From an uncultured virus (IMG/VR IMGVR_UViG_3300042505_000848) (lineage: Duplodnaviria; Heunggongvirae; Uroviricota; Caudoviricetes), in the IMG/VR virus record IMGVR_UViG_3300042505_000848: a DNA stretch of 64,000 bases, one strand, 5' to 3'. The translations under genes and the position numbers were made by a program. Positions 1-64,000 of the stretch are shown in pieces. Position 1 is the first letter of the stretch. Every line of letters starts with the position of its first letter. The notes under the pieces are model-generated. The model searched no databases and had not been told where the DNA came from. It saw nothing but the letters and a program-made list of their open reading frames with translations.

Positions 1-881
1 GGAGTCAGTGTATAAGTTGGTTGGATGCTGCCACTAAAAGCCAGTAGATAGACCGGTCCTGTATAACTTGCTACTCCATCACCGATACCAGGATTGGTTT
101 GTCTTTCTCTCCCTGGACGCTGTTGTTGACTGTTGGCGTGGAAATCATTGCCCCAATAACTCCAAAATGTTTCTAATGGATTATTATTGCGCCATTGATC
201 ACCTTTACCTGACAGTAGATTGCCACTGTAAGAGCACAAGGCCTGAATGTCGTTGTCAGCCTCTCGATTGATACCCATTATGACAAACTTGTCCGGAAGG
301 TCTCCGTCGTTGTCTCTAAACCCTGAGCCGCCGTTGCTGGTCAATAAACCAGAATATCCATTTGCGCCAGCAGTGAAATTGGTAACGGCTGGGCTCCCAT
401 ATACTGTGTCGTTGGTGTGAAATGGAGTGTTGGTTTGAAGATAATAATCTAAACGTCTAATAATATCGTAGATGGTTTCTGAACCTGTACTGGACACTAG
501 ATCGTATATCAAATAGTTGGTGTTAGAAGTGGGATCTGATAATGTGCCAGAACCATCTACCAAGGCTATTTTTGTAATGCCAGTTTTAAGGAAAAAGTTA
601 GCATAAACACCACCACCGTCGCCAAATGCTGTGCGAGTAATCGCACCAGAAGATTGGAAGTTGGCTTCTCGGAATCCGGTGGTTCCAATACGGGCAAAAG
701 GATCACTTAAGGTTTCACTAGTTTTTAATCCGGTGGTGGCCATAAGGATTTGCCAACCTGAGGTGACTATGCCGCTGGTATCTACGTCGGGTGTAAAAGT
801 AGTTGGCGGAGCCAATCCATCGCCACCTCCACCGCCTCCACCGCTGGTGGTGCTGATTAATAATATTTGTGATATGGGCAT
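1..881 (-). CDS. Probable virion structural protein; 3' end lies outside the window (MPISQILLISTTSGGGGGGGDGLAPP...)
   Basis: Not in the ORF track. I translated it by hand from ATG 881; it stays open to position 1. TAAGGA SD overlaps the stop of the upstream fibre gene; Gly/Thr/Ser-rich; co-oriented with the tail genes. Confidence 0.75.
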   Translation of the reverse strand, partial: MPISQILLISTTSGGGGGGGDGLAPPTTFTPDVDTSGIVTSGWQILMATTGLKTSETLSDPFARIGTTGFREANFQSSGAITRTAFGDGGGVYANFFLKTGITKIALVDGSGTLSDPTSNTNYLIYDLVSSTGSETIYDIIRRLDYYLQTNTPFHTNDTVYGSPAVTNFTAGANGYSGLLTSNGGSGFRDNDGDLPDKFVIMGINREADNDIQALCSYSGNLLSGKGDQWRNNNPLETFWSYWGNDFHANSQQQRPGRERQTNPGIGDGVASYTGPVYLLAFSGSIQPTYTLT

Positions 882-890
882 CTCGTTTCC

Positions 891-3800
891 TTAATCTGGT
901 CCAACATTGCCGGCCAACACCCACGAGTCTGTGTCAATCTTTAACAGCGTGGCCATACCGTACTCAGATACTAGGAAAGTTCCACCGTTTGAGTAATTAT
1001 CATCACCGGGAATCATCACTTGTATACTGCCGCCTTCTGTGTTGATAGCCACACTATCACCTCGAGGATTCACAATGGTAATCACAGTGCCTATGGGGAA
1101 CTCTACGCGACTATTGTAGGGGATACGAATGCTTTCGATATCGTCGGTACAGAGAATGTGATGTCCGCGATCCACCATACCTAGCGTATAATCTACACCA
1201 TTGAACAGTCTCTGCGGAACATCTGTAGCACTGGTACTCTGTTTGGTACCATCGGCAAACACAATGTTGCCGCCGTCTGTGTCACGCACAATTTCTACGA
1301 CCATTGGTGGATAGTAACCAAAAACATCATAGTCGCTGGTGTTGTTGGTGGTTACAGTCACTGTGGCTGTGGTTTTGATCAATGGATCACTGCTGTCGTT
1401 TAATAGGCCAGCATAATTGTTCACACCTGCTATATCAACAACATCAATAGCGTAGTTGAAATCGGCGCCCCAGTAGTTGGTCTCTGTATTAACATCTGTG
1501 TAGCAGAACTGTCCATACTCGCCTGTGCCCGAGCCGTCTAGAGGCAAGCGAGCAGCCCAAGCCCAATTATCATCATCGGTGCTATTACGTCCCGTGATAT
1601 AGAAACTGTTAGCGTCTGTGACTAGACACTCACCAGAACTGCCAATGTAAGCACTATAGTCAATGTTAGGAGACAGCCAACGCTTCCACACAGTTTCTCC
1701 TGCGGGTGTTAGTAGGAATATTTTAATAGCATAGTCTTCGTCTGTGGTGATAGTCTCTGAACTGTCATCTTCAACCGCTACCAATAGATTTCCGTCTGGT
1801 GTGCGGGCAATGGTTATATCCTGACCATCAGTGCGTCTCTGCCATTTGACTGTGCCTGTGCTGTCTAACTTGCTGACAAAAGAATCACCGCTGTCGTTTT
1901 CGTCTACAACATATATGTCTGTGCCAATGGTCACTACACTATGTCCTTCGTGATCGTCGTTTCCAGCGTTGAGTTGACGAGCCCACTGTAGTGTACCTGC
2001 GCTGTTGAACTTGTAAACCACCGATAGATCATCAAAATTGTTAGCTGCCAATTCTCCATATCCACCGCCTACCGCAATGATATTGTCTTGACTGTCCACT
2101 GTCAGTGTAATTATTTCATCATACTTATCTTTTGCTGTGCCAAATGTGCGCTGCCAAGTAGGAGTAATCAGCACACAGTCATTGTCTCGTGAGTAGGTCA
2201 CTGACCAACTACCGTCAGCAGTAAAGTCAACCTGTGCAGTTGTTTCTATCTTCCAAGTTGTTGATTGACTTGTACCTGACACATTGTCGATGTAAAACTC
2301 GTTTTGGCCAACGAAGAGATTAACTGTTAGGTCGTTAGCGGGACTTGTTCCGCCTAGGCTTGTTCCAGGAACAACAACAACATCACCGTTGACATAGTTA
2401 CTACCGTTGGCGGTAATTACACGACTACCGTCTTGATTGCTGTAATCGTTGTCAAAGAACGGTCCTTGTATTGTAAAGATAAATCCAGAACCTACTTCAA
2501 AGTTAGTGCCTGATACTTCAGTATCAGTTGCCACTGTGGTTCCAGCGGCTGTTCCTGTATGAGTCACATTGTTAATGACACCACCGCCTAGCGTACCCCC
2601 TACTGTAATGATGATATCGTTGTCCGGTGTTGCTCCAGGTACGCCAACTAAACTTGTACCTAAAATCTTGATCTTGTGCCCTGCTAGATAGTCTGTACCA
2701 CCACTAACAACCGAAACACTATAAGTACCATCACCGTTGTTGGTGATGTCAAATGTAGCACCTGAACCTTCTCGTGTTGTACCAGTCAATCCAGTGTAGC
2801 GTTCCGAAAAGTTAACACTTTGGAACGGTGAAATACCAGTTCCGCCAATCTGCCAGTTGTCATTGATATACTCAACTTCTGGAACAGCACTTCTTAAAAT
2901 CACAATAGTGCCTACACCGCTGCCTGTTTGTGGGACTACAGGAAACTCAGCACTGAACTCGCCCATTTTTCTACCACCTATCACATAGGCTCCGTCGCTG
3001 GTCCAGGCAATGGTGTTTAGTTCAACATCGCCGTCACTGTCTTTGAATTCTGTAACATTTAAAAGACGACCAGTATCTTGATCTAAAGTAAACAATATGC
3101 TGTAAGTATAGGTGTCAAAAACATAACCCAACCCCATGATGTTGCCTGTGACGGGATGAATTTTGAGGCTGGTTAACTCACCATTGTCGCCATTGTCATC
3201 TTCAAAAACTCTAACACTCCATAGTCTATCGCCTTCAGGACTGATCTTCATTACGAATGCATGGTCGTCGTCATCTTCGTCGCCACCTATATAACTGTAG
3301 CCCTGTGAGTCAACTGCAACGCAATCGCCTTCGATGTGATTATTAGAATCGCGACTGTCTAGACCAATAAACCAACCTACCTGCGTCTGTGTCAGTTTAA
3401 GGTCACCATCGTTGGGAATTGTCAGCGTACCGTCAGCACCAAATGTATAAGCGTAAGTTTCACTCTTGACAATGTTGTTGGCCACAGTGGTGTCAGCGTC
3501 TGGTACCAGTGTGGAATTTGTTGCGGTAATAGTTTCATCCCAGTTTTCATGAGTTAGAGGACTGTCGCTGGTAGTGTGGGTGACAAAGCGAGCCGGCACA
3601 CGACTTTCTGTGAAACTTAAATCACCAATGGTCAAGTCAGTGCCTGCTGTGGGCAACTGTACCACAAAGTAATCGTATTCGTCGTCTGCTGAACTGCCAT
3701 TTCGAAACGGTGTGGCATTCCAACTGTATCCGTATCCGTCTACGGCAAACTTGTCACCGAATACTGCTATGGCCTGACCGCGGCCTCCTTCTGGACTATC

Positions 3801-5072
3801 GGGTTCCTCTTCTTCTAGGTGGGCCACATCAACATAGCGTTGCCAAACCACCGCACCCTGTGTGTCATAGCGAACCACGATCATCTTGTTCTGTCCAAGA
3901 TTTTCTCGGCCATTTTCTGAAACATCAGGTAGTGGGCCTGTTTTCTTGGCAAATGTCAAGGATGATAGATAAACATCGCCTGTGGCAGTGGCTGTCAATC
4001 CCGCGATCCAACTGCCGCAAGGTCCTGGGCCAAGTCTGCGTGTCCACTGTACCACACCACTTGAGTTCAGTTTGGTCAATATACCAGCAGACGCTTCTGG
4101 AGTGTTATTGATATCACTGTTTGTAGTTTTAACTTCATAGGCACCTACCGCATAGATATTGCCCAGTGCGTCACTGGCACAGTCACCGCCGTACATGTCA
4201 TAGGTGTCGGGTGCTTCTAGACTCTTGCTCCATACAGGCTCTAGATCCTCGTCTAGTTTTTCAATGAACATCTTGTTAACACCGGCATTGGTGTCGTGGT
4301 AATAACCAGTGACAAAAACATTCTCATCAGGGTCAACATCGATACCTGTAACAACTACAAGGTCTGTTACGGGCAACTGTAAGGATTTTTTCAACAGCAC
4401 TGAGCCATCAGTGATGCTGATTTCCATTATTAATACTGCGCTAGGTCCTGGACCACCTTCACCCACTGAAAAGGCCAAGGCCAATGTGGTAGTGCTCTTT
4501 TCTTCAATGTAGCCTAGGAAGGACGAAATCTGTCCAATGACATATTCTTTCTTCCAACCCAAAGTGCCCGTGGATTCAAACTGCATCACGATAACATCAG
4601 AACTTTCATCGCCTGCGTTAAGAGTAATGTAAGCACGATCCGAACTGTCTATGGCCAATGCTATTGGATAATACTCACTGAATGATTTTTGCCAGGCTAC
4701 GGCACCAGCGGCTGTGTATTTGGTAAGAACTGCTATGGGGTAACTGTCATTATCTTCATAAGTTTGAGTCAATGAGTAAAGATTACCCAGGCTGTCATAG
4801 CGCAGAGCACGGGGGTTAGTGTCACCTTCTTGGCTACGCTGTGTGGCGATCCAATGCTCTGTTGAGCCTGCTGTGACCACAACATTGCCCTCGGCAGTAA
4901 GAGTAGCACCATCGCCCCCACCATAACTCAACTGTGACCAAGTACTGGTACCATTACCATACTTGACCTTGCCAGTATCTGTTTCTAATCCTGGTTCGCC
5001 GGCGGCTAGTACGGGATTAGTTTGTGTCCAGTTGGCCGCAGTGTCACGGCGTAGTTTGATTCTTGTTGTCAT
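891..5072 (-). CDS. Tail fibre / receptor-binding protein with an Mtd-N-terminal-like anchor and multiple beta-propeller blades
   Basis: N-terminus IKLRRDTAANWTQTNPVLAAGEPGLETDTGKVKYGNG is the Mtd-N/hyaluronidase-type fibre anchor. Repeated K(L/F)xxxGxxxW(Q/T)R blades; acidic, Gly/Thr-rich; 1393 aa. Confidence 0.8.
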   Translation of the reverse strand: MTTRIKLRRDTAANWTQTNPVLAAGEPGLETDTGKVKYGNGTSTWSQLSYGGGDGATLTAEGNVVVTAGSTEHWIATQRSQEGDTNPRALRYDSLGNLYSLTQTYEDNDSYPIAVLTKYTAAGAVAWQKSFSEYYPIALAIDSSDRAYITLNAGDESSDVIVMQFESTGTLGWKKEYVIGQISSFLGYIEEKSTTTLALAFSVGEGGPGPSAVLIMEISITDGSVLLKKSLQLPVTDLVVVTGIDVDPDENVFVTGYYHDTNAGVNKMFIEKLDEDLEPVWSKSLEAPDTYDMYGGDCASDALGNIYAVGAYEVKTTNSDINNTPEASAGILTKLNSSGVVQWTRRLGPGPCGSWIAGLTATATGDVYLSSLTFAKKTGPLPDVSENGRENLGQNKMIVVRYDTQGAVVWQRYVDVAHLEEEEPDSPEGGRGQAIAVFGDKFAVDGYGYSWNATPFRNGSSADDEYDYFVVQLPTAGTDLTIGDLSFTESRVPARFVTHTTSDSPLTHENWDETITATNSTLVPDADTTVANNIVKSETYAYTFGADGTLTIPNDGDLKLTQTQVGWFIGLDSRDSNNHIEGDCVAVDSQGYSYIGGDEDDDDHAFVMKISPEGDRLWSVRVFEDDNGDNGELTSLKIHPVTGNIMGLGYVFDTYTYSILFTLDQDTGRLLNVTEFKDSDGDVELNTIAWTSDGAYVIGGRKMGEFSAEFPVVPQTGSGVGTIVILRSAVPEVEYINDNWQIGGTGISPFQSVNFSERYTGLTGTTREGSGATFDITNNGDGTYSVSVVSGGTDYLAGHKIKILGTSLVGVPGATPDNDIIITVGGTLGGGVINNVTHTGTAAGTTVATDTEVSGTNFEVGSGFIFTIQGPFFDNDYSNQDGSRVITANGSNYVNGDVVVVPGTSLGGTSPANDLTVNLFVGQNEFYIDNVSGTSQSTTWKIETTAQVDFTADGSWSVTYSRDNDCVLITPTWQRTFGTAKDKYDEIITLTVDSQDNIIAVGGGYGELAANNFDDLSVVYKFNSAGTLQWARQLNAGNDDHEGHSVVTIGTDIYVVDENDSGDSFVSKLDSTGTVKWQRRTDGQDITIARTPDGNLLVAVEDDSSETITTDEDYAIKIFLLTPAGETVWKRWLSPNIDYSAYIGSSGECLVTDANSFYITGRNSTDDDNWAWAARLPLDGSGTGEYGQFCYTDVNTETNYWGADFNYAIDVVDIAGVNNYAGLLNDSSDPLIKTTATVTVTTNNTSDYDVFGYYPPMVVEIVRDTDGGNIVFADGTKQSTSATDVPQRLFNGVDYTLGMVDRGHHILCTDDIESIRIPYNSRVEFPIGTVITIVNPRGDSVAINTEGGSIQVMIPGDDNYSNGGTFLVSEYGMATLLKIDTDSWVLAGNVGPD

Positions 5073-5075
5073 TGT

Positions 5076-5282
5076 TTATGCTCCGTTGCCACCGTCGATG
5101 GTGTTGTCTAAATTGTCGTTGTAGGTTTGATCAGCAAACCCGCCCTCTGCTACATACTGTGCTCTACCTGCTAGCCAAGGAACTAATGTGCTCCAAATGC
5201 TGCCGGTCCATTGATAGGTCACAGCGTTGTCACCTACGTATTCTTGCCCTAGTGTGGGCTCTGTTGGAAATGTTATTGCCAT
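5076..5282 (-). CDS. Small virion-associated protein (68 aa)
   Basis: MAITFPTEPTLGQEY...TYQWTGSIW is a module typical of phage fibre accessory proteins; AGGA SD; lies between fibre genes. Confidence 0.65.
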   Translation of the reverse strand: MAITFPTEPTLGQEYVGDNAVTYQWTGSIWSTLVPWLAGRAQYVAEGGFADQTYNDNLDNTIDGGNGA

Positions 5283-5307
5283 TTTTGTGTCCTATTCATA
5301 TTTATCG

Positions 5308-8300
5308 TTAAACCTTAGTGTAGCCATAGTAGACTGTAACTGATGATCCGCTGGTGTTGGCAATAGTAAAATCAAATCTATTGCTGGTTGATCCTACATA
5401 GGTAGCGTCTGTACTGATTGTACCTGCAGTACCTCTGATCTGATCAGGTATAGCTGTTAGCAATATAGGTGATCCGCCGCCTGTATAGTTCCACGCATAC
5501 TGATATCCTATTGCTGGCACATTAGTATTTGTTATGCTTAATGTAGCATTCCAAGTAATAATGCCATTAGGAATATTTCCCTTAACCCACAAGGTGTAAG
5601 TGCCGTCTGACGGAACTGTGAAATTGTAGGTGTTAGTACCTGTGGTAACAGTCCATGATCCTTCTACACGCTGGGCTGTTTGACTAACGCCTGTACTGTT
5701 TACAATGTCGCCGGGAATATTTAAATTACCATCCTCACCAAATGTCCATCTACGTAGAGTACTATCACTTAAGTTAATCTCGATATCAATGTTGCCTTCA
5801 CTCTTAATATCACCAGGAATAGTTAAATTACCATCTGTGTCAAACTCCCAAACTTGATTAGTTTCACTAGGTGTAGTAATTTGTATATTACCATTAGTAG
5901 TAGTACGCACATTGTGATCGTCTGTGCCCAGAAAGATACTGGTCACTGACAAATCACCTGTGGTCAAGTGTAGGTGGTGCTCGCCTTCGAAAGTAGGAGA
6001 GCCACTGTTAATCAGTACTGATTCAGCACCCACATTCGCAGGGTCGTAGTTATCCTCTTCGGGCGATACCCGAACTCTAAATTCATAAGCATCACTGGTC
6101 AAGGTAAAAGTAAAATTGCCTTCACCAAATTCATCTAATACAACTGTGCCTGTACTAGGAGTAGATAGGCCAACACCCTCTGGATAGATCCACCAGTAGA
6201 GTGTTTGTCCACCTCTGGTCGGTGCGTCTACATACACATAGTCCACATTGCCCTCTGTCCAAGTGTTGCTAGGGACAGTTAATGTAATACCGTTTTCTGT
6301 ATTTGAAAATGTGCCGCCGCCTTTGATCACCAACTTCTGGCTAGCCACTGCTGGCGTTGCTGGAGTTAGTTGAATAGTTGGATTGCTGGTAACAACGCCT
6401 TCTGAGATCGTGCCACCTTGTGGCAATGTTAATGTGCCTGTTGATTCTAACACTAGTTCGTTAGCACCGTTGGTCAATCTGTCGTCACCACCAACATTAC
6501 CGTAGTATAGCGTACCAATTAGGTCACTGGTAAGATCATATTCTGGATCAAAATCAGTTATGGTAAACTCGTTGATGTAGTCACTGTCTGTTTTGGCAGC
6601 GTCAACCACTGTGATATCGCTGGCGTCGGCGTCTAATGTTCCGCTGAATCCAGAAGGAGTAAATTCATAGTTGCCCACTGCGAATATTGTTCCAGCACTG
6701 TCAACCTGTGCTACAAGAGCGTTAGGTTGAATTTCGGGGAAATTTTCTATGTCTCCAAATCCACCGCCCACTGCCACATAGCCATTCCTCACTGCTAGGT
6801 TGCTGCCGCCGCCTAGTTGGACAAAAAAGCCACCGGCAAACATCGACGAGGTTGTATTGGTCAGCAATCTTTGCCATTCCACTCCACCGTCCGTGTCATA
6901 CTTGGCGAGGACCATTTTAGTAGTTTCTTCGTTGGCAGAGACGGTTATTCCTGATAGGTATAGGTAGTTGTCTGGACCAACTACAATGCTGGTAGCAAAA
7001 TCTGAACAGGTACCTATTAACTTGCGAGTCCATTGTTTAACACCTGAACTGTTAAACTTGATTATGATCATGGCCTGGAACTCCTGACCATTGTTATCAT
7101 AATAAAAATTTCCGCAAACGTAAATGTTGCCCGCACTGTCTATGTCAGCATCTGCTCCTTTACAGTCGTAGCCTTCTTCAACTGTCACAGACTTTTGCCA
7201 TGCTATTGTGCCATCACTGAGATACTTGACAACCAGCATTTGATCGTCAGTATCCTCTCCCAGTTGAGCCATATAACCTACACTGACTACTTCACCAGTT
7301 GGACCAACTGCCATACCATAGGCTTCTTCATTACCTTGTCCGTCAAGTGCTCTTGACCAAGTGACTGTGCCATCTGCCGCGTTGATTTTAGTGGTGACTA
7401 CTTGATTATCTGTGTCGCTATCGGCATAACCAACTATAATAGGACTGCCATCTGATGCTACATCAACAACTGTGTTAAAGTTTTCATAGCCAACATCGTA
7501 GGACTTGCTCCAGTTTATACTGCCATCTTCAGTGTCAAGTTTAGTTAATGTGGCAATATTGTATGCGCCAATGCCCTCCCCGATTGCCCATCCAGCAACA
7601 TAGATATGGCCGCTGTCGTTGTCCACAGCCAAGCCCCAACCGTTGGTGAATTCTGCACCCTTAAAAATCATGCTCCATACTTGTGTGCCATTGGGGTTAA
7701 ATCTAGCCACGCTGCTGTATGATCCGGTGTAGCCCCCACCTGTATCCTCGCTGTGAACGATCAAGGCAACAACATCACCGTTGGCCAAATATTCAACACT
7801 CATAGCCAATGCCGGTACATCGGCCGCGCCTAATGATGTTTCAAATTCCTGTATCCAAATATTGCTATTACCGCTGTCTAATACACTATTACCGTTGCTG
7901 TCAAGTATGTCACCACCTACTGGTAGTGTTAGATTTCCATCCTCACCAAAACTCCATCTTCGCAGTGTTGAGTCACTTAGGTTGATGTCAATGTTGATGT
8001 TGCCTTCACTAAGAATATCGCCTGGGACAGTTAAATTACCATCTTTACCAAAACTCCAAAGATTTGTCGCATCTGTACCAATCTGTACACCCACGTTGGT
8101 CAAAGTTGAATCATAGGGTAACTTGACATAGTTAAAGTCATCACCAAAGAATAGATCCACAGTGGTAGGGTCATCACGCATGATGTGGAAATGACTTGAT
8201 TGGGTAGGAACACATTGTTCAGGAGTATTACCAAACAATACGGTACCACGGTCTGTGGTCAATGCGATACCTTGGGTACTATCACTGCCTCCGATCTGTT

Positions 8301-10185
8301 GTCCACCGGGTAATGTTAAAGTACCATTGTCTAAAAATGTCCAACCTTGACTGTTTATGCCAATTTGGACTCCGTATGTATCGTCTTCGTTTTCAATTGG
8401 TGTAAGGTTAAAATAGTTTTGTTCAGTGTTGGTGTTGCGTACTAGTAACTGCCCAAACTCTCCAAAGAATACTGTCCAGTTATTGTTGATTAACCTATCA
8501 GAGTATGCTGAAGTTTGAACTGTAGCGTCTGGGAATGTAATTGAATTAACATCAAGGTCAGTGTCAGGCAGGGGTTGAACTAAAGGTGCCGCATCAACCC
8601 AAACATCGCTGTACTTGATATAGAGTCTGCCTTCTACAGTATTGAACCATAAGGTACCATTGTCTGCTGTGGGTGCTGTGTCCTGACGAACTACGGTTGA
8701 ACTTCCACTACCGCCGGTGTAGGCTGTGGTCTGAACTGTGCCGTCTGGGAATGTTAGGTCACCATCTTCACCAAATCTCCATCTGTGTAGTGTGCTGTCT
8801 GTAAGGTTGATGTCAATGTTGATAGCACTTTCGCTACGGATATCGCCTGGTAGTTCTAGACCACCGTCGCCTCGGAAGGTCCATCTGTGTGTAACAACAT
8901 CTTCTTCATCATTGCCATCATTACTGCGATCATATGATATAATTCTTAGGCCACTGCGATCACTGTCTTGCCAGGCTAGTTGAATTCGACCTCGGTTTAG
9001 TTCTGTTTCATCATCTGGATTGCCGGTATAGGTTCTGATGATGCTGTGGTCTTCATTACTAGGCATATTGTACCAACGAACACTAGTGTTATCACCGTCG
9101 TTACCGTCTACGATAAGATGACCACCATCAACACCGCCAACAACAATATCTCCAGGAGCAGTTAAGTCGCCATCGTTATCGAATGTCCAAGTGTGAGCAT
9201 CTGTGCTGTATTTTGTAGCAATAGTAGCACCGTTGTTGTCAACCCATACCCATGAATCTTCATCCTTACCTGCTGGGCTTGCTGGTCCTGCTGTGATACC
9301 AGCATAGTTGCCTGCTACGGTTTTTAGTGTAGCACCGTTGATAATGCTACCATCTGGCAATGCCACAACACCGCCATCGGTGACTTCCAGTACATACAGG
9401 TTGTTGAGTCCCTGGTTAGGATTTTCATTGTACAGTTTGCTGGTGGTAATCTTTCCATCATCTAATGAGTCAGTAAAGCCTTCACCAAAGTCTGTGATAG
9501 ATAATCCGCCACCACCTAGTACACTAGCACCTGTGCTGTCTACAATGTCACCGCCTGGAGGTAGTCGTAGTCTTGTGGTGTCATCAACGAATTCAAATTT
9601 AAAATCACCGCCACCATCAATTCCAATTTCTGCTAGGCCATTGCTTGGATCTAGTCTAAAGTAGGCTCGAACAACATCGTTGTCGTCTTTGGATTCAAGT
9701 TGGAAAACTGCGCCTGGGTCCGCAATGATCTTGTTGTTCGCAAATGTGATATCACCAGTGTTAGCATTGCCGCCTGTAACCACATCTCCGTCAATAATCA
9801 GTTGACCTTGATCAGTAATACTTAATGGAATACCCCCAATAAAAATTGTGTTGGTACTAACATACAGGCTGCGCCAAGGCAATGTGCTTGAACCTAGATC
9901 GCCACCATTGGCAGTCTGCGGCAAAATATCTCCACCCACAGTCAAGTTGCTGGTTATGGTAGTTGCTTGATCGATAGTGATTGCTGAACTATCAGTAGTG
10001 CTCATCACACTGCCCGTAAACTCAAATGCTCCCAGGTTTAATCCGCTTCCGTCAACTAACCCTAATTTTGTATATAGATCAGTAAATCCTACATTGACTT
10101 TTTGGAACGCAGCTCGTAGGCTATCGCCCTTCTTGTCATTAGCTGTGAGGCCTACGCCTATTAATACATCTGTTAATTTTGCCAT
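5308..10185 (-). CDS. Large tail fibre / baseplate-attached protein (1625 aa) with repeated WxFxxDGxLxxP modules and a beta-propeller
   Basis: N-terminal ANDKKGDSLRAAFQKVN baseplate-type motif; three copies of a ~40-aa module; propeller blades; GGAG SD. Confidence 0.8.
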   Translation of the reverse strand: MAKLTDVLIGVGLTANDKKGDSLRAAFQKVNVGFTDLYTKLGLVDGSGLNLGAFEFTGSVMSTTDSSAITIDQATTITSNLTVGGDILPQTANGGDLGSSTLPWRSLYVSTNTIFIGGIPLSITDQGQLIIDGDVVTGGNANTGDITFANNKIIADPGAVFQLESKDDNDVVRAYFRLDPSNGLAEIGIDGGGDFKFEFVDDTTRLRLPPGGDIVDSTGASVLGGGGLSITDFGEGFTDSLDDGKITTSKLYNENPNQGLNNLYVLEVTDGGVVALPDGSIINGATLKTVAGNYAGITAGPASPAGKDEDSWVWVDNNGATIATKYSTDAHTWTFDNDGDLTAPGDIVVGGVDGGHLIVDGNDGDNTSVRWYNMPSNEDHSIIRTYTGNPDDETELNRGRIQLAWQDSDRSGLRIISYDRSNDGNDEEDVVTHRWTFRGDGGLELPGDIRSESAINIDINLTDSTLHRWRFGEDGDLTFPDGTVQTTAYTGGSGSSTVVRQDTAPTADNGTLWFNTVEGRLYIKYSDVWVDAAPLVQPLPDTDLDVNSITFPDATVQTSAYSDRLINNNWTVFFGEFGQLLVRNTNTEQNYFNLTPIENEDDTYGVQIGINSQGWTFLDNGTLTLPGGQQIGGSDSTQGIALTTDRGTVLFGNTPEQCVPTQSSHFHIMRDDPTTVDLFFGDDFNYVKLPYDSTLTNVGVQIGTDATNLWSFGKDGNLTVPGDILSEGNINIDINLSDSTLRRWSFGEDGNLTLPVGGDILDSNGNSVLDSGNSNIWIQEFETSLGAADVPALAMSVEYLANGDVVALIVHSEDTGGGYTGSYSSVARFNPNGTQVWSMIFKGAEFTNGWGLAVDNDSGHIYVAGWAIGEGIGAYNIATLTKLDTEDGSINWSKSYDVGYENFNTVVDVASDGSPIIVGYADSDTDNQVVTTKINAADGTVTWSRALDGQGNEEAYGMAVGPTGEVVSVGYMAQLGEDTDDQMLVVKYLSDGTIAWQKSVTVEEGYDCKGADADIDSAGNIYVCGNFYYDNNGQEFQAMIIIKFNSSGVKQWTRKLIGTCSDFATSIVVGPDNYLYLSGITVSANEETTKMVLAKYDTDGGVEWQRLLTNTTSSMFAGGFFVQLGGGSNLAVRNGYVAVGGGFGDIENFPEIQPNALVAQVDSAGTIFAVGNYEFTPSGFSGTLDADASDITVVDAAKTDSDYINEFTITDFDPEYDLTSDLIGTLYYGNVGGDDRLTNGANELVLESTGTLTLPQGGTISEGVVTSNPTIQLTPATPAVASQKLVIKGGGTFSNTENGITLTVPSNTWTEGNVDYVYVDAPTRGGQTLYWWIYPEGVGLSTPSTGTVVLDEFGEGNFTFTLTSDAYEFRVRVSPEEDNYDPANVGAESVLINSGSPTFEGEHHLHLTTGDLSVTSIFLGTDDHNVRTTTNGNIQITTPSETNQVWEFDTDGNLTIPGDIKSEGNIDIEINLSDSTLRRWTFGEDGNLNIPGDIVNSTGVSQTAQRVEGSWTVTTGTNTYNFTVPSDGTYTLWVKGNIPNGIITWNATLSITNTNVPAIGYQYAWNYTGGGSPILLTAIPDQIRGTAGTISTDATYVGSTSNRFDFTIANTSGSSVTVYYGYTKV
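5720..8885 (-). repeat. Three dispersed, diverged copies of a ~130-nt coding module (about 5720-5850, 7930-8060, 8755-8885)
   Basis: Each copy encodes W.F..DG.L..PGDI.SE..I.I.INL.DSTL.RW.FGEDG.L..P; nucleotide similarity is visible (ccatc.tcaccaaa..tccatct). Confidence 0.85.
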
Positions 10186-10197
10186 TTATCGCTCCAA

Positions 10198-11988
10198 TTA
10201 TGCCAATGCTGCTATTCTTGTTTGGAAGTCAGCAAAGCTAGAGCTTGCCGCCACAACAGATTTTAATTCTGCAAGATTAATTACTCTACTGCCTTTTAGT
10301 GTTAATCTTTCTGCTATTGTTATATCGTTTTCAAAAGTAACATCTGTGTTGAATGTTGTCTGAACATCCACTGTCAATCCGCTGGAGTCGCTGGTGCTGA
10401 TAGTGCTGTTGATAAATTCCAGTGTTGATGTGTAGAATAGTTCTTTGGTTGTAGTATCATAAACAACCGGCCTTGCTGAACTTGTAGTTGATCTAACGGG
10501 ATTAACATAGAATCCAGCTGCTGCGCCGTTGAGTATAGCACCGCTGGCATTTAAGATAATACTGTTTGCTGATTGATTATTGTGTCCTGCATAATGTCCG
10601 ACAGCGATCGCATAGTCACCCTGACTTGATTGACCAGCATTGTCACCTATGGCAACCGCACTAGCACCTTGCTCAAAATATGCTGCTGATGCTCCTACAG
10701 CCACTCCGTAGTTGCTTTGTCTAAGTTCACCTGCCTGTCCTCCTATAGCGACTGCACGGGTGCCTTGATCTTCTGATCCAGCTGATGCACCAATGGCAAC
10801 TGCACGATAGGCTTGATTTAAACCGGCATTTTCACCTAGTGCTATCTTTTCTTCACTGGTTCTCAATGTTGTGGCTTCTATGTTACCGTAGACTGTGGCA
10901 GTGTTGCCATCTATGATCTGTGTTGAATTGTCTGTGAACACAGAGCCTATGAAAATACCTCGTAAGGTGCCACTCACAGCGTCTACCATCACAGTAGAAT
11001 CATCTGCAAACACTGAACCTCGTAAATCAAACACTGGATTCACGGCGATGGTTAAAGTGTCTGTGGCCACGTTTTTACTCAGCGTGATGGTTGCGTCACT
11101 GGCAATGTTTAATATGTCACTGGCAGCATCAGCTGCCAGTATATTAGCTATATCATTGTTGACTACAATTTGTGTAAACGCATTTACCGCAGGTGCTGAG
11201 TTGGTAATAGTCACGTCACCTGTGGCAATGTCTGTACTAACTGTGATACCTACACCAGAAGATATACTTATGACACCGGTGTTGGTTACTCTCAAGTTGT
11301 CACCAGTTGTGCCGTTTATGTTAATACCTGCACCTGTGGCTCTGCCTGAGGGCAAAGCAGTGACGTTCTGTAGACTGCGAACACCGGTATTGGTTATTGT
11401 TGACACGCCACTGCTTGTAGCAGTTGATATTCCCAACCCTGCCGCTACACTAAGTATGCCAGTGTTTGAGAATGTAATTGAGTCTGCTCCTGAACTCACT
11501 GCCAGACCTACGCCTGAGCCTGACAAGAAATTCACTGTGTCGCCAAATGTGGTTGCCACTATAGACAGATCGTTGTTGATCTGTATTTCTTTGAAGAATG
11601 TTTTATCAGGATCTATGATCAAACTGGTCCCCACACCAGTTAACGGATCGCCTCCCACGGTAGATCCTACGGGCAGATTAATGGTGTTGCCCACGCCTTT
11701 GATCTGTGCGCTTCCTGCCCACAAGCCGTTTAATGGATCTACTGTGGTGTGTTCTGCTGTAAACACCGATCGCCACTGATGAGTTACATCTCCCAAACTG
11801 CGTAAATTATTTGTAGTAGGAGTAACATCGGTATCTAACGATGAAAAATCTATAGGAGCCAGTCCTGACCCAGTACCAATAGTAGCAACTAGTATGTCAA
11901 AGTTTTCATTGACTTTGATAAATGCTTCATTGACTTCACTCCATAAAACAGGAGGACGACCTGGGGTTATATTATTATTAAAAGGCAT
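10198..11988 (-). CDS. Tail fibre-like trimeric protein with YadA-head-like repeats (596 aa)
   Basis: Tandem 14-residue AVAIG/GVAVG/AIAVG repeats (about 10580-10850); NTGV/NTGI repeats; N-terminal AFIKVNENF motif. Confidence 0.75.
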   Translation of the reverse strand: MPFNNNITPGRPPVLWSEVNEAFIKVNENFDILVATIGTGSGLAPIDFSSLDTDVTPTTNNLRSLGDVTHQWRSVFTAEHTTVDPLNGLWAGSAQIKGVGNTINLPVGSTVGGDPLTGVGTSLIIDPDKTFFKEIQINNDLSIVATTFGDTVNFLSGSGVGLAVSSGADSITFSNTGILSVAAGLGISTATSSGVSTITNTGVRSLQNVTALPSGRATGAGININGTTGDNLRVTNTGVISISSGVGITVSTDIATGDVTITNSAPAVNAFTQIVVNNDIANILAADAASDILNIASDATITLSKNVATDTLTIAVNPVFDLRGSVFADDSTVMVDAVSGTLRGIFIGSVFTDNSTQIIDGNTATVYGNIEATTLRTSEEKIALGENAGLNQAYRAVAIGASAGSEDQGTRAVAIGGQAGELRQSNYGVAVGASAAYFEQGASAVAIGDNAGQSSQGDYAIAVGHYAGHNNQSANSIILNASGAILNGAAAGFYVNPVRSTTSSARPVVYDTTTKELFYTSTLEFINSTISTSDSSGLTVDVQTTFNTDVTFENDITIAERLTLKGSRVINLAELKSVVAASSSFADFQTRIAALA

Positions 11989-14900
11989 TATGTTCTCCCT
12001 ACCGCTATTTCAATTGACCCTATGTGATCCGAATCGTATGCTACCAGAGCTTTGCCAACTACTGTGCCTACTTTTACGTCACTTGTGGCAGCTACTGCCA
12101 CTCCTGGAATTCCTGATGTGATCAAAATATCTCCTTTTGATATTTTTCCTACTACCTTGCAGGGCACACGACCTTGTAGTGCAACTAGATTCTTCAAGCC
12201 CGGGCAAGCATCATACATGACAAATGCTGCATTATTAGACACCACACCAGCTACTCTAGTGTCACCTTTGATATTGCCCGTAGTAACTTCTTTGTCTCCA
12301 CCAAATACAAGAACAGTTCCTACTTCATATTCTCGATCACCTTCGTAGTATTCTGCAAGGTCAGCAGCATATGTGGCCTGCATCCTTGATCCTGGGTTCA
12401 AGCTCCAATTGCCTATGATAGTACCAGCCACGACATTGCCACCAGTGGTTAATGTCTGTGCCTGTATGCCTGTGCAAGTGATAGTGCTGCTTGATGTAAT
12501 TGCTCCCACTGCGGTGATAGGAGCATTAGAAACACCGTTCTGCGTTTTGAATTCATGACTGTCATTCCAATAAGATGTTTTATCATCTGCAGCCAACGAC
12601 CCTTCACTGATTAGTATACCGCCAGCACTGTTGTATCCGTAATAGCGTAGGTAACCGCCAGTGGCAGTTGTTGCTGAATCAACAGCCAACTGCGTGTCAA
12701 TTTTGATATTAGACACATCAACGGTCCTGCCACCGAAATCACCGTTTACGTCTCTTACTATAATCTCACTGGCTCCGACACTACTGCTGCTTCCAGAAGA
12801 TCCAGCTACTATACTATAAGAACCATCTGATGTTGCAGTAGCACCAGTTCTTCGTAAGAATCCCAAAGCACTATACTGTGATTTCTTAATGGCCAAACCA
12901 TCGTTGACCACATCAGCGAATGCCACTGCGGCAGCGTTGGCAGTGCTCACACTGCTGTTACCGATCAGTGTGTCTGGAGCCAGCTGTGCAAGATCTCCTA
13001 GCTGAATACTGTTGGCCTTGATAGTAACATGTCCGTCAGTGACGTCAAAATCCGCATTGCTGAAACTGCTTAATCCACTAGCTGCTTGAATAACGGCAGC
13101 AGATCCTGTAGGTGCTGCGGCCTGTGCAGTAGCAATGGTCATTGCCAACTTGCTCTGTTCAATAGCTGCGGCCGCATTCACTTCAGCGTTGTTGACCGCA
13201 CCGGCACTCAACTGCACGTCTATATTGTTTAGTGTAGAGTCTATGCCAGTGCGTAGATCAAAAGTGAGATCACCAGTGACACTGGCATTTACAAAGATGT
13301 CGCCAACACCAGTGAACACCATTACTTGACCTGCCTGCACATTAGATCCTGCATAGTTTTGTAAATTGGTAAAAGTCAGACTCTGCAGGTTTACTGCATC
13401 TTGAGGGTCAGTTGGATCGGCAACATTAGAAATCTTGTTGAAGTTGAGATTCATATTTGCCTGCATGCCCAGTTGGCCATCCAAACTCATGAAACCACCT
13501 GTGCCAAGAGGTATTACTTCGGCTGGCGCAACAGCGGCACCTTCATGTGAGATTCCCAGTCGGCGATCTATGTATTTGCGTGTGGCATTCTCTGTGGGCA
13601 CAGTATCTGTGGCGTTATCTGTGAATCCACTGTCTGTGGAAAACTCACTGACCGGCACACCACGTTTGAATCCAATACCGTCCAAATTACTCAGTGCAAT
13701 AGAACTTGAGAATGTGACCTGGCCAGTGCCCTGATCCACTCTAAAGTATGGTCCGACTGAGAAATTACCAAATTGATCTGTGGTAACATAAAACACACGA
13801 CCCACATCACGTTCTTCTGTTTCTTTGGAGTCGTCTATCGGGTTAACACTACCTCCATAAATTTCTTTGGGATAGTTGGTGTCTGCATAAGAACCTGTGC
13901 CGATCTCGAGTAGATCGTGTCCAGTAACCCGAGTAAGAGCAATTCTAATAGTCAACGTGCCGAGGCTGCCGCTGGTACGCACAGCCACGGCAGCTTTAAT
14001 GGTGTAACTTGTGGACAAATTGTTTATGGCATTGACTAACGGACGGTTCAGTGTGATTCTGCCAAACACGGTGCCAGTTACACCAGGACCTTGATACGAA
14101 CTAATCACATATTCTTCGCCCAGGTAAACAAACTTAGCTGCAGATAATCTAGATATTTCAGTAGTTGAAATAGCAATTACCGCAAAAGCATTGTCACCTG
14201 CGCGGCCGGTAACTAGACCTACTTTATGCACTCCACTCTGTGTACCAGAGGTTTCTATGGCCGGATCACCAGGCACATCTGTAATTTGGAATGTATCAGG
14301 ATTTCCTGTGCTGACAACAAAATACCTATTTTGAATACTTATTCCTGTGGGCAAAGCACCAGTGGTAGTGAATTTGACCACATCTCCCGCAGAGAATCCA
14401 TGGCCGACTAGTGTTACCACAGCTGGATTAGCGATTGATATAGTGCAGGTTGTACCAGTTGGTGTTGAAGATATAAATTCTCCAGGCTGGAATACCGTGA
14501 TATCTATATAGTTGTAGTTTTCTCTGGTCTGGGTGAGAGTCAACCCCACGATGTTATATCTATGAATGCCACTACCTGCAGTTGTGATACTCACAGCAGC
14601 ACCGTTTTTCTGTGTGCTTATACTGAATTGTGTTTCTGTGAGATTGTTAGGTAACACATAGTAAGTTTCTCCCACTAGCAATGGAGCAGGTAACGTGCCC
14701 GTGGTGGTGAAAGTTATGGTATAGGCTTCTAACAGTTTGTGAGTTTTCACGGCTTTGATACTCAGTCCACTACCATTTGTCAATGTAAATGTGCCTCCTC
14801 CCGGAGTTGTGCTGACTGTAAACGTGTTATATGTGGGCTGTGTGATGATGTAATAGGTAATGCCGCTGACAAAGTTGTTGGCAGTGCTGGTAGGGATTAT

Positions 14901-17900
14901 TCTATCACCAATTCTCAGTTTGTGATTACCACTGGTAGTGCAGACGTTTGAAACTATATCGGTTATGGTCAATGCCACACGGAATATTGTAGGTGTAGCC
15001 GGATTAACTAATATCTCATAAGGACCATTGCTATCTGCGGTATTAGTGAATGACAATACACGATACACATTTGAAAGTGTCTCACGCAGTTTAAGACCGG
15101 TAGAAGGTCTTACAGCAACATCTTCTAGACTGCCGGTGAGCAGTGTATTGCTGAGTTGACGCATGGTCATTTTGGTGTTATTTGCTACTACCGCAAATAG
15201 ACCTTCTGAGGCAGATCCTATGCCAGTGCTGAGATTTAATCTTGCTACTCCTACTGGAAGATCAGTGGTAGTCACACTAGTCACTGGGTATCTATATATT
15301 TCTGTGCCGTGTAGAACTTCTAATTCTGATCCACTTAATGGTGTATAGTCATAATTATACACAAATATAGATAATCCACCTGCCACGTTGGCATATGCAC
15401 CACTAGGAAAATAACAATCTACTCGTTGATTTAGATCTTCATAGACAGTGGTTGGGGTAGGAACTTCAAGTGGATCTGCACCTTCCGCAACCAAGGCATA
15501 ATTACCATGAGCATTTGAACCGCCGACTGAACGAATCTGTCCACCAGTCAATGAGTAGTAGGCAATATGGCAGTAGTATGTGAACATGGACACTGCTTCA
15601 GTCAAGCCACCATTGGCCACAACTATGCCATATCCGAGGTCGTTGATCTGTGTGAAGTCATTACATAACATGCTTCTGTTACCAGGCATCAACAATTCAT
15701 ATCGATTGCCATTGAAATCCACATAGCTCACAGCCGATGCCTGAAGCGCAGCTTTATTGGTCTGAATGATGGTTCTAACAGCAATGTTATTAGCAGTGTA
15801 ACCCACAAAGCTAGGTTCAGTTATGGCTACCACTGCCTGTGCAGCTGTGAAGTTGGCAGCACCGATGATTGAACTCATGCGGGTCATTAGGGTGTTTATG
15901 GTAGCAGCTTCTGTGGCCGAGGCAGGAGTTCCTGAGGTTCTAGTCACTGCAGAATAACTCACAGCTGGAGCCAAGTCCTGCACAATTTGTCCTAGCAGAT
16001 AATTCAAATAGGCATGCCAGGTTGCAGATTGAGCTTGTGTTAGCGAAGAATCAGTGATCACTGCACCTGTGAGATTGTTGTAGAATTTCAACCCTCTTGT
16101 GCGTGTGGCCACATTGCCGCCATAAATCAAGTCATGGATCACTGCGTCTACAGCTTGTCTAATCTGATATTCTACTTCACTGGCCACATATACCGTGGCA
16201 GTGGTAAATCCACTGAGATTGCCTGCTATCTGTGCATCGATATAAGCAATTAGTTCAGCGATTTCATAGTCTCTGTTTGCCAACAGCAGTGCATAGGCAT
16301 TAGTGACGTTAGCAGACAGTCCAACCGGTAGTGTAAATGACAGAGCTGGTGCGGCAACAATGCCGCGTTCTATAGTGTCTGCTATGACAGTATTGCTCTG
16401 ATCCACAGTTTCTTGAATGGTAGGGTAAGCAGTAATTAGATCGTTTACAGAATCATGCACGAACTCAATAGCTTCCAATGTGATTCGTCGTTGATCGGTC
16501 AATACCACTGCGCTTTGACTGAGTCTGTAGGTCAAGCCATTTTGTCTGGTCCAGTAGTTGGTGCCTAGCACAATATCTCTTCCCAGGCCATCTAGGATCA
16601 ATCCAGTGTCTCGACTGCAGGCAGCGGAATTGTACGTGAATACGCTGAATGGCCAAGGCGTGGTTTCATCTAATACAAATGTAGCTGTGCTGCCGTCCTT
16701 GTCATAGACAAAGTCTCGGACATAGTTTATTCTATATACAGAATCTGCTACAATGAATGATGCTGGAAGTTGCGGAAATCTATCAAGATCACTGACTTGC
16801 AATCTTGTTGGAGTGACCACGACGTCGATATTAAATTCCAGGTTGCCTGCAAATCCGTCTGTGAACATACCGCCAGCAAACACCTGTCTGTCCTTGCTGC
16901 GGCTGAATGAAGCACACTCTTGAAAGTATGGAGACCTTGACAATATCTGACCTGTGGGATCCAATACTCCCATGAAACCGCCATGACCTATGGCTGATAT
17001 AGCCTGCCAACGCACGGTATCGTTGGCTAGGAACACGTCCATCTCTTCGTTGTCTTTGGGATAATTCACTGATCCCGATCCATCAATTACATCCTTGAAC
17101 GCTGTGATCAAGTCTGTGATAACCCCATCAGCACCCACCTCAGACTGGAACGCAGGATCAATAGTCTGTAAAAATAAATTCTGTTTAGGTGAGGTCACCG
17201 CAGTATTAGTGATAATATCTTGAACCAGCTCTTCAAAAAGATCTATCACCGCCAGATATTCACTGAGCTGTGTGGTAATTACTGTGTTACCAATTTCACT
17301 TTGATAATATTTCAGTGCTGCAGATATAGTTCGATTGTATTCTCCGTAGTCTAGATCAAAAGTAAGATCGTCAACTAAGATACCTATGCTGGTTTTGTAG
17401 AATGGTTTATCATAATTAAAAGTAGAAACAAAAGGTATAACATTATTGATTTTGCGGAATTCAATAGTAGCAACGATTTCTTCCTGTAGAAACTGTCTGT
17501 TCAATCTGATCAGGTCCGCAGCTGCTTCGTAGCCGCCTTTGTTTTGTATTTTGGGGTAGACAGGTTGAGTGCTGTTCTGTAGATAATGATAACCGTAGGC
17601 CTGTGTGACCACATCAAGGCCATCAATGACTGGGTCTCTACGGAATTTATTAAATGCCCAAGGACTAGCAGATGTGCCTGGACGAGGTCTAAAAATAACT
17701 CTACGGAATTCATCTCCTACTACAGAAACGTTTGCAGGAACTTTTAGTGGATAGTTTTCGAAATATTCTCCACTTTCTACTAGCACAGAAATCTGTATGT
17801 TTCTAGCAATGTCTCCATAGGTTATGCTTTCACCTATTTGAAAATTGCCAGATAATATATCCACATCAAAAATTTCATTGCCACCACTCTCTAGCTGTCC

Positions 17901-19445
17901 TGAATGCGCCACAATCTGGGCCAATGCGTTGCTGGTCTTACCTCGTAGGAATAGTCCTTCACGTATGTCTCGACCTCGGACAGCTTCAACGGTGTTAGTA
18001 GTAACATCTCCTGTGAAGTCTGTGCGCAATCCTGCGGTGTAGATCAAGAATCTAGGAAGATCTACTACGAAATTTGGCAATGAGCTAAATCCCGAACCTT
18101 TGTCTGTAATAGTGATACTGGTAATTGCCCCGCCGGTAACCACAGCGGAACCGAATGCTCCACTACCACCGCCACCGGTAATTCTTACAGAAACTAAACT
18201 GTAACCACTTCCACCATTGCTGATAGATACTGACCCCACTTTGTATCTGATATTAAAAGTGGCACCAGTTCCTATTGGACCGATCCCTACAGGCGCAGCA
18301 CTAGTGATGATTGTGGTCGGCACGGCAGTTGCACCCGGTAGCGCAGTATATGTGCCAGTAGAGACGACTTTAAAAGTAACAATAGCACCGGGAGTAGTTA
18401 GGGTAGTCAATACTTCTATTAAACAAGCCCCACCACCCGAAGGCACAGTTCCTCCAGAGACTTGTAGTATATCACCGGGATAATAATTTGCACCTACAGT
18501 ATTAATTACAACAGTGTCCACACTCATACGTATGGTGCCAGCAAATCCTATGCCAGATGTAGGGGATTCTTCAATGGCAGTCAACGAACATTCGGTAGCT
18601 CCGTTATTAAAGGTCAGTGTTTTTTCATAAGGCCCAATAATAGCTCGTGATTCTAAAACCAATTGTTCTGCACGTTTGAGAGCAGCTTCGAGAGTTCTAT
18701 AAGCATACGCTAGAGCACGACCTTGCAGTTCTTGCGACACACCCGGGCGATCGTCTTCACCGCTGAGCGCCACATACAAATTCACACTGCTACCAAATGC
18801 CGAACTATCAACATACTGTTTTGTAGCTGCGATCAATCCGCCGTAATTTGTGTCGTCATCTGGTTCTGGACTTCTAGAAAGTATCAGCGGTCCGCTCATA
18901 CGTCCAAAGCTGGTATCCGTAAGACCTGTAGCAGGATCTATGGCATTGACTCCGAATCTAGATATTTTAGAATCTGCATAATTCTTATTAACTAATTCGT
19001 GACTGTAAATTGGTGCCAACGGGCTAATTGTTGTTCCGGCATCAATTATACGATATTGATTACCGCCAGAGCGCATGGACAAATCGCCGCCTAGTTGTGG
19101 TGTTGTATCAGCAGCTATTTCGGCAAAATCTGCATTAATTGCAATTTGATTGGGGTTAGTGGTAAAATCAATGCTGATACCACTGCCTGCAACAAGTTTT
19201 TTAAATTGCAGTCCTGACTCTGTGTTATTCACAGTGACTACAGGAGTATTGCCAGTAACAACATCGTTCTGACCCACGTAGGTAGATGGAGTGTCTTCTA
19301 GGCCTGTGAATTGTAATCTTTCGCCGAGCCCTAGTGAGCTGTAAAGTTCTCTAAAGTTGTCATTAACTTTACGGAATGAATCTCTTATACTGTCGCCGGT
19401 GCCGTCGTTGCCAACGGTACCGATATCAATAGTCTTTCTTGCCAT
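11988..19445 (-). CDS. Giant virion structural / tail protein (2485 aa) with a C-terminal intramolecular-chaperone (peptidase G2-like) domain
   Basis: N-terminus IDIGTVGNDGTGDSIRDSFRKVNDNF (T4-like baseplate-type); GxGY/F beta modules; C-terminus ADLAEYYEGD...GTVLVFGGDKEVT...ALQGRVPCKVVG...KGDILITS. Confidence 0.8.
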   Translation of the reverse strand: MARKTIDIGTVGNDGTGDSIRDSFRKVNDNFRELYSSLGLGERLQFTGLEDTPSTYVGQNDVVTGNTPVVTVNNTESGLQFKKLVAGSGISIDFTTNPNQIAINADFAEIAADTTPQLGGDLSMRSGGNQYRIIDAGTTISPLAPIYSHELVNKNYADSKISRFGVNAIDPATGLTDTSFGRMSGPLILSRSPEPDDDTNYGGLIAATKQYVDSSAFGSSVNLYVALSGEDDRPGVSQELQGRALAYAYRTLEAALKRAEQLVLESRAIIGPYEKTLTFNNGATECSLTAIEESPTSGIGFAGTIRMSVDTVVINTVGANYYPGDILQVSGGTVPSGGGACLIEVLTTLTTPGAIVTFKVVSTGTYTALPGATAVPTTIITSAAPVGIGPIGTGATFNIRYKVGSVSISNGGSGYSLVSVRITGGGGSGAFGSAVVTGGAITSITITDKGSGFSSLPNFVVDLPRFLIYTAGLRTDFTGDVTTNTVEAVRGRDIREGLFLRGKTSNALAQIVAHSGQLESGGNEIFDVDILSGNFQIGESITYGDIARNIQISVLVESGEYFENYPLKVPANVSVVGDEFRRVIFRPRPGTSASPWAFNKFRRDPVIDGLDVVTQAYGYHYLQNSTQPVYPKIQNKGGYEAAADLIRLNRQFLQEEIVATIEFRKINNVIPFVSTFNYDKPFYKTSIGILVDDLTFDLDYGEYNRTISAALKYYQSEIGNTVITTQLSEYLAVIDLFEELVQDIITNTAVTSPKQNLFLQTIDPAFQSEVGADGVITDLITAFKDVIDGSGSVNYPKDNEEMDVFLANDTVRWQAISAIGHGGFMGVLDPTGQILSRSPYFQECASFSRSKDRQVFAGGMFTDGFAGNLEFNIDVVVTPTRLQVSDLDRFPQLPASFIVADSVYRINYVRDFVYDKDGSTATFVLDETTPWPFSVFTYNSAACSRDTGLILDGLGRDIVLGTNYWTRQNGLTYRLSQSAVVLTDQRRITLEAIEFVHDSVNDLITAYPTIQETVDQSNTVIADTIERGIVAAPALSFTLPVGLSANVTNAYALLLANRDYEIAELIAYIDAQIAGNLSGFTTATVYVASEVEYQIRQAVDAVIHDLIYGGNVATRTRGLKFYNNLTGAVITDSSLTQAQSATWHAYLNYLLGQIVQDLAPAVSYSAVTRTSGTPASATEAATINTLMTRMSSIIGAANFTAAQAVVAITEPSFVGYTANNIAVRTIIQTNKAALQASAVSYVDFNGNRYELLMPGNRSMLCNDFTQINDLGYGIVVANGGLTEAVSMFTYYCHIAYYSLTGGQIRSVGGSNAHGNYALVAEGADPLEVPTPTTVYEDLNQRVDCYFPSGAYANVAGGLSIFVYNYDYTPLSGSELEVLHGTEIYRYPVTSVTTTDLPVGVARLNLSTGIGSASEGLFAVVANNTKMTMRQLSNTLLTGSLEDVAVRPSTGLKLRETLSNVYRVLSFTNTADSNGPYEILVNPATPTIFRVALTITDIVSNVCTTSGNHKLRIGDRIIPTSTANNFVSGITYYIITQPTYNTFTVSTTPGGGTFTLTNGSGLSIKAVKTHKLLEAYTITFTTTGTLPAPLLVGETYYVLPNNLTETQFSISTQKNGAAVSITTAGSGIHRYNIVGLTLTQTRENYNYIDITVFQPGEFISSTPTGTTCTISIANPAVVTLVGHGFSAGDVVKFTTTGALPTGISIQNRYFVVSTGNPDTFQITDVPGDPAIETSGTQSGVHKVGLVTGRAGDNAFAVIAISTTEISRLSAAKFVYLGEEYVISSYQGPGVTGTVFGRITLNRPLVNAINNLSTSYTIKAAVAVRTSGSLGTLTIRIALTRVTGHDLLEIGTGSYADTNYPKEIYGGSVNPIDDSKETEERDVGRVFYVTTDQFGNFSVGPYFRVDQGTGQVTFSSSIALSNLDGIGFKRGVPVSEFSTDSGFTDNATDTVPTENATRKYIDRRLGISHEGAAVAPAEVIPLGTGGFMSLDGQLGMQANMNLNFNKISNVADPTDPQDAVNLQSLTFTNLQNYAGSNVQAGQVMVFTGVGDIFVNASVTGDLTFDLRTGIDSTLNNIDVQLSAGAVNNAEVNAAAAIEQSKLAMTIATAQAAAPTGSAAVIQAASGLSSFSNADFDVTDGHVTIKANSIQLGDLAQLAPDTLIGNSSVSTANAAAVAFADVVNDGLAIKKSQYSALGFLRRTGATATSDGSYSIVAGSSGSSSSVGASEIIVRDVNGDFGGRTVDVSNIKIDTQLAVDSATTATGGYLRYYGYNSAGGILISEGSLAADDKTSYWNDSHEFKTQNGVSNAPITAVGAITSSSTITCTGIQAQTLTTGGNVVAGTIIGNWSLNPGSRMQATYAADLAEYYEGDREYEVGTVLVFGGDKEVTTGNIKGDTRVAGVVSNNAAFVMYDACPGLKNLVALQGRVPCKVVGKISKGDILITSGIPGVAVAATSDVKVGTVVGKALVAYDSDHIGSIEIAVGRT

Positions 19446-19477
19446 GGTTAGAATCCTAGATTGAGCAAATGCTCTAA

Positions 19478-19513
19478 TATTTAGCCCAAAGTTTTATAAG
19501 CCGGATGTAAATA
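19478..19513. promoter_or_regulatory. Back-to-back TAAATA late-promoter-like motifs (19478-19483 minus, 19508-19513 plus)
   Basis: Core of the T4 late promoter TATAAATA; heads the tail-gene operon on minus and the 95-aa gene on plus. Confidence 0.6.
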
Positions 19514-19517
19514 CTAG

Positions 19518-19805
19518 ATGTTTCTCACAATCAAAACTCAGCAAAATCAATACTCTAGACTCAGTAAACACGGAGTCGAACATCAATATAAGAGAAAAAA
19601 GACCGTAGCAGTATTGAGATGTGACGCCTGTGATTCAATATTTGAAAGAGATCTCAAACATATAGATAAGAAACGCCTCAGCAACAATTTCTTTCATTGT
19701 TGCGGGTCTTGTGATGCCAAAAGATTTGCTCAACGCAAGGGGATTGAGCAGAAGCAGATATGGAACATGCCTGCTAGTTTAGACTTACCTGTGTCTAAAT
19801 TCTAA
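19518..19805 (+). CDS. Hypothetical basic Zn-ribbon-like protein
   Basis: CDAC...CCGSC; TAAATA 4 nt before the ATG. Confidence 0.6.
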   Translation: MFLTIKTQQNQYSRLSKHGVEHQYKRKKTVAVLRCDACDSIFERDLKHIDKKRLSNNFFHCCGSCDAKRFAQRKGIEQKQIWNMPASLDLPVSKF

Positions 19806-20121
19806 ATGATTCGCCGCAGCCGCAGCGATCTCGCTCATTGGGATTGATAAAATCAAAGCCTTCATTGAGTCCATTGCGGACCCAATCCATGGTCAACCCG
19901 TTTAAATAGGCTAGACTTTTGGCATCAACCAGCACAACAAACCCGTCGTGTGCAAAATTAGTTACTCCTACTTCAGATTCGTAACTGTCCACGTATTCTA
20001 ACACATAGGCTAGCCCACTGCACCCTGTGGTTCTAACACCTATGCGAATGCCTACACCTTTACCTCGGCGTTCTAAATTCTGTTTAATCTTTTTAGCCGC
20101 TGTGTCGGTTACGGTAATCAT
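19795..20121 (-). CDS. iscA: A-type Fe-S cluster carrier IscA (HesB family)
   Basis: GIRIGVRTTGCSGLAY and NPNERDRCGCGESF motifs. Confidence 0.95.
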   Translation of the reverse strand: MITVTDTAAKKIKQNLERRGKGVGIRIGVRTTGCSGLAYVLEYVDSYESEVGVTNFAHDGFVVLVDAKSLAYLNGLTMDWVRNGLNEGFDFINPNERDRCGCGESFRI

Positions 20122-20479
20122 CTACGGCCGCCTTGATAGCATCTTCTGCAAGGATACTACAATGTATCTTTACTGGTGGTAGAGCTAGTTCTTCTGCTAT
20201 TTCTTTGTTTTTGATTGTTCCGGCTTGGTCGAGGGTTTTGCCTTTGAGCCACTCTGTGACAAGGCTCGAACTCGCGATAGCCGATCCGCAGCCATACGTT
20301 TTAAATTTTGCATCTGTAATAATACCTGTATCATGATCTACCTTTATTTGTAGTTTCATTACGTCACCGCAAGCAGGAGCACCGACCATACCAGTGCCCA
20401 CTGTGGGATCATCTTTGGCAAATGATCCTACATTACGTGGGTTTTCGTAATGATCAATTACTTTGTCCGAGTACGCCAT
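20093..20479 (-). CDS. iscU: Fe-S cluster scaffold IscU
   Basis: MAYSDKVIDHYENPRNVGS, GAPACGDVM, FKTYGCGSAIASSS, LPPVKIHCS. Confidence 0.97.
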   Translation of the reverse strand: MAYSDKVIDHYENPRNVGSFAKDDPTVGTGMVGAPACGDVMKLQIKVDHDTGIITDAKFKTYGCGSAIASSSLVTEWLKGKTLDQAGTIKNKEIAEELALPPVKIHCSILAEDAIKAAVDDYRNRHSG

Positions 20480-21011
20480 TGATTATTCTCCAGTTTATTA
20501 TCTTCCATATATTAGACAAATAGCTTTTTTTATCTGCCTGATAGTCCAATGCCCATGCATGTTCCCACCAATCTACTAATAGCACAATGTCGTTCTTGAT
20601 TTCGTGATTCACAATGGTTTTGATCTTGCCATCCCGAGCCAAGTATACCCATCCGCTGCCCTGTATCTTCATGGCTGTTTTTTCAAATTCTTCTTTGAAC
20701 CGGTCAAAAGTATCAAAGTGTTTTTCTATAAACTGTAAAATAGCATCATAGGGTCTATTAGATCCTTCTGGTTTTTGTAGTTGACCAAAATAGATACTGT
20801 GTAAAAATGCGCCAGCTTCGTTGAAATCGTCATCACCTTCGCCCTTGTTGTAGCGATCAACATAGGCTTTGTATAATGTTCCGTAGTGATAATCTATGGT
20901 TTCTTTGGATTTCACGGGATCGAGATCTTCGCGATCGTATGGCAGTGTCAACTGTATGAGTTTGTCTTTTTTGCCTTCAACAATGAACTTTTGAATGAAA
21001 TTGTATGCCAT
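20454..21011 (-). CDS. Fe/Mn superoxide dismutase (compact form)
   Basis: LPY...TIDYHY, AFLHSIYF, GSGWVYL and DWWEHAW retain the four metal ligands. Start moved to ATG 21011, which lies 5 nt behind TAAATA. Confidence 0.88.
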   Translation of the reverse strand: MAYNFIQKFIVEGKKDKLIQLTLPYDREDLDPVKSKETIDYHYGTLYKAYVDRYNKGEGDDDFNEAGAFLHSIYFGQLQKPEGSNRPYDAILQFIEKHFDTFDRFKEEFEKTAMKIQGSGWVYLARDGKIKTIVNHEIKNDIVLLVDWWEHAWALDYQADKKSYLSNIWKIINWRIINGVLGQSN

Positions 21012-21053
21012 ACATGTATTTACCGCATAAATAACCGACAAGGAGATTTTAAT

Positions 21054-21293
21054 ATGCTAGGATTAATCAAGAAACTTTTTGGCAGTAAGCCAGCCGAACC
21101 TGTTGCAGTTCCCTACAAGGTAGAAACTCCACCAGTCGAAGTCGCACAACCTTCAGTCGAGCCAACAGCAGCAGAAGTTTCTGCTGAAAACAAAGCAGTG
21201 GCAGTGGCAAAAGCCAAACGAGCACCAGCGAAAAAAGCGCCTATTAAGAAAGTAGCAGCGCCGAAGACTCCGCGAAAGCCAAAGGCTCCGTAA
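21054..21293 (+). CDS. Small protein with an amphipathic N-terminus and a Lys/Ala/Pro-rich histone-like tail
   Basis: AGGAG SD before ATG 21054; MLGLIKKLFG...AKAKRAPAKKAPIKKVAAPKTPRKPKAP; TAAATA at 21028-21033. Confidence 0.7.
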   Translation: MLGLIKKLFGSKPAEPVAVPYKVETPPVEVAQPSVEPTAAEVSAENKAVAVAKAKRAPAKKAPIKKVAAPKTPRKPKAP

Positions 21294-22314
21294 CTTTTTT
21301 ATCCTGCTCGTAAAGGGCAAATGAGGCTAAATTCTTGGCCTTGCTTTCACACATGATGTCTGCCCACGGCCTATGTGTCAACGCCCACTCATTGACCGCG
21401 GTATTCCAATAAAAGCCACTGTGTGCTCTTAGTTTGGCTTTTTTGTAACCTGCTTCTAGGAGGGACGGAAGATCGGGGCGGATGTGTCTGGGATGGTCAA
21501 TAAGACAGTCTTCCCGTGAAACACTATAATGTATGACAGGGCGCACACCACGCCAGCTATCGATAACCCTTTTAACACGATCATCATTTGCTTCAATGTA
21601 TTCTCCAGTTTTAATCCAGTGATGATGAATGTCTAGCACCAAGGCACAGTCTTTGACCAATTCAATGCTAGATTCAATACCCCAGGTCATTTCGTCATTT
21701 TCAATGGTAAGGCAGTTGCGAGCCTCGGGTGTCATTTTGCTAAGAGCGTCACGAATACCTTGTGGTCCCAGCTTGCCGGAGATATGCACATTGATCTTGA
21801 AGTCTTGGAATGTTTGACCATATCCCATCCATCGAGCCATGTCCACATGATACTCGAACTCTTCTATACTGCGTTCTACTATGCCCGGGTTAATAGACGC
21901 CAACACGCAAAACTGGCCAGGATGAAAGCTGAGCCTAACATTATTCTTCCTAGCCACATCACCCACACGGGCAAATCCTCTTTCTGCAAAGGCTCTAACA
22001 TCGGGCTGCCGCCAAAACCACTTCCAACTAGGCTCAGTGTATACAGGAAGTATATCACTTGAGAGTCGTACCATTCTAAGATCTTCATCTAATGTTCCTA
22101 CCCTGCTGACTAATTTATAGCAGGCTTCTATGTTTCGTTCCATTAACTCCCAAAGACGCTGTTCTGCTTCTTGAGGATGTTCACGCAACCACCTAACTGT
22201 GGTAGAGCCTGTATTTAAGTCACGATCAACAGCATTGATTTTCATGCCGTTGACTTCGGAAGGATCGTTGATCCATTTGCAGGCAAAGCCTAGACGTCTG
22301 AGTGTAGTGTTCAT
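21244..22314 (-). CDS. uvsE: UV damage endonuclease UvsE/UvdE
   Basis: RLGFACK, RLSSD, RLSFHPGQF, IENDE, LDIHHH, RAHS, MCESKAK motifs. Confidence 0.92.
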   Translation of the reverse strand: MNTTLRRLGFACKWINDPSEVNGMKINAVDRDLNTGSTTVRWLREHPQEAEQRLWELMERNIEACYKLVSRVGTLDEDLRMVRLSSDILPVYTEPSWKWFWRQPDVRAFAERGFARVGDVARKNNVRLSFHPGQFCVLASINPGIVERSIEEFEYHVDMARWMGYGQTFQDFKINVHISGKLGPQGIRDALSKMTPEARNCLTIENDEMTWGIESSIELVKDCALVLDIHHHWIKTGEYIEANDDRVKRVIDSWRGVRPVIHYSVSREDCLIDHPRHIRPDLPSLLEAGYKKAKLRAHSGFYWNTAVNEWALTHRPWADIMCESKAKNLASFALYEQDKKVTEPLAFAESSALLLS

Positions 22315-22320
22315 ACTATA

Positions 22321-22349
22321 AGTATAACATCATCACTGCCAGTTGTCAA
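22321..22349 (-). promoter_or_regulatory. Sigma70-type promoter for uvsE (probably leaderless)
   Basis: TTGACA-17 nt-TATACT, then 6 nt to the ATG. Confidence 0.8.
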
Positions 22350-23139
22350 CTACAAATTTGTCCTGAACATCCTGTGGATTTGGTTCTCCGTGAAACACAG
22401 CTATACTACAATCTGGAGGAGGTCGCACATCGTGTTTCACTGTTTTGAATCGCCGTCCGCCATGTGCAACAGTGAGTTCATCTCTGCTGCGTATTTCCCA
22501 TTTGTAACTCATAATCCATTCTTTGGGCCAAAATATCATTCTATCTTTGGCTATCTTCCAAATCCAATCTTGATCTCCTTGCAGCCGTTGTGCCTCCGAC
22601 GGTTTCGATTTGAATTGATCGTATATATGACCTTGTGTGCCGTGTGTCCATGCCAACACCGAACTGTTGAGATAATTCCAACTGGGGAAAAATTTTCTAT
22701 TGAAATCATGGATACCTATAAAACTGGTAGGATGATATCCAGTGAGCTTATTCATGTTGGCATGTATGACTACATCTAGATCCAGATATAATATTCTTCC
22801 CCTGAGAGGTAATGCAGAATCAAACATGTGAACCTTGTGCCACCAACCTCTAGCATAATTGGCGTTGGGTTGATATATTTTACGAACTCCGGCAATATCA
22901 TGTTGATCGTCGGTGAGACAGGCAAACTCATAAGGCACTGTGAGATGTCTAGACACCATATTACGTAGACGCTCTACATATTCACGACCATATTTGTTAC
23001 CGAATCTCACACACAGCACAGTGATAGGTTCGTTGAGATCCGAAGGCACTACAAGATCGGGATATTCTCCACGTGCTGCCATTTTGGCAGCTCGCTTTTC
23101 AGCCTTGGCTTGTATGCGTTGTTCTTTTGACAATTCCAT
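22333..23139 (-). CDS. Glycosyltransferase (GT-A fold, nucleotide-diphospho-sugar transferase-like)
   Basis: VLCVRFGNKY, CLTD, GWWHK, LYLDLDVVI (DxD), NSSV, GDQDWI, FHGEPNP. Confidence 0.75.
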   Translation of the reverse strand: MELSKEQRIQAKAEKRAAKMAARGEYPDLVVPSDLNEPITVLCVRFGNKYGREYVERLRNMVSRHLTVPYEFACLTDDQHDIAGVRKIYQPNANYARGWWHKVHMFDSALPLRGRILYLDLDVVIHANMNKLTGYHPTSFIGIHDFNRKFFPSWNYLNSSVLAWTHGTQGHIYDQFKSKPSEAQRLQGDQDWIWKIAKDRMIFWPKEWIMSYKWEIRSRDELTVAHGGRRFKTVKHDVRPPPDCSIAVFHGEPNPQDVQDKFVVDNWQ

Positions 23140-23944
23140 CTATGGCTACCAAGTCTTTTAAAATATCACCCAGGTCGTCTAGTTTGATCATATTTGGACC
23201 ATCGCTAGGAGCACTATCAGGATCTTCGTGACATTCCATAAAGACAGCTGCCACTGAACCTGTGGCTATAGCAGCTCTCGCCAGGTATGGGACCATGGTC
23301 CTATCTCCGCCAGATCTTTCTCCCATTCCTCCAGGCTGTTGAACAGAATGTGTGGCATCAAAGACCACTGGATAGCCAGTGCTTGCCATAATAGGTAGGC
23401 TGCGCATATCAACCACAAGATTATTGTATCCATGAGTGTATCCTCTTTCGCATAACATAATGCGTTCGTTTCCAGTTGAAGCAATCTTTGATGCGACGTT
23501 TTTCATATCGTGGGGAGCAAGAAATTGTCCCTTCTTGACATTTATAGCACAGCCTGTAGCACCCGCGGCCAACAATAAGTCAGTTTGTCTACATAAAAAT
23601 GCTGGAATCTGTAGTATGTCAATGCCAGCATCTGCACATTCCTTTGCCTGCCAGCTTTCATGAATGTCTGTCAAAACAGGCACTCCGAACGTATGTTTAA
23701 TCGCATTAAGAACATCAAGTCCTTCTTTGATTCCTACACCACGTTTGGTAGAAATACTAGAACGATTGGCTTTGTCAAAACTGCTTTTGTATATCAAAGG
23801 AATACCTAATAATGCTGTGATAGCAATTAATCTTGCACAAGTATCTTCTGCATGATCTTGACTTTCAATTTGGCAAGGTCCAGCAATTAATACGAACGGA
23901 AGATTGTTACTAACAGAGAGAGAATTAATATTAAATGTATGCAT
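23099..23944 (-). CDS. kdsA: KDO8P synthase (2-dehydro-3-deoxyphosphooctonate aldolase)
   Basis: IAGPCQIES, KSSFDKANRSS, QIPAFLCRQTDL, KKGQFLAP, FDATHSVQQPG, SDGPN. Start set at ATG 23944, 5 nt behind TAAATA. Confidence 0.95.
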   Translation of the reverse strand: MHTFNINSLSVSNNLPFVLIAGPCQIESQDHAEDTCARLIAITALLGIPLIYKSSFDKANRSSISTKRGVGIKEGLDVLNAIKHTFGVPVLTDIHESWQAKECADAGIDILQIPAFLCRQTDLLLAAGATGCAINVKKGQFLAPHDMKNVASKIASTGNERIMLCERGYTHGYNNLVVDMRSLPIMASTGYPVVFDATHSVQQPGGMGERSGGDRTMVPYLARAAIATGSVAAVFMECHEDPDSAPSDGPNMIKLDDLGDILKDLVAIDGIVKRTTHTSQG

Positions 23945-23952
23945 ATAATTAT

Positions 23953-24144
23953 TTACCAATGCCTAATGGTGTTGGCAACAATAAAGCAACAGGTTATAAC
24001 GTGAATGACTACCCAAAAAGTTTTTAAGAATAAAACAATTCGAGCTTCACGTAGAGTGAGGATAGGCACATCTGGCCTATCCTCATCAGTTTGTCCCATT
24101 CTGTGCCCGGTTGCCCGAGCCCATATTTTTTCAAAACTATTCAT
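23953..24144 (-). CDS. Small membrane protein
   Basis: 63 aa; KIWARATG...hydrophobic helix...NTIRHW; coupled to the queD stop. Confidence 0.65.
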   Translation of the reverse strand: MNSFEKIWARATGHRMGQTDEDRPDVPILTLREARIVLFLKTFWVVIHVITCCFIVANTIRHW

Positions 24145-24668
24145 CCTTCGTATATTGCAGAATTACCTGCGTGTTCGAATACTTCGGCAGATTTTAGTTT
24201 AACGCCTACGCCAACAGGATAACGTGCTTCAAAAACACGACCATCAGGATGTGTCCAGCCACGGCCTTCTTGATAAGCAGTTAGAATTTCGTTCATAGTC
24301 TTGTAAACTAGTTCGGCAAACATTTCACAGCCTACACCATCTACAATACGTAGATCGATGATGCCCATGTTTTTAAAACCACCTTGGATTTTGTTTAATT
24401 CTACAAATGTGCCACGTTCTGGATCGTCTTTGCCAATAACTAGTGTATGATCAAATTGCCATTCACTCCATTCTTTGAATGCTTTGAGTCCACCAAAGTC
24501 CATGACCCAGTTGCGATCATCTAAGGTTTCTGATTCAAAGATTAGTTTAATGCCAATGGAGTAACCATGTAGCATAGAACAATGTGAGTGCGTTGAACGC
24601 CATTGTCTAAAACAGCATGACAGCCCTCTGTCGTTGCCGTAAGTTTTTGTTGAAAGATATTTTGCCAT
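24141..24668 (-). CDS. queD: 6-pyruvoyl-tetrahydropterin / 6-carboxytetrahydropterin synthase family (QueD-like)
   Basis: HCSMLHGY, WVMDFGGLK, FDHT, GCEMFAE, EVFEH; AGGAG SD. Confidence 0.85.
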   Translation of the reverse strand: MAKYLSTKTYGNDRGLSCCFRQWRSTHSHCSMLHGYSIGIKLIFESETLDDRNWVMDFGGLKAFKEWSEWQFDHTLVIGKDDPERGTFVELNKIQGGFKNMGIIDLRIVDGVGCEMFAELVYKTMNEILTAYQEGRGWTHPDGRVFEARYPVGVGVKLKSAEVFEHAGNSAIYEG

Positions 24669-24704
24669 CTCTAGTCTCCTTTATATAGGTAGCAAGTTTG
24701 ATGA

Positions 24705-24745
24705 CTGCAGAGTGTTTATAGAGGGATGATGCCATAGAGTCCTCT
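24705..24745 (-). ncRNA. Candidate preQ1-I-like riboswitch in the queD 5' UTR
   Basis: Minus strand reads AGAGG-ACUCUAUGGCAUCAUC-CCUCU-AUAAACACUCUGC: a 5-bp P1 followed by an AUAAA tail, in the same layout as class I preQ1 aptamers, upstream of a preQ0-pathway gene. Confidence 0.55.
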
Positions 24746-24761
24746 TTGTGTGTATTGTAAT

Positions 24762-24790
24762 ATTATATTACATTTCTATTTATAATGCAA
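24762..24790 (-). promoter_or_regulatory. Nested promoters for queD: sigma70-like TTGCAT-17-TATAAT, with a perfect T4 late box TATAAATA (24777-24784) in the spacer
   Basis: Read directly on the minus strand. Confidence 0.65.
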
Positions 24791-25373
24791 TGAATTTCAC
24801 ATTATTTTTCTGCCATTCCGGTGGCATCTGCCAGTCTGGTCTATTATAGATCACAAATGTTGTATCGGGATAATACATGAATACTGCGGCAATTTGATAG
24901 ACCCAATAGCTGGGATCTACTGCCTGTGATCCCACTCTAGCATAGTTCACGGTGCCTTTGTAGATATTATTCACACTGTGATCGATCGGATACAGATCAA
25001 ATCCGATCATTACAACTTCTTCGTGTCCTAACATCGCTGACAATAGCACAGCATAACCGCCACTGCCCCAATGTTCAGCTTGATCCTTTTTCGATTCACC
25101 TCGGGTAGGCACCTCAGGTAGAAGATTGATGTTTTTGTTTTTTCTTATTTTTCTGAAGTAGTGATGCCAATGGTCCCGCACATAGATTTCTGTGTCTTTG
25201 GTATTGGGATTATTTACAGCTTCGTCAGCCATTCTGCGATCGCAACAGACCAAATGATTGACATTTAGATCTCGATGTATGGCATTACATCCTATAAGAA
25301 CATGATCGGTGTATGCGCTGATATCAACGCGGCGTCTACTTTCGCCATTGCCAATTACCAATGCTCGAGGCAT
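24780..25373 (-). CDS. Hypothetical protein with a Rossmann-like sugar-transferase/MptE-like signature
   Basis: ALVIGNGESR, IGCNA, LVCCD, WGSGGYA, MIGFDLY. Confidence 0.55.
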   Translation of the reverse strand: MPRALVIGNGESRRRVDISAYTDHVLIGCNAIHRDLNVNHLVCCDRRMADEAVNNPNTKDTEIYVRDHWHHYFRKIRKNKNINLLPEVPTRGESKKDQAEHWGSGGYAVLLSAMLGHEEVVMIGFDLYPIDHSVNNIYKGTVNYARVGSQAVDPSYWVYQIAAVFMYYPDTTFVIYNRPDWQMPPEWQKNNVKFIAL

Positions 25374-26215
25374 TATTCGATTCTACCGAATCCGTTCCAT
25401 ATTCCAGGGTTGCCTGGCTGAACACATACCCAACCAATTGACTTTCCTGCTTGAGGTGAACTGTTCCATACGATATCGCCTTCGTTAAACGAACCGCTAC
25501 TAGGAGGTTCATTCCCACTAAGATGCAACTTGTCGTTGAATTTTAATGCACCATTTACGTGTAATGTACTACGAGGATCAGGATTGTTGACATTGATGCC
25601 CAGGGAACCTATGATTGTGACCTTGGTATCGCCCACCGTCGGATTGCCTATGATAACATTACCGCCAGCTTTGATTTGGATCCTAGCTGTGTTATCGGTT
25701 CCTAGTTCTAGGTCAGTGTAATTATAAGTGCCAATTCTTGCAGTGTTGGTACCTTCTGCACCTATTACTATATCCACATTTTGATCTATGATATTAACAG
25801 CAGCTTTGGGTTGATCTGTTCCAAGCCCTAATCGATCAGATATACTGTCATAAACTAGATATTGATTTACACTTAATCCGCCATCTACTATCAATCCCTT
25901 GAGACGACCAACTTCTCTTAAACTGCTTTTGGTTACGGTAGGACCTAATTCTTTCTCATCAATTAATTTGATGTTGTTGGTGCTTAGATATTTTCCTTTG
26001 GCAAGATCTATATTTTCAGATATAAAAAATCTATCTGGATCGGAATTAAAAATGAACTGTTTATTATGTCCCTGTCCATTCCACAGTATGCCTTTGCCAT
26101 TGATATCGCCTTTGATGATGATGTAAGGGAATTCAGCAGAGTCAATTTCTTGACCTTCTTGAAATACTTCTTGCAATAGGGTAGTTAGGGCATTTAATTT
26201 TTCTTGGCTTGCCAT
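25373..26215 (-). CDS. Virion fibre-like protein, paralog of the neighbouring gene
   Basis: LGLGTDQP, LGINVNNPDP and GDIVWNSSP...GWVCVQPGNPGIW tail; start set at ATG 26215. Confidence 0.65.
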   Translation of the reverse strand: MASQEKLNALTTLLQEVFQEGQEIDSAEFPYIIIKGDINGKGILWNGQGHNKQFIFNSDPDRFFISENIDLAKGKYLSTNNIKLIDEKELGPTVTKSSLREVGRLKGLIVDGGLSVNQYLVYDSISDRLGLGTDQPKAAVNIIDQNVDIVIGAEGTNTARIGTYNYTDLELGTDNTARIQIKAGGNVIIGNPTVGDTKVTIIGSLGINVNNPDPRSTLHVNGALKFNDKLHLSGNEPPSSGSFNEGDIVWNSSPQAGKSIGWVCVQPGNPGIWNGFGRIE

Positions 26216-26216
26216 G

Positions 26217-27311
26217 TTATGAATTTCCAATTTTACCGAAAGGCGACCATATCCCAGGAGATCCGGTTTGAATGCACACCCAACCCACATAAGAGTTCAT
26301 TCTCGGTTGGATGTTCCATATAATGTCACCTTCGTTATACGATCCATTTGTTGGATAAGTGCTGTCGTATTTTTGCAGTCTATTGTTGAATCTCACTGCG
26401 CCATTTACATGCAGATCAACTTCTGGATCCGGAGTCGAAACCCTTACTGAAAGTTTACCATGTACATGTATTTGGGTAGGAGCCAGTTTGGGATTACCTA
26501 ATATAATATTGCCACTCGACGAGATGATTATTCTTGCAGTGTTGTCAGTGCCTAATTCTAAATTATTACTGGCGTAAGTGCCAATGAATGCTTTTACGGT
26601 GTCTTTGGTGCCGAGAACTATCTCTACTCCGTCATCTAGGATGCTGACAGCTGCGTTAGGATTTTCAGTGCCTAGTCCTAGTCTGCTAGTGTTGGCATCG
26701 AATACCATAAACTGACCCACCGATAATCCGCCATCTACTATCAGTCCATTAAGCCGACCAACTTCTCTGAGATTGCTTTTGGTTATAGTAGGACCTAATT
26801 CTTTCTCATCAATTACTTTGATGTTGTTGACAGTGATGCTTTTGCCTTTGGCAAGATCGATGGATTCAGATGAAAAGAATCTATCCGGACTGGAGTTAAA
26901 TATAAACTGTTTGGTATATCCTTGGCCACTCCAAAGCAGTCCTTTGCCGTCGATGGTATCACCTGAAAACACAATAGGCACATCTTTCTCAAATTTGATA
27001 TCTGCACGTATCTCATCCACCTCTAGAATCTTGGTTTTTAGGGTGCCTGCGACTGTGAGATTATCGATGTTTTCTACGAACAGATTAGTGACAGTGACAC
27101 CATCATTGTTCACTGTTAATTGAGTTTTTACAGCGGTATCTGTGATACCGGTGCTGGCAAAGTTATGTATTTTGCCTCCGGAAATATGATCCCCCGATAG
27201 AGATCGAAATGGCATTTTTCTTGCGATTTCTTTGACATCTGGGGCAGCGGTTTGTGCGATCGAGTTGATCTCATCGCCTAGTGCGGCTAATAAATTATTG
27301 ACATTACTCAT
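26217..27311 (-). CDS. Virion fibre-like protein, paralog of 25373-26215
   Basis: Colinear similarity (GKGLLW.GQG..KQFIFNS.PDRFF.SE.IDLAKGK...ELGPT); TAAATA 7 nt before ATG 27311. Confidence 0.65.
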   Translation of the reverse strand: MSNVNNLLAALGDEINSIAQTAAPDVKEIARKMPFRSLSGDHISGGKIHNFASTGITDTAVKTQLTVNNDGVTVTNLFVENIDNLTVAGTLKTKILEVDEIRADIKFEKDVPIVFSGDTIDGKGLLWSGQGYTKQFIFNSSPDRFFSSESIDLAKGKSITVNNIKVIDEKELGPTITKSNLREVGRLNGLIVDGGLSVGQFMVFDANTSRLGLGTENPNAAVSILDDGVEIVLGTKDTVKAFIGTYASNNLELGTDNTARIIISSSGNIILGNPKLAPTQIHVHGKLSVRVSTPDPEVDLHVNGAVRFNNRLQKYDSTYPTNGSYNEGDIIWNIQPRMNSYVGWVCIQTGSPGIWSPFGKIGNS

Positions 27312-27333
27312 AGTAATGTATTTATCCGCCAAC

Positions 27334-27360
27334 AAAAAAGCGGACCAAAGCCCGCTTTTT
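27334..27360. terminator. Intrinsic terminator, potentially bidirectional
   Basis: AAAAAAGCGG-accaaagc-CCGCTTTTT hairpin flanked by A and T tracts, just downstream of the 27378-28553 gene. Confidence 0.8.
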
Positions 27361-27377
27361 ACTGAGAATCTACTTTG

Positions 27378-28553
27378 TTATTGCACTTTAAGTAGCACAG
27401 TATCTTCGTTGATACGACCGTTGAGTTTGATATCTACGGCCTTGATATCGTCTAGAAACTTGCGTAACTGCACTTTACCTGCAGCCTTGAACTCTTTGAG
27501 CTGTTCTTCGGGCTTGCGCAGAGTTTTCTGCACACTTTTTATTGGATCAAATCCAATAACTGTGGTGCCTTTGACTGCAAGATCGCTGAATTCAGCAGCC
27601 ATATATTTGCCCAATTTGCGTGTTTTGACATTAAAGATCCACAGTTCCTTGGCTCCGATGATGTCTTGTGGGTTGATAGACACTAATTTAAGTTTTTCAT
27701 CCTGCTTGAGATACTTCATCTTGGCCACAACTTTGGCCTTGTCAGTGGGCTTTTTAGCACGAGGCTTTTTATTAACCTTAGCCTCTTGTGCTAGCATATC
27801 ACAGGCTGCAAGAATTTCGCTATAGAACAGCGTGATCTTCTTTAGATTGGCCTTGCTCAAATGACTATAACCTTCTTTCAATTGCTCGTCTTTGGTAGTG
27901 GCTGCTTCCACTAATTCGTCATAGTTTCGACTGTATAGTGTTTTAATGATTCGAGCGTGAGCGGCCTTGGCTTGGCGTCCACGTAGAAGATTTAGAAGTT
28001 TAAATGCTTTTGGATCAAATGCATCTGGATCTGTTTGAAAAGCTTCAATAGCATCTTCAATCTCTTCAGTCATGCCTATTGCAACTTCACGCAGTCGTTC
28101 TTGGATGCTAGGAGTACACACTGCGGGTTTGACCTCCACTGCACCTTCTTCGAGTTCAACTTCGTCATGTTTACCTTCTTCGATGATCTTAGCAATGGCT
28201 TTGCTTAACCATTCTGCGGTATTACGGCCCTCGTTGAAGTCTGCTCTTACTGCTGGCATACCTTTGAGTAAGTTGGCAGCAATGGCACCTACGGTCGTGC
28301 CGCATCGATTGTCTTTGGTATCTTTGAATGCTTTAATAACATCTTTTGGATAGTTCTGGCTGCTCATCCAATTAATAACTTTGGGTTTGAGTTCTTTGCC
28401 GCTGGTTTCCAAACGATAATAACTCATAGCCATCCGGAAATGTCGACTGAACTGGTCAGCAGTCATGATCTCGTGGTCGTCCCATTTTGGACTTAGATCA
28501 CGTCCTTTGTTTTGGCGGATATCGATACTTGCTTTTTTCAGTTTGGTTACCAT
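27378..28553 (-). CDS. Phage hypothetical protein (basic, helical)
   Basis: Long ORF; AGGAG SD before ATG 28553; has its own consensus promoter and terminator; C-terminus KTLRKPEEQL...NGRINEDTVLL. Confidence 0.8.
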   Translation of the reverse strand: MVTKLKKASIDIRQNKGRDLSPKWDDHEIMTADQFSRHFRMAMSYYRLETSGKELKPKVINWMSSQNYPKDVIKAFKDTKDNRCGTTVGAIAANLLKGMPAVRADFNEGRNTAEWLSKAIAKIIEEGKHDEVELEEGAVEVKPAVCTPSIQERLREVAIGMTEEIEDAIEAFQTDPDAFDPKAFKLLNLLRGRQAKAAHARIIKTLYSRNYDELVEAATTKDEQLKEGYSHLSKANLKKITLFYSEILAACDMLAQEAKVNKKPRAKKPTDKAKVVAKMKYLKQDEKLKLVSINPQDIIGAKELWIFNVKTRKLGKYMAAEFSDLAVKGTTVIGFDPIKSVQKTLRKPEEQLKEFKAAGKVQLRKFLDDIKAVDIKLNGRINEDTVLLKVQ

Positions 28554-28584
28554 AGAGTCACTCCTGTTGTTAAACAATACATAT

Positions 28585-28613
28585 ATTATAGCACCAAATG
28601 ATGAACATGTCAA
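28585..28613 (-). promoter_or_regulatory. Consensus sigma70 (early) promoter
   Basis: TTGACA-17 nt-TATAAT. Confidence 0.85.
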
Positions 28614-28804
28614 CCATGATTAAATCGTTTGATTTCATGTAGGTCTCCGTTTTCATCTTCTTGGTAGACCACAGCTTCTGTAATTCCTAATCCAAGATTG
28701 GCTTCTGCTATTTCCAATGCTTCTTTTCTACTGCTGGTGGTTTCTACCAATTCTTCGTGACCGGCCTCATCCACTGCCCAAACTTCGTAAAGTTCAAAGT
28801 TCAT
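28610..28804 (-). CDS. Hypothetical acidic protein (64 aa)
   Basis: AAGGAG SD; fits the minus-strand gene run. Confidence 0.7.
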   Translation of the reverse strand: MNFELYEVWAVDEAGHEELVETTSSRKEALEIAEANLGLGITEAVVYQEDENGDLHEIKRFNHG

Positions 28805-28822
28805 GATACTAACACAATCTCC

Positions 28823-29404
28823 TTAAGTAAATTTTTCCCAGTCCCCACCAGGCGCCACCACCCAGCCAAGCTGTTGAAGATCATTCCGGATCTCGTCGGT
28901 TATACAGCCTTCCGGCACATATTTCTCTACTACTGCCTTCCGAGCTTCTTGTTCTTCGGTCAGCTGTTCGTTTTCTTTTGCAGGTGCATAGACGCCAATA
29001 TCACGAATACCTGAACAGTACCAATCTATGTAGTCGCCTTTTTGTTGCATGTCAGCAATGATGCCACCAGCACTGCGCCAACTACAACCCCATTCCTCTT
29101 GTTTAAGGATAGGAATAACATCTAATTTAATAAACCCGTTGTTGCACATGGCCGCATATAAGTTTTGGGCGTAGTCATCTCTGGCTCGAACTTTCTCTAA
29201 AATCCAATCGGTGGTTAAGAGATCGTACTCCATATTGTTTACACGGCGTTGGGGATCGTCAAACTTATGATCGTGTTCGTTGATTATCTTTTCAAAAAGA
29301 TCTAGATAATCTTCATTGACGGGTTCGCCTTGTTCAGCCTGACGCTTGACATATCCTTGCTTTTGGAAAGAATGCCGTTCAGGGCTGCTTGAAATTTTTG
29401 ACAT
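28823..29404 (-). CDS. Hypothetical protein
   Basis: 193-aa ORF, YAQNLYAAMCNN...WGCSWRSAGGIIAD...YIDWYCSG; overlaps its neighbour. Confidence 0.75.
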   Translation of the reverse strand: MSKISSSPERHSFQKQGYVKRQAEQGEPVNEDYLDLFEKIINEHDHKFDDPQRRVNNMEYDLLTTDWILEKVRARDDYAQNLYAAMCNNGFIKLDVIPILKQEEWGCSWRSAGGIIADMQQKGDYIDWYCSGIRDIGVYAPAKENEQLTEEQEARKAVVEKYVPEGCITDEIRNDLQQLGWVVAPGGDWEKFT

Positions 29405-29744
29405 CTTGTATTGCTTTCTTTAGTGTTTCTGCGTAGTTAACTGCCTGTTGTTCGGTCATTATGATGCTGGCTTCGTATTTGACATAGCCTTTAGTTAACA
29501 AGATCCAAATGGTCTGCCAGCGATTGAGCTTCCACCATTCTGATTTTTGTGTGGTATAGGTAGTAACCGTAACATAATGATCGTCAGCTTCAACCCAAAC
29601 ATTGTGATCGTGATTGGCATCTTGACATTCGCAAACAACTTGATAGGTAATAGCATCGCCCCAGTCGCTGCGTTTCAATACGCCTTCTGCTGGAGTTTGT
29701 GGTTTAAGTGTCGTTAAAGGTTCGGACATCATTTCTTCTTTCAT
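29379..29744 (-). CDS. Hypothetical protein (CxC...H motif)
   Basis: In-operon ORF; exact start uncertain. Confidence 0.65.
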   Translation of the reverse strand: MKEEMMSEPLTTLKPQTPAEGVLKRSDWGDAITYQVVCECQDANHDHNVWVEADDHYVTVTTYTTQKSEWWKLNRWQTIWILLTKGYVKYEASIIMTEQQAVNYAETLKKAIQDVKNFKQP

Positions 29745-29931
29745 ATATGCTTTTTACCATACGTTGATAGTCTTCTTCCGGCAACACAGTTCTATACATG
29801 CTGAGAGCCTGTGTGACCATGATACCGGCTATCTCTATGTCTTTATATTCTTCCATCATCACGCTAGTAAACTGTAGATACTTGGTATATAGGTCTTCAA
29901 TACTGTGTTGATTTTTATCAGATATACTCAT
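29704..29931 (-). CDS. Hypothetical protein (75 aa)
   Basis: In-operon ORF abutting the upstream stop. Confidence 0.65.
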   Translation of the reverse strand: MSISDKNQHSIEDLYTKYLQFTSVMMEEYKDIEIAGIMVTQALSMYRTVLPEEDYQRMVKSIYERRNDVRTFNDT

Positions 29932-29932
29932 A

Positions 29933-30769
29933 TTATGTCCATAGACTATCTCGGGCTTTGATAAGGCGGATCATCATAGCTTCATCTTCGGCCGCATATT
30001 CTTCTTCAATCTTCTGTAGCAGTTCGTGTGATCGTGTGCTGAGTTCTTCAAGTTCGGGAGTCTTCTTGCTGCCAAAAAGTCTGCCATCGTTGAGGAGTCG
30101 TGCCTTTTCACAGTATTCAGTCCAGCCGCTGACATCATAAGGATCAGGACGATTACGATAAGTCACAGTCCACCATAGGTAAAGTTCTTTGATCTCTTTT
30201 GCACGAAGAGCCTGTCCTGTAGGTTTGCCGTAGTCTAGATGATCTGGTTCACACCAATCAGTGTTAGTAAGAGTCATAGCCCAATCTAAATGATCAATGC
30301 CTGCTTGAGGACAGCGCCAAGTGCGCCAACGGAACCAACCTGTAGCCCAGAAAGGTGCCTTATACTTTGCCTTATCTTCTTCGCTACCCCAAGCAATATG
30401 ACTCCATGCTTGTTCTATTTCAACAAAGTCTACAAGTTCGTTGAAGAGGCAAGGAAGGAACCGGTTGCCCACGTCGCACCAGTTACCGGGCTTAATATCG
30501 CGAGGGTGAGCGGTAAGACTATGAGTGCGACTAACCCAACGGTTATTAATGTAATACTTAACATCGTAAATCTTTCTAACAGGCCAGGTGACAAAATCTT
30601 GGATATAGCTTAGGCCTTCTTCAGCTAGCCAATAACGGACAGGATGATAGCGTTTGGCTTCATCTTCCCATTCGGCCCAGCCGTCCGAGGTTAGCGCACC
30701 CTTTTTAGGTGTGCCTCGAACCCAATCTGCGAACGGGGAGCATGACCAGTAGTTTGTGTGTTGTGCCAT
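29933..30769 (-). CDS. Hypothetical Trp-rich protein
   Basis: 278-aa ORF directly behind a consensus promoter. Confidence 0.75.
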   Translation of the reverse strand: MAQHTNYWSCSPFADWVRGTPKKGALTSDGWAEWEDEAKRYHPVRYWLAEEGLSYIQDFVTWPVRKIYDVKYYINNRWVSRTHSLTAHPRDIKPGNWCDVGNRFLPCLFNELVDFVEIEQAWSHIAWGSEEDKAKYKAPFWATGWFRWRTWRCPQAGIDHLDWAMTLTNTDWCEPDHLDYGKPTGQALRAKEIKELYLWWTVTYRNRPDPYDVSGWTEYCEKARLLNDGRLFGSKKTPELEELSTRSHELLQKIEEEYAAEDEAMMIRLIKARDSLWT

Positions 30770-30778
30770 AATAAAGTA

Positions 30779-30807
30779 ATTATACAGTCTTTCTAGAAAC
30801 TTGTCAA
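30779..30807 (-). promoter_or_regulatory. Consensus sigma70 (early) promoter
   Basis: TTGACA-17 nt-TATAAT, 9 nt before the ATG, no SD. Confidence 0.85.
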
Positions 30808-30824
30808 TAAGAATCTTTTTTGAC

Positions 30825-31208
30825 TCAAATTTTTCTTTGGTATCCGGCTAGATTGAGCATGATACTATACTGCTCGTAGGCTTTTTGGACAGCAGTATTG
30901 GATTGACGATACCAACTTTCCTCACGTTCCTTTTCCATAAGCATGGAAAACATGTCGGCATCGCTGTAGCCGTGGGTATGATTGCCAAAAAATCTTTGTT
31001 CCATTTCTACAAGAGCTCGAAATCTGCTTTCAGGTATTTGAACTGTGAATACTTTTTCTGTTTCAAATTTTACAAAATCTCTGTTTACAATATCTGCTCG
31101 CAGAGGATCTGTAAAATATTTGGGAGGGTGGTATCTGGCCCTACGTTTTTGATCATCTACAATTTGTATTTCGTAGTTTTTACAAAACTGATCAACTTTT
31201 TCTTTCAT
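30825..31208 (-). CDS. Hypothetical protein
   Basis: 127 aa; ATGA overlap with the thyX stop. Confidence 0.7.
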   Translation of the reverse strand: MKEKVDQFCKNYEIQIVDDQKRRARYHPPKYFTDPLRADIVNRDFVKFETEKVFTVQIPESRFRALVEMEQRFFGNHTHGYSDADMFSMLMEKEREESWYRQSNTAVQKAYEQYSIMLNLAGYQRKI

Positions 31209-31870
31209 TGTACTAGGCTTTCTGCTAGAGGAAATATTTCTGCAATTACTTTTGCACAGGCTTTAGCAATTTCTTGATGCTCTTTCTGGGTGCCATTGGC
31301 CGAGCGTAGTTCAATAAAATGCACCCATGACCGCAATGTTCCATTCATATACAAGCGACTTTCTATAAGACCTTCTGGTAATACAGCCCGAGCCTGTTCC
31401 TTGGCTATGCCATTAGCGATAGCCCATTCATACTCTCGTTTGGCAGCATAGATGACTCGCTGTTGAGCACGGTACCATTCATTTTGTAACAATTGATCAT
31501 CGACGTCGACGCTATTCTGTCTGTTCTTAGGGTCTTGAAGTCTAGCTTCCCTTGTAACAAAATTGAGATCTTTCGTTGGGTCAGCATAGCGTTGAGAGAA
31601 CTCTTGGAAACTGAAACTTCTGTGTCGCAAGATTTGCCGGGCAATGTCTCTTGTTGTGGTAATTTCGATACAGGCGGAGACCATTTCGAGCGGTGACCAG
31701 TGTTGGTGTTTAACCAAGTATCGGATAAGTTTATCTGATGTCTCTGTATTAAGCTGGTTGCTGGGATTGCTGACACGGGCGCAATACGCAATGAGTTCCT
31801 GTGCATCTGCAATACCCATAAGTTTAAATTCGCCTGTGGGTTGGCTGTAGGATAAAAGTTTAACATTCAT
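31205..31870 (-). CDS. thyX: Flavin-dependent thymidylate synthase
   Basis: ARVS, HWSPLE, RQILRHRSFSFQEFSQRY signature, KEQARAVLP, Q.EH. Confidence 0.95.
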   Translation of the reverse strand: MNVKLLSYSQPTGEFKLMGIADAQELIAYCARVSNPSNQLNTETSDKLIRYLVKHQHWSPLEMVSACIEITTTRDIARQILRHRSFSFQEFSQRYADPTKDLNFVTREARLQDPKNRQNSVDVDDQLLQNEWYRAQQRVIYAAKREYEWAIANGIAKEQARAVLPEGLIESRLYMNGTLRSWVHFIELRSANGTQKEHQEIAKACAKVIAEIFPLAESLVQ

Positions 31871-32424
31871 TTATAATTCCTTAGTAATTCTATAATTTCT
31901 TCTTCTGAATAAAGTTTAATCGTTTTGATAAAAGAATCAAACTCTTCAAAATCTATATTAGCATATTTTTCCGGAGGAGCAATCTGTGCTGCAGGCATTT
32001 TAACTAGAGTCAAACCAAATTCGCAGTTCATAGGATAAACTAAAAAATCTGTTTCTTTAATAAAATACATTAACAGTTTGTACGAATCCGAACAATATTT
32101 TGACTGTGACCAAAATTTTGTTGGAGGAATCATGTCATGTATTAATATCCAGTGGTTGCAATGATTTACAGAATTATTAAAGTCTTTTAATACAAAATCA
32201 TAATCGTGATTTGCATCTATAAAAATTATATCAAACGACACTTCTTTGTCTAGAATTAAAAAAAAATCATCAGTCGTTGATTTTATAAGAGCGTTGTTGT
32301 TAGTGTCTACTGATAACTTTACATTGCATTTTATTTGATCAAAGTTTTTATTTTGATCAATGCCTAACTCTAGATACACAAGATCTTTAATATTTGAAAT
32401 ATTGTTTATTATAGAACAAGACAT
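31867..32424 (-). CDS. Class I SAM-dependent methyltransferase-like protein
   Basis: YLELG, SVD, TTDDFF, FDIIFIDANH, ILIHD; markedly AT-rich relative to its neighbours; start set at ATG 32424. Confidence 0.7.
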   Translation of the reverse strand: MSCSIINNISNIKDLVYLELGIDQNKNFDQIKCNVKLSVDTNNNALIKSTTDDFFLILDKEVSFDIIFIDANHDYDFVLKDFNNSVNHCNHWILIHDMIPPTKFWSQSKYCSDSYKLLMYFIKETDFLVYPMNCEFGLTLVKMPAAQIAPPEKYANIDFEEFDSFIKTIKLYSEEEIIELLRNYK

Positions 32425-32428
32425 TTTG

Positions 32429-32920
32429 TTATTTCTGTTCTTGTTCTTTTTCAGGAAAACACAATGATTCCATGGTTTTGTAATGTTCGTAGGCTTTTTT
32501 AAGAGCTTCGAATCTTTCAAGTTTTGCCGGATCAGGCACTAGTATGGACAGTCTTTGTTCCATTTTCTTCATGAACTCTTTGAGGCTCTTACCATCTATT
32601 TTAATATCAGTGCCCGCAGCCATGTCAATACCATCGCCGGTAATACTCACAGTCTGTGGAACAGCAGCGTTGGTAAATGTATATCCACTAGTTCCTGTAG
32701 CCCACTGACTGTTATTGCTAATGTTATTAATAGTTGTAATACCGCCTACTGTTGCTCCGTAATTGTAAGAATACGCAGATGATGGCAGAGTAATTGTTGA
32801 AACTCCGGAGCCAAGTGTAATTGTATCTAATGTATCAGTCATGGTGCTTGCTTGAGCAGCACCATAACTGCTTAGATCAATTTCAATATCATCAAGTGTG
32901 ATACTGTCCTTGTCGTTCAT
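32429..32920 (-). CDS. Hypothetical protein
   Basis: 163 aa; Thr/Ser-rich N-half, helical C-terminus (MEQRLSILVPDP...LKKAYEHYK). Confidence 0.7.
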   Translation of the reverse strand: MNDKDSITLDDIEIDLSSYGAAQASTMTDTLDTITLGSGVSTITLPSSAYSYNYGATVGGITTINNISNNSQWATGTSGYTFTNAAVPQTVSITGDGIDMAAGTDIKIDGKSLKEFMKKMEQRLSILVPDPAKLERFEALKKAYEHYKTMESLCFPEKEQEQK

Positions 32921-32922
32921 GA

Positions 32923-33114
32923 TTAGGCCTTGGCTTCTTTGCGGGCGTTTTTTTCTTCTGTGATTTCATTGCGACGAGCTTTAACTGCTTTGCCTACTTC
33001 TTGTAATGCTTTGCGAGCACGGGTGCCTGCGGCATTGTTACCTGCTGCAAATTTTGCGTCTTCTGCCAAGAATGCTTCCATTGCTGCTTTTAATTGTTCT
33101 ACTGTGTTTGACAT
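32923..33114 (-). CDS. Histone H1-like (Hc1-family) small protein
   Basis: KFAAGNNAAGTRARKALQE motif; AAGGA SD; TATAAGTA at 33141-33148. Confidence 0.75.
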   Translation of the reverse strand: MSNTVEQLKAAMEAFLAEDAKFAAGNNAAGTRARKALQEVGKAVKARRNEITEEKNARKEAKA

Positions 33115-33156
33115 AATGTTTTCCTTAAGTTATGTTCTACTACTTATAATAGTAAT

Positions 33157-33265
33157 TGGTGTGGTCGGTAGGATTCGAACCTACAAAGCGATGTCTAAGA
33201 CGTTGCCCTTGCCCAAATGCGTTTCACAACGGACCGGAGGTATACCAAGTTCCACTCACGACCAC
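33157..33265 (-). ncRNA. tRNA-like RNA (109 nt) with canonical acceptor and T arms, encoded CCA, and an enlarged non-canonical anticodon/variable region
   Basis: GTGGTCG/CGACCAC 7-bp acceptor stem + A + CCA; T arm GTAGG-TTCGAAT-CCTAC; Leu-like D region GTGGAACTTGGTATAC; about 54 nt between D and T arms; anticodon not assignable. Confidence 0.8.
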
Positions 33266-33271
33266 ACATAC

Positions 33272-33300
33272 AGTATATAACCGCAAACGCAAAAGGTCAA
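33272..33300 (-). promoter_or_regulatory. Sigma70 promoter of the tRNA-like RNA
   Basis: TTGACC-17 nt-TATACT, ending 6 nt before the first acceptor-stem base. Confidence 0.75.
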
Positions 33301-33328
33301 GACTTTTGTAGTTAAATACTGTCAGATT

Positions 33329-34309
33329 ATGACACAAGACTTCACAAAGATACCATTCCATAACATAACAAGATTTGGTCAACGCACCATGTTGCATCGC
33401 CCGTTATTTTCTACCAGTTGGATTTTGGGCCGTTTCTGTAATTATAACTGTTCTTACTGTTGGCCCTATGCTAGATCGGACAAGGTAGATCACCAGCCTT
33501 TAGAAGTATATACTAATACTGTAGATGAAATCAAACGACAGGCTCGACTAAATGGCTTCAATGAATTCCATTGGAGTTTCAGTGGCGGTGAACCTACTGC
33601 TTACCGACAGCTACATGATTTGATTAAACACCTTGACGAAACAGAAAGCACATACCAAAGTATACACATGACAACCAATTTAAGTCCTGGAAGTAAATGG
33701 TGGAATACCTGGTGTGCCAACACAGCATTACTACAACGCAGAAGTATCACAGCATCATTTCATGATGAGTTTGCTCGAGAGCAGGAATTCGGTGACAAGT
33801 GTCTACAGTTATTGCATGAGCGTGTGCATGTCACAGTCAATCAAGTAATGGTCCCGGAAAAGTTTTATGAGCTTTATGAACGCATGTCTCGGCTACATGC
33901 TCGTGGAATCAATGTTACGCTCAAACCGCAAAGTGATCCTACAGCGAGTCGTGTAGTCGATGGCTACACAACAGAAATGATTGATCTATTACAGACTGGA
34001 TTTCCTCAAACATCACAAGGCGAAGACGTTTATCAAATAGCATTGTATGATACAGACAACAAAGAATATTTGTTCGATCAAGCAGAAAGATTTAATGCTT
34101 TTGGTTTTAACAAATTCCAAGGTTGGAGTTGCAATAGTGGGTATCAAAGTGTTATAATAAGAGGTAATGAAGTGAAACGATCATATAGCTGTCACGACCG
34201 ACTATTAGGAACACTAGAGAGCTTTGAGCTTTTTAAAAAACCAACAGTTTGTATAACACCTAGTTGTGTCAGCAGTGCTGATTCAAAGATACCAAAATGT
34301 ATAAACTAG
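33329..34309 (+). CDS. Radical SAM protein with a C-terminal Cys cluster (SPASM/twitch-like)
   Basis: CNYNCSYC, FSGGEPT, MTTN; C-terminal WSCNSG...SC...CITPSCVS. Confidence 0.92.
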   Translation: MTQDFTKIPFHNITRFGQRTMLHRPLFSTSWILGRFCNYNCSYCWPYARSDKVDHQPLEVYTNTVDEIKRQARLNGFNEFHWSFSGGEPTAYRQLHDLIKHLDETESTYQSIHMTTNLSPGSKWWNTWCANTALLQRRSITASFHDEFAREQEFGDKCLQLLHERVHVTVNQVMVPEKFYELYERMSRLHARGINVTLKPQSDPTASRVVDGYTTEMIDLLQTGFPQTSQGEDVYQIALYDTDNKEYLFDQAERFNAFGFNKFQGWSCNSGYQSVIIRGNEVKRSYSCHDRLLGTLESFELFKKPTVCITPSCVSSADSKIPKCIN

Positions 34310-35274
34310 AAAACATAAAAGACATACATCTAGAATTAACAAGTAAGTGTCAAGCACGATGCCCAATGTGTCCTCGCCGAGTTAACGGAGGGATACTAAA
34401 TCCTATTATGTCGTTAAATGAGATAACACTAGAACAATTTAAAGAATGGTTCTCAGATGAATTTATAAATCAACTGGATAGTCTGTTTATGTGCGGCAAT
34501 TTAGGTGATCCTATTATTGCTGAAGATTGTTTAGAGATATTTCAATACTTAAAAGAAACTAATCCTAACATACGATTGAGCATGCATACAAATGGTAGTG
34601 CTAGAAATATACACTGGTGGAAAAAATTAGCAAAGTATAAAGTTAAAGTTACATTTGGAATAGACGGTTTAGAAGATACACACAAGTTATATCGAATAAG
34701 CACTAATTGGAACACCATTATAAAAAATGCCGAGTCATTTATAAAAGCTGGTGGCGAAGCAGAATGGCACATGTTAGTGTTTAAGCATAACGAACATCAA
34801 ATTGAAGAATGCCGTGCGCTAAGTCACAAACTTGAATTTAAAAAATTCACAACCAAGCATACTAGTCGTTTTAAAGATAACAAATTTCATGTATTGGACG
34901 AAACCGGCAAGACTGTTAATATTCTTTATCCTACTAAACTTAGCACTTCACATACAGTAAATGTGTTGTCAGTATTACCAGCAGAGATACAATGCAAGGC
35001 AAAGAAATATAGTCAACTATACATAAGTGCAGACGGAGGAGTTAGTCCGTGTTGCTGGTTGGATTTTTCCTGGCAGTTGCCTAACCAGGACAATAGAATA
35101 AATTATATGGATAAAATTGGAGTTTATCCTAACCTAAATAAACAGTCGTTAATAGATATATTTAATTCTGGTTTCTTTAGTAAGATTGAAAGTACCTGGT
35201 CAGCCGTTCCTTTAATGGAATGCGGCAAACAATGTGGACATTTTGATAAGCTAGGAGAGCAATTTGTTAGTTGA
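34297..35274 (+). CDS. Radical SAM/SPASM protein
   Basis: CQARCPMC, GNLGDP, HTNG, IDG; C-terminal C...GGVSPCC...ECGKQC. Confidence 0.92.
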   Translation: MYKLENIKDIHLELTSKCQARCPMCPRRVNGGILNPIMSLNEITLEQFKEWFSDEFINQLDSLFMCGNLGDPIIAEDCLEIFQYLKETNPNIRLSMHTNGSARNIHWWKKLAKYKVKVTFGIDGLEDTHKLYRISTNWNTIIKNAESFIKAGGEAEWHMLVFKHNEHQIEECRALSHKLEFKKFTTKHTSRFKDNKFHVLDETGKTVNILYPTKLSTSHTVNVLSVLPAEIQCKAKKYSQLYISADGGVSPCCWLDFSWQLPNQDNRINYMDKIGVYPNLNKQSLIDIFNSGFFSKIESTWSAVPLMECGKQCGHFDKLGEQFVS

Positions 35275-35857
35275 TACAGAACACTTACATCACTGGATGC
35301 AAGCCATAAGACAAAGCCCAGATCCTATGAGGACCATGGATGCATTCTGGTCTGGACAACTTAAAAGCAAAGAATGGTTGATCTCAAATTTAAGAAAACA
35401 CATTAATAAATTTGTAGGTATTGATATACATGGTGGCTGGGTTGGTGTACTAGCCAGTATGTTGTTCCAAAGTGATATCCCTATTATTAATATTCGTAGT
35501 GTTGATATTGACCCTACCTGCGAATCTATTGCAGTTAACATGAACAAGATTGAAGAAATGGTTGGCAAGTTTCGTGCTGTCACAGCAGACATGTGTGCTC
35601 TTCGCAGTGATGCAGATGTCATTATCAACACCAGTTGTGAACACATAACACAAGACCAATATGACATATGGTTAAGCGGAATGCCACATAGCAGCCTACT
35701 AGCATTGCAAAGCAATAATTATAATATAGATGAACATGTTAGGATTGCTAACAGTTTAGAAGAGTTTAAAAAACAATGCCATCTGGACAATATTTTGTAT
35801 GCCGGGGAACTTGATTTGCCGTTGTACAAACGATTTATGATTATAGGAAAACAATGA
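35264..35857 (+). CDS. SAM-dependent methyltransferase-like protein
   Basis: IDIHGGWVG motif I, SVDIDP, ADM, INTSCEH; TTG start behind GGAGAG. Confidence 0.7.
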   Translation: MLVDTEHLHHWMQAIRQSPDPMRTMDAFWSGQLKSKEWLISNLRKHINKFVGIDIHGGWVGVLASMLFQSDIPIINIRSVDIDPTCESIAVNMNKIEEMVGKFRAVTADMCALRSDADVIINTSCEHITQDQYDIWLSGMPHSSLLALQSNNYNIDEHVRIANSLEEFKKQCHLDNILYAGELDLPLYKRFMIIGKQ

Positions 35858-36588
35858 TAGAATTAGGGTTAGTTAAATGGTATAATGACGCAAAGAGATA
35901 CGGGTTTATTAAAGCAGACTCGGATGGAGAATCTATTTTGGCACAGAGTCATTCTATTGTGGAAGAACCAAAGACTTTGAGAGAATTTCAACGTGTAACT
36001 TTTGAAAGATATGTAACTGATAATGGCCTAGAAGCACGTACTATAAATATCGCCATGAACCCAGATTTATCGATTTACGAACACGAAGTTATATCATTGA
36101 AAAAACAACGACTTCATCTTTCTTCATTTGTAGGACATGTCTTATTAGTGGTTAATACTGCCAGCCGATGCGGACTTACACCTCAGTACGAAGGATTAGA
36201 AAAATTATTTCAAAAATATAAAGATAAAAAATTTACAATCCTGGCATTTCCGACAAACAATTTCGCAGGACAGGAGCCTAATACAAATGCCGAAATTTTA
36301 GATTTTTGTGAGACAAATTATAATGTAAGTTTTTATGTTATGGAAAAATCAAATATTGTAGAACAGGATAGTTCAAGCCCTGCACAATTCGCCGAAACTG
36401 CACCTAGAGAAATAAATTCTTTTTATAAAGACCTTGCCACCAGAACAAATGTTTTACCGCAGTGGAATTTCCACAAGTATCTAATTAATCGTACGGGTTC
36501 TATTATTAAAAGTTTTGATCATTTGACTCAACCAGACAATGATGTATTAATTAACGCAATCGAAGAATTTTTGGATAGTAACGTATGA
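35854..36588 (+). CDS. Cold-shock domain / glutathione peroxidase fusion
   Basis: N-terminal GLVKWYNDAKRYGFI...KTLREFQRVTFE (CSD); C-terminal VVNTASRCGLTPQY, LAFPTNNF..QEP, WNFHKYLI (GPx). Confidence 0.85.
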   Translation: MIELGLVKWYNDAKRYGFIKADSDGESILAQSHSIVEEPKTLREFQRVTFERYVTDNGLEARTINIAMNPDLSIYEHEVISLKKQRLHLSSFVGHVLLVVNTASRCGLTPQYEGLEKLFQKYKDKKFTILAFPTNNFAGQEPNTNAEILDFCETNYNVSFYVMEKSNIVEQDSSSPAQFAETAPREINSFYKDLATRTNVLPQWNFHKYLINRTGSIIKSFDHLTQPDNDVLINAIEEFLDSNV

Positions 36589-37511
36589 AAATATTAATGA
36601 CTGGATCATCGGGATTTATCGGATCTCACTTAGCACCACTTTTAGAAAAAGACCACACAGTTCATCATCTCAAAAGCGATCTAACAGATCACAAGAGTGT
36701 TCAGCTAGAAGTAGCTTCTGTACAACCAGATATCATTGTGCACCTAGCTGCACGTACAGAAGTAGAACAAAGCTTCTATGAACAAATTACCTTTAGTGAA
36801 ATAAACTATATAGGAACAGTTAATTTAATTGAAGCAGCCGCCTCTGTTAAAAATTTAAAGAACTTTGTGTTTGCTAGTACTATGGAAGTTTATGGTTGGC
36901 AACCTATTAGTGATACTGTAAAAAATGGCGCCATACCTAAAGTATTTGAAACATTTGATGAGAACACTCAGCCTAACCCCAATGCTCCTTATTCTGTAGC
37001 CAAATATGGATGTGAGAAATATTTAGAATACGCTTACAGATGTTATGGATTGCCATTTACTGCTATACGTCAAACAAACAGCTATGGTCGTAAAGATAAC
37101 AAGTTTTTTGTTACAGAACAAATTATTAGTCAGATGCTAGAAAATTCCAAAGAAGTAAATCTTGGATATGCTGAACCATATAGAAATTTTATTTTTATTG
37201 ACGACCTATTAGATGCTTGGATTACAGTTATTACAAATCCTGATAAAGTAAACAGTGGACTAATACTTACTATTGGTCCTGATGCTCCTATAAAGATTAG
37301 GGATTATGCACAAAAAATTGCCAAAAAATTAAACTGGCAAGGAACGATTAATTGGGATACTAAATTGTTCAGGCCTGGGGAGATTTACTGGCTTAATAGC
37401 AATCACAATCTAATAACTAAATTAACTGGATGGTATCCTAAAGTCAGTTTAGACGAGGGGCTAGATCAAACTATTAAAATCTGGAAAGAAAAATATGATA
37501 GTAGAACATAA
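36585..37511 (+). CDS. NAD-dependent nucleotide-sugar epimerase/dehydratase
   Basis: TGSSGFIG, HLAA, STMEVYG, PYSVAK (YxxxK), RNFIFIDD. Confidence 0.9.
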   Translation: MKILMTGSSGFIGSHLAPLLEKDHTVHHLKSDLTDHKSVQLEVASVQPDIIVHLAARTEVEQSFYEQITFSEINYIGTVNLIEAAASVKNLKNFVFASTMEVYGWQPISDTVKNGAIPKVFETFDENTQPNPNAPYSVAKYGCEKYLEYAYRCYGLPFTAIRQTNSYGRKDNKFFVTEQIISQMLENSKEVNLGYAEPYRNFIFIDDLLDAWITVITNPDKVNSGLILTIGPDAPIKIRDYAQKIAKKLNWQGTINWDTKLFRPGEIYWLNSNHNLITKLTGWYPKVSLDEGLDQTIKIWKEKYDSRT

Positions 37512-38127
37512 GTTAAACGATGTACCGAGAATATCTGTTTTTGATAATGTACTATCTGCTGAATTTTGTAGAGGTATGATAGAAAAACATTCCAATGCTG
37601 GAATGAATTCTAATTCTGGTTATCAAAGTCGTGTTGAGTCGTATGCCCAAGTTACAGAAGAAGTTGAAAATAGAGGAATTAGTCTAGGTGTTGATCCCTA
37701 TGATTATGATATAATAGCAACAGCTATTGTTAATGTTGCTAAAATTCCATATTCTCACATAGAGGCTATTGATATTTACAACTATCACGAAGGACAGTAT
37801 CTAGCTTATCATCACGATTACTGTTATGACCCTAGACAAATCAACTATTATAAAAACGGTGGCGACAGAGTTGGAACCGGTATTTTTTATTTTAATGATG
37901 ATTTTGTAGGCGGAGAAACTTATTTTCCTAAATTTGATGTATCTATTACTCCTAAGACTGGTTCCTTTTTGTATTTTGAACAATGCTATGACGAAGCAAC
38001 TAATTGGGACACAATACACGAAAGCAAACTAATTACCAAAGGAACTAAGTGGATCGCTAGTTGCTTTTTTAGTGATAGGCCTAGAGTAGGATGGTCTAGT
38101 AGAGATCATTTGTATGCTAACGGATAA
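37495..38127 (+). CDS. Fe(II)/2OG oxygenase, prolyl-4-hydroxylase-like
   Basis: Y..GQY...HHD, GGDRVGT...YFND...GGETYFP, HES...GTKW. Confidence 0.88.
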   Translation: MIVEHKLNDVPRISVFDNVLSAEFCRGMIEKHSNAGMNSNSGYQSRVESYAQVTEEVENRGISLGVDPYDYDIIATAIVNVAKIPYSHIEAIDIYNYHEGQYLAYHHDYCYDPRQINYYKNGGDRVGTGIFYFNDDFVGGETYFPKFDVSITPKTGSFLYFEQCYDEATNWDTIHESKLITKGTKWIASCFFSDRPRVGWSSRDHLYANG

Positions 38128-38818
38128 TTGGATTCCTTTTTACAAATATAATGATCAAGGTGTGCCTGGATGCATGTCTCAGCAAACCTATGAACCGTTA
38201 ATAAATCCGGAAGGAACTGTATACTGTGCCAACTACGATCATAATAATCTGTATCAACGTAAATGGCAACCAGACCGTGTGGGTTACACTCAAGACATTG
38301 TTGAATATTTTTTTAACAAAGAAGTTGGATATGCACACAAATTTAGCAACAAGCTATGGGCGCCGGAAATTATAGATATAGATTATGTTAGCAAACGTAT
38401 TTTTTATAAATGGTATGGGCCCACTTGCAACGAATTAATATATACAGGCAGAACTTTACCATCTGATTGGAAATTACAACTTCGAAATATCATGATGGAT
38501 TGTTATAATGAAGGAGTTTACAAACTTACAATGTATCCACATTGTCATTACTATGATAACAGCGGAATTATGCACACGCTAGATATGTATGGGTGCGTTG
38601 AAGTAGATGATCCGTTTATTGAAGCAAAGTATATGGATGGGATAATTCACGAAACCGCTAAATTTAGACTAGACGAGACCGGACCTAAAAACAATAATAG
38701 ATATGATTTAGAAAAAATGTTCTTCAATAGTTTATGCACCCACGTAAAATGGGGAGAATGCGATTTAAATTTTGTCTATCAAAATATAATTGGAGATAGC
38801 GATGAAATATATAGGTAA
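38114..38818 (+). CDS. Hypothetical protein, atypical kinase-like fold (paralog of 49403-50098)
   Basis: KEV...APEIIDID...GVYKLTMYP...TLDMYG resembles kinase subdomains with a degenerate catalytic loop. Confidence 0.5.
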   Translation: MLTDNWIPFYKYNDQGVPGCMSQQTYEPLINPEGTVYCANYDHNNLYQRKWQPDRVGYTQDIVEYFFNKEVGYAHKFSNKLWAPEIIDIDYVSKRIFYKWYGPTCNELIYTGRTLPSDWKLQLRNIMMDCYNEGVYKLTMYPHCHYYDNSGIMHTLDMYGCVEVDDPFIEAKYMDGIIHETAKFRLDETGPKNNNRYDLEKMFFNSLCTHVKWGECDLNFVYQNIIGDSDEIYR

Positions 38819-39434
38819 CTGCGCAGATAAAATAGATTGGAATGAAGTAATTAAATTATGCCAAGAGAGCGTAACAGGAGATAGAAACACTGTGGTCTCT
38901 GTGGTTGAAAGATCCGAAGTTAATTTACAGAATCGAGAACCTATGCAGGCCAAGGTTTTATTGTCGGTAGCAGAACAAATAGCCAACGAACAATTGCTTC
39001 AAGAGTATAGAAAAGTGATAGGAGATTGGCGTGATGCTGGATGTGACCTGGATAAAATTTATTGGTATGATTACTATCCAGGGGATCATTATCCAGAAAG
39101 TATATCAGATACATTTGCTGCCATACTAGGAATTCGCCCATTAAGAGTTTTTGTAAGTGAAGTATATCCGGGTATTACAGTTCCCTATCACTGGGATGTA
39201 GAAGATAAGGGACCAGAATGGTTAAAAAAATACGGAATGCTTTATAGATATACCTGCTGTATAGATGTGCCGAGGGTCGGAAGTGTATTAATCGTTGACG
39301 ATCATTGTTTATATGATTTTAAGCAAGGAGACATTTTTGAATGGGATAGTTATAGAAACTATCATTCAGCTGCCAACGGCGGCGAACACATACAGTATTA
39401 TTTTCACATGTTAGGATATAAAATAAAATGTTAG
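38802..39434 (+). CDS. Fe(II)/2OG oxygenase (AspH-like cupin)
   Basis: PG...PYHWD...YHSAANGG facial triad; start set at ATG 38802. Confidence 0.75.
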   Translation: MKYIGNCADKIDWNEVIKLCQESVTGDRNTVVSVVERSEVNLQNREPMQAKVLLSVAEQIANEQLLQEYRKVIGDWRDAGCDLDKIYWYDYYPGDHYPESISDTFAAILGIRPLRVFVSEVYPGITVPYHWDVEDKGPEWLKKYGMLYRYTCCIDVPRVGSVLIVDDHCLYDFKQGDIFEWDSYRNYHSAANGGEHIQYYFHMLGYKIKC

Positions 39435-39973
39435 AAAGAGTTGGTAACTGTTCAAAAATTATAGATTGGAACGAAGTTATAAAAGAGATTGCTGAACAAC
39501 GACCGGCCTATATCGGACCTAGCCACAAGGAAGATGATCCAATTCCGGGCCTTAAAGAAGTAACAGATTTGTGGAAGCGTTCGGGATTCAAAACTGTTGC
39601 TGATGGTGGAACAGTGGAATGGGACATGTTTTTGCCTCATACAAATTTTAATATTTCTATCGCTGAAAAATTTTGTGAGTTTGTTGGATTGAAAACGTAT
39701 ACAAGCTGCTGGATTAGTAGAATAAATCCTGCACGTTGCTCACCTTGGCATTGGGATGTCCATGACGATGAAGTAAATTTATCTCAAAGAACAGACATAG
39801 TTCGATATCATTGTCATATAGGACAACCGACACACGGTCATGTTTTAATAGTAGATAATTTTTGTTTATATAAACAGCCTCAGGGAGAAATATATAAATG
39901 GCCATCTAGAACAACTTGGCATTGCGGATTAAACAGTGGGCTAACTCCGAAGTATCTTTTTAATATATGGTGA
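39428..39973 (+). CDS. Fe(II)/2OG oxygenase (AspH-like cupin), paralog of the preceding gene
   Basis: GNC..IDWNEVI shared N-terminus; PWHWD...WHCGLNSG. Confidence 0.75.
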   Translation: MLERVGNCSKIIDWNEVIKEIAEQRPAYIGPSHKEDDPIPGLKEVTDLWKRSGFKTVADGGTVEWDMFLPHTNFNISIAEKFCEFVGLKTYTSCWISRINPARCSPWHWDVHDDEVNLSQRTDIVRYHCHIGQPTHGHVLIVDNFCLYKQPQGEIYKWPSRTTWHCGLNSGLTPKYLFNIW

Positions 39974-39977
39974 TGAT

Positions 39978-40178
39978 ATGATCAATGAAAAATACAGTAA
40001 TGAAGATGTTCCTATTCAAGATACATTTTATATGCAAAAGTTTATGGAGATTCAACGTCAAAATGTTGTATTATCAAATAAACTACGAGACTTATATGAA
40101 ATTCTTGAGATCCGTGATGTTGTAGAAATGCATTTTGGGGATAAGTTTTTTAATATCTTAAATGATACACCTGCATGA
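39978..40178 (+). CDS. Small hypothetical protein (66 aa)
   Basis: Fills the gap within the operon; ATGA overlap with the next gene. Confidence 0.6.
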   Translation: MINEKYSNEDVPIQDTFYMQKFMEIQRQNVVLSNKLRDLYEILEIRDVVEMHFGDKFFNILNDTPA

Positions 40179-41575
40179 ATAAAATTAAACACTGGCAAGA
40201 GAAAATTGAATCAGTATCAGGAAGCAAAACTTTTTGCATATTGCCCTGGATACATTTTGCCACACGTCCCAACGGCGACATGCGACTATGTTGTAATGCT
40301 AACAGTAGTGGAGCAGGAACGGATCACGAAATTGGTCTAGTAAAAAACGAAACAGGTCGTCCTGCTAATTTTGGACGGGAAACTCCTATGAGCGCATGGA
40401 ACAACAAATACATGCGAGATGTACGTTTAACTATGCTAGAAGGAAAGATTCCTTCTAGCTGTAGTAAATGTATTGCTGAAGAGTCTAAAGGTGTTGCTAG
40501 CAAACGTATTTGGGAAACAGGTACTTGGATAGAAGAAGGTCTTGATGTTGAAGAGCTTGTTAAACAAACAGAAGAAAATGGAACAATTCCTGAACGTCTT
40601 GTTTATCTAGATTTAAGATTAGGACATACTTGTAATCTTAAGTGTGTTATGTGTAGTCCTCATGATAGTAGCATGTGGGTTTCTGATCATAAAAAGATAT
40701 ATCCTCTATTTCAGACTAAAGAACTTAAAGATCAAATGGCATGGGATCAATCAGAGTTTAACAATAAATGGCACGAAAATCCAGACTTCTGGAAAGAAAT
40801 GTATACTCAGATTCCTAATCTAAAACAAGTATACTTTGCAGGCGGCGAACCTTTGCTTATTAAGGAGCATAAACTGTTCCTTGAAGAAATTGTTAGACAA
40901 GGATACGCGGACAAGATCCTTGTACGATACAACACAAATGGATTATTAGTAAATGACGAAATTATTGAACTCTGGAAAAAATTCAAAAAAGTTAAAGTAG
41001 GGTTTAGCATCGATGCTGTCGGCGACCGTAATTACTATATACGCTATCCTAGTGATTGGGTTACTATCGAACGTAATCTTCACAAGTTAGATAACACTCC
41101 TGGCAACATACAAGTTAGCATTGCCACTGCTATACAAATACTAAACATCAAACACTTGCCTGAACTTGCCAAGTGGAAGATACAACAGAATTTTAAGAAA
41201 GTAAACTTTGAAAATATAACTGGTGGAATTGAAGCCGGCGGCGGAATTGTTAACATGCACTTGTTGTATATACCCACGTTCTTAAGTATTAGATGTTTGC
41301 CTGAATATGATAAAGAACAAGTGCGTAAGAGCTTTGCTGATCTTGCTACATGGTTGTATACTAACTACAGACAAGATGAAGACTTTTGGAAAAACAATCC
41401 TTACGGATGGAAACGCTGGCAGGCAGTATTAGACTTTATGGATGCCGAAGATCACACTGCTCAGTTACCTGCATTTGTTGAATATATTGAAAAGATAGAA
41501 GCTATACGTGATACAGATTTTGTTAAGACTTTTCCTGAGCTAGCACATTTGCTACAGTCCCCAATCTTATCTTAG
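40175..41575 (+). CDS. Radical SAM protein with an N-terminal twitch/SPASM-like domain
   Basis: FCILPW...RLCC...CSKC, then CNLKCVMC, FAGGEPL, YNTNG, SID. Confidence 0.93.
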   Translation: MNKIKHWQEKIESVSGSKTFCILPWIHFATRPNGDMRLCCNANSSGAGTDHEIGLVKNETGRPANFGRETPMSAWNNKYMRDVRLTMLEGKIPSSCSKCIAEESKGVASKRIWETGTWIEEGLDVEELVKQTEENGTIPERLVYLDLRLGHTCNLKCVMCSPHDSSMWVSDHKKIYPLFQTKELKDQMAWDQSEFNNKWHENPDFWKEMYTQIPNLKQVYFAGGEPLLIKEHKLFLEEIVRQGYADKILVRYNTNGLLVNDEIIELWKKFKKVKVGFSIDAVGDRNYYIRYPSDWVTIERNLHKLDNTPGNIQVSIATAIQILNIKHLPELAKWKIQQNFKKVNFENITGGIEAGGGIVNMHLLYIPTFLSIRCLPEYDKEQVRKSFADLATWLYTNYRQDEDFWKNNPYGWKRWQAVLDFMDAEDHTAQLPAFVEYIEKIEAIRDTDFVKTFPELAHLLQSPILS

Positions 41576-42617
41576 GATTTTTAAAAATAGGATCAGCAAG
41601 CATTTTCTGAAACTCTGCGTATTCAGGATGAGTTGTCTTCCAAATGGTGCGCTGTTCATACGTGGTCTTATCCCAAGTATTCCAATCAATAACCAATTGA
41701 AAATCTACACTATAGAAATTTGGAAATCTGTCCAGGACTAATTGTGCGTAATCTTTCATTTCTTTGTAGTTTAGATCTTGAACCACATATTGTGTTAGGA
41801 CATAGATATTAGGATTATTAGATATCTCATTGTTTATATAATCACAATTGTCTAACAATGTTGGCCAGTGTCCTCCACGGCGAACAACATCATATGTTTC
41901 TTCACGAGCTGCATCAAAGCTGATGCGTATAGCTCTAATTTTACTGTGCCATTTAGATATTCTGCGCCAATACGCAGGTGTAAGCATTACGCCGTTTGTC
42001 TGTAAGTCTAATATTAAATTGGGCCAAGGTGTTGGATCAAAGTTAACTAAAAAGTCTCGGAATATCTTAGAACCAAACGGATCACCACTGCCAGTGATAT
42101 CTAGTGTAATATGTTTGTCATGCGGTTTGTCAAATACAGCATTAATAATTTTGTAGTGTAATTCTAGTTTACGTTCGTAATCAACACCTTCGTAATCGTA
42201 TATCTTTTCAGTGCGACAACTAGGACAAGTTAAATTACAACTAGCATCGTTCTCAAACATAATATGTGTTGGAAATTCTGCTGGCTTAGGTGTATCTTCT
42301 ATGTTGGGTAATCGATTGTCAGATATGTCGCCGCACACTGTATGATTACAATACCTAAAACTTCCATCTAGTATAGACTCACGAATTATAGTTGCTACTT
42401 CCCCGTGCCATATTTCTTCAAACGATTGTTCATTTAAATTACCAATACTATAAGGCAACCAGCTTGTGCAGCACATCCAACAACTACCATCGTCCCTAAT
42501 AGACAACGTTTCAAAAGGTTTATTACAAAATTTGCCTTGTAAATTTTTTTGTTTAACTTTAAGATTAGCTAAATCATGCCCGCTATCTATTTTAAGCATT
42601 ATAGTTTTATTTTTCAT
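41523..42617 (-). CDS. Radical SAM protein with an N-terminal SPASM-like domain
   Basis: FCNKPF...WMCC...YCNHTVC, then CNLTCPSC, TGSGDPF, QTNG. Confidence 0.92.
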   Translation of the reverse strand: MKNKTIMLKIDSGHDLANLKVKQKNLQGKFCNKPFETLSIRDDGSCWMCCTSWLPYSIGNLNEQSFEEIWHGEVATIIRESILDGSFRYCNHTVCGDISDNRLPNIEDTPKPAEFPTHIMFENDASCNLTCPSCRTEKIYDYEGVDYERKLELHYKIINAVFDKPHDKHITLDITGSGDPFGSKIFRDFLVNFDPTPWPNLILDLQTNGVMLTPAYWRRISKWHSKIRAIRISFDAAREETYDVVRRGGHWPTLLDNCDYINNEISNNPNIYVLTQYVVQDLNYKEMKDYAQLVLDRFPNFYSVDFQLVIDWNTWDKTTYEQRTIWKTTHPEYAEFQKMLADPIFKNPKIRLGTVANVLAQEKS

Positions 42618-43713
42618 ATATAGGAATTATAGTTGTTGCTTTCCACAGGTCTTCAAAGTCTGTGAACTCTTTGGCTTTAGGCACACACATACCACATCCG
42701 CATCTTTGGTTAGGGCAAATAATTGGCGTTACCGGTTTAGATAACATATCTTTAACTTGCGAGATAATAGTTTCAGTATCTCGCAAATTTCCAATAGGAC
42801 CCCGGCCTGTGTGTGTTGCCTGACATGTTTGATGATGGAACACATTGCCTGTATGCTGCTCAACATGCATAAAAAACCAGTTAACTGTGCAATACCAGTC
42901 TTTAAACCAGTTGTTCACTAATTTGATATCTTGCCATTCATCTTCAACTTTACCCTGTGTGCATCTGCTACCACAACATGCACGACCTACGTTTGTACCC
43001 TCGGCAGATGTAGATGCACTACGAGGTTGCCCCATCCATTCAAAGAACCAGTTCTGTTGTTCTTCTGTGTATTCGTGGCTTGTTCTACGTTGATTGCCGT
43101 CGGCATCTTGAAACCATCCCTTTCGAACAATATTTCCATCTCCGATTGGCACAGGATTCAGTCGTGAAATTCCTTTAGATTTGAGTAGATTACATACTTC
43201 AACCGCCTCGTCAAAATAGTCGCAATGTAGCATTACATTTGCCTGAACACTCATCCCGGCATCATGCAGGCCTATAATATTTTTAATGCTTCTATCTTTT
43301 AATTTCTGATCAGCTTCACTATGCCAACTAACAGTAACGTGAACAAAATTATCTAAAATTCTTTTAGTAAATTGAGGCCCCCAAGAGCCGTTAGTAGTCA
43401 ACCCTAACGCAAAATTTCCTTGTGTTTTTATATATTCTATCAATGGCCAAAAATTAGGATTGGCGGTAGGTTCGCCACCGGTAAAATCTATGCTGGTTAT
43501 ATCACCATATAGTCTTTTTGAATTGTACAGATCTGCATAGCTCTTGATAAAATCAAAAGTAGTTTTTAATTCTTCAAAGCTAGGATACGGACTATAGTTG
43601 TTATGACGTGTACTTTCACAGTAAGAACAGTCGTAATTACATCTGCGTAACATTTCCCAGGTTACAATAAATGGTGTGGGATTTTTTAATTTAATTGCTG
43701 TTGTTTTTATCAT
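42607..43713 (-). CDS. Radical SAM protein with a C-terminal Cys cluster
   Basis: CNYDCSYC, FTGGEPT, TTNG; ACCGSRC, ICPNQRCGCGMC. Confidence 0.92.
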   Translation of the reverse strand: MIKTTAIKLKNPTPFIVTWEMLRRCNYDCSYCESTRHNNYSPYPSFEELKTTFDFIKSYADLYNSKRLYGDITSIDFTGGEPTANPNFWPLIEYIKTQGNFALGLTTNGSWGPQFTKRILDNFVHVTVSWHSEADQKLKDRSIKNIIGLHDAGMSVQANVMLHCDYFDEAVEVCNLLKSKGISRLNPVPIGDGNIVRKGWFQDADGNQRRTSHEYTEEQQNWFFEWMGQPRSASTSAEGTNVGRACCGSRCTQGKVEDEWQDIKLVNNWFKDWYCTVNWFFMHVEQHTGNVFHHQTCQATHTGRGPIGNLRDTETIISQVKDMLSKPVTPIICPNQRCGCGMCVPKAKEFTDFEDLWKATTIIPIYEK

Positions 43714-44603
43714 TGTTTTATCTTTGTTAACGGAATGTCTGCTGCGCAGGTGCAGTAATTCCTATCGCATATAATAGGGTTTATAGGTATTGAAAATGTA
43801 CCTGCATATATGTTACCAAGACTACCACCGACTCTACAAGTCGCTCGGTGCACATCGCCGTCCCAATTTATCATTAGGCTTTCTATGCCTGCGTTGCAAG
43901 TCCAGCCCTTGAATTTGTTTAGATGCAATTTTATTACGTCGTTGGCATGCATAATTTCTACATCGTCTATTCTACAGTTAGCCTTTGCCGTGGCATTCTG
44001 TGAGAGAATCCATTCTAAGTCGTTACCATCATACCGCATATCGTCAAACACATTATGATCGCCCTCAGTCCAGCGTATTCTACGCACAGCAAATCTAATC
44101 CCTTTTTCTCGGAACTCTTTGACTACTTTGCGAACACTGTCCATATGATCGTAGTGAGCCATTATGTTAACAAAAAAGTCTGTTTGAGTTTTGTCATAGA
44201 ACTCGTTAATTGTTCTCATCACACGCTGCCAGTCATATTCAAAATGCAGACTAAACACTAGGTGATTAAAATACATTTCGTTTTGCAAATACCAGTTAGC
44301 AGATCGAGTTCCGTTGGTTGTTAAGTTGACCCAGAATATATCCTTGCGTTTAAAGTAGTCTAGTAGATCTTCTATATCGGGATGCACACAAGGTTCGCCA
44401 CCTGTTAAACTAATACGTAACGGTTTTCCAATTTCGCATAGTTTATCAACAGTTGTTTCTAGGATGTTAATATCTGTATGCGAACTAAAATTATCATGTA
44501 TGCTTGAAGGGCAATATGTACAGTCGTAGTTGCAACGTTTGCCTAAATTCCATTCAACTTTTATTTGATCTTGATGCGGCCAAGAACTGGTTATTTTATA
44601 CAT
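43710..44603 (-). CDS. Radical SAM protein with a C-terminal twitch/SPASM domain
   Basis: CNYDCTYC, LTGGEP, TTNG; WTCNAG...ATC...CDRNYCTC. Confidence 0.92.
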   Translation of the reverse strand: MYKITSSWPHQDQIKVEWNLGKRCNYDCTYCPSSIHDNFSSHTDINILETTVDKLCEIGKPLRISLTGGEPCVHPDIEDLLDYFKRKDIFWVNLTTNGTRSANWYLQNEMYFNHLVFSLHFEYDWQRVMRTINEFYDKTQTDFFVNIMAHYDHMDSVRKVVKEFREKGIRFAVRRIRWTEGDHNVFDDMRYDGNDLEWILSQNATAKANCRIDDVEIMHANDVIKLHLNKFKGWTCNAGIESLMINWDGDVHRATCRVGGSLGNIYAGTFSIPINPIICDRNYCTCAADIPLTKIKQ

Positions 44604-45843
44604 ACTGTTTAAATTCTGGTATAACTGCTAACAAATCTTGATTGCGAGTAGAGTCTAATGCAAAATTAAAATCTAAAAAGTCTTGCCACAAATTATTTTG
44701 ATCCTTTGCTTGTAGATAGTTAATGTTATCTTGTATTTGTTGATGCGTAACTGTGCCTAACAGCGGGTTCTTTTTAACTGCGCTCCATGTATCTACTTGT
44801 GACTTAACTGCTAGAAGTTTTGTAATTGCTAGTGCTTTTAATTCTTGTGGTAACACTTGTGCTGACAGACAGTTGGGATAACTAACACGGTGGCTATAAA
44901 ATATAATGTCCATGGTGTTAATAAAATAATCAATACATTCTGCGGCTTGTAGTATGTTGCCAGCTTGTGCTGTAAATGCCCCAACTACACGACTCACGTT
45001 AGGAATTTTTTTTATTTCTTTAATGTTTGCTTCAACTTGATTAAAGTCGCTGTTACCGCGAATGTAATTGTAAACATCGTGAATGCCATCAAGGCTGACA
45101 TTAACGGCAATGCTTCTAAAATATGGCCAGTAGTCATGTATAGTCCTTCCTTTGCTAATTCCTAGCGTTGTGCCATTTGTGGCGTATTTTAATTCAATGT
45201 TAGCACCATAAGGCTTTAACATGTCTAAAATTTTATAATGTTGAGGATCCATTAGAGGCTCTCCACCTGCAAACTCTACTCGTCTAAAATGAGGTAGAAG
45301 TTTTTCAAAACTGGTCCACCAGTTGTCGCTATCGTCAAACTCTCCGATATACTTTCCGGGATTATCTACAAGCTCTGTAATAGTGTGTACTAGGAAATTA
45401 TTTTCTTTCTTATAGAACGGAGTTACTTTGTCCCAGTCTTTCCAGTTAGTGCTATCTAACGGATTACACATGCGACACTTCAAGTTACACAAGTTGTTAA
45501 GTTTAATCTCCATTGTAGGAAATTCAAACGGCATAATTTCTTGTAGCGGTGTATCGGGATATAAGTTAATACGTGCTTCTGGAATAACTCCGTTAATATG
45601 ACGTTGGCGCAAACTTTCTACACCCTGGTCTTCTAAGTCAAAGCAAGGTTTACAAACCTCAGGCCGTTCTCCGCATAAGACTTGTTTGCGAACAAGTTGC
45701 ATGGTTTCATTATTCCATATTTCTTCTAGTGTATTATTTTGTATGAACCCAACCGGCGCACTACGACAACAGACTTTGACGGCTCCGTCTTCGCGTGTTG
45801 CTAACCCTGTAAAAGGGTGCATACAAAATGTTTTACTTTGCAT
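44596..45843 (-). CDS. Radical SAM protein with an N-terminal twitch/SPASM-like domain
   Basis: FCMHPF...KVCC...CKPC, then CNLKCRMC, FAGGEPL, ATNG; start set at ATG 45843. Confidence 0.92.
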   Translation of the reverse strand: MQSKTFCMHPFTGLATREDGAVKVCCRSAPVGFIQNNTLEEIWNNETMQLVRKQVLCGERPEVCKPCFDLEDQGVESLRQRHINGVIPEARINLYPDTPLQEIMPFEFPTMEIKLNNLCNLKCRMCNPLDSTNWKDWDKVTPFYKKENNFLVHTITELVDNPGKYIGEFDDSDNWWTSFEKLLPHFRRVEFAGGEPLMDPQHYKILDMLKPYGANIELKYATNGTTLGISKGRTIHDYWPYFRSIAVNVSLDGIHDVYNYIRGNSDFNQVEANIKEIKKIPNVSRVVGAFTAQAGNILQAAECIDYFINTMDIIFYSHRVSYPNCLSAQVLPQELKALAITKLLAVKSQVDTWSAVKKNPLLGTVTHQQIQDNINYLQAKDQNNLWQDFLDFNFALDSTRNQDLLAVIPEFKQYV

Positions 45844-46441
45844 TGATAATATTGTAAAGTTTTTTGGCCGCAATGCTATGTGCTATTGGGCCGGGATGGT
45901 TATTGTCGGACGCTAAATCTTCTGTATTCAAAATGTTATCACGTAACGCATTATTGATAAATTTGGGAATACTACCAAAGTATTCGCCAATGGTGACATC
46001 AATTACTCGATCTATCAACATCTCCGGTTTCGGTGGAGCCCAAAAAGGATAATAACGGAGTCCTAAACTATTAATATATAATTCTGCATGATTAATATAG
46101 ATACCTGACCTAACATTGTTGTCGTAATTAGAATGAACCTCAGACCATTTCTTAAACAATTCGTCGTCCTGCCACGGTCCTATTTTTTTGTTCTTTTCTA
46201 CTATATTAAAAATTACATCTCTATGAGAATAGGTCCAACCCACTACAACCAAGTCATCTTTCTTAAACCTAAACGACAAGATACGGGATAGTATCTCTAG
46301 ATTACTACTACCCGGATCTCCGTTATTAATAGTTGTTCTGCCAGTTAATTTTCCTAACACTGCCGGCCATGATTGACTAGACGGATCATCTAATGCTAAT
46401 CCAAGGGTAAATGAACAACCGAATGTTATAAGTCTTGACAT
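45833..46441 (-). CDS. SGNH/GDSL hydrolase-like protein
   Basis: FGCSFT block I, NNGDPGSSN, DNNHPGPIAH (DxxH). Confidence 0.7.
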   Translation of the reverse strand: MSRLITFGCSFTLGLALDDPSSQSWPAVLGKLTGRTTINNGDPGSSNLEILSRILSFRFKKDDLVVVGWTYSHRDVIFNIVEKNKKIGPWQDDELFKKWSEVHSNYDNNVRSGIYINHAELYINSLGLRYYPFWAPPKPEMLIDRVIDVTIGEYFGSIPKFINNALRDNILNTEDLASDNNHPGPIAHSIAAKKLYNIINAK

Positions 46442-47139
46442 GATATTGCCCATTGTCTTTCTTTACACCAAAAGCATTCGTTACAAACTGGAACGTATTG
46501 ACCCGGTATATAGTTTTTATAATCAATGCCTACTATCTCGCCTTCACAACTGCGGGTAATTTCAAACAGATCCGTGAGGCCAAGCTCACTATACATTTTA
46601 ACAATTTCTGACTTGTCTGTGAAGCGGAATGGATGATAAACCATAAAGCCCATGTGTTCCATTTCTGCCAAATGCTTGTTGTCCTCTGTAGGGTCAATGT
46701 CACGTTCACTCATACCATTGAATTGTGCTAATCTTGGGTTACGGGTTACTCCGTTGTAAAACGCATCTATGTTATATTTCTTACAAATATACTCTGCGTA
46801 AGCTCTTGCTTGAATGTTGTCACCGCTCACTTGCTTACCATACTCGTCGGTTAAGTTTGGTCCTACATTGCCGTACTCTAAATCGGGCGCAATAAAGTTA
46901 ATATGCCGTTTAAATGTTGTATGATAGAAATTTTGAAATAACCATTTACACACAGTATCTGCATTGTCTTGTTGCCAAGGTTTGGTTTTCCAGCAACGTA
47001 TATGATTAATGATATGTATAGTTATATTATGTTCTTTGGCTTTTTGGCAAACCATATAGGCAAGTAATGCGCTATCGGCACCGCCACTAACGGCAATGGC
47101 AATGTTTTTCCATTTTGGATTGAAGGGTACCTTGAACAT
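46426..47139 (-). CDS. QueC-like PP-loop ATPase
   Basis: IAVSGGADSALL PP-loop; PF...DKSEI; TRSCE...CNECFWCKER Zn site. Start at ATG 47139, 5 nt behind TAAATA. Confidence 0.75.
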   Translation of the reverse strand: MFKVPFNPKWKNIAIAVSGGADSALLAYMVCQKAKEHNITIHIINHIRCWKTKPWQQDNADTVCKWLFQNFYHTTFKRHINFIAPDLEYGNVGPNLTDEYGKQVSGDNIQARAYAEYICKKYNIDAFYNGVTRNPRLAQFNGMSERDIDPTEDNKHLAEMEHMGFMVYHPFRFTDKSEIVKMYSELGLTDLFEITRSCEGEIVGIDYKNYIPGQYVPVCNECFWCKERQWAISCQDL

Positions 47140-47144
47140 GGATA

Positions 47145-47175
47145 TATTTACACGAGTTATACTAGCACATAAATA
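47145..47175. promoter_or_regulatory. Divergent TAAATA late-promoter-like pair
   Basis: TAAATA-5 nt-ATG on minus (47145-47150) and TAAATA-4 nt-ATG on plus (47170-47175). Confidence 0.65.
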
Positions 47176-47179
47176 TTTC

Positions 47180-47848
47180 ATGATTAACATAACCATGTGG
47201 CAATGCCCAAAAGGACTAATAGAACAAGCATTATCAGAGTGCCCAATTGAAGGTAGTCGCACTGCCTTGAATACTCCAACCGGTGACTTCTTCTATGACA
47301 GTTGGCAAATCAAAGATGAGTTTAAAGGTACAGCGTGGGAAGAACTACTATCTACTTTACCTTACACAATTGGAGAAGCTCGTGTTATTACACTTGATCC
47401 CAATCAAAGTTACATGTCCCACGCTGACATTGATAATCGTTGGCATTTAAACTTGTCGGGCGAGCAGTCATATTTGATAGATTTAGATAATCAAAAAATG
47501 TATAAACAACGTGTAGACAATCATTGGTGTTATATGTTTGCTAATAAAATACATACTGCTAGTAATTACGGTAGTGTACCACGTAAACAACTTGTAGTTC
47601 GCGAACCGTTAAAACGTAGCCACCACAAAAATTTAATCAACGTTGAAATTACTCCAGCATACGAACAGTTTGACTATCGTTATCAGTTTGACAATATTAT
47701 TAGCCCGTGGCTGAATCGTAAGAATCAAGAAGGCGCTCTTGACAACTTTGTTTACAAAGATACGGTTGTATCCTTTAGTATAGCAGAAGATGTCCAAGGA
47801 CAACTTGACGCAATTATTTCTAATAAGTTTAAAGTTATCTATGTTTAA
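47180..47848 (+). CDS. Fe(II)/2OG oxygenase (AspH-like cupin)
   Basis: GEARVI.L...YMSHADIDNRWH...IHTASNYG...R. Confidence 0.72.
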   Translation: MINITMWQCPKGLIEQALSECPIEGSRTALNTPTGDFFYDSWQIKDEFKGTAWEELLSTLPYTIGEARVITLDPNQSYMSHADIDNRWHLNLSGEQSYLIDLDNQKMYKQRVDNHWCYMFANKIHTASNYGSVPRKQLVVREPLKRSHHKNLINVEITPAYEQFDYRYQFDNIISPWLNRKNQEGALDNFVYKDTVVSFSIAEDVQGQLDAIISNKFKVIYV

Positions 47849-48287
47849 AGTTGGAATTACTGGAACTACTCGCGGCCTCGGCCAAGCACTACATGACCAC
47901 TTTGTCAATAAGGGCTATCATGTAACGGCCTTTAATAGAGGATCAGACATGAGTGCCGCGGTTGGATGTGATTTGTTTATCAACAATGCCTACGGCATAC
48001 AAATGGATATACTTAACCAACTTTATGCGAGTGTTGGCAAGATGATTGTCATGGGCAGTATAGTTACAGATTTTCCCGATGTAGAAATGCCAGACTACAC
48101 CGCACAAAAAACAAAATTAGAAGAACGTGTGTTAGAGCTTAACCTTCCTAACATATTGTTATTAAAGCTATCTAGCACTGCTTACAACGATTCGCAAGTT
48201 GTAATTGACGCTATTGAGTATTGGCTAGCAAACCCGTTGGTTAATATTATATCTTTTAGAGCAATAGGCGGTCCAAATCGTGGATAA
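47841..48287 (+). CDS. Short-chain dehydrogenase-like protein (short form)
   Basis: GITGTTRGLG, FINNA, MGS, YTAQK (YxxxK). Confidence 0.75.
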   Translation: MFKVGITGTTRGLGQALHDHFVNKGYHVTAFNRGSDMSAAVGCDLFINNAYGIQMDILNQLYASVGKMIVMGSIVTDFPDVEMPDYTAQKTKLEERVLELNLPNILLLKLSSTAYNDSQVVIDAIEYWLANPLVNIISFRAIGGPNRG

Positions 48288-48879
48288 AAAAATTATTGTA
48301 ACCGGTCACACAAGCGGTGTTGGTAAAGCAATTTACGACAAGTTTAAAGAAATAAGTTGTAGAGAAATTGTGGGAATGAGCCGTAGCAATGGATATGATA
48401 TAGATAAAGACTTTGATAAGATTGTAGAAGAATCTACAGGCTGTGAACTGTTTATTAATAATGCTTACAGAGACAGTCAGCAATTAAAATTAGTTGAAGC
48501 ACTTAAAGACAAAGTAGACATGATGGTTGTTATGGGCAGTGTTAGTAGATTCTATCCAGAACTTATTCCTACACAGTATGTACACGATAAACAAGCACTA
48601 GCGGAAGCCTGTAGACTTATTAGTTTAAATCCCAACGGTATTCCACTGCTACATTTAGATTTAGGATTTATAGAAGGTACAACAGTAGAAGAAAACGACC
48701 CAACAGCCTTTGTTAGTGACTACACTACGTCCAAGGCCGACATTGTTGATACAATTATCTTCTGGGCACAAAAGCCCTCTATTAGACAGATCGAGTTTAG
48801 ATGGAAACTAACTCCGCAGGTCATGTCTGAATTAAAAAGAATTAATCCCGATTTAGATCCATCTAGGATAACGTTCTAG
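48280..48879 (+). CDS. Short-chain dehydrogenase-like protein
   Basis: VTGHTSGVG, FINNAY, MGS, YVHDK; GTG start. Confidence 0.75.
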   Translation: MDKKIIVTGHTSGVGKAIYDKFKEISCREIVGMSRSNGYDIDKDFDKIVEESTGCELFINNAYRDSQQLKLVEALKDKVDMMVVMGSVSRFYPELIPTQYVHDKQALAEACRLISLNPNGIPLLHLDLGFIEGTTVEENDPTAFVSDYTTSKADIVDTIIFWAQKPSIRQIEFRWKLTPQVMSELKRINPDLDPSRITF

Positions 48880-49410
48880 ATTCTCTAAAAATCTATCTCC
48901 GTATATTTTCCACACAGTTTGATCTGTGTACCTGTAATGAACTTCTTTAACACGTTCCACTATGCCTATCTTTTCTAATGTGGGAAAATAATATCTGTGT
49001 ACTAGCCTTTGACTCGCTACCTTGCTGTCATTAGATGTGGCATATATGTTTTCTTCTCCGACCCATGCTATACAGGCAGGTAATAAAAATTGGTCAGTTA
49101 GATTTTGATGTTCTGCAATTAGACGTTGGGGAGTTATTAATCCACCGTGTGGTCTTGCCGCACCAAACGTGCAGGTACGTGCTAACACCCTATAACTATC
49201 AGGCCCCATGACATCATCAAATGAGTGAGCTACTACACTACCGATGGCTTTATTGTCCTGATACAGTATCCATGCTTTCCAGGATTTTTCATTGTGAAAA
49301 CAATCTATCATGGATTTTTGACTGGAATTGTTTTCGAACCCTTTTTCTTTTGCTTCTTTATAAAACTCGGAAAGATCTAGATCAGAAGACCAATCTACAA
49401 TATTATACAT
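48853..49410 (-). CDS. Hypothetical protein, possibly GNAT-like
   Basis: WILYQDNKAIGSVVAH...YRVLARTC pattern; fold assignment is weak. Confidence 0.5.
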   Translation of the reverse strand: MYNIVDWSSDLDLSEFYKEAKEKGFENNSSQKSMIDCFHNEKSWKAWILYQDNKAIGSVVAHSFDDVMGPDSYRVLARTCTFGAARPHGGLITPQRLIAEHQNLTDQFLLPACIAWVGEENIYATSNDSKVASQRLVHRYYFPTLEKIGIVERVKEVHYRYTDQTVWKIYGDRFLENLERYPRWI

Positions 49411-50098
49411 AAAGTTTTTTACACTCGTCCATAAAATCAGAAGGGAAGTTTGTTTTAAAACTTTCAAATGCTAACAGTTGTATGTCTTTAAAGGGAGTCG
49501 GCTTATCCACGTCTATTCCCATAGCAGACATTTTAGGAAATAGATCTGCTTGCCTATCTTCACTGATATGGCTCATTACGCTACGTAAACTAATAGCAGG
49601 ATCGTGATCACGATAACAGAAAAAATAATTGATACTTTTAAGTTGACCGTTGACAACAAAATAACTACTGGGATGTAGACTGTATTTGTAGATACCTAAT
49701 GCTTTGTGTGCTTTAAATATTTCTAACATCTGTTCTCGCCAATTGGGCAGTACACTATCGTAGTCTTGTTTAATAGGATCAGATTGTTGCCAAAAGTCAT
49801 CACCATCTATTTCAAGATAGAGTTTTCTTTTTTCTAAATCTATATTAATAATGTTGGGAACTAGGTGCGGAAATATATTACGCATTTGAGTAATAAAATT
49901 TACTTCGCGCAACCATTTTTCATTCATTAGACTAGGGTCTACTACTTGATTCTGACCTTTATGATAATCAGTATCGTTGTGGTACCATTGACAAAATGTT
50001 TTTTTATCTTTGCTAATTAAGCTGGTATAAATTAGGTTATTTCGGCAAAGGCCTTTTCCTGGAACATCGTTATAATAGTATTCATATTCTGCAGTCAT
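49403..50098 (-). CDS. Hypothetical protein, atypical kinase-like fold (paralog of 38114-38818)
   Basis: REV...VPNIINID...GIYKYSLHP...KSINYF. Confidence 0.5.
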   Translation of the reverse strand: MTAEYEYYYNDVPGKGLCRNNLIYTSLISKDKKTFCQWYHNDTDYHKGQNQVVDPSLMNEKWLREVNFITQMRNIFPHLVPNIINIDLEKRKLYLEIDGDDFWQQSDPIKQDYDSVLPNWREQMLEIFKAHKALGIYKYSLHPSSYFVVNGQLKSINYFFCYRDHDPAISLRSVMSHISEDRQADLFPKMSAMGIDVDKPTPFKDIQLLAFESFKTNFPSDFMDECKKLYV

Positions 50099-50103
50099 AC
50101 AAA

Positions 50104-50120
50104 TACTTATCAGCTAAGTA
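50104..50120. promoter_or_regulatory. Divergent TAAGTA late-promoter-like pair
   Basis: TAAGTA-5 nt-ATG on both strands within a 27-nt intergenic gap. Confidence 0.65.
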
Positions 50121-50125
50121 TTAAC

Positions 50126-50941
50126 ATGATTAGAGGAATTGGCGGCAAGCCTTACATTAATTTAGATCCATTTTTGGATGTAAAAGGGTTTACAGAGTTA
50201 CATCCAGAAATCTGTAAAGGTTTTGCTTTAGCAAGGGATTATGCCAAAGAAGGCACATGGATGGCTCCAGGCTTTGATCAAAGTCGAGGCAGTTATCAGT
50301 GGAACTGGAAACCGATATACAAAGCACATGAAGAATATCTTGCCTTGTCGAATGATCATCCCATTAAAATTCAAGGTCAAGAAATATATCCTACAGATTT
50401 TAAAGACTACAAACAACGCAATTTATTCACACGTTATCTTAAAAGTGTATTAGGTGCTAACGATCCTTATACCTATTATTTTCTATGGAACGAAGGCGAC
50501 TGGAATGAACGCAATGCTGAAAGACAAAAGACTGAGGAAAGCAACTTCTTTCCCGGTGTTGTTCAGTGGGTAGAAAATCTACAAGAACAAGGTATAATAG
50601 ATCGCATAGGGCGTGTTATATTTTTTCTTTGCGATCATAACGGCAAAGCATTTGAACATCGAGACCTAGATGCTAAAAACGGTGTGTTTGAAAATGATTA
50701 CTATACTCCGCATAATAACGAATTCATACATATAAGATATCGCACCAAGCGAGGTTTCTATATATGGGATCCCGACACACAAGACAAACACTATATTAAT
50801 AGCCATGCTGCTATGTGGAACGATCAAGACTGGCACGGTGGGGAATCTAGCCTAGAACAAGAATACGGACTTAGAATTGACTGTAAGTTTACACAAGAAT
50901 TCCGTAAACAAATTGGAATAGATCATTTAGAGAATTATTAA
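50126..50941 (+). CDS. Fe(II)/2OG oxygenase-like cupin protein
   Basis: IGRVIFF...EHRD...DWHGG...LRID. Confidence 0.6.
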   Translation: MIRGIGGKPYINLDPFLDVKGFTELHPEICKGFALARDYAKEGTWMAPGFDQSRGSYQWNWKPIYKAHEEYLALSNDHPIKIQGQEIYPTDFKDYKQRNLFTRYLKSVLGANDPYTYYFLWNEGDWNERNAERQKTEESNFFPGVVQWVENLQEQGIIDRIGRVIFFLCDHNGKAFEHRDLDAKNGVFENDYYTPHNNEFIHIRYRTKRGFYIWDPDTQDKHYINSHAAMWNDQDWHGGESSLEQEYGLRIDCKFTQEFRKQIGIDHLENY

Positions 50942-52095
50942 TGTCTAATACATATTGCCCACTAGCCTGGATTGGCAGAAACATTTTACCTACTAGCATT
51001 CAACCTTGTTGTGAATGGTACGGTATTGGAGACCCGGTTGACAGTGCAGAAAATATCGGACATAGTCCTGTATTTTTAAATGCTCGAGAAAAAATGAGTA
51101 AAGGAGAAAAAGTAGCCGGTTGTAAACAATGTTACTTAGCAGAAGAATCTGGTATTAAATCTAGACGGCTACAGGCATTGGAACAATATGGGGTTGTAGA
51201 TACTGTTGAAAGTAGAGTATTAGATGTTAGTTTTGACAATATATGTAACTTAAAATGTAGAGGATGTGCTTCGTCGAGCAGTCATCTTTGGTTTTCAGAT
51301 GAAAAAGAAATATACAGTCACACTATTTTTGGTTCAAAATATGTTGAAAATAATACTAATATAGATATTTCAGGATTGGAGTATGTCGGAGTTAGTGGAG
51401 GCGAACCGTTTTTAAGTAAAAAGTTTAACTCGTTTGCGGAAAAACTATTATCGACACAAACGGCAAAAAATATATGTTTAACAATTAATACTAATGCAAC
51501 TGTTAAACCTTCTCCTGCGGTATATGATCTAATTTTAACATGTAAAAATTTAAGTTTACAATTTAGCATAGACGGTATTGGGCACTTAAATTCTTATTTT
51601 AGAAGTGGCGCAACGTTTGAAGAATGTGAGAAAAATTTAAATTTCTTTAGAAATCTAAAGACTCTAAGACAAGAAAAATCTACAAGTTTGGTCATACATA
51701 CTACTGTTAGTTTATACAATGTAAATCTTCTTAAAGATATGGAAGACTACTTTCAAACAAATTATCCCGAATATGCGCTTACACATAGAAACTTATATTG
51801 GCCACCTCAACTATCAATTAGAAATCTTCCCCAACCGTATAAAGAAATTTTAATTCCGATTGTTGAAAATTTTGGGGATAACTATAAAGATGTTTTATAC
51901 GAATTAATATTAAATGAGCAGGATTATTTTAACCATTTTTTAAATTTTCATGTCAAGTTAGATTTATTAAGAAAAGAAAGTTTAAAAGATAGTAATCCAT
52001 TGTTATCTGAATTTATAAAAAACTATCCTAGAGAATTAATAGATAGTAAAATCTTTTTTATTGAGCAAATGGATAAACTAAAATGCGGCACATAG
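50941..52095 (+). CDS. Radical SAM protein with an N-terminal twitch/SPASM-like domain
   Basis: YCPLAW...PCC...CKQC, then CNLKCRGC, SGGEPF, NTN, SIDG. Confidence 0.92.
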   Translation: MSNTYCPLAWIGRNILPTSIQPCCEWYGIGDPVDSAENIGHSPVFLNAREKMSKGEKVAGCKQCYLAEESGIKSRRLQALEQYGVVDTVESRVLDVSFDNICNLKCRGCASSSSHLWFSDEKEIYSHTIFGSKYVENNTNIDISGLEYVGVSGGEPFLSKKFNSFAEKLLSTQTAKNICLTINTNATVKPSPAVYDLILTCKNLSLQFSIDGIGHLNSYFRSGATFEECEKNLNFFRNLKTLRQEKSTSLVIHTTVSLYNVNLLKDMEDYFQTNYPEYALTHRNLYWPPQLSIRNLPQPYKEILIPIVENFGDNYKDVLYELILNEQDYFNHFLNFHVKLDLLRKESLKDSNPLLSEFIKNYPRELIDSKIFFIEQMDKLKCGT

Positions 52096-52580
52096 GTAAT
52101 TACAAACATTGGGTAAATCCGCTATGGGAACACTTGGTGTTAACTAGGACAGGACAGGCAAGGCCCCGCGACTGGCCGGCATCAACTGCGGTTGAAGCAA
52201 CTGAATACAAAACATATAAAGAAGCAGGCTATGATTTAAATGCAGTTAATTGGTGGGTCTATGAAGAACGCGATTTAAATATAGATATCTCTCCTCCTTG
52301 GACAACCGGTCAATTACACTGGTGGATCACTAAACTATTACCAGGGCAATACATGCCCATGCACACCGATCCTCATACACATGATACTAATTGTTCTCGT
52401 TATTGGATCCCGTTGCAGGATTATCATCCCGGACACATATTTGTATACAAGGATGAAATGATTACTAATTACAAAAAAGGTGATGTATATGCTTACACTA
52501 GTTCTACAGATTTACATGGCGCAGCAAATATAGGTCATATACCTCGACTTGTTTTACAAATTACAGAATATGATATCTAA
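52083..52580 (+). CDS. Fe(II)/2OG oxygenase (AspH-like cupin)
   Basis: LLPGQYMPMHTD...LHGAANIG...R. Confidence 0.78.
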   Translation: MRHIGNYKHWVNPLWEHLVLTRTGQARPRDWPASTAVEATEYKTYKEAGYDLNAVNWWVYEERDLNIDISPPWTTGQLHWWITKLLPGQYMPMHTDPHTHDTNCSRYWIPLQDYHPGHIFVYKDEMITNYKKGDVYAYTSSTDLHGAANIGHIPRLVLQITEYDI

Positions 52581-53724
52581 AACATACTGTGTGTATCCTT
52601 TTATAAGTTCTAGTCTGCAAGCAGATAACACAGTTCTGCCCTGCGGACAGTTTATGAAATCTACCTTGTTTCAAAATATTATTCCAATTAATGACGTAAG
52701 ACAAGGTTCTGTAATGCAAGAAATGCGTAGAAAAATGTTAAACGGCGAACGAGTAGAAGGGTGCCAATGCTACGCCGAAGAAGAAATAGGCATTTCGTCA
52801 ATGCGGCAAAGCGGCCTTAACAAATATGAATTTACTACTGACACCACAATAAAAAAATTAGAATTAGTTATGGATAACATCTGTAACATAAAATGCAGAA
52901 GTTGTGGATCACCTAATAGTCATACCTGGCACGAGGATGAAATAAAAATTTATGGGGAATCTTTTTCTAAGAAAAAATACATTAAAAATACTCTATATAA
53001 AGATCTCGAGTTAGATAGCTTAGTTGAAATAGAAGTTCTTGGTGGCGAACCAATGTACAGTCCTGGAACTAAAGATTTTTTTAAACTATTAAAGAATAAA
53101 GGAATTTTAGAAAATCTTTCTATACAGCTAAGTACAAACGGAACTGTAGAACCAACTGACGCTGTATTAGACAGTTTATTAAGTTGTAAAGAGTTAAGTT
53201 TAAATATTAGTATAGATGGGTTTGGACATTATAACAATTACATTAGAAGCGGTTCTAACTGGGATACAATAGAACAGAATTTAAAGTTTTACGATAATCT
53301 AATTGATTTAAGAAAAGATAAAAAAACATCAATGAATGTGCATACAGCAGTAAGCATTTATAATGTAAACCAGCTTGATTTATTAGATAATTACATTAAA
53401 GAATATTTTCCTAGATTTTCTAAAACATTTCAACTAGTACAATATCCAGTGTTTTTATCTATTAAAAATACTCCATTAGAATATAAAAAACTAGTCTCTA
53501 AATATATCAATAACAATAGTATTACTGAGTATCTTAATTCAGAGGGCAATGACTATTTTCAACATTTTATAAACTATTCCCAACAACTTGATGAAATTAG
53601 ATCTGAAGACATGGCAGATTTTAATCCGCTGTTAAAACAATATATTGAAAAGTATACTTCTAAGGTAACTAGAGCAGAAAGTAAAGTTTTTTTAATAAAA
53701 GAATTCAAAAAACTACAAAATTAA
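52570..53724 (+). CDS. Radical SAM protein with an N-terminal twitch/SPASM-like domain
   Basis: YCVYPF...PC...CQC, then CNIKCRSC, LGGEPM, STNG, SIDG; start set at ATG 52570. Confidence 0.92.
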   Translation: MISKTYCVYPFISSSLQADNTVLPCGQFMKSTLFQNIIPINDVRQGSVMQEMRRKMLNGERVEGCQCYAEEEIGISSMRQSGLNKYEFTTDTTIKKLELVMDNICNIKCRSCGSPNSHTWHEDEIKIYGESFSKKKYIKNTLYKDLELDSLVEIEVLGGEPMYSPGTKDFFKLLKNKGILENLSIQLSTNGTVEPTDAVLDSLLSCKELSLNISIDGFGHYNNYIRSGSNWDTIEQNLKFYDNLIDLRKDKKTSMNVHTAVSIYNVNQLDLLDNYIKEYFPRFSKTFQLVQYPVFLSIKNTPLEYKKLVSKYINNNSITEYLNSEGNDYFQHFINYSQQLDEIRSEDMADFNPLLKQYIEKYTSKVTRAESKVFLIKEFKKLQN

Positions 53725-54947
53725 ACCCAGTCTAAGTTATAATGCCAGGACGGTTTCTTTAAAGTTCCTATATCAGTAATTTCAAAATCTTTACTAATGC
53801 CTGATGTTTTTAAATTTTCTATAAATCCACCTGCGGCTCTAATATTAAAATTAATTGTACATTCTGGAACTTTTTCTTTTAGCGCATTAATGATTTCATT
53901 TTCCTTGTATACTCTGTAATACAGCGGCGACAAACATGCGGTGCCTTCATAGCAAAAAATATTCGATAAATTGATTAATGTAGTTGAATTATGTTCTACA
54001 TCAATATAGTTTATAAGATTATTTTCTAAAAGTAAATCAGCTTTTACAAATTCATAAGTAATATTACTTTTACGTTGAATATTATTTTTCCAATAATTTA
54101 AAGCATTATCATTATAATCATAAATGATAATTCTGCCTTCGTCGATTAAGTCAGTATAGAGTGATCCACTAGCAGGAATAATTAATTGTGTAAATTTTTT
54201 ATCAATATTACTGTTGTTAGCTTCAGTATTTTCTTTGTGAATAAATTCGGCGGATGCATACTTTTCACGAAAATAAATCCAATTAAGATTTTGTAAAAAG
54301 TCTTTTTTAGATTCTGGATAAAGATGTTTTTTATTATACCTAATATTGTTATCAAATACTTTAACAGGCAAATTATGATAGAATGCCAAACTTAATATAT
54401 TCCATCCGTGGCATTTATGATCATATACTTTGACTTGATGACCAGATCTAACCCAAGTGGGAGTATAGTTATCGTGTATATTATTTAAACTTCTTACTGG
54501 AATTGTCTGTGCATGTGAAGCACCTAATTCCATCTGACCTATTAATGGGCAGTTTAATTTACGATACATTTCTAAATTTATTAGATAACACTGATGATGA
54601 AGTTCGTAATACGCGGTGCCTCTATCTAAAACGTGTCCGTAGATAAAAAAATCGTCTTTAACTAAGTTTTCTAAAGAGTTAAAAAATTCACGCCCATTAA
54701 TAAATTCTGATCCTGTGCTAAAAACAAGGGCATGCGTATAATCTAAATTTGCAACATGTTGTAATACAATATCTTCGTTCAGCGATTGATATACATCATA
54801 TTTTTTTGTTAGCACATTTGATAATGTATAGTCAGACTGATTTTTTATAATTTCTTTGCAAAAATTATCTTGTATACAATTAGTATTATCAATAAAACAA
54901 AATGCGATTTTATTGGAAAGATTATAGTTATATTCAACTACATTCAT
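53721..54947 (-). CDS. Hypothetical protein (408 aa)
   Basis: Long AT-rich ORF in operon; GHVLDR...YYELHHQCY; no family recognised. Confidence 0.75.
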   Translation of the reverse strand: MNVVEYNYNLSNKIAFCFIDNTNCIQDNFCKEIIKNQSDYTLSNVLTKKYDVYQSLNEDIVLQHVANLDYTHALVFSTGSEFINGREFFNSLENLVKDDFFIYGHVLDRGTAYYELHHQCYLINLEMYRKLNCPLIGQMELGASHAQTIPVRSLNNIHDNYTPTWVRSGHQVKVYDHKCHGWNILSLAFYHNLPVKVFDNNIRYNKKHLYPESKKDFLQNLNWIYFREKYASAEFIHKENTEANNSNIDKKFTQLIIPASGSLYTDLIDEGRIIIYDYNDNALNYWKNNIQRKSNITYEFVKADLLLENNLINYIDVEHNSTTLINLSNIFCYEGTACLSPLYYRVYKENEIINALKEKVPECTINFNIRAAGGFIENLKTSGISKDFEITDIGTLKKPSWHYNLDWV

Positions 54948-55954
54948 TTTTTATAAATTTTTATAGGTAAAACAGTTTCTTCTTTTAAAAAAATCTCATT
55001 TGAATTCGACGGACACATAGAACATTCAGTAATTGGTTTATATTTAGACACAGAAAAATTTTCTATATCTTCATCTGTGCATTTTGTTAAATCTAAATTT
55101 TTATAAGATAAAAATTTGGCCCAGTCCGGATCATCTAGAGATTGATGTTTGTTGAGAAACTGGGTCAATGTTCCTAGAGCTGCGCATTTATAAAGTTTTT
55201 TATCTAACATAAAGGTGCAATAACAACTTGGACAATTTCCGAAATATGACTTATTGATATCTACAGAATTGAATGGTTTGGGTTTAGTTTCTCTGTAGTA
55301 ATAATGTTGCAAATGAGAAGTCTGATCATGTAAAAAAATTCCGTATTTCTCATTCCACCACAGAGTATTATCTGTCGAAGACAATACTTTATTGTCTTTA
55401 GCAGAGTAATTTACATCTTTGTAATTTTTAACTTCTTCCCAGTAATTTTTCCAGCCATCGTCGTTGGGTCGTTGATGCATAATTTCTGTCCAAAACACGT
55501 TGTTATCTATGATGTTTAAGTTAACATTTTGAGCCAGTATATTAATTGACTTTTTTATTTCTAAGGATCTTTTTTGGTTTTCGAATAATTTAAAATGATC
55601 GCTTACCATCAATAATATTTTGTAGTTGGACAGGATTTCGGATAAAAAGTCTATATTTTTTCCAATTAGTTCACCGTTGGTTGGCAAGAATATTAAAGTT
55701 TCTTTATCTATACTTCTTATAAATTCTAAGATATCTTTAATTTTGTCTTTATAAAGAAGTGGTTCTCCTCCTAGCAAACTAAAAATTTCTATGTCAAAAT
55801 TATTTTTTGCTAATAGTATACCTTCTTTGATCGATTCAACAGTGGGATCAAATTCACCTTTTCTTATAGTATCACTTCTTGTATCGCACTGAGCACACGC
55901 CAATTGACATCGGCCGCCGTAAAAGATATCAAGAATTTTTATTTTGGGTTTCAT
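54944..55954 (-). CDS. Radical SAM protein with a C-terminal Cys cluster
   Basis: CQLACAQC, LLGGEPLL, PTNG; CPSCYC...LYKC...CSMCP. Confidence 0.9.
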   Translation of the reverse strand: MKPKIKILDIFYGGRCQLACAQCDTRSDTIRKGEFDPTVESIKEGILLAKNNFDIEIFSLLGGEPLLYKDKIKDILEFIRSIDKETLIFLPTNGELIGKNIDFLSEILSNYKILLMVSDHFKLFENQKRSLEIKKSINILAQNVNLNIIDNNVFWTEIMHQRPNDDGWKNYWEEVKNYKDVNYSAKDNKVLSSTDNTLWWNEKYGIFLHDQTSHLQHYYYRETKPKPFNSVDINKSYFGNCPSCYCTFMLDKKLYKCAALGTLTQFLNKHQSLDDPDWAKFLSYKNLDLTKCTDEDIENFSVSKYKPITECSMCPSNSNEIFLKEETVLPIKIYKK

Positions 55955-56687
55955 AAGATTTTTTATAACTCTTTGCAATTAATTTAACAAAATCATTTAT
56001 CCGGGTCCCGGGTATTCCGTGAGCTATTAAATGTATTCTTGAAATGTTGTTAAAATTTATAACACTGTGATAATTTCTAATATTAATGATAAAAACTTTA
56101 CCTTCTTCCCATGGAATACACCCGTATTCTTTAAGAGTCATATGACAATCGAGAGGATGTAATATAGCAACATTGATAGGGACTCCGAACTCTAATGCAT
56201 CGAAATTTTCTTCGCCCGGGAGTTTTCCGGGCATATCACTATGCGGTGTAATAGCACTATTTGACTCTAATTCCATAAAACGAATTCGTCTATATGATTC
56301 ATACGGAAAATTTTCCCAAAAAGATTTTATTGTTGGTGTATCCTGCGATAGTGTGGTCCAATGATATGGAACGTCGATTTCTTTTGTATATCCGTATTTT
56401 GTCCAAGCACCAGTTTTTTCAATATCAATCCCGTGTATGCAACAGCTATTCCAACCTGTGTTATTTTCTTCTCTGTGTGGAACTAGATATTTTAAAGATT
56501 GAGAAGCTTCTCGTTTCCATGAATCTAGATTTATCTCAATATCCAATTCTAACCAACCGAAGTCACTTTCGTTTAATAACCAATTTGAAATTTCAAAATC
56601 AGTTACAACGTTATCAGGCAGACTGGGCAAAACGCTGGTATAGTTTTTATTTTCATTATAGAAATTGAGAGAATCAGAGTTTATCAT
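55929..56687 (-). CDS. Fe(II)/2OG oxygenase (aspartyl/asparaginyl beta-hydroxylase-like)
   Basis: RIRFMEL...ITPHSD...YHSVIN...RIHLI; start set at ATG 56687. Confidence 0.8.
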   Translation of the reverse strand: MINSDSLNFYNENKNYTSVLPSLPDNVVTDFEISNWLLNESDFGWLELDIEINLDSWKREASQSLKYLVPHREENNTGWNSCCIHGIDIEKTGAWTKYGYTKEIDVPYHWTTLSQDTPTIKSFWENFPYESYRRIRFMELESNSAITPHSDMPGKLPGEENFDALEFGVPINVAILHPLDCHMTLKEYGCIPWEEGKVFIINIRNYHSVINFNNISRIHLIAHGIPGTRINDFVKLIAKSYKKSYETQNKNS

Positions 56688-56692
56688 ATTAA

Positions 56693-56721
56693 TAATTATC
56701 ATAAAAAAATTCAGTTAAATA
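56693..56721. promoter_or_regulatory. Divergent late-promoter-like pair (TAATTA minus, TAAATA plus)
   Basis: Each motif lies 5 nt before an ATG (56687 and 56727). Confidence 0.6.
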
Positions 56722-56726
56722 CAGAT

Positions 56727-57548
56727 ATGGCAAAATTAGCAATACCTCACATCGAATGGCACATTTCTCACTCTTGTAATTTTACCTGCGAATCCTGTGC
56801 CCATTTTTCTAATCATGGGCATTCTGGAGTGGTATCTAAAAATACCTTAGTTGAATGGTATTCAAATTGGAATCAACGGTTACTTCCAAGAGAAATAGAT
56901 CTATTAGGAGGAGAACCGTTACTTAATAAAGAAATACTAGACATTGTCTTAACAACTAGACAGATGTGGCCAGACAGTCAAATACGGTTAGTAACCAATG
57001 GTGTATTATTATCAAAGTTCCCAAATCTTCCAAAAGTATTAAAAGAAACAAACACAGCACTAGTAATATCAATGCACAGTGACCAAGAAGATTATTTAAG
57101 TAAAATGTCTAAAGTTTTTGATCTTGTCGATGATTGGAAGAGAGAATTTAATATAGATGTAAAGACTGTTGATTCTTACACCAACTGGTCAAAATTATAC
57201 AAAGGATACGGAAATAATATCGAACCTTATACTGACAACGATCCCAATCAGAGTTGGAACAATTGTATAACAGGGCAGGATTGTTTTCAATTATATCAAG
57301 GCAACATTTATAAATGCTCACCGTTGGCATATTTAAAACTACAAAAACAAAAATACAAATTATCTAATAAATGGGATCCATATTTAAATTACGAACCGTT
57401 GCGACCCACAGCTTCTAACGAAGAAGTAGAAGAATTTTTCAACAGAAAATCTGAACAATATTGCGGAATGTGTCCCAGTCGTCCCGTAAGTTTTTTAAAA
57501 AATAATCCTCTGCTGCCTAGGAAATTTTACAGGATAACACCACAATGA
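56727..57548 (+). CDS. Radical SAM protein with a C-terminal Cys cluster
   Basis: CNFTCESC, LLGGEPLL, VTNG; C....C...IYKC...CGMCP (related to 54944-55954). Confidence 0.92.
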   Translation: MAKLAIPHIEWHISHSCNFTCESCAHFSNHGHSGVVSKNTLVEWYSNWNQRLLPREIDLLGGEPLLNKEILDIVLTTRQMWPDSQIRLVTNGVLLSKFPNLPKVLKETNTALVISMHSDQEDYLSKMSKVFDLVDDWKREFNIDVKTVDSYTNWSKLYKGYGNNIEPYTDNDPNQSWNNCITGQDCFQLYQGNIYKCSPLAYLKLQKQKYKLSNKWDPYLNYEPLRPTASNEEVEEFFNRKSEQYCGMCPSRPVSFLKNNPLLPRKFYRITPQ

Positions 57549-58405
57549 TCGATCTACCTTATAAAAACGCAGGACCTATTAATGATCCTGAAGTGATTGA
57601 TTTTCTAAAAAAATGTCTGACAGACGGAGTTTCTTCTTTATATGATGATCAGGTACATAATAATTTTTTATCTAATTATGTGAATTGGATTAAATCGACA
57701 AAAAATAATCAAATCACAGGTATCGATTCTTTCACTAAATTTTGTTTTTCCAATGGAACATCGGAATCTTTTGACAAGTTTTATATGAGAAATAAAAATA
57801 AAAGATTTAGATGTTTCAAAGCAGAATATATCTATCATAGATTGGCCTGGAGAAATAGTTGGCCTGACTGGCAATACATCGAAGATTCACCGTTATCAGA
57901 AAACGATGCTGTGATAATAAGCCTGCCTTTTTCAGATACCGGTGACGAACATTATGGTATGAAAAATATTTTGAATCAATGTGATAAACTAGGAATTCCT
58001 GTCCTAATTGATTGTGCATATTTTGGTGTCTGTAACAATATAATATTTGATTTCAATCACGACTGTATCACTGATGTGGTTTTCAGCCTATCAAAAACTT
58101 TTCCTGTTGCTCATCTTAGAATAGGGATGAGACTAACAAGAACAGATGACGACGATACTTTATTTGTACATAACAAGATAGGATATGTTTCAAGATTATC
58201 GTCTTTTATAGGTAATCAATTAGTTACAAAATTTACTCCTGATCATATCTATAACAAATATCAAAACAAACAGTTTGATCTTTGTAATGATCTTGCTATA
58301 ACACCTAGCAAGTGTGTATTGTTTGGCATTGGGGACGATTCTTGGAATCAATATAATAGAGGCGGCCCAACAAATAGAGTGTGTCTAAATTCACACCTTA
58401 CTTAA
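57545..58405 (+). CDS. PLP-dependent fold-type I enzyme (aminotransferase/decarboxylase-like)
   Basis: GTSESF, VLIDCAYFG (Asp binding PLP), FSLSKTF (Schiff-base Lys), RIG. Confidence 0.78.
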   Translation: MIDLPYKNAGPINDPEVIDFLKKCLTDGVSSLYDDQVHNNFLSNYVNWIKSTKNNQITGIDSFTKFCFSNGTSESFDKFYMRNKNKRFRCFKAEYIYHRLAWRNSWPDWQYIEDSPLSENDAVIISLPFSDTGDEHYGMKNILNQCDKLGIPVLIDCAYFGVCNNIIFDFNHDCITDVVFSLSKTFPVAHLRIGMRLTRTDDDDTLFVHNKIGYVSRLSSFIGNQLVTKFTPDHIYNKYQNKQFDLCNDLAITPSKCVLFGIGDDSWNQYNRGGPTNRVCLNSHLT

Positions 58406-58417
58406 GATACGTATATT

Positions 58418-59584
58418 ATGAAAAAAGGCAAGATTATAAATTTTGAGTTGTTATGGGATATACAAGATGATCCCTGGCCGATCAAACTAAAAATAATATC
58501 TAAAGAAATGGAGGAAGCCGCCAGTAGAGGTTTTAATTTAATTATTGGAATAATGTTAGTGGAAGGCATAAGACCAATAGATACCCCAGAATTTCTTTCG
58601 TTTATGCATTCTCTCGAATCTCGAAGAAAAGAAATAGGCATCGATGAAATTATACTAGTAACCGGTTCTTCGGAAAATTTTAAAAATATTACTGTGCCCT
58701 ACAAATTATATCACTGCAATGTAAACTCTATCATTGCATATAATAGTTACAAAAATCTTTTAACACATCTTCCCACTTACCAACAACACAATAAAAAATT
58801 CTTATTTCTAACTGGAATAGCAACCCGACCAAATAGAATAGGTCTATTGAGTAAATTTTATGATAACAAATTATTAGATAATGCTGTTTGGTCATTTTTT
58901 TACCCAGCCACACCGGGTGATAGACAATGGTGTCGAGATTATCTCGATCACTATGATGATTCGGAATTTGAAAAATTTATTACCGATTGCCAGCGATCAG
59001 TTGACAATAGATATACTGAATACAACAAATTTCAAAGAGATGATTTCCAAAATCAAACAGACATAAATTGGCTAGACATAAGACACACAGAATTTTGTAA
59101 AAATGAAACCTTTATGGATTCTAAAATATTTCAAGACACAGCTTTTAGTATAATAAGTGAAAGCACAAACTATTGGGATAGAAATTTTGATTTTGTTACA
59201 GAAAAAACCTGGAGAACAGTCTTACATAGCCATCCTTTTATATTTGCAGGTGACCCAGATCAATTTGTATATTTGAAAAACTTAGGACTTAGAACTTTTG
59301 AAAATTATATGAAAATTAAAAATTATGCATATATCGAAGATGAAAATCTAAGATTAGATGCCATAGTAGAAAATACTAAAGATTTTTTAATTAACCATTC
59401 GAAATATTCTGAAAATATACAAAAAGACGTTCAGTATAATTTTTCCTTATTTTTAAATACAGTCGATGACGAATTAAAAAAACTTAAAAATTTAATGGCA
59501 GCGTATGGCGTTGATACGCTGGATGTCGATTATTACTTTGACCGTACAGGATTTGATCATTTGATAAGGATTCCAAATGGATAA
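58418..59584 (+). CDS. Hypothetical protein, glycosyltransferase-like C-terminus
   Basis: FLFLTG..RPNR, FSIISES...VTEKTWR...HPFI...LGLRTF; TEK motif as in GT10/GT-B-like families. Confidence 0.55.
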   Translation: MKKGKIINFELLWDIQDDPWPIKLKIISKEMEEAASRGFNLIIGIMLVEGIRPIDTPEFLSFMHSLESRRKEIGIDEIILVTGSSENFKNITVPYKLYHCNVNSIIAYNSYKNLLTHLPTYQQHNKKFLFLTGIATRPNRIGLLSKFYDNKLLDNAVWSFFYPATPGDRQWCRDYLDHYDDSEFEKFITDCQRSVDNRYTEYNKFQRDDFQNQTDINWLDIRHTEFCKNETFMDSKIFQDTAFSIISESTNYWDRNFDFVTEKTWRTVLHSHPFIFAGDPDQFVYLKNLGLRTFENYMKIKNYAYIEDENLRLDAIVENTKDFLINHSKYSENIQKDVQYNFSLFLNTVDDELKKLKNLMAAYGVDTLDVDYYFDRTGFDHLIRIPNG

Positions 59585-60758
59585 AGGTGCAATAATCAAT
59601 TTTGAATGGTTGCGAGACTGCAATTACTATGCGGAAGATGAATTCAAAAATCTAAAATTACAACTGATAGAAAAAGAAATTCAAAAAGCAAGTAAAGATG
59701 GATGCAATGTAATTGTCGGAATTTATCTCATGGATGGGTTCTTGCCCTATAGTAAAGAACAATTTTCATTGGAAATGAGAGAAATACAAGATATTTTAGA
59801 AAAATATAATATTAAAAAGATATTAATTATATCCGGGCACGGTGAAACAATAGGGGATATAGGATTGCCTTATTGTTATTTTGATTACACTTTAAGAATG
59901 ACTTATAACGGATATAGAGACATTTTTTCCGAGATACCGAAATATGAAAGTAAAAAAAATAAAAATTTTTTATTGTTAGGAGGAAATTCTGCCAGACCTA
60001 ACCGAATTGGTTTATTCAGTAAATTTTACGAAGAAAAAATGTTTAACAGAGGTGTATGGACTTTTTTCCCTCCAGATACAGAGAGTGACAAAAAATATTG
60101 TAGAAATTATCTTTCTCATTGGAGTGATAATCAATATCAAGAATTTTTAGATTTCTGTCACCGATCTCTAGATGACAAATATTCAAATGCATCGTGTTAT
60201 TTGGGAGATCAAAATAATCAAAAAGAAGATAAAATTTTTTACGATTTAGTCAATGAGGAATGGACTAAAAATATGGTTTATTTAGATCCGTTGATTTTTT
60301 CTGAAACAAGTTTTAGTGTGATTACAGAAGGTCCAAATCATTGGAGAGATAACCATTATTTTGTTACAGAAAAAACCTGGAGAACGATTCTTCATCAACA
60401 TCCTTTTATCTTGGTAGGACACTCGGAACAACTTTTATATTTAGAAAAATTGGGATTTAAAACTTTTTTAAATTACATGAAAGTACCCGACTACGCCTGG
60501 ATACAATCAGACGAGGAAAAATTTCAAGCGGTTGTAGAAAATACCAAACATTTTTTAGACATTCAAGATGAATTTAATGATCAAATAAAGAGGGACGTCA
60601 TACATAATTATAATCTCCTTTTAGAAAAAATCAAAGATCAAGAAATATTTTTTAATTTTTTAAAAACTGAATATTATGTTTCGACAGAAGATATAGAGTA
60701 TTATCTTGATCGAAAAGGTTATGATCAACTTATAAGGAATCCTGCCAATGGAATCTAA
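59577..60758 (+). CDS. Tandem paralog of 58418-59584
   Basis: Colinear similarity (IINFE, RPNRIGL.SKFY, CR.YL.H, VTEKTWR). Confidence 0.55.
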   Translation: MDKGAIINFEWLRDCNYYAEDEFKNLKLQLIEKEIQKASKDGCNVIVGIYLMDGFLPYSKEQFSLEMREIQDILEKYNIKKILIISGHGETIGDIGLPYCYFDYTLRMTYNGYRDIFSEIPKYESKKNKNFLLLGGNSARPNRIGLFSKFYEEKMFNRGVWTFFPPDTESDKKYCRNYLSHWSDNQYQEFLDFCHRSLDDKYSNASCYLGDQNNQKEDKIFYDLVNEEWTKNMVYLDPLIFSETSFSVITEGPNHWRDNHYFVTEKTWRTILHQHPFILVGHSEQLLYLEKLGFKTFLNYMKVPDYAWIQSDEEKFQAVVENTKHFLDIQDEFNDQIKRDVIHNYNLLLEKIKDQEIFFNFLKTEYYVSTEDIEYYLDRKGYDQLIRNPANGI

Positions 60759-61674
60759 ATGTGCAGCTTTCTGGCACCATACCAATATTCGCAGCGATGA
60801 CAGGATTTTTCCTTGTTGTAGATTTAAAAATCCTATTGCTAAATTTGATGGGAATATTTCACAGGTATTATTTTTAAAAGAATATGATGAACTAAGAAAA
60901 CAAAGTATTGATAACATACCCATCAAAGGTTGTGAAAAATGTTATCACGAAGAGAAGATAGGAAAAAAAAGCCTTAGACAAGAGTTCAATGAGATTTACG
61001 ATTTTGAAACAATTTCTATGGAATATTTAGAAATAGGCTTCGACAATATCTGTAATTTAACCTGTGATGGGTGTTATGAAGAATTCAGCTCTGCTTGGGG
61101 TAAATTAAAATATCCCAGAGCGGAAAAAACGATACACATTAAATCTACTCAAGAAATCATCGAACTTCCCAATTCGTTAAAGAAAGTTTTGTTTTTGGGA
61201 GGTGAACCATTGATGACTAATCGACATCAAAAATTTCTAAATATTGTAAAAGATAAATCTAACGTAGAAATTGTATATAACACTAATGGTACTTTTTTAC
61301 TAGATAAAAATACAATAGATCTTCTCGAACAATTTAAAACAGTTTTGTTTATTGTCAGTATAGATGGTTTTAAAGATTTAAATGAACAGGTTCGAGGCGG
61401 AAGTAAATGGGGACAAATTGTTGAATTTATTCGGCAGATTAAAACAACAAAATTTAATCTTTCCGTAAATACAGTTGTACATACTAATAATTGGTTTGGA
61501 TTGAAAGAATTAGAACAATACATAGAAGAAATAAATGTGCCTTGGACAATAAATTTTGTAACATATCCTACGCATTTAGACCTTATCAATGTTAAAGAAA
61601 AACACGATCTTATTAACTTATTGAAATCAATAAAGACTGTAAATCTTGAATATATTATAAATCATGTTAATTGA
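60748..61674 (+). CDS. Radical SAM protein with an N-terminal twitch/SPASM-like domain
   Basis: KCAAFW...PCC...CEKC, then CNLTCDGC, LGGEPL, NTNG, SIDG. Confidence 0.92.
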   Translation: MESKCAAFWHHTNIRSDDRIFPCCRFKNPIAKFDGNISQVLFLKEYDELRKQSIDNIPIKGCEKCYHEEKIGKKSLRQEFNEIYDFETISMEYLEIGFDNICNLTCDGCYEEFSSAWGKLKYPRAEKTIHIKSTQEIIELPNSLKKVLFLGGEPLMTNRHQKFLNIVKDKSNVEIVYNTNGTFLLDKNTIDLLEQFKTVLFIVSIDGFKDLNEQVRGGSKWGQIVEFIRQIKTTKFNLSVNTVVHTNNWFGLKELEQYIEEINVPWTINFVTYPTHLDLINVKEKHDLINLLKSIKTVNLEYIINHVN

Positions 61675-61777
61675 AATAGAACGATACACCGATTTTAGAA
61701 ATCTTGAAGATTTGCACAAAACTGCACAAACCCTTATATCTAATACCAATTATGAGAATTGATAAGGATTTTATTAA

Positions 61778-62371
61778 ATGAAAAAAGCAATATCGCAAGA
61801 TTGTTATACTGCACCACAGATGATTACGGAATGCGTAAAAATTTTTAAGGATGAGATGAAAAATTTTCAGAACATCAGTGAGCATTTAATAAATGTTTTA
61901 GATTTTGATGATTCTCCCGACCTTACTGAAATCCTACCAAGAGATAGAACTAATATCTCAATATATGTTATTTTTTTATACGATCACTCACATATTACTA
62001 CAGATGAAATACAAAGAAAATTTCCCAAAACTAGAGAATATGTTCAAACCATGCCCGGAGTTAGTACGTTAAAATGTATAGCTATAGGCCCGAATTCTAT
62101 AGTTCCGTTGCATCTAGATGATATGAGTCGAGCACCTTACGATTTAAACAACTGGTATAGTGTATTCACCGGAGTAACTGTTCCTAGTGAGAGTGCAGAT
62201 TTAATTGGTGTCAAGGTAGATAATGATATATACAATCATGCCGAAGCGGAATCTATTGTTTTTGATACACAGATTCCACACTGCGCCTGGAATAACACTG
62301 ATCAATGGTGGATCAGTTTAAGATTTAGCACAAATAAAGAAAATTTTCAAAATGTTAATATCGTCAAATAA
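61778..62371 (+). CDS. Fe(II)/2OG oxygenase (AspH-like)
   Basis: IGPNSIVPLHLD...FD...PHCAWN; TAAGGA SD. Confidence 0.78.
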   Translation: MKKAISQDCYTAPQMITECVKIFKDEMKNFQNISEHLINVLDFDDSPDLTEILPRDRTNISIYVIFLYDHSHITTDEIQRKFPKTREYVQTMPGVSTLKCIAIGPNSIVPLHLDDMSRAPYDLNNWYSVFTGVTVPSESADLIGVKVDNDIYNHAEAESIVFDTQIPHCAWNNTDQWWISLRFSTNKENFQNVNIVK

Positions 62372-63413
62372 TCATTGGGACCAATTAGAAGAAATAGTTG
62401 TTGGGATAGCAACCAACGCTAGAGTTCCGACTGTAGATGTAAGTACCATGAATATGTGTTATAGTAATTATTCTGTGGATCAAATAAAAAATCTAGAGGG
62501 ACAATATCCTCAATGGTTAATAGATGAAGCCAATGAAGATATGCAAGTATTATCGGATACACTTTCTTCTCTTGGAATCAAAGTTCATCGGCCAAAAATA
62601 ATTGATCATAGTAAAAAATTCAGCACTCCGGAATGGCAAACCACAGGATGGTATACTTGGTGTCCAAGAGACTTGTTGTTACCTCTCAATAATTTAATGA
62701 TAGAAACCCCAAGTCCTTGTAGGGCCAGATATTTTGAAACTCGTGCGTATCACGATATCATGATAGAAGCAGTAAATGATGGAGTCGAATGGATCGCTGC
62801 TCCAAAGCCTATATTGTCAGATGACAGCTATCAGTTTATAGATATAAAAGAAAAACCAAGTCTTCTTAATTTAGAACCAGTTTTTGATGCTCCTAATTGT
62901 ATACGATTAGGCAAAGACATTCTTTTTCAAATTAGCAATACTGGAAATCATCTAGGAATGAAATGGTTAAAAAATGTATTAGAAAGAAGAGGATACAGAG
63001 TTCACGCAGCGGAGCATATATACAGCTTCGCTCACATGGACAGCACCATAATTCCGTTAAGACCTGGATTGGTTTTATTGAATAGCACTAGAGTTACTCC
63101 AGAAAACTGTCCTAAATTATTCGATAAGTGGGATAAAATTTATTTCCAAGATGTAGCCCAGACCGCTGTCCCAACGAGCGGCCCTGGCTCAGTGAGTCCC
63201 TGCAGCCCTTATATAGGAATGAACATATTAAGTGTAAATCCCAATACTGTGATAGTAGGAAAAGACCAAATATCTCTAATAAAAGTTTTAGAATCAAAAG
63301 GGTTTACTGTAATTCCAATGCCTATGAGACACGCTCGAACACTCAGTGGAGGATTTCATTGTGCCACATTAGACCTTAGAAGAAAAGGTTCCTTAGAGGA
63401 TTACTTTCAATGA
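62352..63413 (+). CDS. Amidinotransferase (glycine / inosamine-phosphate amidinotransferase family)
   Basis: N.WDQLEEIVVG, CPRD, FDAPN, HMDST, LSGGFHCATLD: the Cys-His-Asp triad is present. Confidence 0.9.
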   Translation: MLISSNNHWDQLEEIVVGIATNARVPTVDVSTMNMCYSNYSVDQIKNLEGQYPQWLIDEANEDMQVLSDTLSSLGIKVHRPKIIDHSKKFSTPEWQTTGWYTWCPRDLLLPLNNLMIETPSPCRARYFETRAYHDIMIEAVNDGVEWIAAPKPILSDDSYQFIDIKEKPSLLNLEPVFDAPNCIRLGKDILFQISNTGNHLGMKWLKNVLERRGYRVHAAEHIYSFAHMDSTIIPLRPGLVLLNSTRVTPENCPKLFDKWDKIYFQDVAQTAVPTSGPGSVSPCSPYIGMNILSVNPNTVIVGKDQISLIKVLESKGFTVIPMPMRHARTLSGGFHCATLDLRRKGSLEDYFQ

Positions 63414-63892
63414 AAGGATATCATGGACAAATAGAAGATTTTTGGTCTGACTATTTACAAAATTTTGTTTATAAGCAACAAATACCTTACTCAGGAATGA
63501 GAGAATCTTGGCACGAAAATTTTGGTAATGGGCATCTCTTGCAGAGTTTTGATGATCAGTTACCACCAATATGGAAAAACTTTCAGTCTTCTCTAAGTGT
63601 ATCTAACGGTACTGTGGGTTGGATCAACATTCGACCTAACCAAATCATTGCACCACATTTTGATCATTTTTATACTTTAAAACAAAAATTAGGAACCACT
63701 ATCGAACATTGTGTAAGATATTTAATATTTTTAGAAGATTGGAAATTTGGTCAGTATATAGAATTTGAAGATCTTTCTATTAGAAAATGGAAAAAAGGTG
63801 ACGTTTGGTATTTCGATCATACTGAAGAGCATTGGGCCGTCAATGCAAGTAACTTTGATTTTCACACTTGTCAGGTCAACACAATAAAATGA
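63410..63892 (+). CDS. Fe(II)/2OG oxygenase-like cupin
   Basis: IRPNQIIAPHFD...RYLIFLEDW..GQ...EHWAVN. Confidence 0.75.
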   Translation: MKGYHGQIEDFWSDYLQNFVYKQQIPYSGMRESWHENFGNGHLLQSFDDQLPPIWKNFQSSLSVSNGTVGWINIRPNQIIAPHFDHFYTLKQKLGTTIEHCVRYLIFLEDWKFGQYIEFEDLSIRKWKKGDVWYFDHTEEHWAVNASNFDFHTCQVNTIK

Positions 63893-64000
63893 AATCCATA
63901 TACTTTTTTCAATGTAATTATTCCGCTAAATTTGGCGAAAAAACGCAGTACTGGCTTCCGTATTCAGTTGGGTGTCTTTGGGCGTATGCTCAACAGTTTG
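63889..64000 (+). CDS. 5' fragment of a probable cobalamin-dependent radical SAM protein
   Basis: Hand translation MKSIYFFQCNYSAKFGEKTQYWLPYSVGCLWAYAQQF; P.SVG.L.AY resembles the start of a B12-binding domain; ATGA overlap; truncated by the window edge. Confidence 0.5.
   Translation, partial: MKSIYFFQCNYSAKFGEKTQYWLPYSVGCLWAYAQQF

Follow-up and report, generated by a model that had tools for sequence, protein, structure and literature searches.

The window, a stretch of 64,000 nt, belongs to a 282-kb record of a T4-like myovirus, an uncultured giant lake phage, and from position 33,329 it carries an island of 37 back-to-back open reading frames (ORFs) over about 32 kb, with only three intergenic gaps longer than 30 bp. 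The original prediction took this block to be still open at the window edge; it ends at window-equivalent position ~65,697, 1.7 kb beyond that edge, the first gene after it encodes an Mtd_N tail-fibre-like protein, and tail-fibre-like genes flank the island on both sides. The record is neither a chimera nor host DNA, since it is that of a T4-like myovirus and contigs in three of four lake metagenome runs span the left island border; the stretch was found in 20 lake-water runs and in no RNA run. As had been claimed, structural, replication and NRPS/PKS genes are absent from the block, no such family in the Pfam, NCBIfam and PHROG profiles being matched by any of the 37 ORFs. The features are as follows.

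33329..34309, plus: g01, radical SAM (rSAM) protein, 326 aa, CNYNCSYC; PF04055 44.8 bits; paralog of g12 and g13
34297..35274, plus: g02, rSAM with C-terminal SPASM, 325 aa; PF04055 45.2, SPASM 29.2, phrog_21308 77.8 bits
35264..35857, plus: g03, core protein with a methyltransferase-like lead only; Atlas 0.95 to a viral cluster
35854..36588, plus: g04, cold-shock domain-glutathione peroxidase fusion; GSHPx 101.8, CSD 37.7 bits
36585..37511, plus: g05, NDP-sugar 4,6-dehydratase/epimerase; Epimerase 139.5, GDP_Man_Dehyd 138.5 bits
37495..38127, plus: g06, oxygenase, prolyl-4-hydroxylase-type Pfam family; 2OG-FeII_Oxy_3 37.5 bits; phrog_61
38114..38818, plus: g07, perhaps kinase-like; paralog of g21
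38790..39434, plus: g08, probable cupin-type oxygenase; BLAST links to paralogs g09 and g24; invariant H134xD136...H192
39428..39973, plus: g09, probable cupin-type oxygenase, on the same basis as g08 (BLAST links, invariant motif, hhalign)
39978..40178, plus: conserved ORF of 66 aa, immediately 5' of g10; 16 of 80 loci matched by tblastn (E < 1e-5)
40175..41575, plus: g10, N-terminal-twitch rSAM (NF033640), 466 aa; N_Twi_rSAM 406.8 bits
41523..42617, minus: g11, rSAM with N-terminal SPASM/twitch-like domain; N_Twi 62 bits, under the NF033640 cut-off
42607..43713, minus: g12, rSAM, 368 aa; PF04055 45.6 bits; paralog of g13 (E 2e-25)
43710..44603, minus: g13, rSAM, 297 aa; PF04055 48.8 bits
44596..45873, minus: g14, N-terminal-twitch rSAM (NF033640); 314.5 bits
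45833..46453, minus: g15, SGNH/GDSL-like hydrolase; GDSL families in 4 of 6 orthologues scanned
46426..47262, minus: g16, PP-loop ATPase, QueC-like; QueC 24.1, ATP_bind_3 24.2 bits
47180..47848, plus: g17, probable Asp/Arg-hydroxylase-like oxygenase; Atlas 0.96 to viral clusters carrying PF05118
47790..48287, plus: g18, short SDR-like Rossmann protein; adh_short 23.9 bits, under 26.6; paralog of g19
48280..48879, plus: g19, short SDR-like Rossmann protein; weak NCBIfam/Pfam SDR matches
48853..49467, minus: g20, conserved protein; mean column identity 67% in a 13-sequence alignment
49403..50098, minus: g21, perhaps kinase-like; paralog of g07
50126..50941, plus: g22, conserved protein; invariant H178xD180...H202/H237
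50941..52095, plus: g23, N-terminal-twitch rSAM (NF033640); 216.6 bits
52083..52580, plus: g24, probable Asp/Arg-hydroxylase-like oxygenase; BLAST link to g36 at 1e-5; PF05118 13 bits
52549..53724, plus: g25, N-terminal-twitch rSAM (NF033640); 232.7 bits; 36% identical to g23
53721..54947, minus: g26, two-domain protein; AF2 pLDDT 90.7; VIA, Foldseek, BFVD
54944..55978, minus: g27, rSAM, 344 aa; PF04055 40.9, Fer4_12 31.6 bits
55929..56702, minus: g28, Asp/Arg beta-hydroxylase-family oxygenase; PF05118 31.8 bits
56727..57548, plus: g29, rSAM, 273 aa; PF04055 37.7 bits; orthologue of S-SCSM2R ORF306
57545..58405, plus: g30, PLP-enzyme-like; Aminotran_1_2 16.6 bits (E 0.0048), CobD-type 18.6 bits
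58418..59584, plus: g31, GT-B-fold glycosyltransferase-like protein; AF2 pLDDT 90.8
59577..60758, plus: g32, paralog of g31, 39% identical
60748..61674, plus: g33, N-terminal-twitch rSAM (NF033640), C-terminally short; 202.3 bits
61778..62371, plus: g34, Asp/Arg beta-hydroxylase-family oxygenase; PF05118 44.4 bits
62352..63413, plus: g35, amidinotransferase-like (pentein superfamily); ADI 17.3, phrog_25854 134 bits
63410..63892, plus: g36, Asp/Arg beta-hydroxylase-family oxygenase; PF05118 27.4 bits
63868..64000 and onward for 1.7 kb (L001:16-1842), plus: g37, start of a B12-type rSAM, last island gene; PF04055 48.8 bits
19795..21041, minus, outside the island: IscA-like protein, IscU and Fe/Mn superoxide dismutase; Fe-S_biosyn 62.4, NifU_N 183.2, Sod_Fe_C 82.5 bits

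All 12 complete rSAM genes named in the original prediction match PF04055 at E <= 2e-6, and 11 of them exceed its gathering score; g11 reaches 28.7 against 29.5, but has a SPASM match of 48.1 bits. The CX3CX2C motif is found in 13 of 13 rSAM proteins and in none of the 24 remaining ones of the island. The start at 63889, originally called probably B12-type, proved real, belonging to a 609-aa protein with Radical_SAM (48.8 bits) and B12-binding (26 bits, cut-off 32.1) matches, whose best NCBIfam match is a KedN5-type B12 rSAM C-methyltransferase (191 bits versus a cut-off of 700). Five of the island rSAMs (g10, g14, g23, g25 and g33) belong to the N-terminal-twitch family NF033640 (N_Twi_rSAM, cut-off 170 bits), which to our knowledge has not been studied. 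The start of g25 lies at 52549 here and at 52570 in the original prediction.

Nine HxD...H oxygenases had been proposed, of which four (37495, 55929(-), 61778 and 63410) are firmly predicted by Pfam; the best NCBIfam match of g34 is OlsC, at 46.5 bits far under the cut-off of 450. Four others (38790, 39428, 52083 and 47180) are probable oxygenases, judging from paralogy, weak HxD-aligning profile-profile matches and an Atlas lead: hhalign gave E 3.4e-4 (probability 38%) for g08 against the Asp_Arg_Hydrox set and E 1.9e-3 (14%) for g17, which has an invariant H81xD83...H125, and whose ORF opens at 47096 with a likely start at 47180, the Atlas record beginning at residue 29. The ninth, g22, is a possible oxygenase by its invariant HxD...H only (hhalign against Asp_Arg_Hydrox: E 0.0099, probability 4%), and it has no PDB match.

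Among the remaining labels, that of the epimerase is firm at 139 bits, although its best NCBIfam match, LegB, scores 126 bits, under the cut-off of 475; the QueC-like ATPase passes the Pfam QueC cut-off (24.1 versus 22), with QueC matches in four of five orthologues and a best NCBIfam match only to the TilS N-domain (31 bits); and the SGNH label is supported by the orthologues, one of which exceeds the GDSL cut-off (30.9 versus 23.6), the window's own copy having no match. Other labels were borne out weakly: the methyltransferase at 35264 by the Atlas lead (Methyltransf_31 on 21% of members of the viral cluster; no match in Pfam, PHROG or NCBIfam), the kinase-like paralogs by weak PDB matches of the g07 family profile (Ser/Thr kinases E 1.4e-3, Bud32 8e-3; no Pfam match for g07), the two SDR-like proteins by weak profile matches, and the PLP enzyme at E 0.005. 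The amidinotransferase is weak in Pfam and shares 35% identity with a phage protein annotated as such, and g20 has no match in PDB, Pfam or PHROG.

The glycosyltransferase-like paralogs at 58418 and 59577 were confirmed at the fold level, a GT-B fold being shared by 49 of the 50 best VIA matches of the g31 model (Z 8.7-10.8; Foldseek best E 2.2e-3). The g31 model aligns with T4 AGT (1y6f) at VIA Z 10.8 over 269 aa (rmsd 5.9). The g26 model combines a GT-A-like N-domain with a class I methyltransferase-like C-domain: the best N-domain matches are viral capsid-glycosylating enzymes (PBCV-1 capsid glycosyltransferase 2p6w, VIA Z 10.0, 164 aa, rmsd 3.7; STIV A197, Z 9.9), residues ~225-387 match methyltransferases (VIA Z 8-9), and Foldseek gave LH3 (2e-4) and METTL6 (2.4e-4).

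The island core was found again in 80 related viral contigs. Its most conserved members are g01, g02, g03, g10, g12, g13, g14, g16 and g17, led by g10, which has over 4,000 homologues and is matched at 57-100% identity in every one of the 80 loci; g01 is matched in 77 of them, g13 in 73 and g03 in 72, whereas g04 and g05 are variable, each in 9 of 80. The 66-aa ORF adjoins g18 instead in L016-L018, and g28 co-travels with g26 in L032, L039 and L052. In place of relaxed selection we found dN/dS of ~0.04-0.10 in the 15 measurable genes (median 0.078 for g10, 0.065 for g14), indicating strong purifying selection, which together with the T4-like record, the bridged border and the recurring core supports the proposal of a phage-encoded multi-step modification pathway.

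We give about even odds to this being a sugar- or glycan-building and -editing pathway that makes an unusual sugar or short glycan. Carbohydrate chemistry, toward which the original list of candidate products can be narrowed, is favoured because of the three glycosyltransferase folds, the NDP-sugar dehydratase/epimerase and the SGNH protein, and because of a sub-module shared with a glycosyltransferase-rich cluster in a cultured cyanophage and the polysaccharide-locus contexts of bacterial twitch rSAMs. In addition, the twitch rSAMs BtrN and HygY, the B12-rSAMs GenK/GenD1 and the amidinotransferase StrB1 act on aminoglycoside sugars; a free small molecule and hypermodified DNA are other possible products. 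Against a sugar, peptide maturation is also typical of SPASM/twitch rSAMs and the Asp/Arg-hydroxylase family is known chiefly for acting on proteins and lipids, and the island may possibly modify protein. Also counting against a sugar, the most conserved core has no glycosyltransferase, nucleotidyltransferase or firm NDP-sugar enzyme, the glycosyltransferases and epimerase lying in the variable part; the island has no sugar-1-phosphate nucleotidyltransferase; the fold matches of g26 and g31 are middling (Z ~10); and the T4 late-promoter motif TATAAATA shows no enrichment (2 occurrences versus 6.7 expected) and so gives no sign of co-expression with virion genes.

In the sugar pathway, NDP-sugar-type enzymes (4,6-dehydratase/epimerase, SDR-like, PLP-like, amidinotransferase-like, PP-loop ATPase) would prepare amino or deoxy sugars, on which the 13 rSAMs would perform oxygen-independent C-H chemistry, e.g. 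oxidation, epimerisation or C-methylation; about nine Fe(II)/2OG oxygenases would add hydroxyl groups, methyltransferase and SGNH modules would add or trim small groups, and the three glycosyltransferase-fold proteins would pass the product to an acceptor. All these enzymes would be soluble and cytoplasmic, as Kyte-Doolittle hydropathy stays below 1.7 in every 19-residue window of all 37 proteins. IscU, IscA, superoxide dismutase and the glutathione-peroxidase fusion would provide the many Fe-S clusters and keep them protected, the first three as possible helper genes. Elsewhere the phage encodes KdsA (406 bits), heptose kinase/adenylyltransferase, NDP-sugar epimerases, cytidylyltransferase and carbamoyltransferase, and directly behind tail-fibre genes a second island with four NF033640 rSAMs, one other rSAM, a GT2-like protein, an SGNH-like protein and a methyltransferase. 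Since both rSAM islands abut tail-fibre genes and this one has no membrane, flippase or export protein, the most likely acceptors would be the phage's own fibre/virion proteins or, failing those, host envelope glycan via host machinery.

Of four bacterial genomes examined, two have NF033640 genes within polysaccharide loci. One Acidobacteriota locus holds at least eight paralogs, eight SGNH proteins (two with a CBM_4_9 domain, E <= 1e-5), NTP_transferase, Wzm/Wzt, GT1/GT2/GT4, PMT_2, a B12-rSAM, epimerases and a sugar C-methyltransferase, and in the other genome a copy scoring under the cut-off adjoins Wzm/Wzt and a WbsX/GT1/GT2 giant. Counting against a sugar, the two top-scoring copies are singletons with uninformative surroundings, and a search of 301 Acidobacteriota genomes recovered the family in just 4-6. 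The cultured Synechococcus phage S-SCSM2R shares an rSAM/oxygenase/amidinotransferase sub-module with the island: g29 and its rSAM ORF306 share 44% identity across 262 aa (E 1.7e-67), g35 is 35% identical to its 'inosamine amidinotransferase', and g36 and g24 are each 31% identical to its 2OG oxygenase ORF308. Around the shared genes, that phage has five genes annotated as glycosyltransferases and one for a DegT/AHBA-type PLP enzyme. In Campylobacter phage CP220, whose gp086 is 30% identical to g35, five rSAM genes, an amidinotransferase and two NDP-sugar-transferase-like genes lie side by side. The gene set matches no characterised pathway, as originally stated. Islands of this kind have been published before from T4-like phages, multi-rSAM modules being described in the reports on Campylobacter phages (2010), marine environmental T4-like genomes (2017), pelagimyophage host-recognition clusters (2020; PMC7029224) and cyanophage S-SCSM2R (2025); the present island is a large new member of a kind already noticed but not characterised. 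The tail-fibre-adjoining position of both islands matches the pelagi-/cyanomyophage 'host recognition cluster', in which the 2020 report places LPS-type glycosyltransferases together with rSAM cassettes (PMC7029224).

The window lies at bases 196,848-260,847 of one 281,658-bp linear IMG/VR virus record (G000:C1), whose completeness is estimated at 80%. Counted from 33,329, the island consists of 36 complete ORFs and one that runs off the window edge (g01 to g37, in order). They form at least seven blocks that alternate in strand and are so tightly packed that just three of the gaps between genes exceed 30 bp. The original prediction had described this block as still open at the window edge; however, since the gene after g37 encodes an Mtd_N tail-fibre-like protein on the opposite strand, the island closes ~1.7 kb farther on, giving a span of ~32.4 kb. 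Four fibre/baseplate-type giants (1393, 1625, 596 and 2485 aa) with Mtd_N and T4 gp9/10 N-terminal domains are encoded in the first 19 kb of the window. The G+C content is 0.29-0.38 in the island versus 0.41-0.47 in window positions 1-32000, and this break at the island border fits a hypervariable region that was acquired or evolves on its own. Just ahead of the island, a 408-bp gap contains a 63-aa Lys/Ala/Glu-rich ORF (32923-33114, minus strand) with a histone-H1-like or DNA-binding look, and the baseplate/fibre region of the record contains a single 4,605-aa ORF (G000:C1:114475-128292, plus strand). The island features discussed below are, in window coordinates:

35854-36588, plus strand: g04, a cold-shock-domain/glutathione-peroxidase fusion
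39978-40178, plus strand: an ORF of 66 aa that takes up the gap ahead of g10
40175-41575, plus strand: g10, a radical SAM (rSAM) protein
53721-54947, minus strand: g26, predicted glycosyltransferase/methyltransferase fusion
58418-59584 and 59577-60758, plus strand: g31 and g32, paralogs with a predicted glycosyltransferase fold
62352-63413, plus strand: g35, a pentein-type, amidinotransferase-like protein
63868 to beyond the window: g37, an rSAM protein

We saw no sign that the contig is a chimera or host DNA, a possibility raised in the original prediction. A PHROGs scan of 115 proteins encoded elsewhere in the record, with the 4,605-aa ORF left out, matches virion genes (major head protein, portal, prohead protease, sheath, tube, baseplate wedge and hub), a gp55-type late sigma factor, replication and repair genes (UvsX, UvsY, gp32-type SSB, DnaB-type helicase, primase, DNA polymerase, clamp loader and SbcCD), PhoH and an endolysin; together they make up a full T4-type gene set. 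Moreover, 10 kb of the island is present in 20 lake-water metagenome runs with 100% of the sampled words, contigs from four of these runs cover window positions 22,000-41,999 at even depth, and the left border at 33,329 is crossed by a single mismatch-free contig in three of the four. No RNA run was among those containing the stretch. Megablast searches of a phage collection with 19.7 kb and 24 kb of the window returned no DNA relatives, and a tRNA scan of the window found none. The T4 late promoter motif TATAAATA occurs twice in the window versus 6.7 expected. We also considered a GTTAAATAC-like word found before g01 and g29 as a general promoter and rejected it, as only 7 of its 22 copies in the genome lie within 60 nt upstream of an ORF.

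All 12 rSAM genes named in the original prediction match the Pfam Radical_SAM family (PF04055) and carry the CX3CX2C motif. Eleven of them exceed the gathering score of 29.5 bits, and g11 falls just below it (28.7 bits) yet has a SPASM match of 48 bits. With g37 included, 12 of the 13 island rSAMs score above 29.5 bits, and the motif is present in all 13 of these proteins versus none of the other 24. The start at 63889, described previously as probably of the B12 type, does belong to an rSAM gene (start 63,868/63,889) whose product has 609 aa when extended into the genome; however, its B12-binding domain remains sub-threshold (26 bits versus a cut-off of 32.1). The best NCBIfam match of g37, to the KedN5-type B12 rSAM methyltransferases (NF033712), reaches 191 bits versus a cut-off of 700; thus, its architecture looks like that of a B12-rSAM, and its sequence places it outside the KedN5 subfamily.

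Five of the island rSAMs belong to the N_Twi_rSAM family (NF033640, cut-off 170 bits), namely, g10 (406.8 bits), g14 (314.5), g25 (232.7), g23 (216.6) and g33 (202.3). The twitch-like g11 (62 bits) and g02 (58 bits) fall outside the family, the latter having a C-terminal SPASM domain; g01, g12 and g13 are mutual paralogs, and g27 and g29 stand apart. In the members, the rSAM core is preceded by Cys-rich twitch/SPASM matches (Pfam; residues 21-99, 17-77 and 31-81). For the family profile, no solved structure is a close relative; its N-terminal part aligns with the BtrN twitch region at E 4e-4. We know of no reaction assigned to this family, and our literature search on N-terminal-twitch rSAMs, or on twitch rSAMs in phages or polysaccharide loci, returned no work on it. 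A second rSAM island lies directly behind tail-fibre genes at G000:C1 ~142,400-152,600 and encodes five rSAMs, four of them further NF033640 members above the cut-off, along with a GT2-like protein of 769 aa, a methyltransferase and an SGNH-like protein; the members in both islands score 202-407 bits. The record contains 19 rSAM genes, 13 of them in the island, which is among the highest counts that we encountered in this comparison: three related fragments of 186, 119 and 82 kb have 16, 9 and 15 PF04055 matches, respectively, phage CP220 has 11, and phage S-SCSM2R has 2 in 244 kb. IscA-like, IscU and Fe/Mn superoxide dismutase genes follow one another at window positions 19795-21041 (minus strand), and together with the fusion protein g04 inside the island they resemble an Fe-S scaffold and a ROS defence carried by the phage, which plausibly support the Fe-S load of the rSAMs. 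Neither IscS nor a Fer2 ferredoxin was found in the record.

Scanning viral contigs with g10 (40,175-41,575) yielded 87 confirmed relatives among 91 candidates, and we kept 80 loci of 57-100% identity, each spanning at most 10 kb on either side of g10. The g10 protein search returned 4,207 matches among 8,000 scored candidates; the best 120 of these are mostly 84-89% identical to g10 (range 83-100%) and lie on contigs of up to 384 kb. With more than 4,000 g10 homologues, and most of the best 120 at 84-89% identity, the pathway is likely to be widespread, old and under selection. In the phage collection, tblastn with g10 found matches of 23-25% identity in four records only. A comparison of synteny, as suggested by the original prediction, separates a core from variable members: g01, g02, g03, g10, g12, g13, g14, g16, g17, g07-g09 and g20-g22 recur near g10 in shuffled order, with some recurrence counts inflated by cross-hits among paralogs, and the fusion g04 and the epimerase g05 occur in only 9 of the 80 loci. 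The median dN/dS values of the 15 measurable genes are 0.04-0.10 (Nei-Gojobori, orthologues of 70-97% identity), rough values as dS is near saturation. Relaxed selection, another way in which the prediction might have failed, is excluded.

Such variation raises the possibility that there is no single pathway, the island being a hypervariable dumping ground of independent auxiliary metabolic genes that boost a host under low oxygen or iron stress. The island does have a lower G+C content than the rest of the window and at least seven strand switches, gene content and order vary among relatives, and a metabolic-fitness role was proposed for the CP220 module in an excerpt of Timms et al. 2010 (PMC2853527). 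However, a defined core recurs together, the genes of the island are packed end to end or overlapping with next to nothing between them, a distant cultured phage, S-SCSM2R, has a syntenic sub-module, and the presence of paralog families within the same few enzyme types points to one shared class of substrates. We consider this the least probable of the explanations weighed here.

The non-rSAM enzymes proved to be of uneven certainty. Of nine HxD...H oxygenases predicted originally, four are firm by Pfam (g06, g28, g34 and g36), three of which match PF05118 (cut-off 22.6 bits) with 44.4 (g34), 31.8 (g28) and 27.4 bits (g36). Four others (g08, g09, g24 and g17) are probable oxygenases on account of weak profile-profile matches to PF05118 (E 3.4e-4 and 1.9e-3) and an Atlas lead, and g22 is a possible one. 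Likewise, several previous labels were borne out: g05 is an NDP-sugar 4,6-dehydratase/epimerase, g16 a PP-loop ATPase with a C-terminal QueC-type match, g15 an SGNH-like protein (GDSL matches in four of six orthologues) and g35 a pentein-type, amidinotransferase-like protein. Those of a PLP enzyme (g30), a kinase-like pair (g07 and g21) and a methyltransferase (g03) correspond to weak matches or, for g03, to an Atlas lead only; g18 and g19 are short SDR-like proteins. The profiles of g20 and g22 have no matches in the PDB.

The two glycosyltransferase-like paralogs hold at the level of fold. Of the 50 best VIA matches to the predicted model of g31 (pLDDT 90.8), 49 are GT-B-fold proteins (Z 8.7-10.8), comprising 48 glycosyltransferases and one UDP-GlcNAc 2-epimerase, the remaining match being a respiratory-complex chain. 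The model thus gives g31 a predicted GT-B fold, which would extend by paralogy to g32, and neither protein has a sequence match in Pfam or the PDB, nor does the g31 profile return anything meaningful against PDB sequences. For g26 (pLDDT 90.7), the model points to two fused domains, one of GT-A type and one of the class I methyltransferase type. The former is matched best by the capsid-glycosylating enzyme of PBCV-1 (Z 10.0) and by STIV A197 (Z 9.9), and nucleotidyltransferases sharing the GT-A fold match at Z 8-9; Foldseek adds the glycosyltransferase domains of LH3, COLGALT1 and Mimivirus R699 (E 2e-4 to 2e-3). At the sequence level, g26 shows an invariant D108 and a consensus LDRGD. The full length of g26 is common only to uncharacterised proteins of uncultured phages, and its profile returns nothing meaningful against PDB sequences. 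None of the 37 island proteins has a membrane-like hydrophobic stretch, and all island enzymes are predicted to be soluble.

We propose, with a probability of roughly 0.5, that the island encodes a soluble enzyme set that prepares, edits and transfers unusual sugars. The sugars would first be prepared, then edited by radical and oxygen-dependent chemistry, and finally transferred by the GT-A and GT-B enzymes. As acceptors we favour virion proteins of the phage, because both rSAM islands adjoin fibre genes and the island described here lacks membrane and export components; alternatively, a host envelope glycan might be modified via host machinery. We liken this kit to what we take to be its counterparts among aminoglycoside sugar enzymes, namely, BtrN, HygY, GenK/GenD1 and StrB1. 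The rest of the genome contributes further sugar genes, including a KdsA (Kdo-8-phosphate synthase equivalog, 406 bits versus a cut-off of 242), heptose kinase/adenylyltransferase, NDP-sugar epimerase, cytidylyltransferase and carbamoyltransferase genes. The genes outside the island that bear on this proposal and on a DNA-directed alternative are:

23099-23959, minus strand (window): KdsA, beside UvdE and PTPS genes
24144-24668, minus strand (window): QueD-like PTPS
G000:C1:157653-158504, minus strand: QueE-like rSAM
G000:C1:162231-162974, minus strand: FolE-like GTP cyclohydrolase I

Bacterial relatives of the twitch enzymes lend some support to a carbohydrate substrate. NF033640 proteins are found in 4-6 of the 301 Acidobacteriota genomes searched, and we examined four contexts. 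One genome has at least eight NF033640 paralogs within ~75 kb of a polysaccharide locus that includes eight SGNH proteins, two of them with CBM_4_9 (E <= 1e-5), together with NTP_transferase, Wzm/Wzt, GT1/2/4, PMT_2, a B12-rSAM, epimerases and a sugar C-methyltransferase. In a second genome, a copy that scores below the cut-off neighbours Wzm/Wzt and a WbsX/GT1/GT2 protein. The two copies with the highest scores stand alone and are uninformative, so that two of the four contexts do not help the sugar reading. A single-protein scan of genome contigs gave two loci, one of which we set aside as an ordinary rSAM with a C-terminal SPASM domain. Against the sugar reading, moreover, the invariant core has neither a glycosyltransferase nor a nucleotidyltransferase, and the glycosyltransferase fold matches are middling and at fold level only. 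Asp/Arg hydroxylases and SPASM/twitch rSAMs are also classic protein and peptide enzymes.

This last point leads to direct modification of proteins or peptides, in which the rSAMs, the Asp/Arg-type and prolyl-hydroxylase-type oxygenases, the methyltransferases, the kinase-like proteins and an arginine-deiminase-like enzyme would act on side chains of the giant tail fibres or other virion proteins, or on a hidden ribosomal peptide, with the glycosyltransferases working on hydroxylated residues. Collagen provides the precedent for hydroxylation followed by glycosylation of the hydroxylated residues. The PF05118 and 2OG-FeII_Oxy_3 families of the island fit such a scheme, as do the SPASM/twitch domains, many weak NCBIfam matches to peptide maturases, the predicted solubility of all enzymes, the fibre proteins of 1393, 1625, 596 and 2485 aa that adjoin the island, and g26, which resembles the LH3, COLGALT1 and Mimivirus R699 glycosyltransferase domains and travels with the oxygenase g28. 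The conserved 66-aa ORF upstream of g10 might be taken for a substrate peptide; it has a fixed C-terminal D/C-T/x-P-A end and sits before g18 in three loci. However, this ORF occurs in only 16 of the 80 loci, is conserved along its full length with a helical look, and is not fixed beside one rSAM. The Pfam matches of the 37 proteins (E <= 0.01) include no RRE/PqqD domain, protease or transporter, and collagen-like repeats amount to one short run among the 25 proteins of at least 550 aa. Judged from its genes, then, the island does not appear to have the makeup of a RiPP cluster, the 66-aa ORF, which is its only spare conserved small ORF, having no leader or core features; furthermore, the informative bacterial NF033640 contexts are polysaccharide, not peptide, loci. 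Overall, we consider direct protein or peptide modification unlikely.

In a more specific form of the sugar reading, oxygen-sensitive radical chemistry would rewrite the sugars of a glycan that the phage attaches to its own tail fibres or other virion proteins. The N-twitch rSAMs, with nine copies in the genome, would then form a new carbohydrate-editing class that works beside O2-dependent hydroxylases, equipped with the phage's own Fe-S scaffold and ROS defence in oxic lake water. They might act as epimerases, dehydrogenases or C-alkylases on NDP-sugars or on the assembled glycan, and the shuffling of paralogs among relatives would generate diversity of the virion surface in a host-recognition arms race. 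We put this forward tentatively and regard it as doubtful. If the sugar reading is true, the island would represent new radical carbohydrate chemistry and an unexplored layer of the phage surface or host envelope in lakes and oceans.

The same kit could instead make a diffusible small molecule of the aminoglycoside/aminocyclitol or pseudo-sugar type in the infected cell, whether as a signal, a cofactor or a weapon against competitors. Twitch rSAMs, a B12-rSAM and PLP-like, SDR-like, amidinotransferase-like, kinase-like, GT-B and 2OG oxygenase components make up what we take to be an inventory like that of aminoglycoside clusters, and the authors of the S-SCSM2R genome label the genes shared with the island as 'antibiotic synthesis genes' in the excerpt of their paper (PMC12801897). 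However, the Pfam and NCBIfam tables of the 37 proteins contain no cyclitol-forming enzyme of the 2-deoxy-scyllo-inosose synthase or inositol-phosphate synthase type, no resistance gene and no exporter, and the island has no membrane protein. Tail-fibre linkage at two sites in the genome and shuffled content also fit a surface structure better than a fixed metabolite. A small-molecule product seems quite unlikely to us.

It is also conceivable that the enzymes hypermodify the phage DNA or its nucleotides as a protection against host nucleases, for instance with a 7-deazaguanine derivative or a glycosylated or amino-acylated base. Besides the QueC/PP-loop-like g16, the genome has the divergent FolE-, QueD- and QueE-like genes, and a 7-deazaguanine pathway in this phage is possible on sequence grounds. 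Among the VIA matches of g31, the T4 DNA alpha-glucosyltransferase ranks first (Z 10.8), level with many others; literature excerpts describe rSAM, PLP and kinase enzymes in thymidine hypermodification, and CP220, which has a related rSAM/amidinotransferase module, is described in the excerpt of a preprint as having fully 7-amido-7-deazaguanine-modified DNA (bioRxiv 10.1101/2023.04.13.536721). However, the FolE-, QueD- and QueE-like genes are scattered outside the island, and all three fall below their curated NCBIfam cut-offs. No TGT/DpdA-type transglycosylase (PF01702; PF20314, DUF6610), the signature protein of phage 7-deazaguanine DNA modification, and no ThyA-type hydroxymethylase (PF00303) was found in the 282 kb examined, which cover ~80% of the genome with ~20% missing, the DpdA3 subfamily having no model; Tet_JBP (PF12851) was likewise absent from the 282 kb, a result of little weight as the same search gave no match in any control genome. 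Either of the latter two families would furnish the hydroxymethyl handle for T4-type glycosylation of pyrimidines in DNA. ThyX is present in the genome, suggesting ordinary thymidine. A 354-aa protein beside FolE (G000:C1:163017-164078, minus strand) was considered as a DpdA and rejected, as it proved to be jumbo-phage glycosyltransferase-like, being 45-50% identical to proteins of Sinorhizobium phage Phosso and the Pseudomonas PA5oct group, some of which carry the annotation glycosyltransferase family 4. To our knowledge, thirteen rSAMs are far more than any DNA-modification pathway has, and we judge DNA modification very unlikely.

Multi-rSAM modules in T4-like phages have been published before (2010, 2017, 2020 and 2025), and the island is a large member of this noticed but uncharacterised kind; the excerpts of PMC2853527, PMC5332604, PMC7029224 and PMC12801897 assign a product in no case. 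The earliest example is that of the T4-like Campylobacter myoviruses CP220 and CPt10, for which the excerpt of Timms et al. 2010 (PMC2853527) gives 11-12 rSAM genes and a 'glycine amidinotransferase' module and proposes the metabolic-fitness role. Behind its baseplate genes, CP220 has, in order, four rSAMs, a small ORF, an amidinotransferase, a fifth rSAM and two NDP-sugar-transferase-like genes. As judged by sequence, our island has the composition of that module, i.e., at least five clustered rSAMs with a predicted pentein-type amidinotransferase in a T4-like phage; g35 and CP220 gp086 share 30% identity (E 1e-46), and homologues of g35 occur in 15 phage records in all. However, the rSAMs of CP220 are only 22-31% identical to ours over partial lengths, its host and habitat differ, and the stretch viewed has no run of 2OG oxygenases, whereas the island here extends over ~32 kb with 13 of the 19 rSAMs of the genome.

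A second resemblance is to a marine T4-like genome of 183 kb that has an A-type carrier and/or IscU alongside 12 rSAM genes; Nishimura et al. 2017 (excerpted from PMC5332604) proposed that the Fe-S assembly genes of phages work for Fe-S enzymes encoded by the phages themselves. By description, this genome shares with the present phage a dozen rSAMs and an Fe-S scaffold, the habitat being different. The island also recalls the host recognition cluster (HRC) of pelagimyophages and cyanomyophages, described in the excerpt of Zaragoza-Solas et al. 2020 (PMC7029224) as a hypervariable island in the structural/tail-fibre region with LPS-type glycosyltransferases and, in some genomes, rSAM cassettes. 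Our island is flanked on both sides by tail-fibre-like genes and varies in content, and it may be related to the HRC, which is defined by the flanks VrlC and gp14 and contains tail fibres and glycan genes. In contrast to the HRC, however, it is dominated by rSAMs and oxygenases over glycosyltransferases and has no fibre gene inside.

A cultured counterpart is S-SCSM2R, a T4-like aquatic phage published in 2025 (PMC12801897). In this phage, one run of genes is annotated as a 2OG oxygenase, three glycosyltransferases, a DegT/AHBA-type PLP enzyme, an rSAM, a glycosyltransferase, a 2OG oxygenase, an amidinotransferase and a GT2. Its cluster ORF301-310 differs from the island in having no array of N-terminal-twitch rSAMs, the whole genome of 244 kb containing 2 PF04055 matches versus 19 here. 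On the other hand, its rSAM is 44% identical to g29, its amidinotransferase 35% to that of the island, and its small 2OG oxygenase 31% to g36/g24. The interest of the island thus lies in unknown chemistry combined with an identified cultured relative, as the homologous sub-module in S-SCSM2R (host Synechococcus WH7803) makes that chemistry testable.
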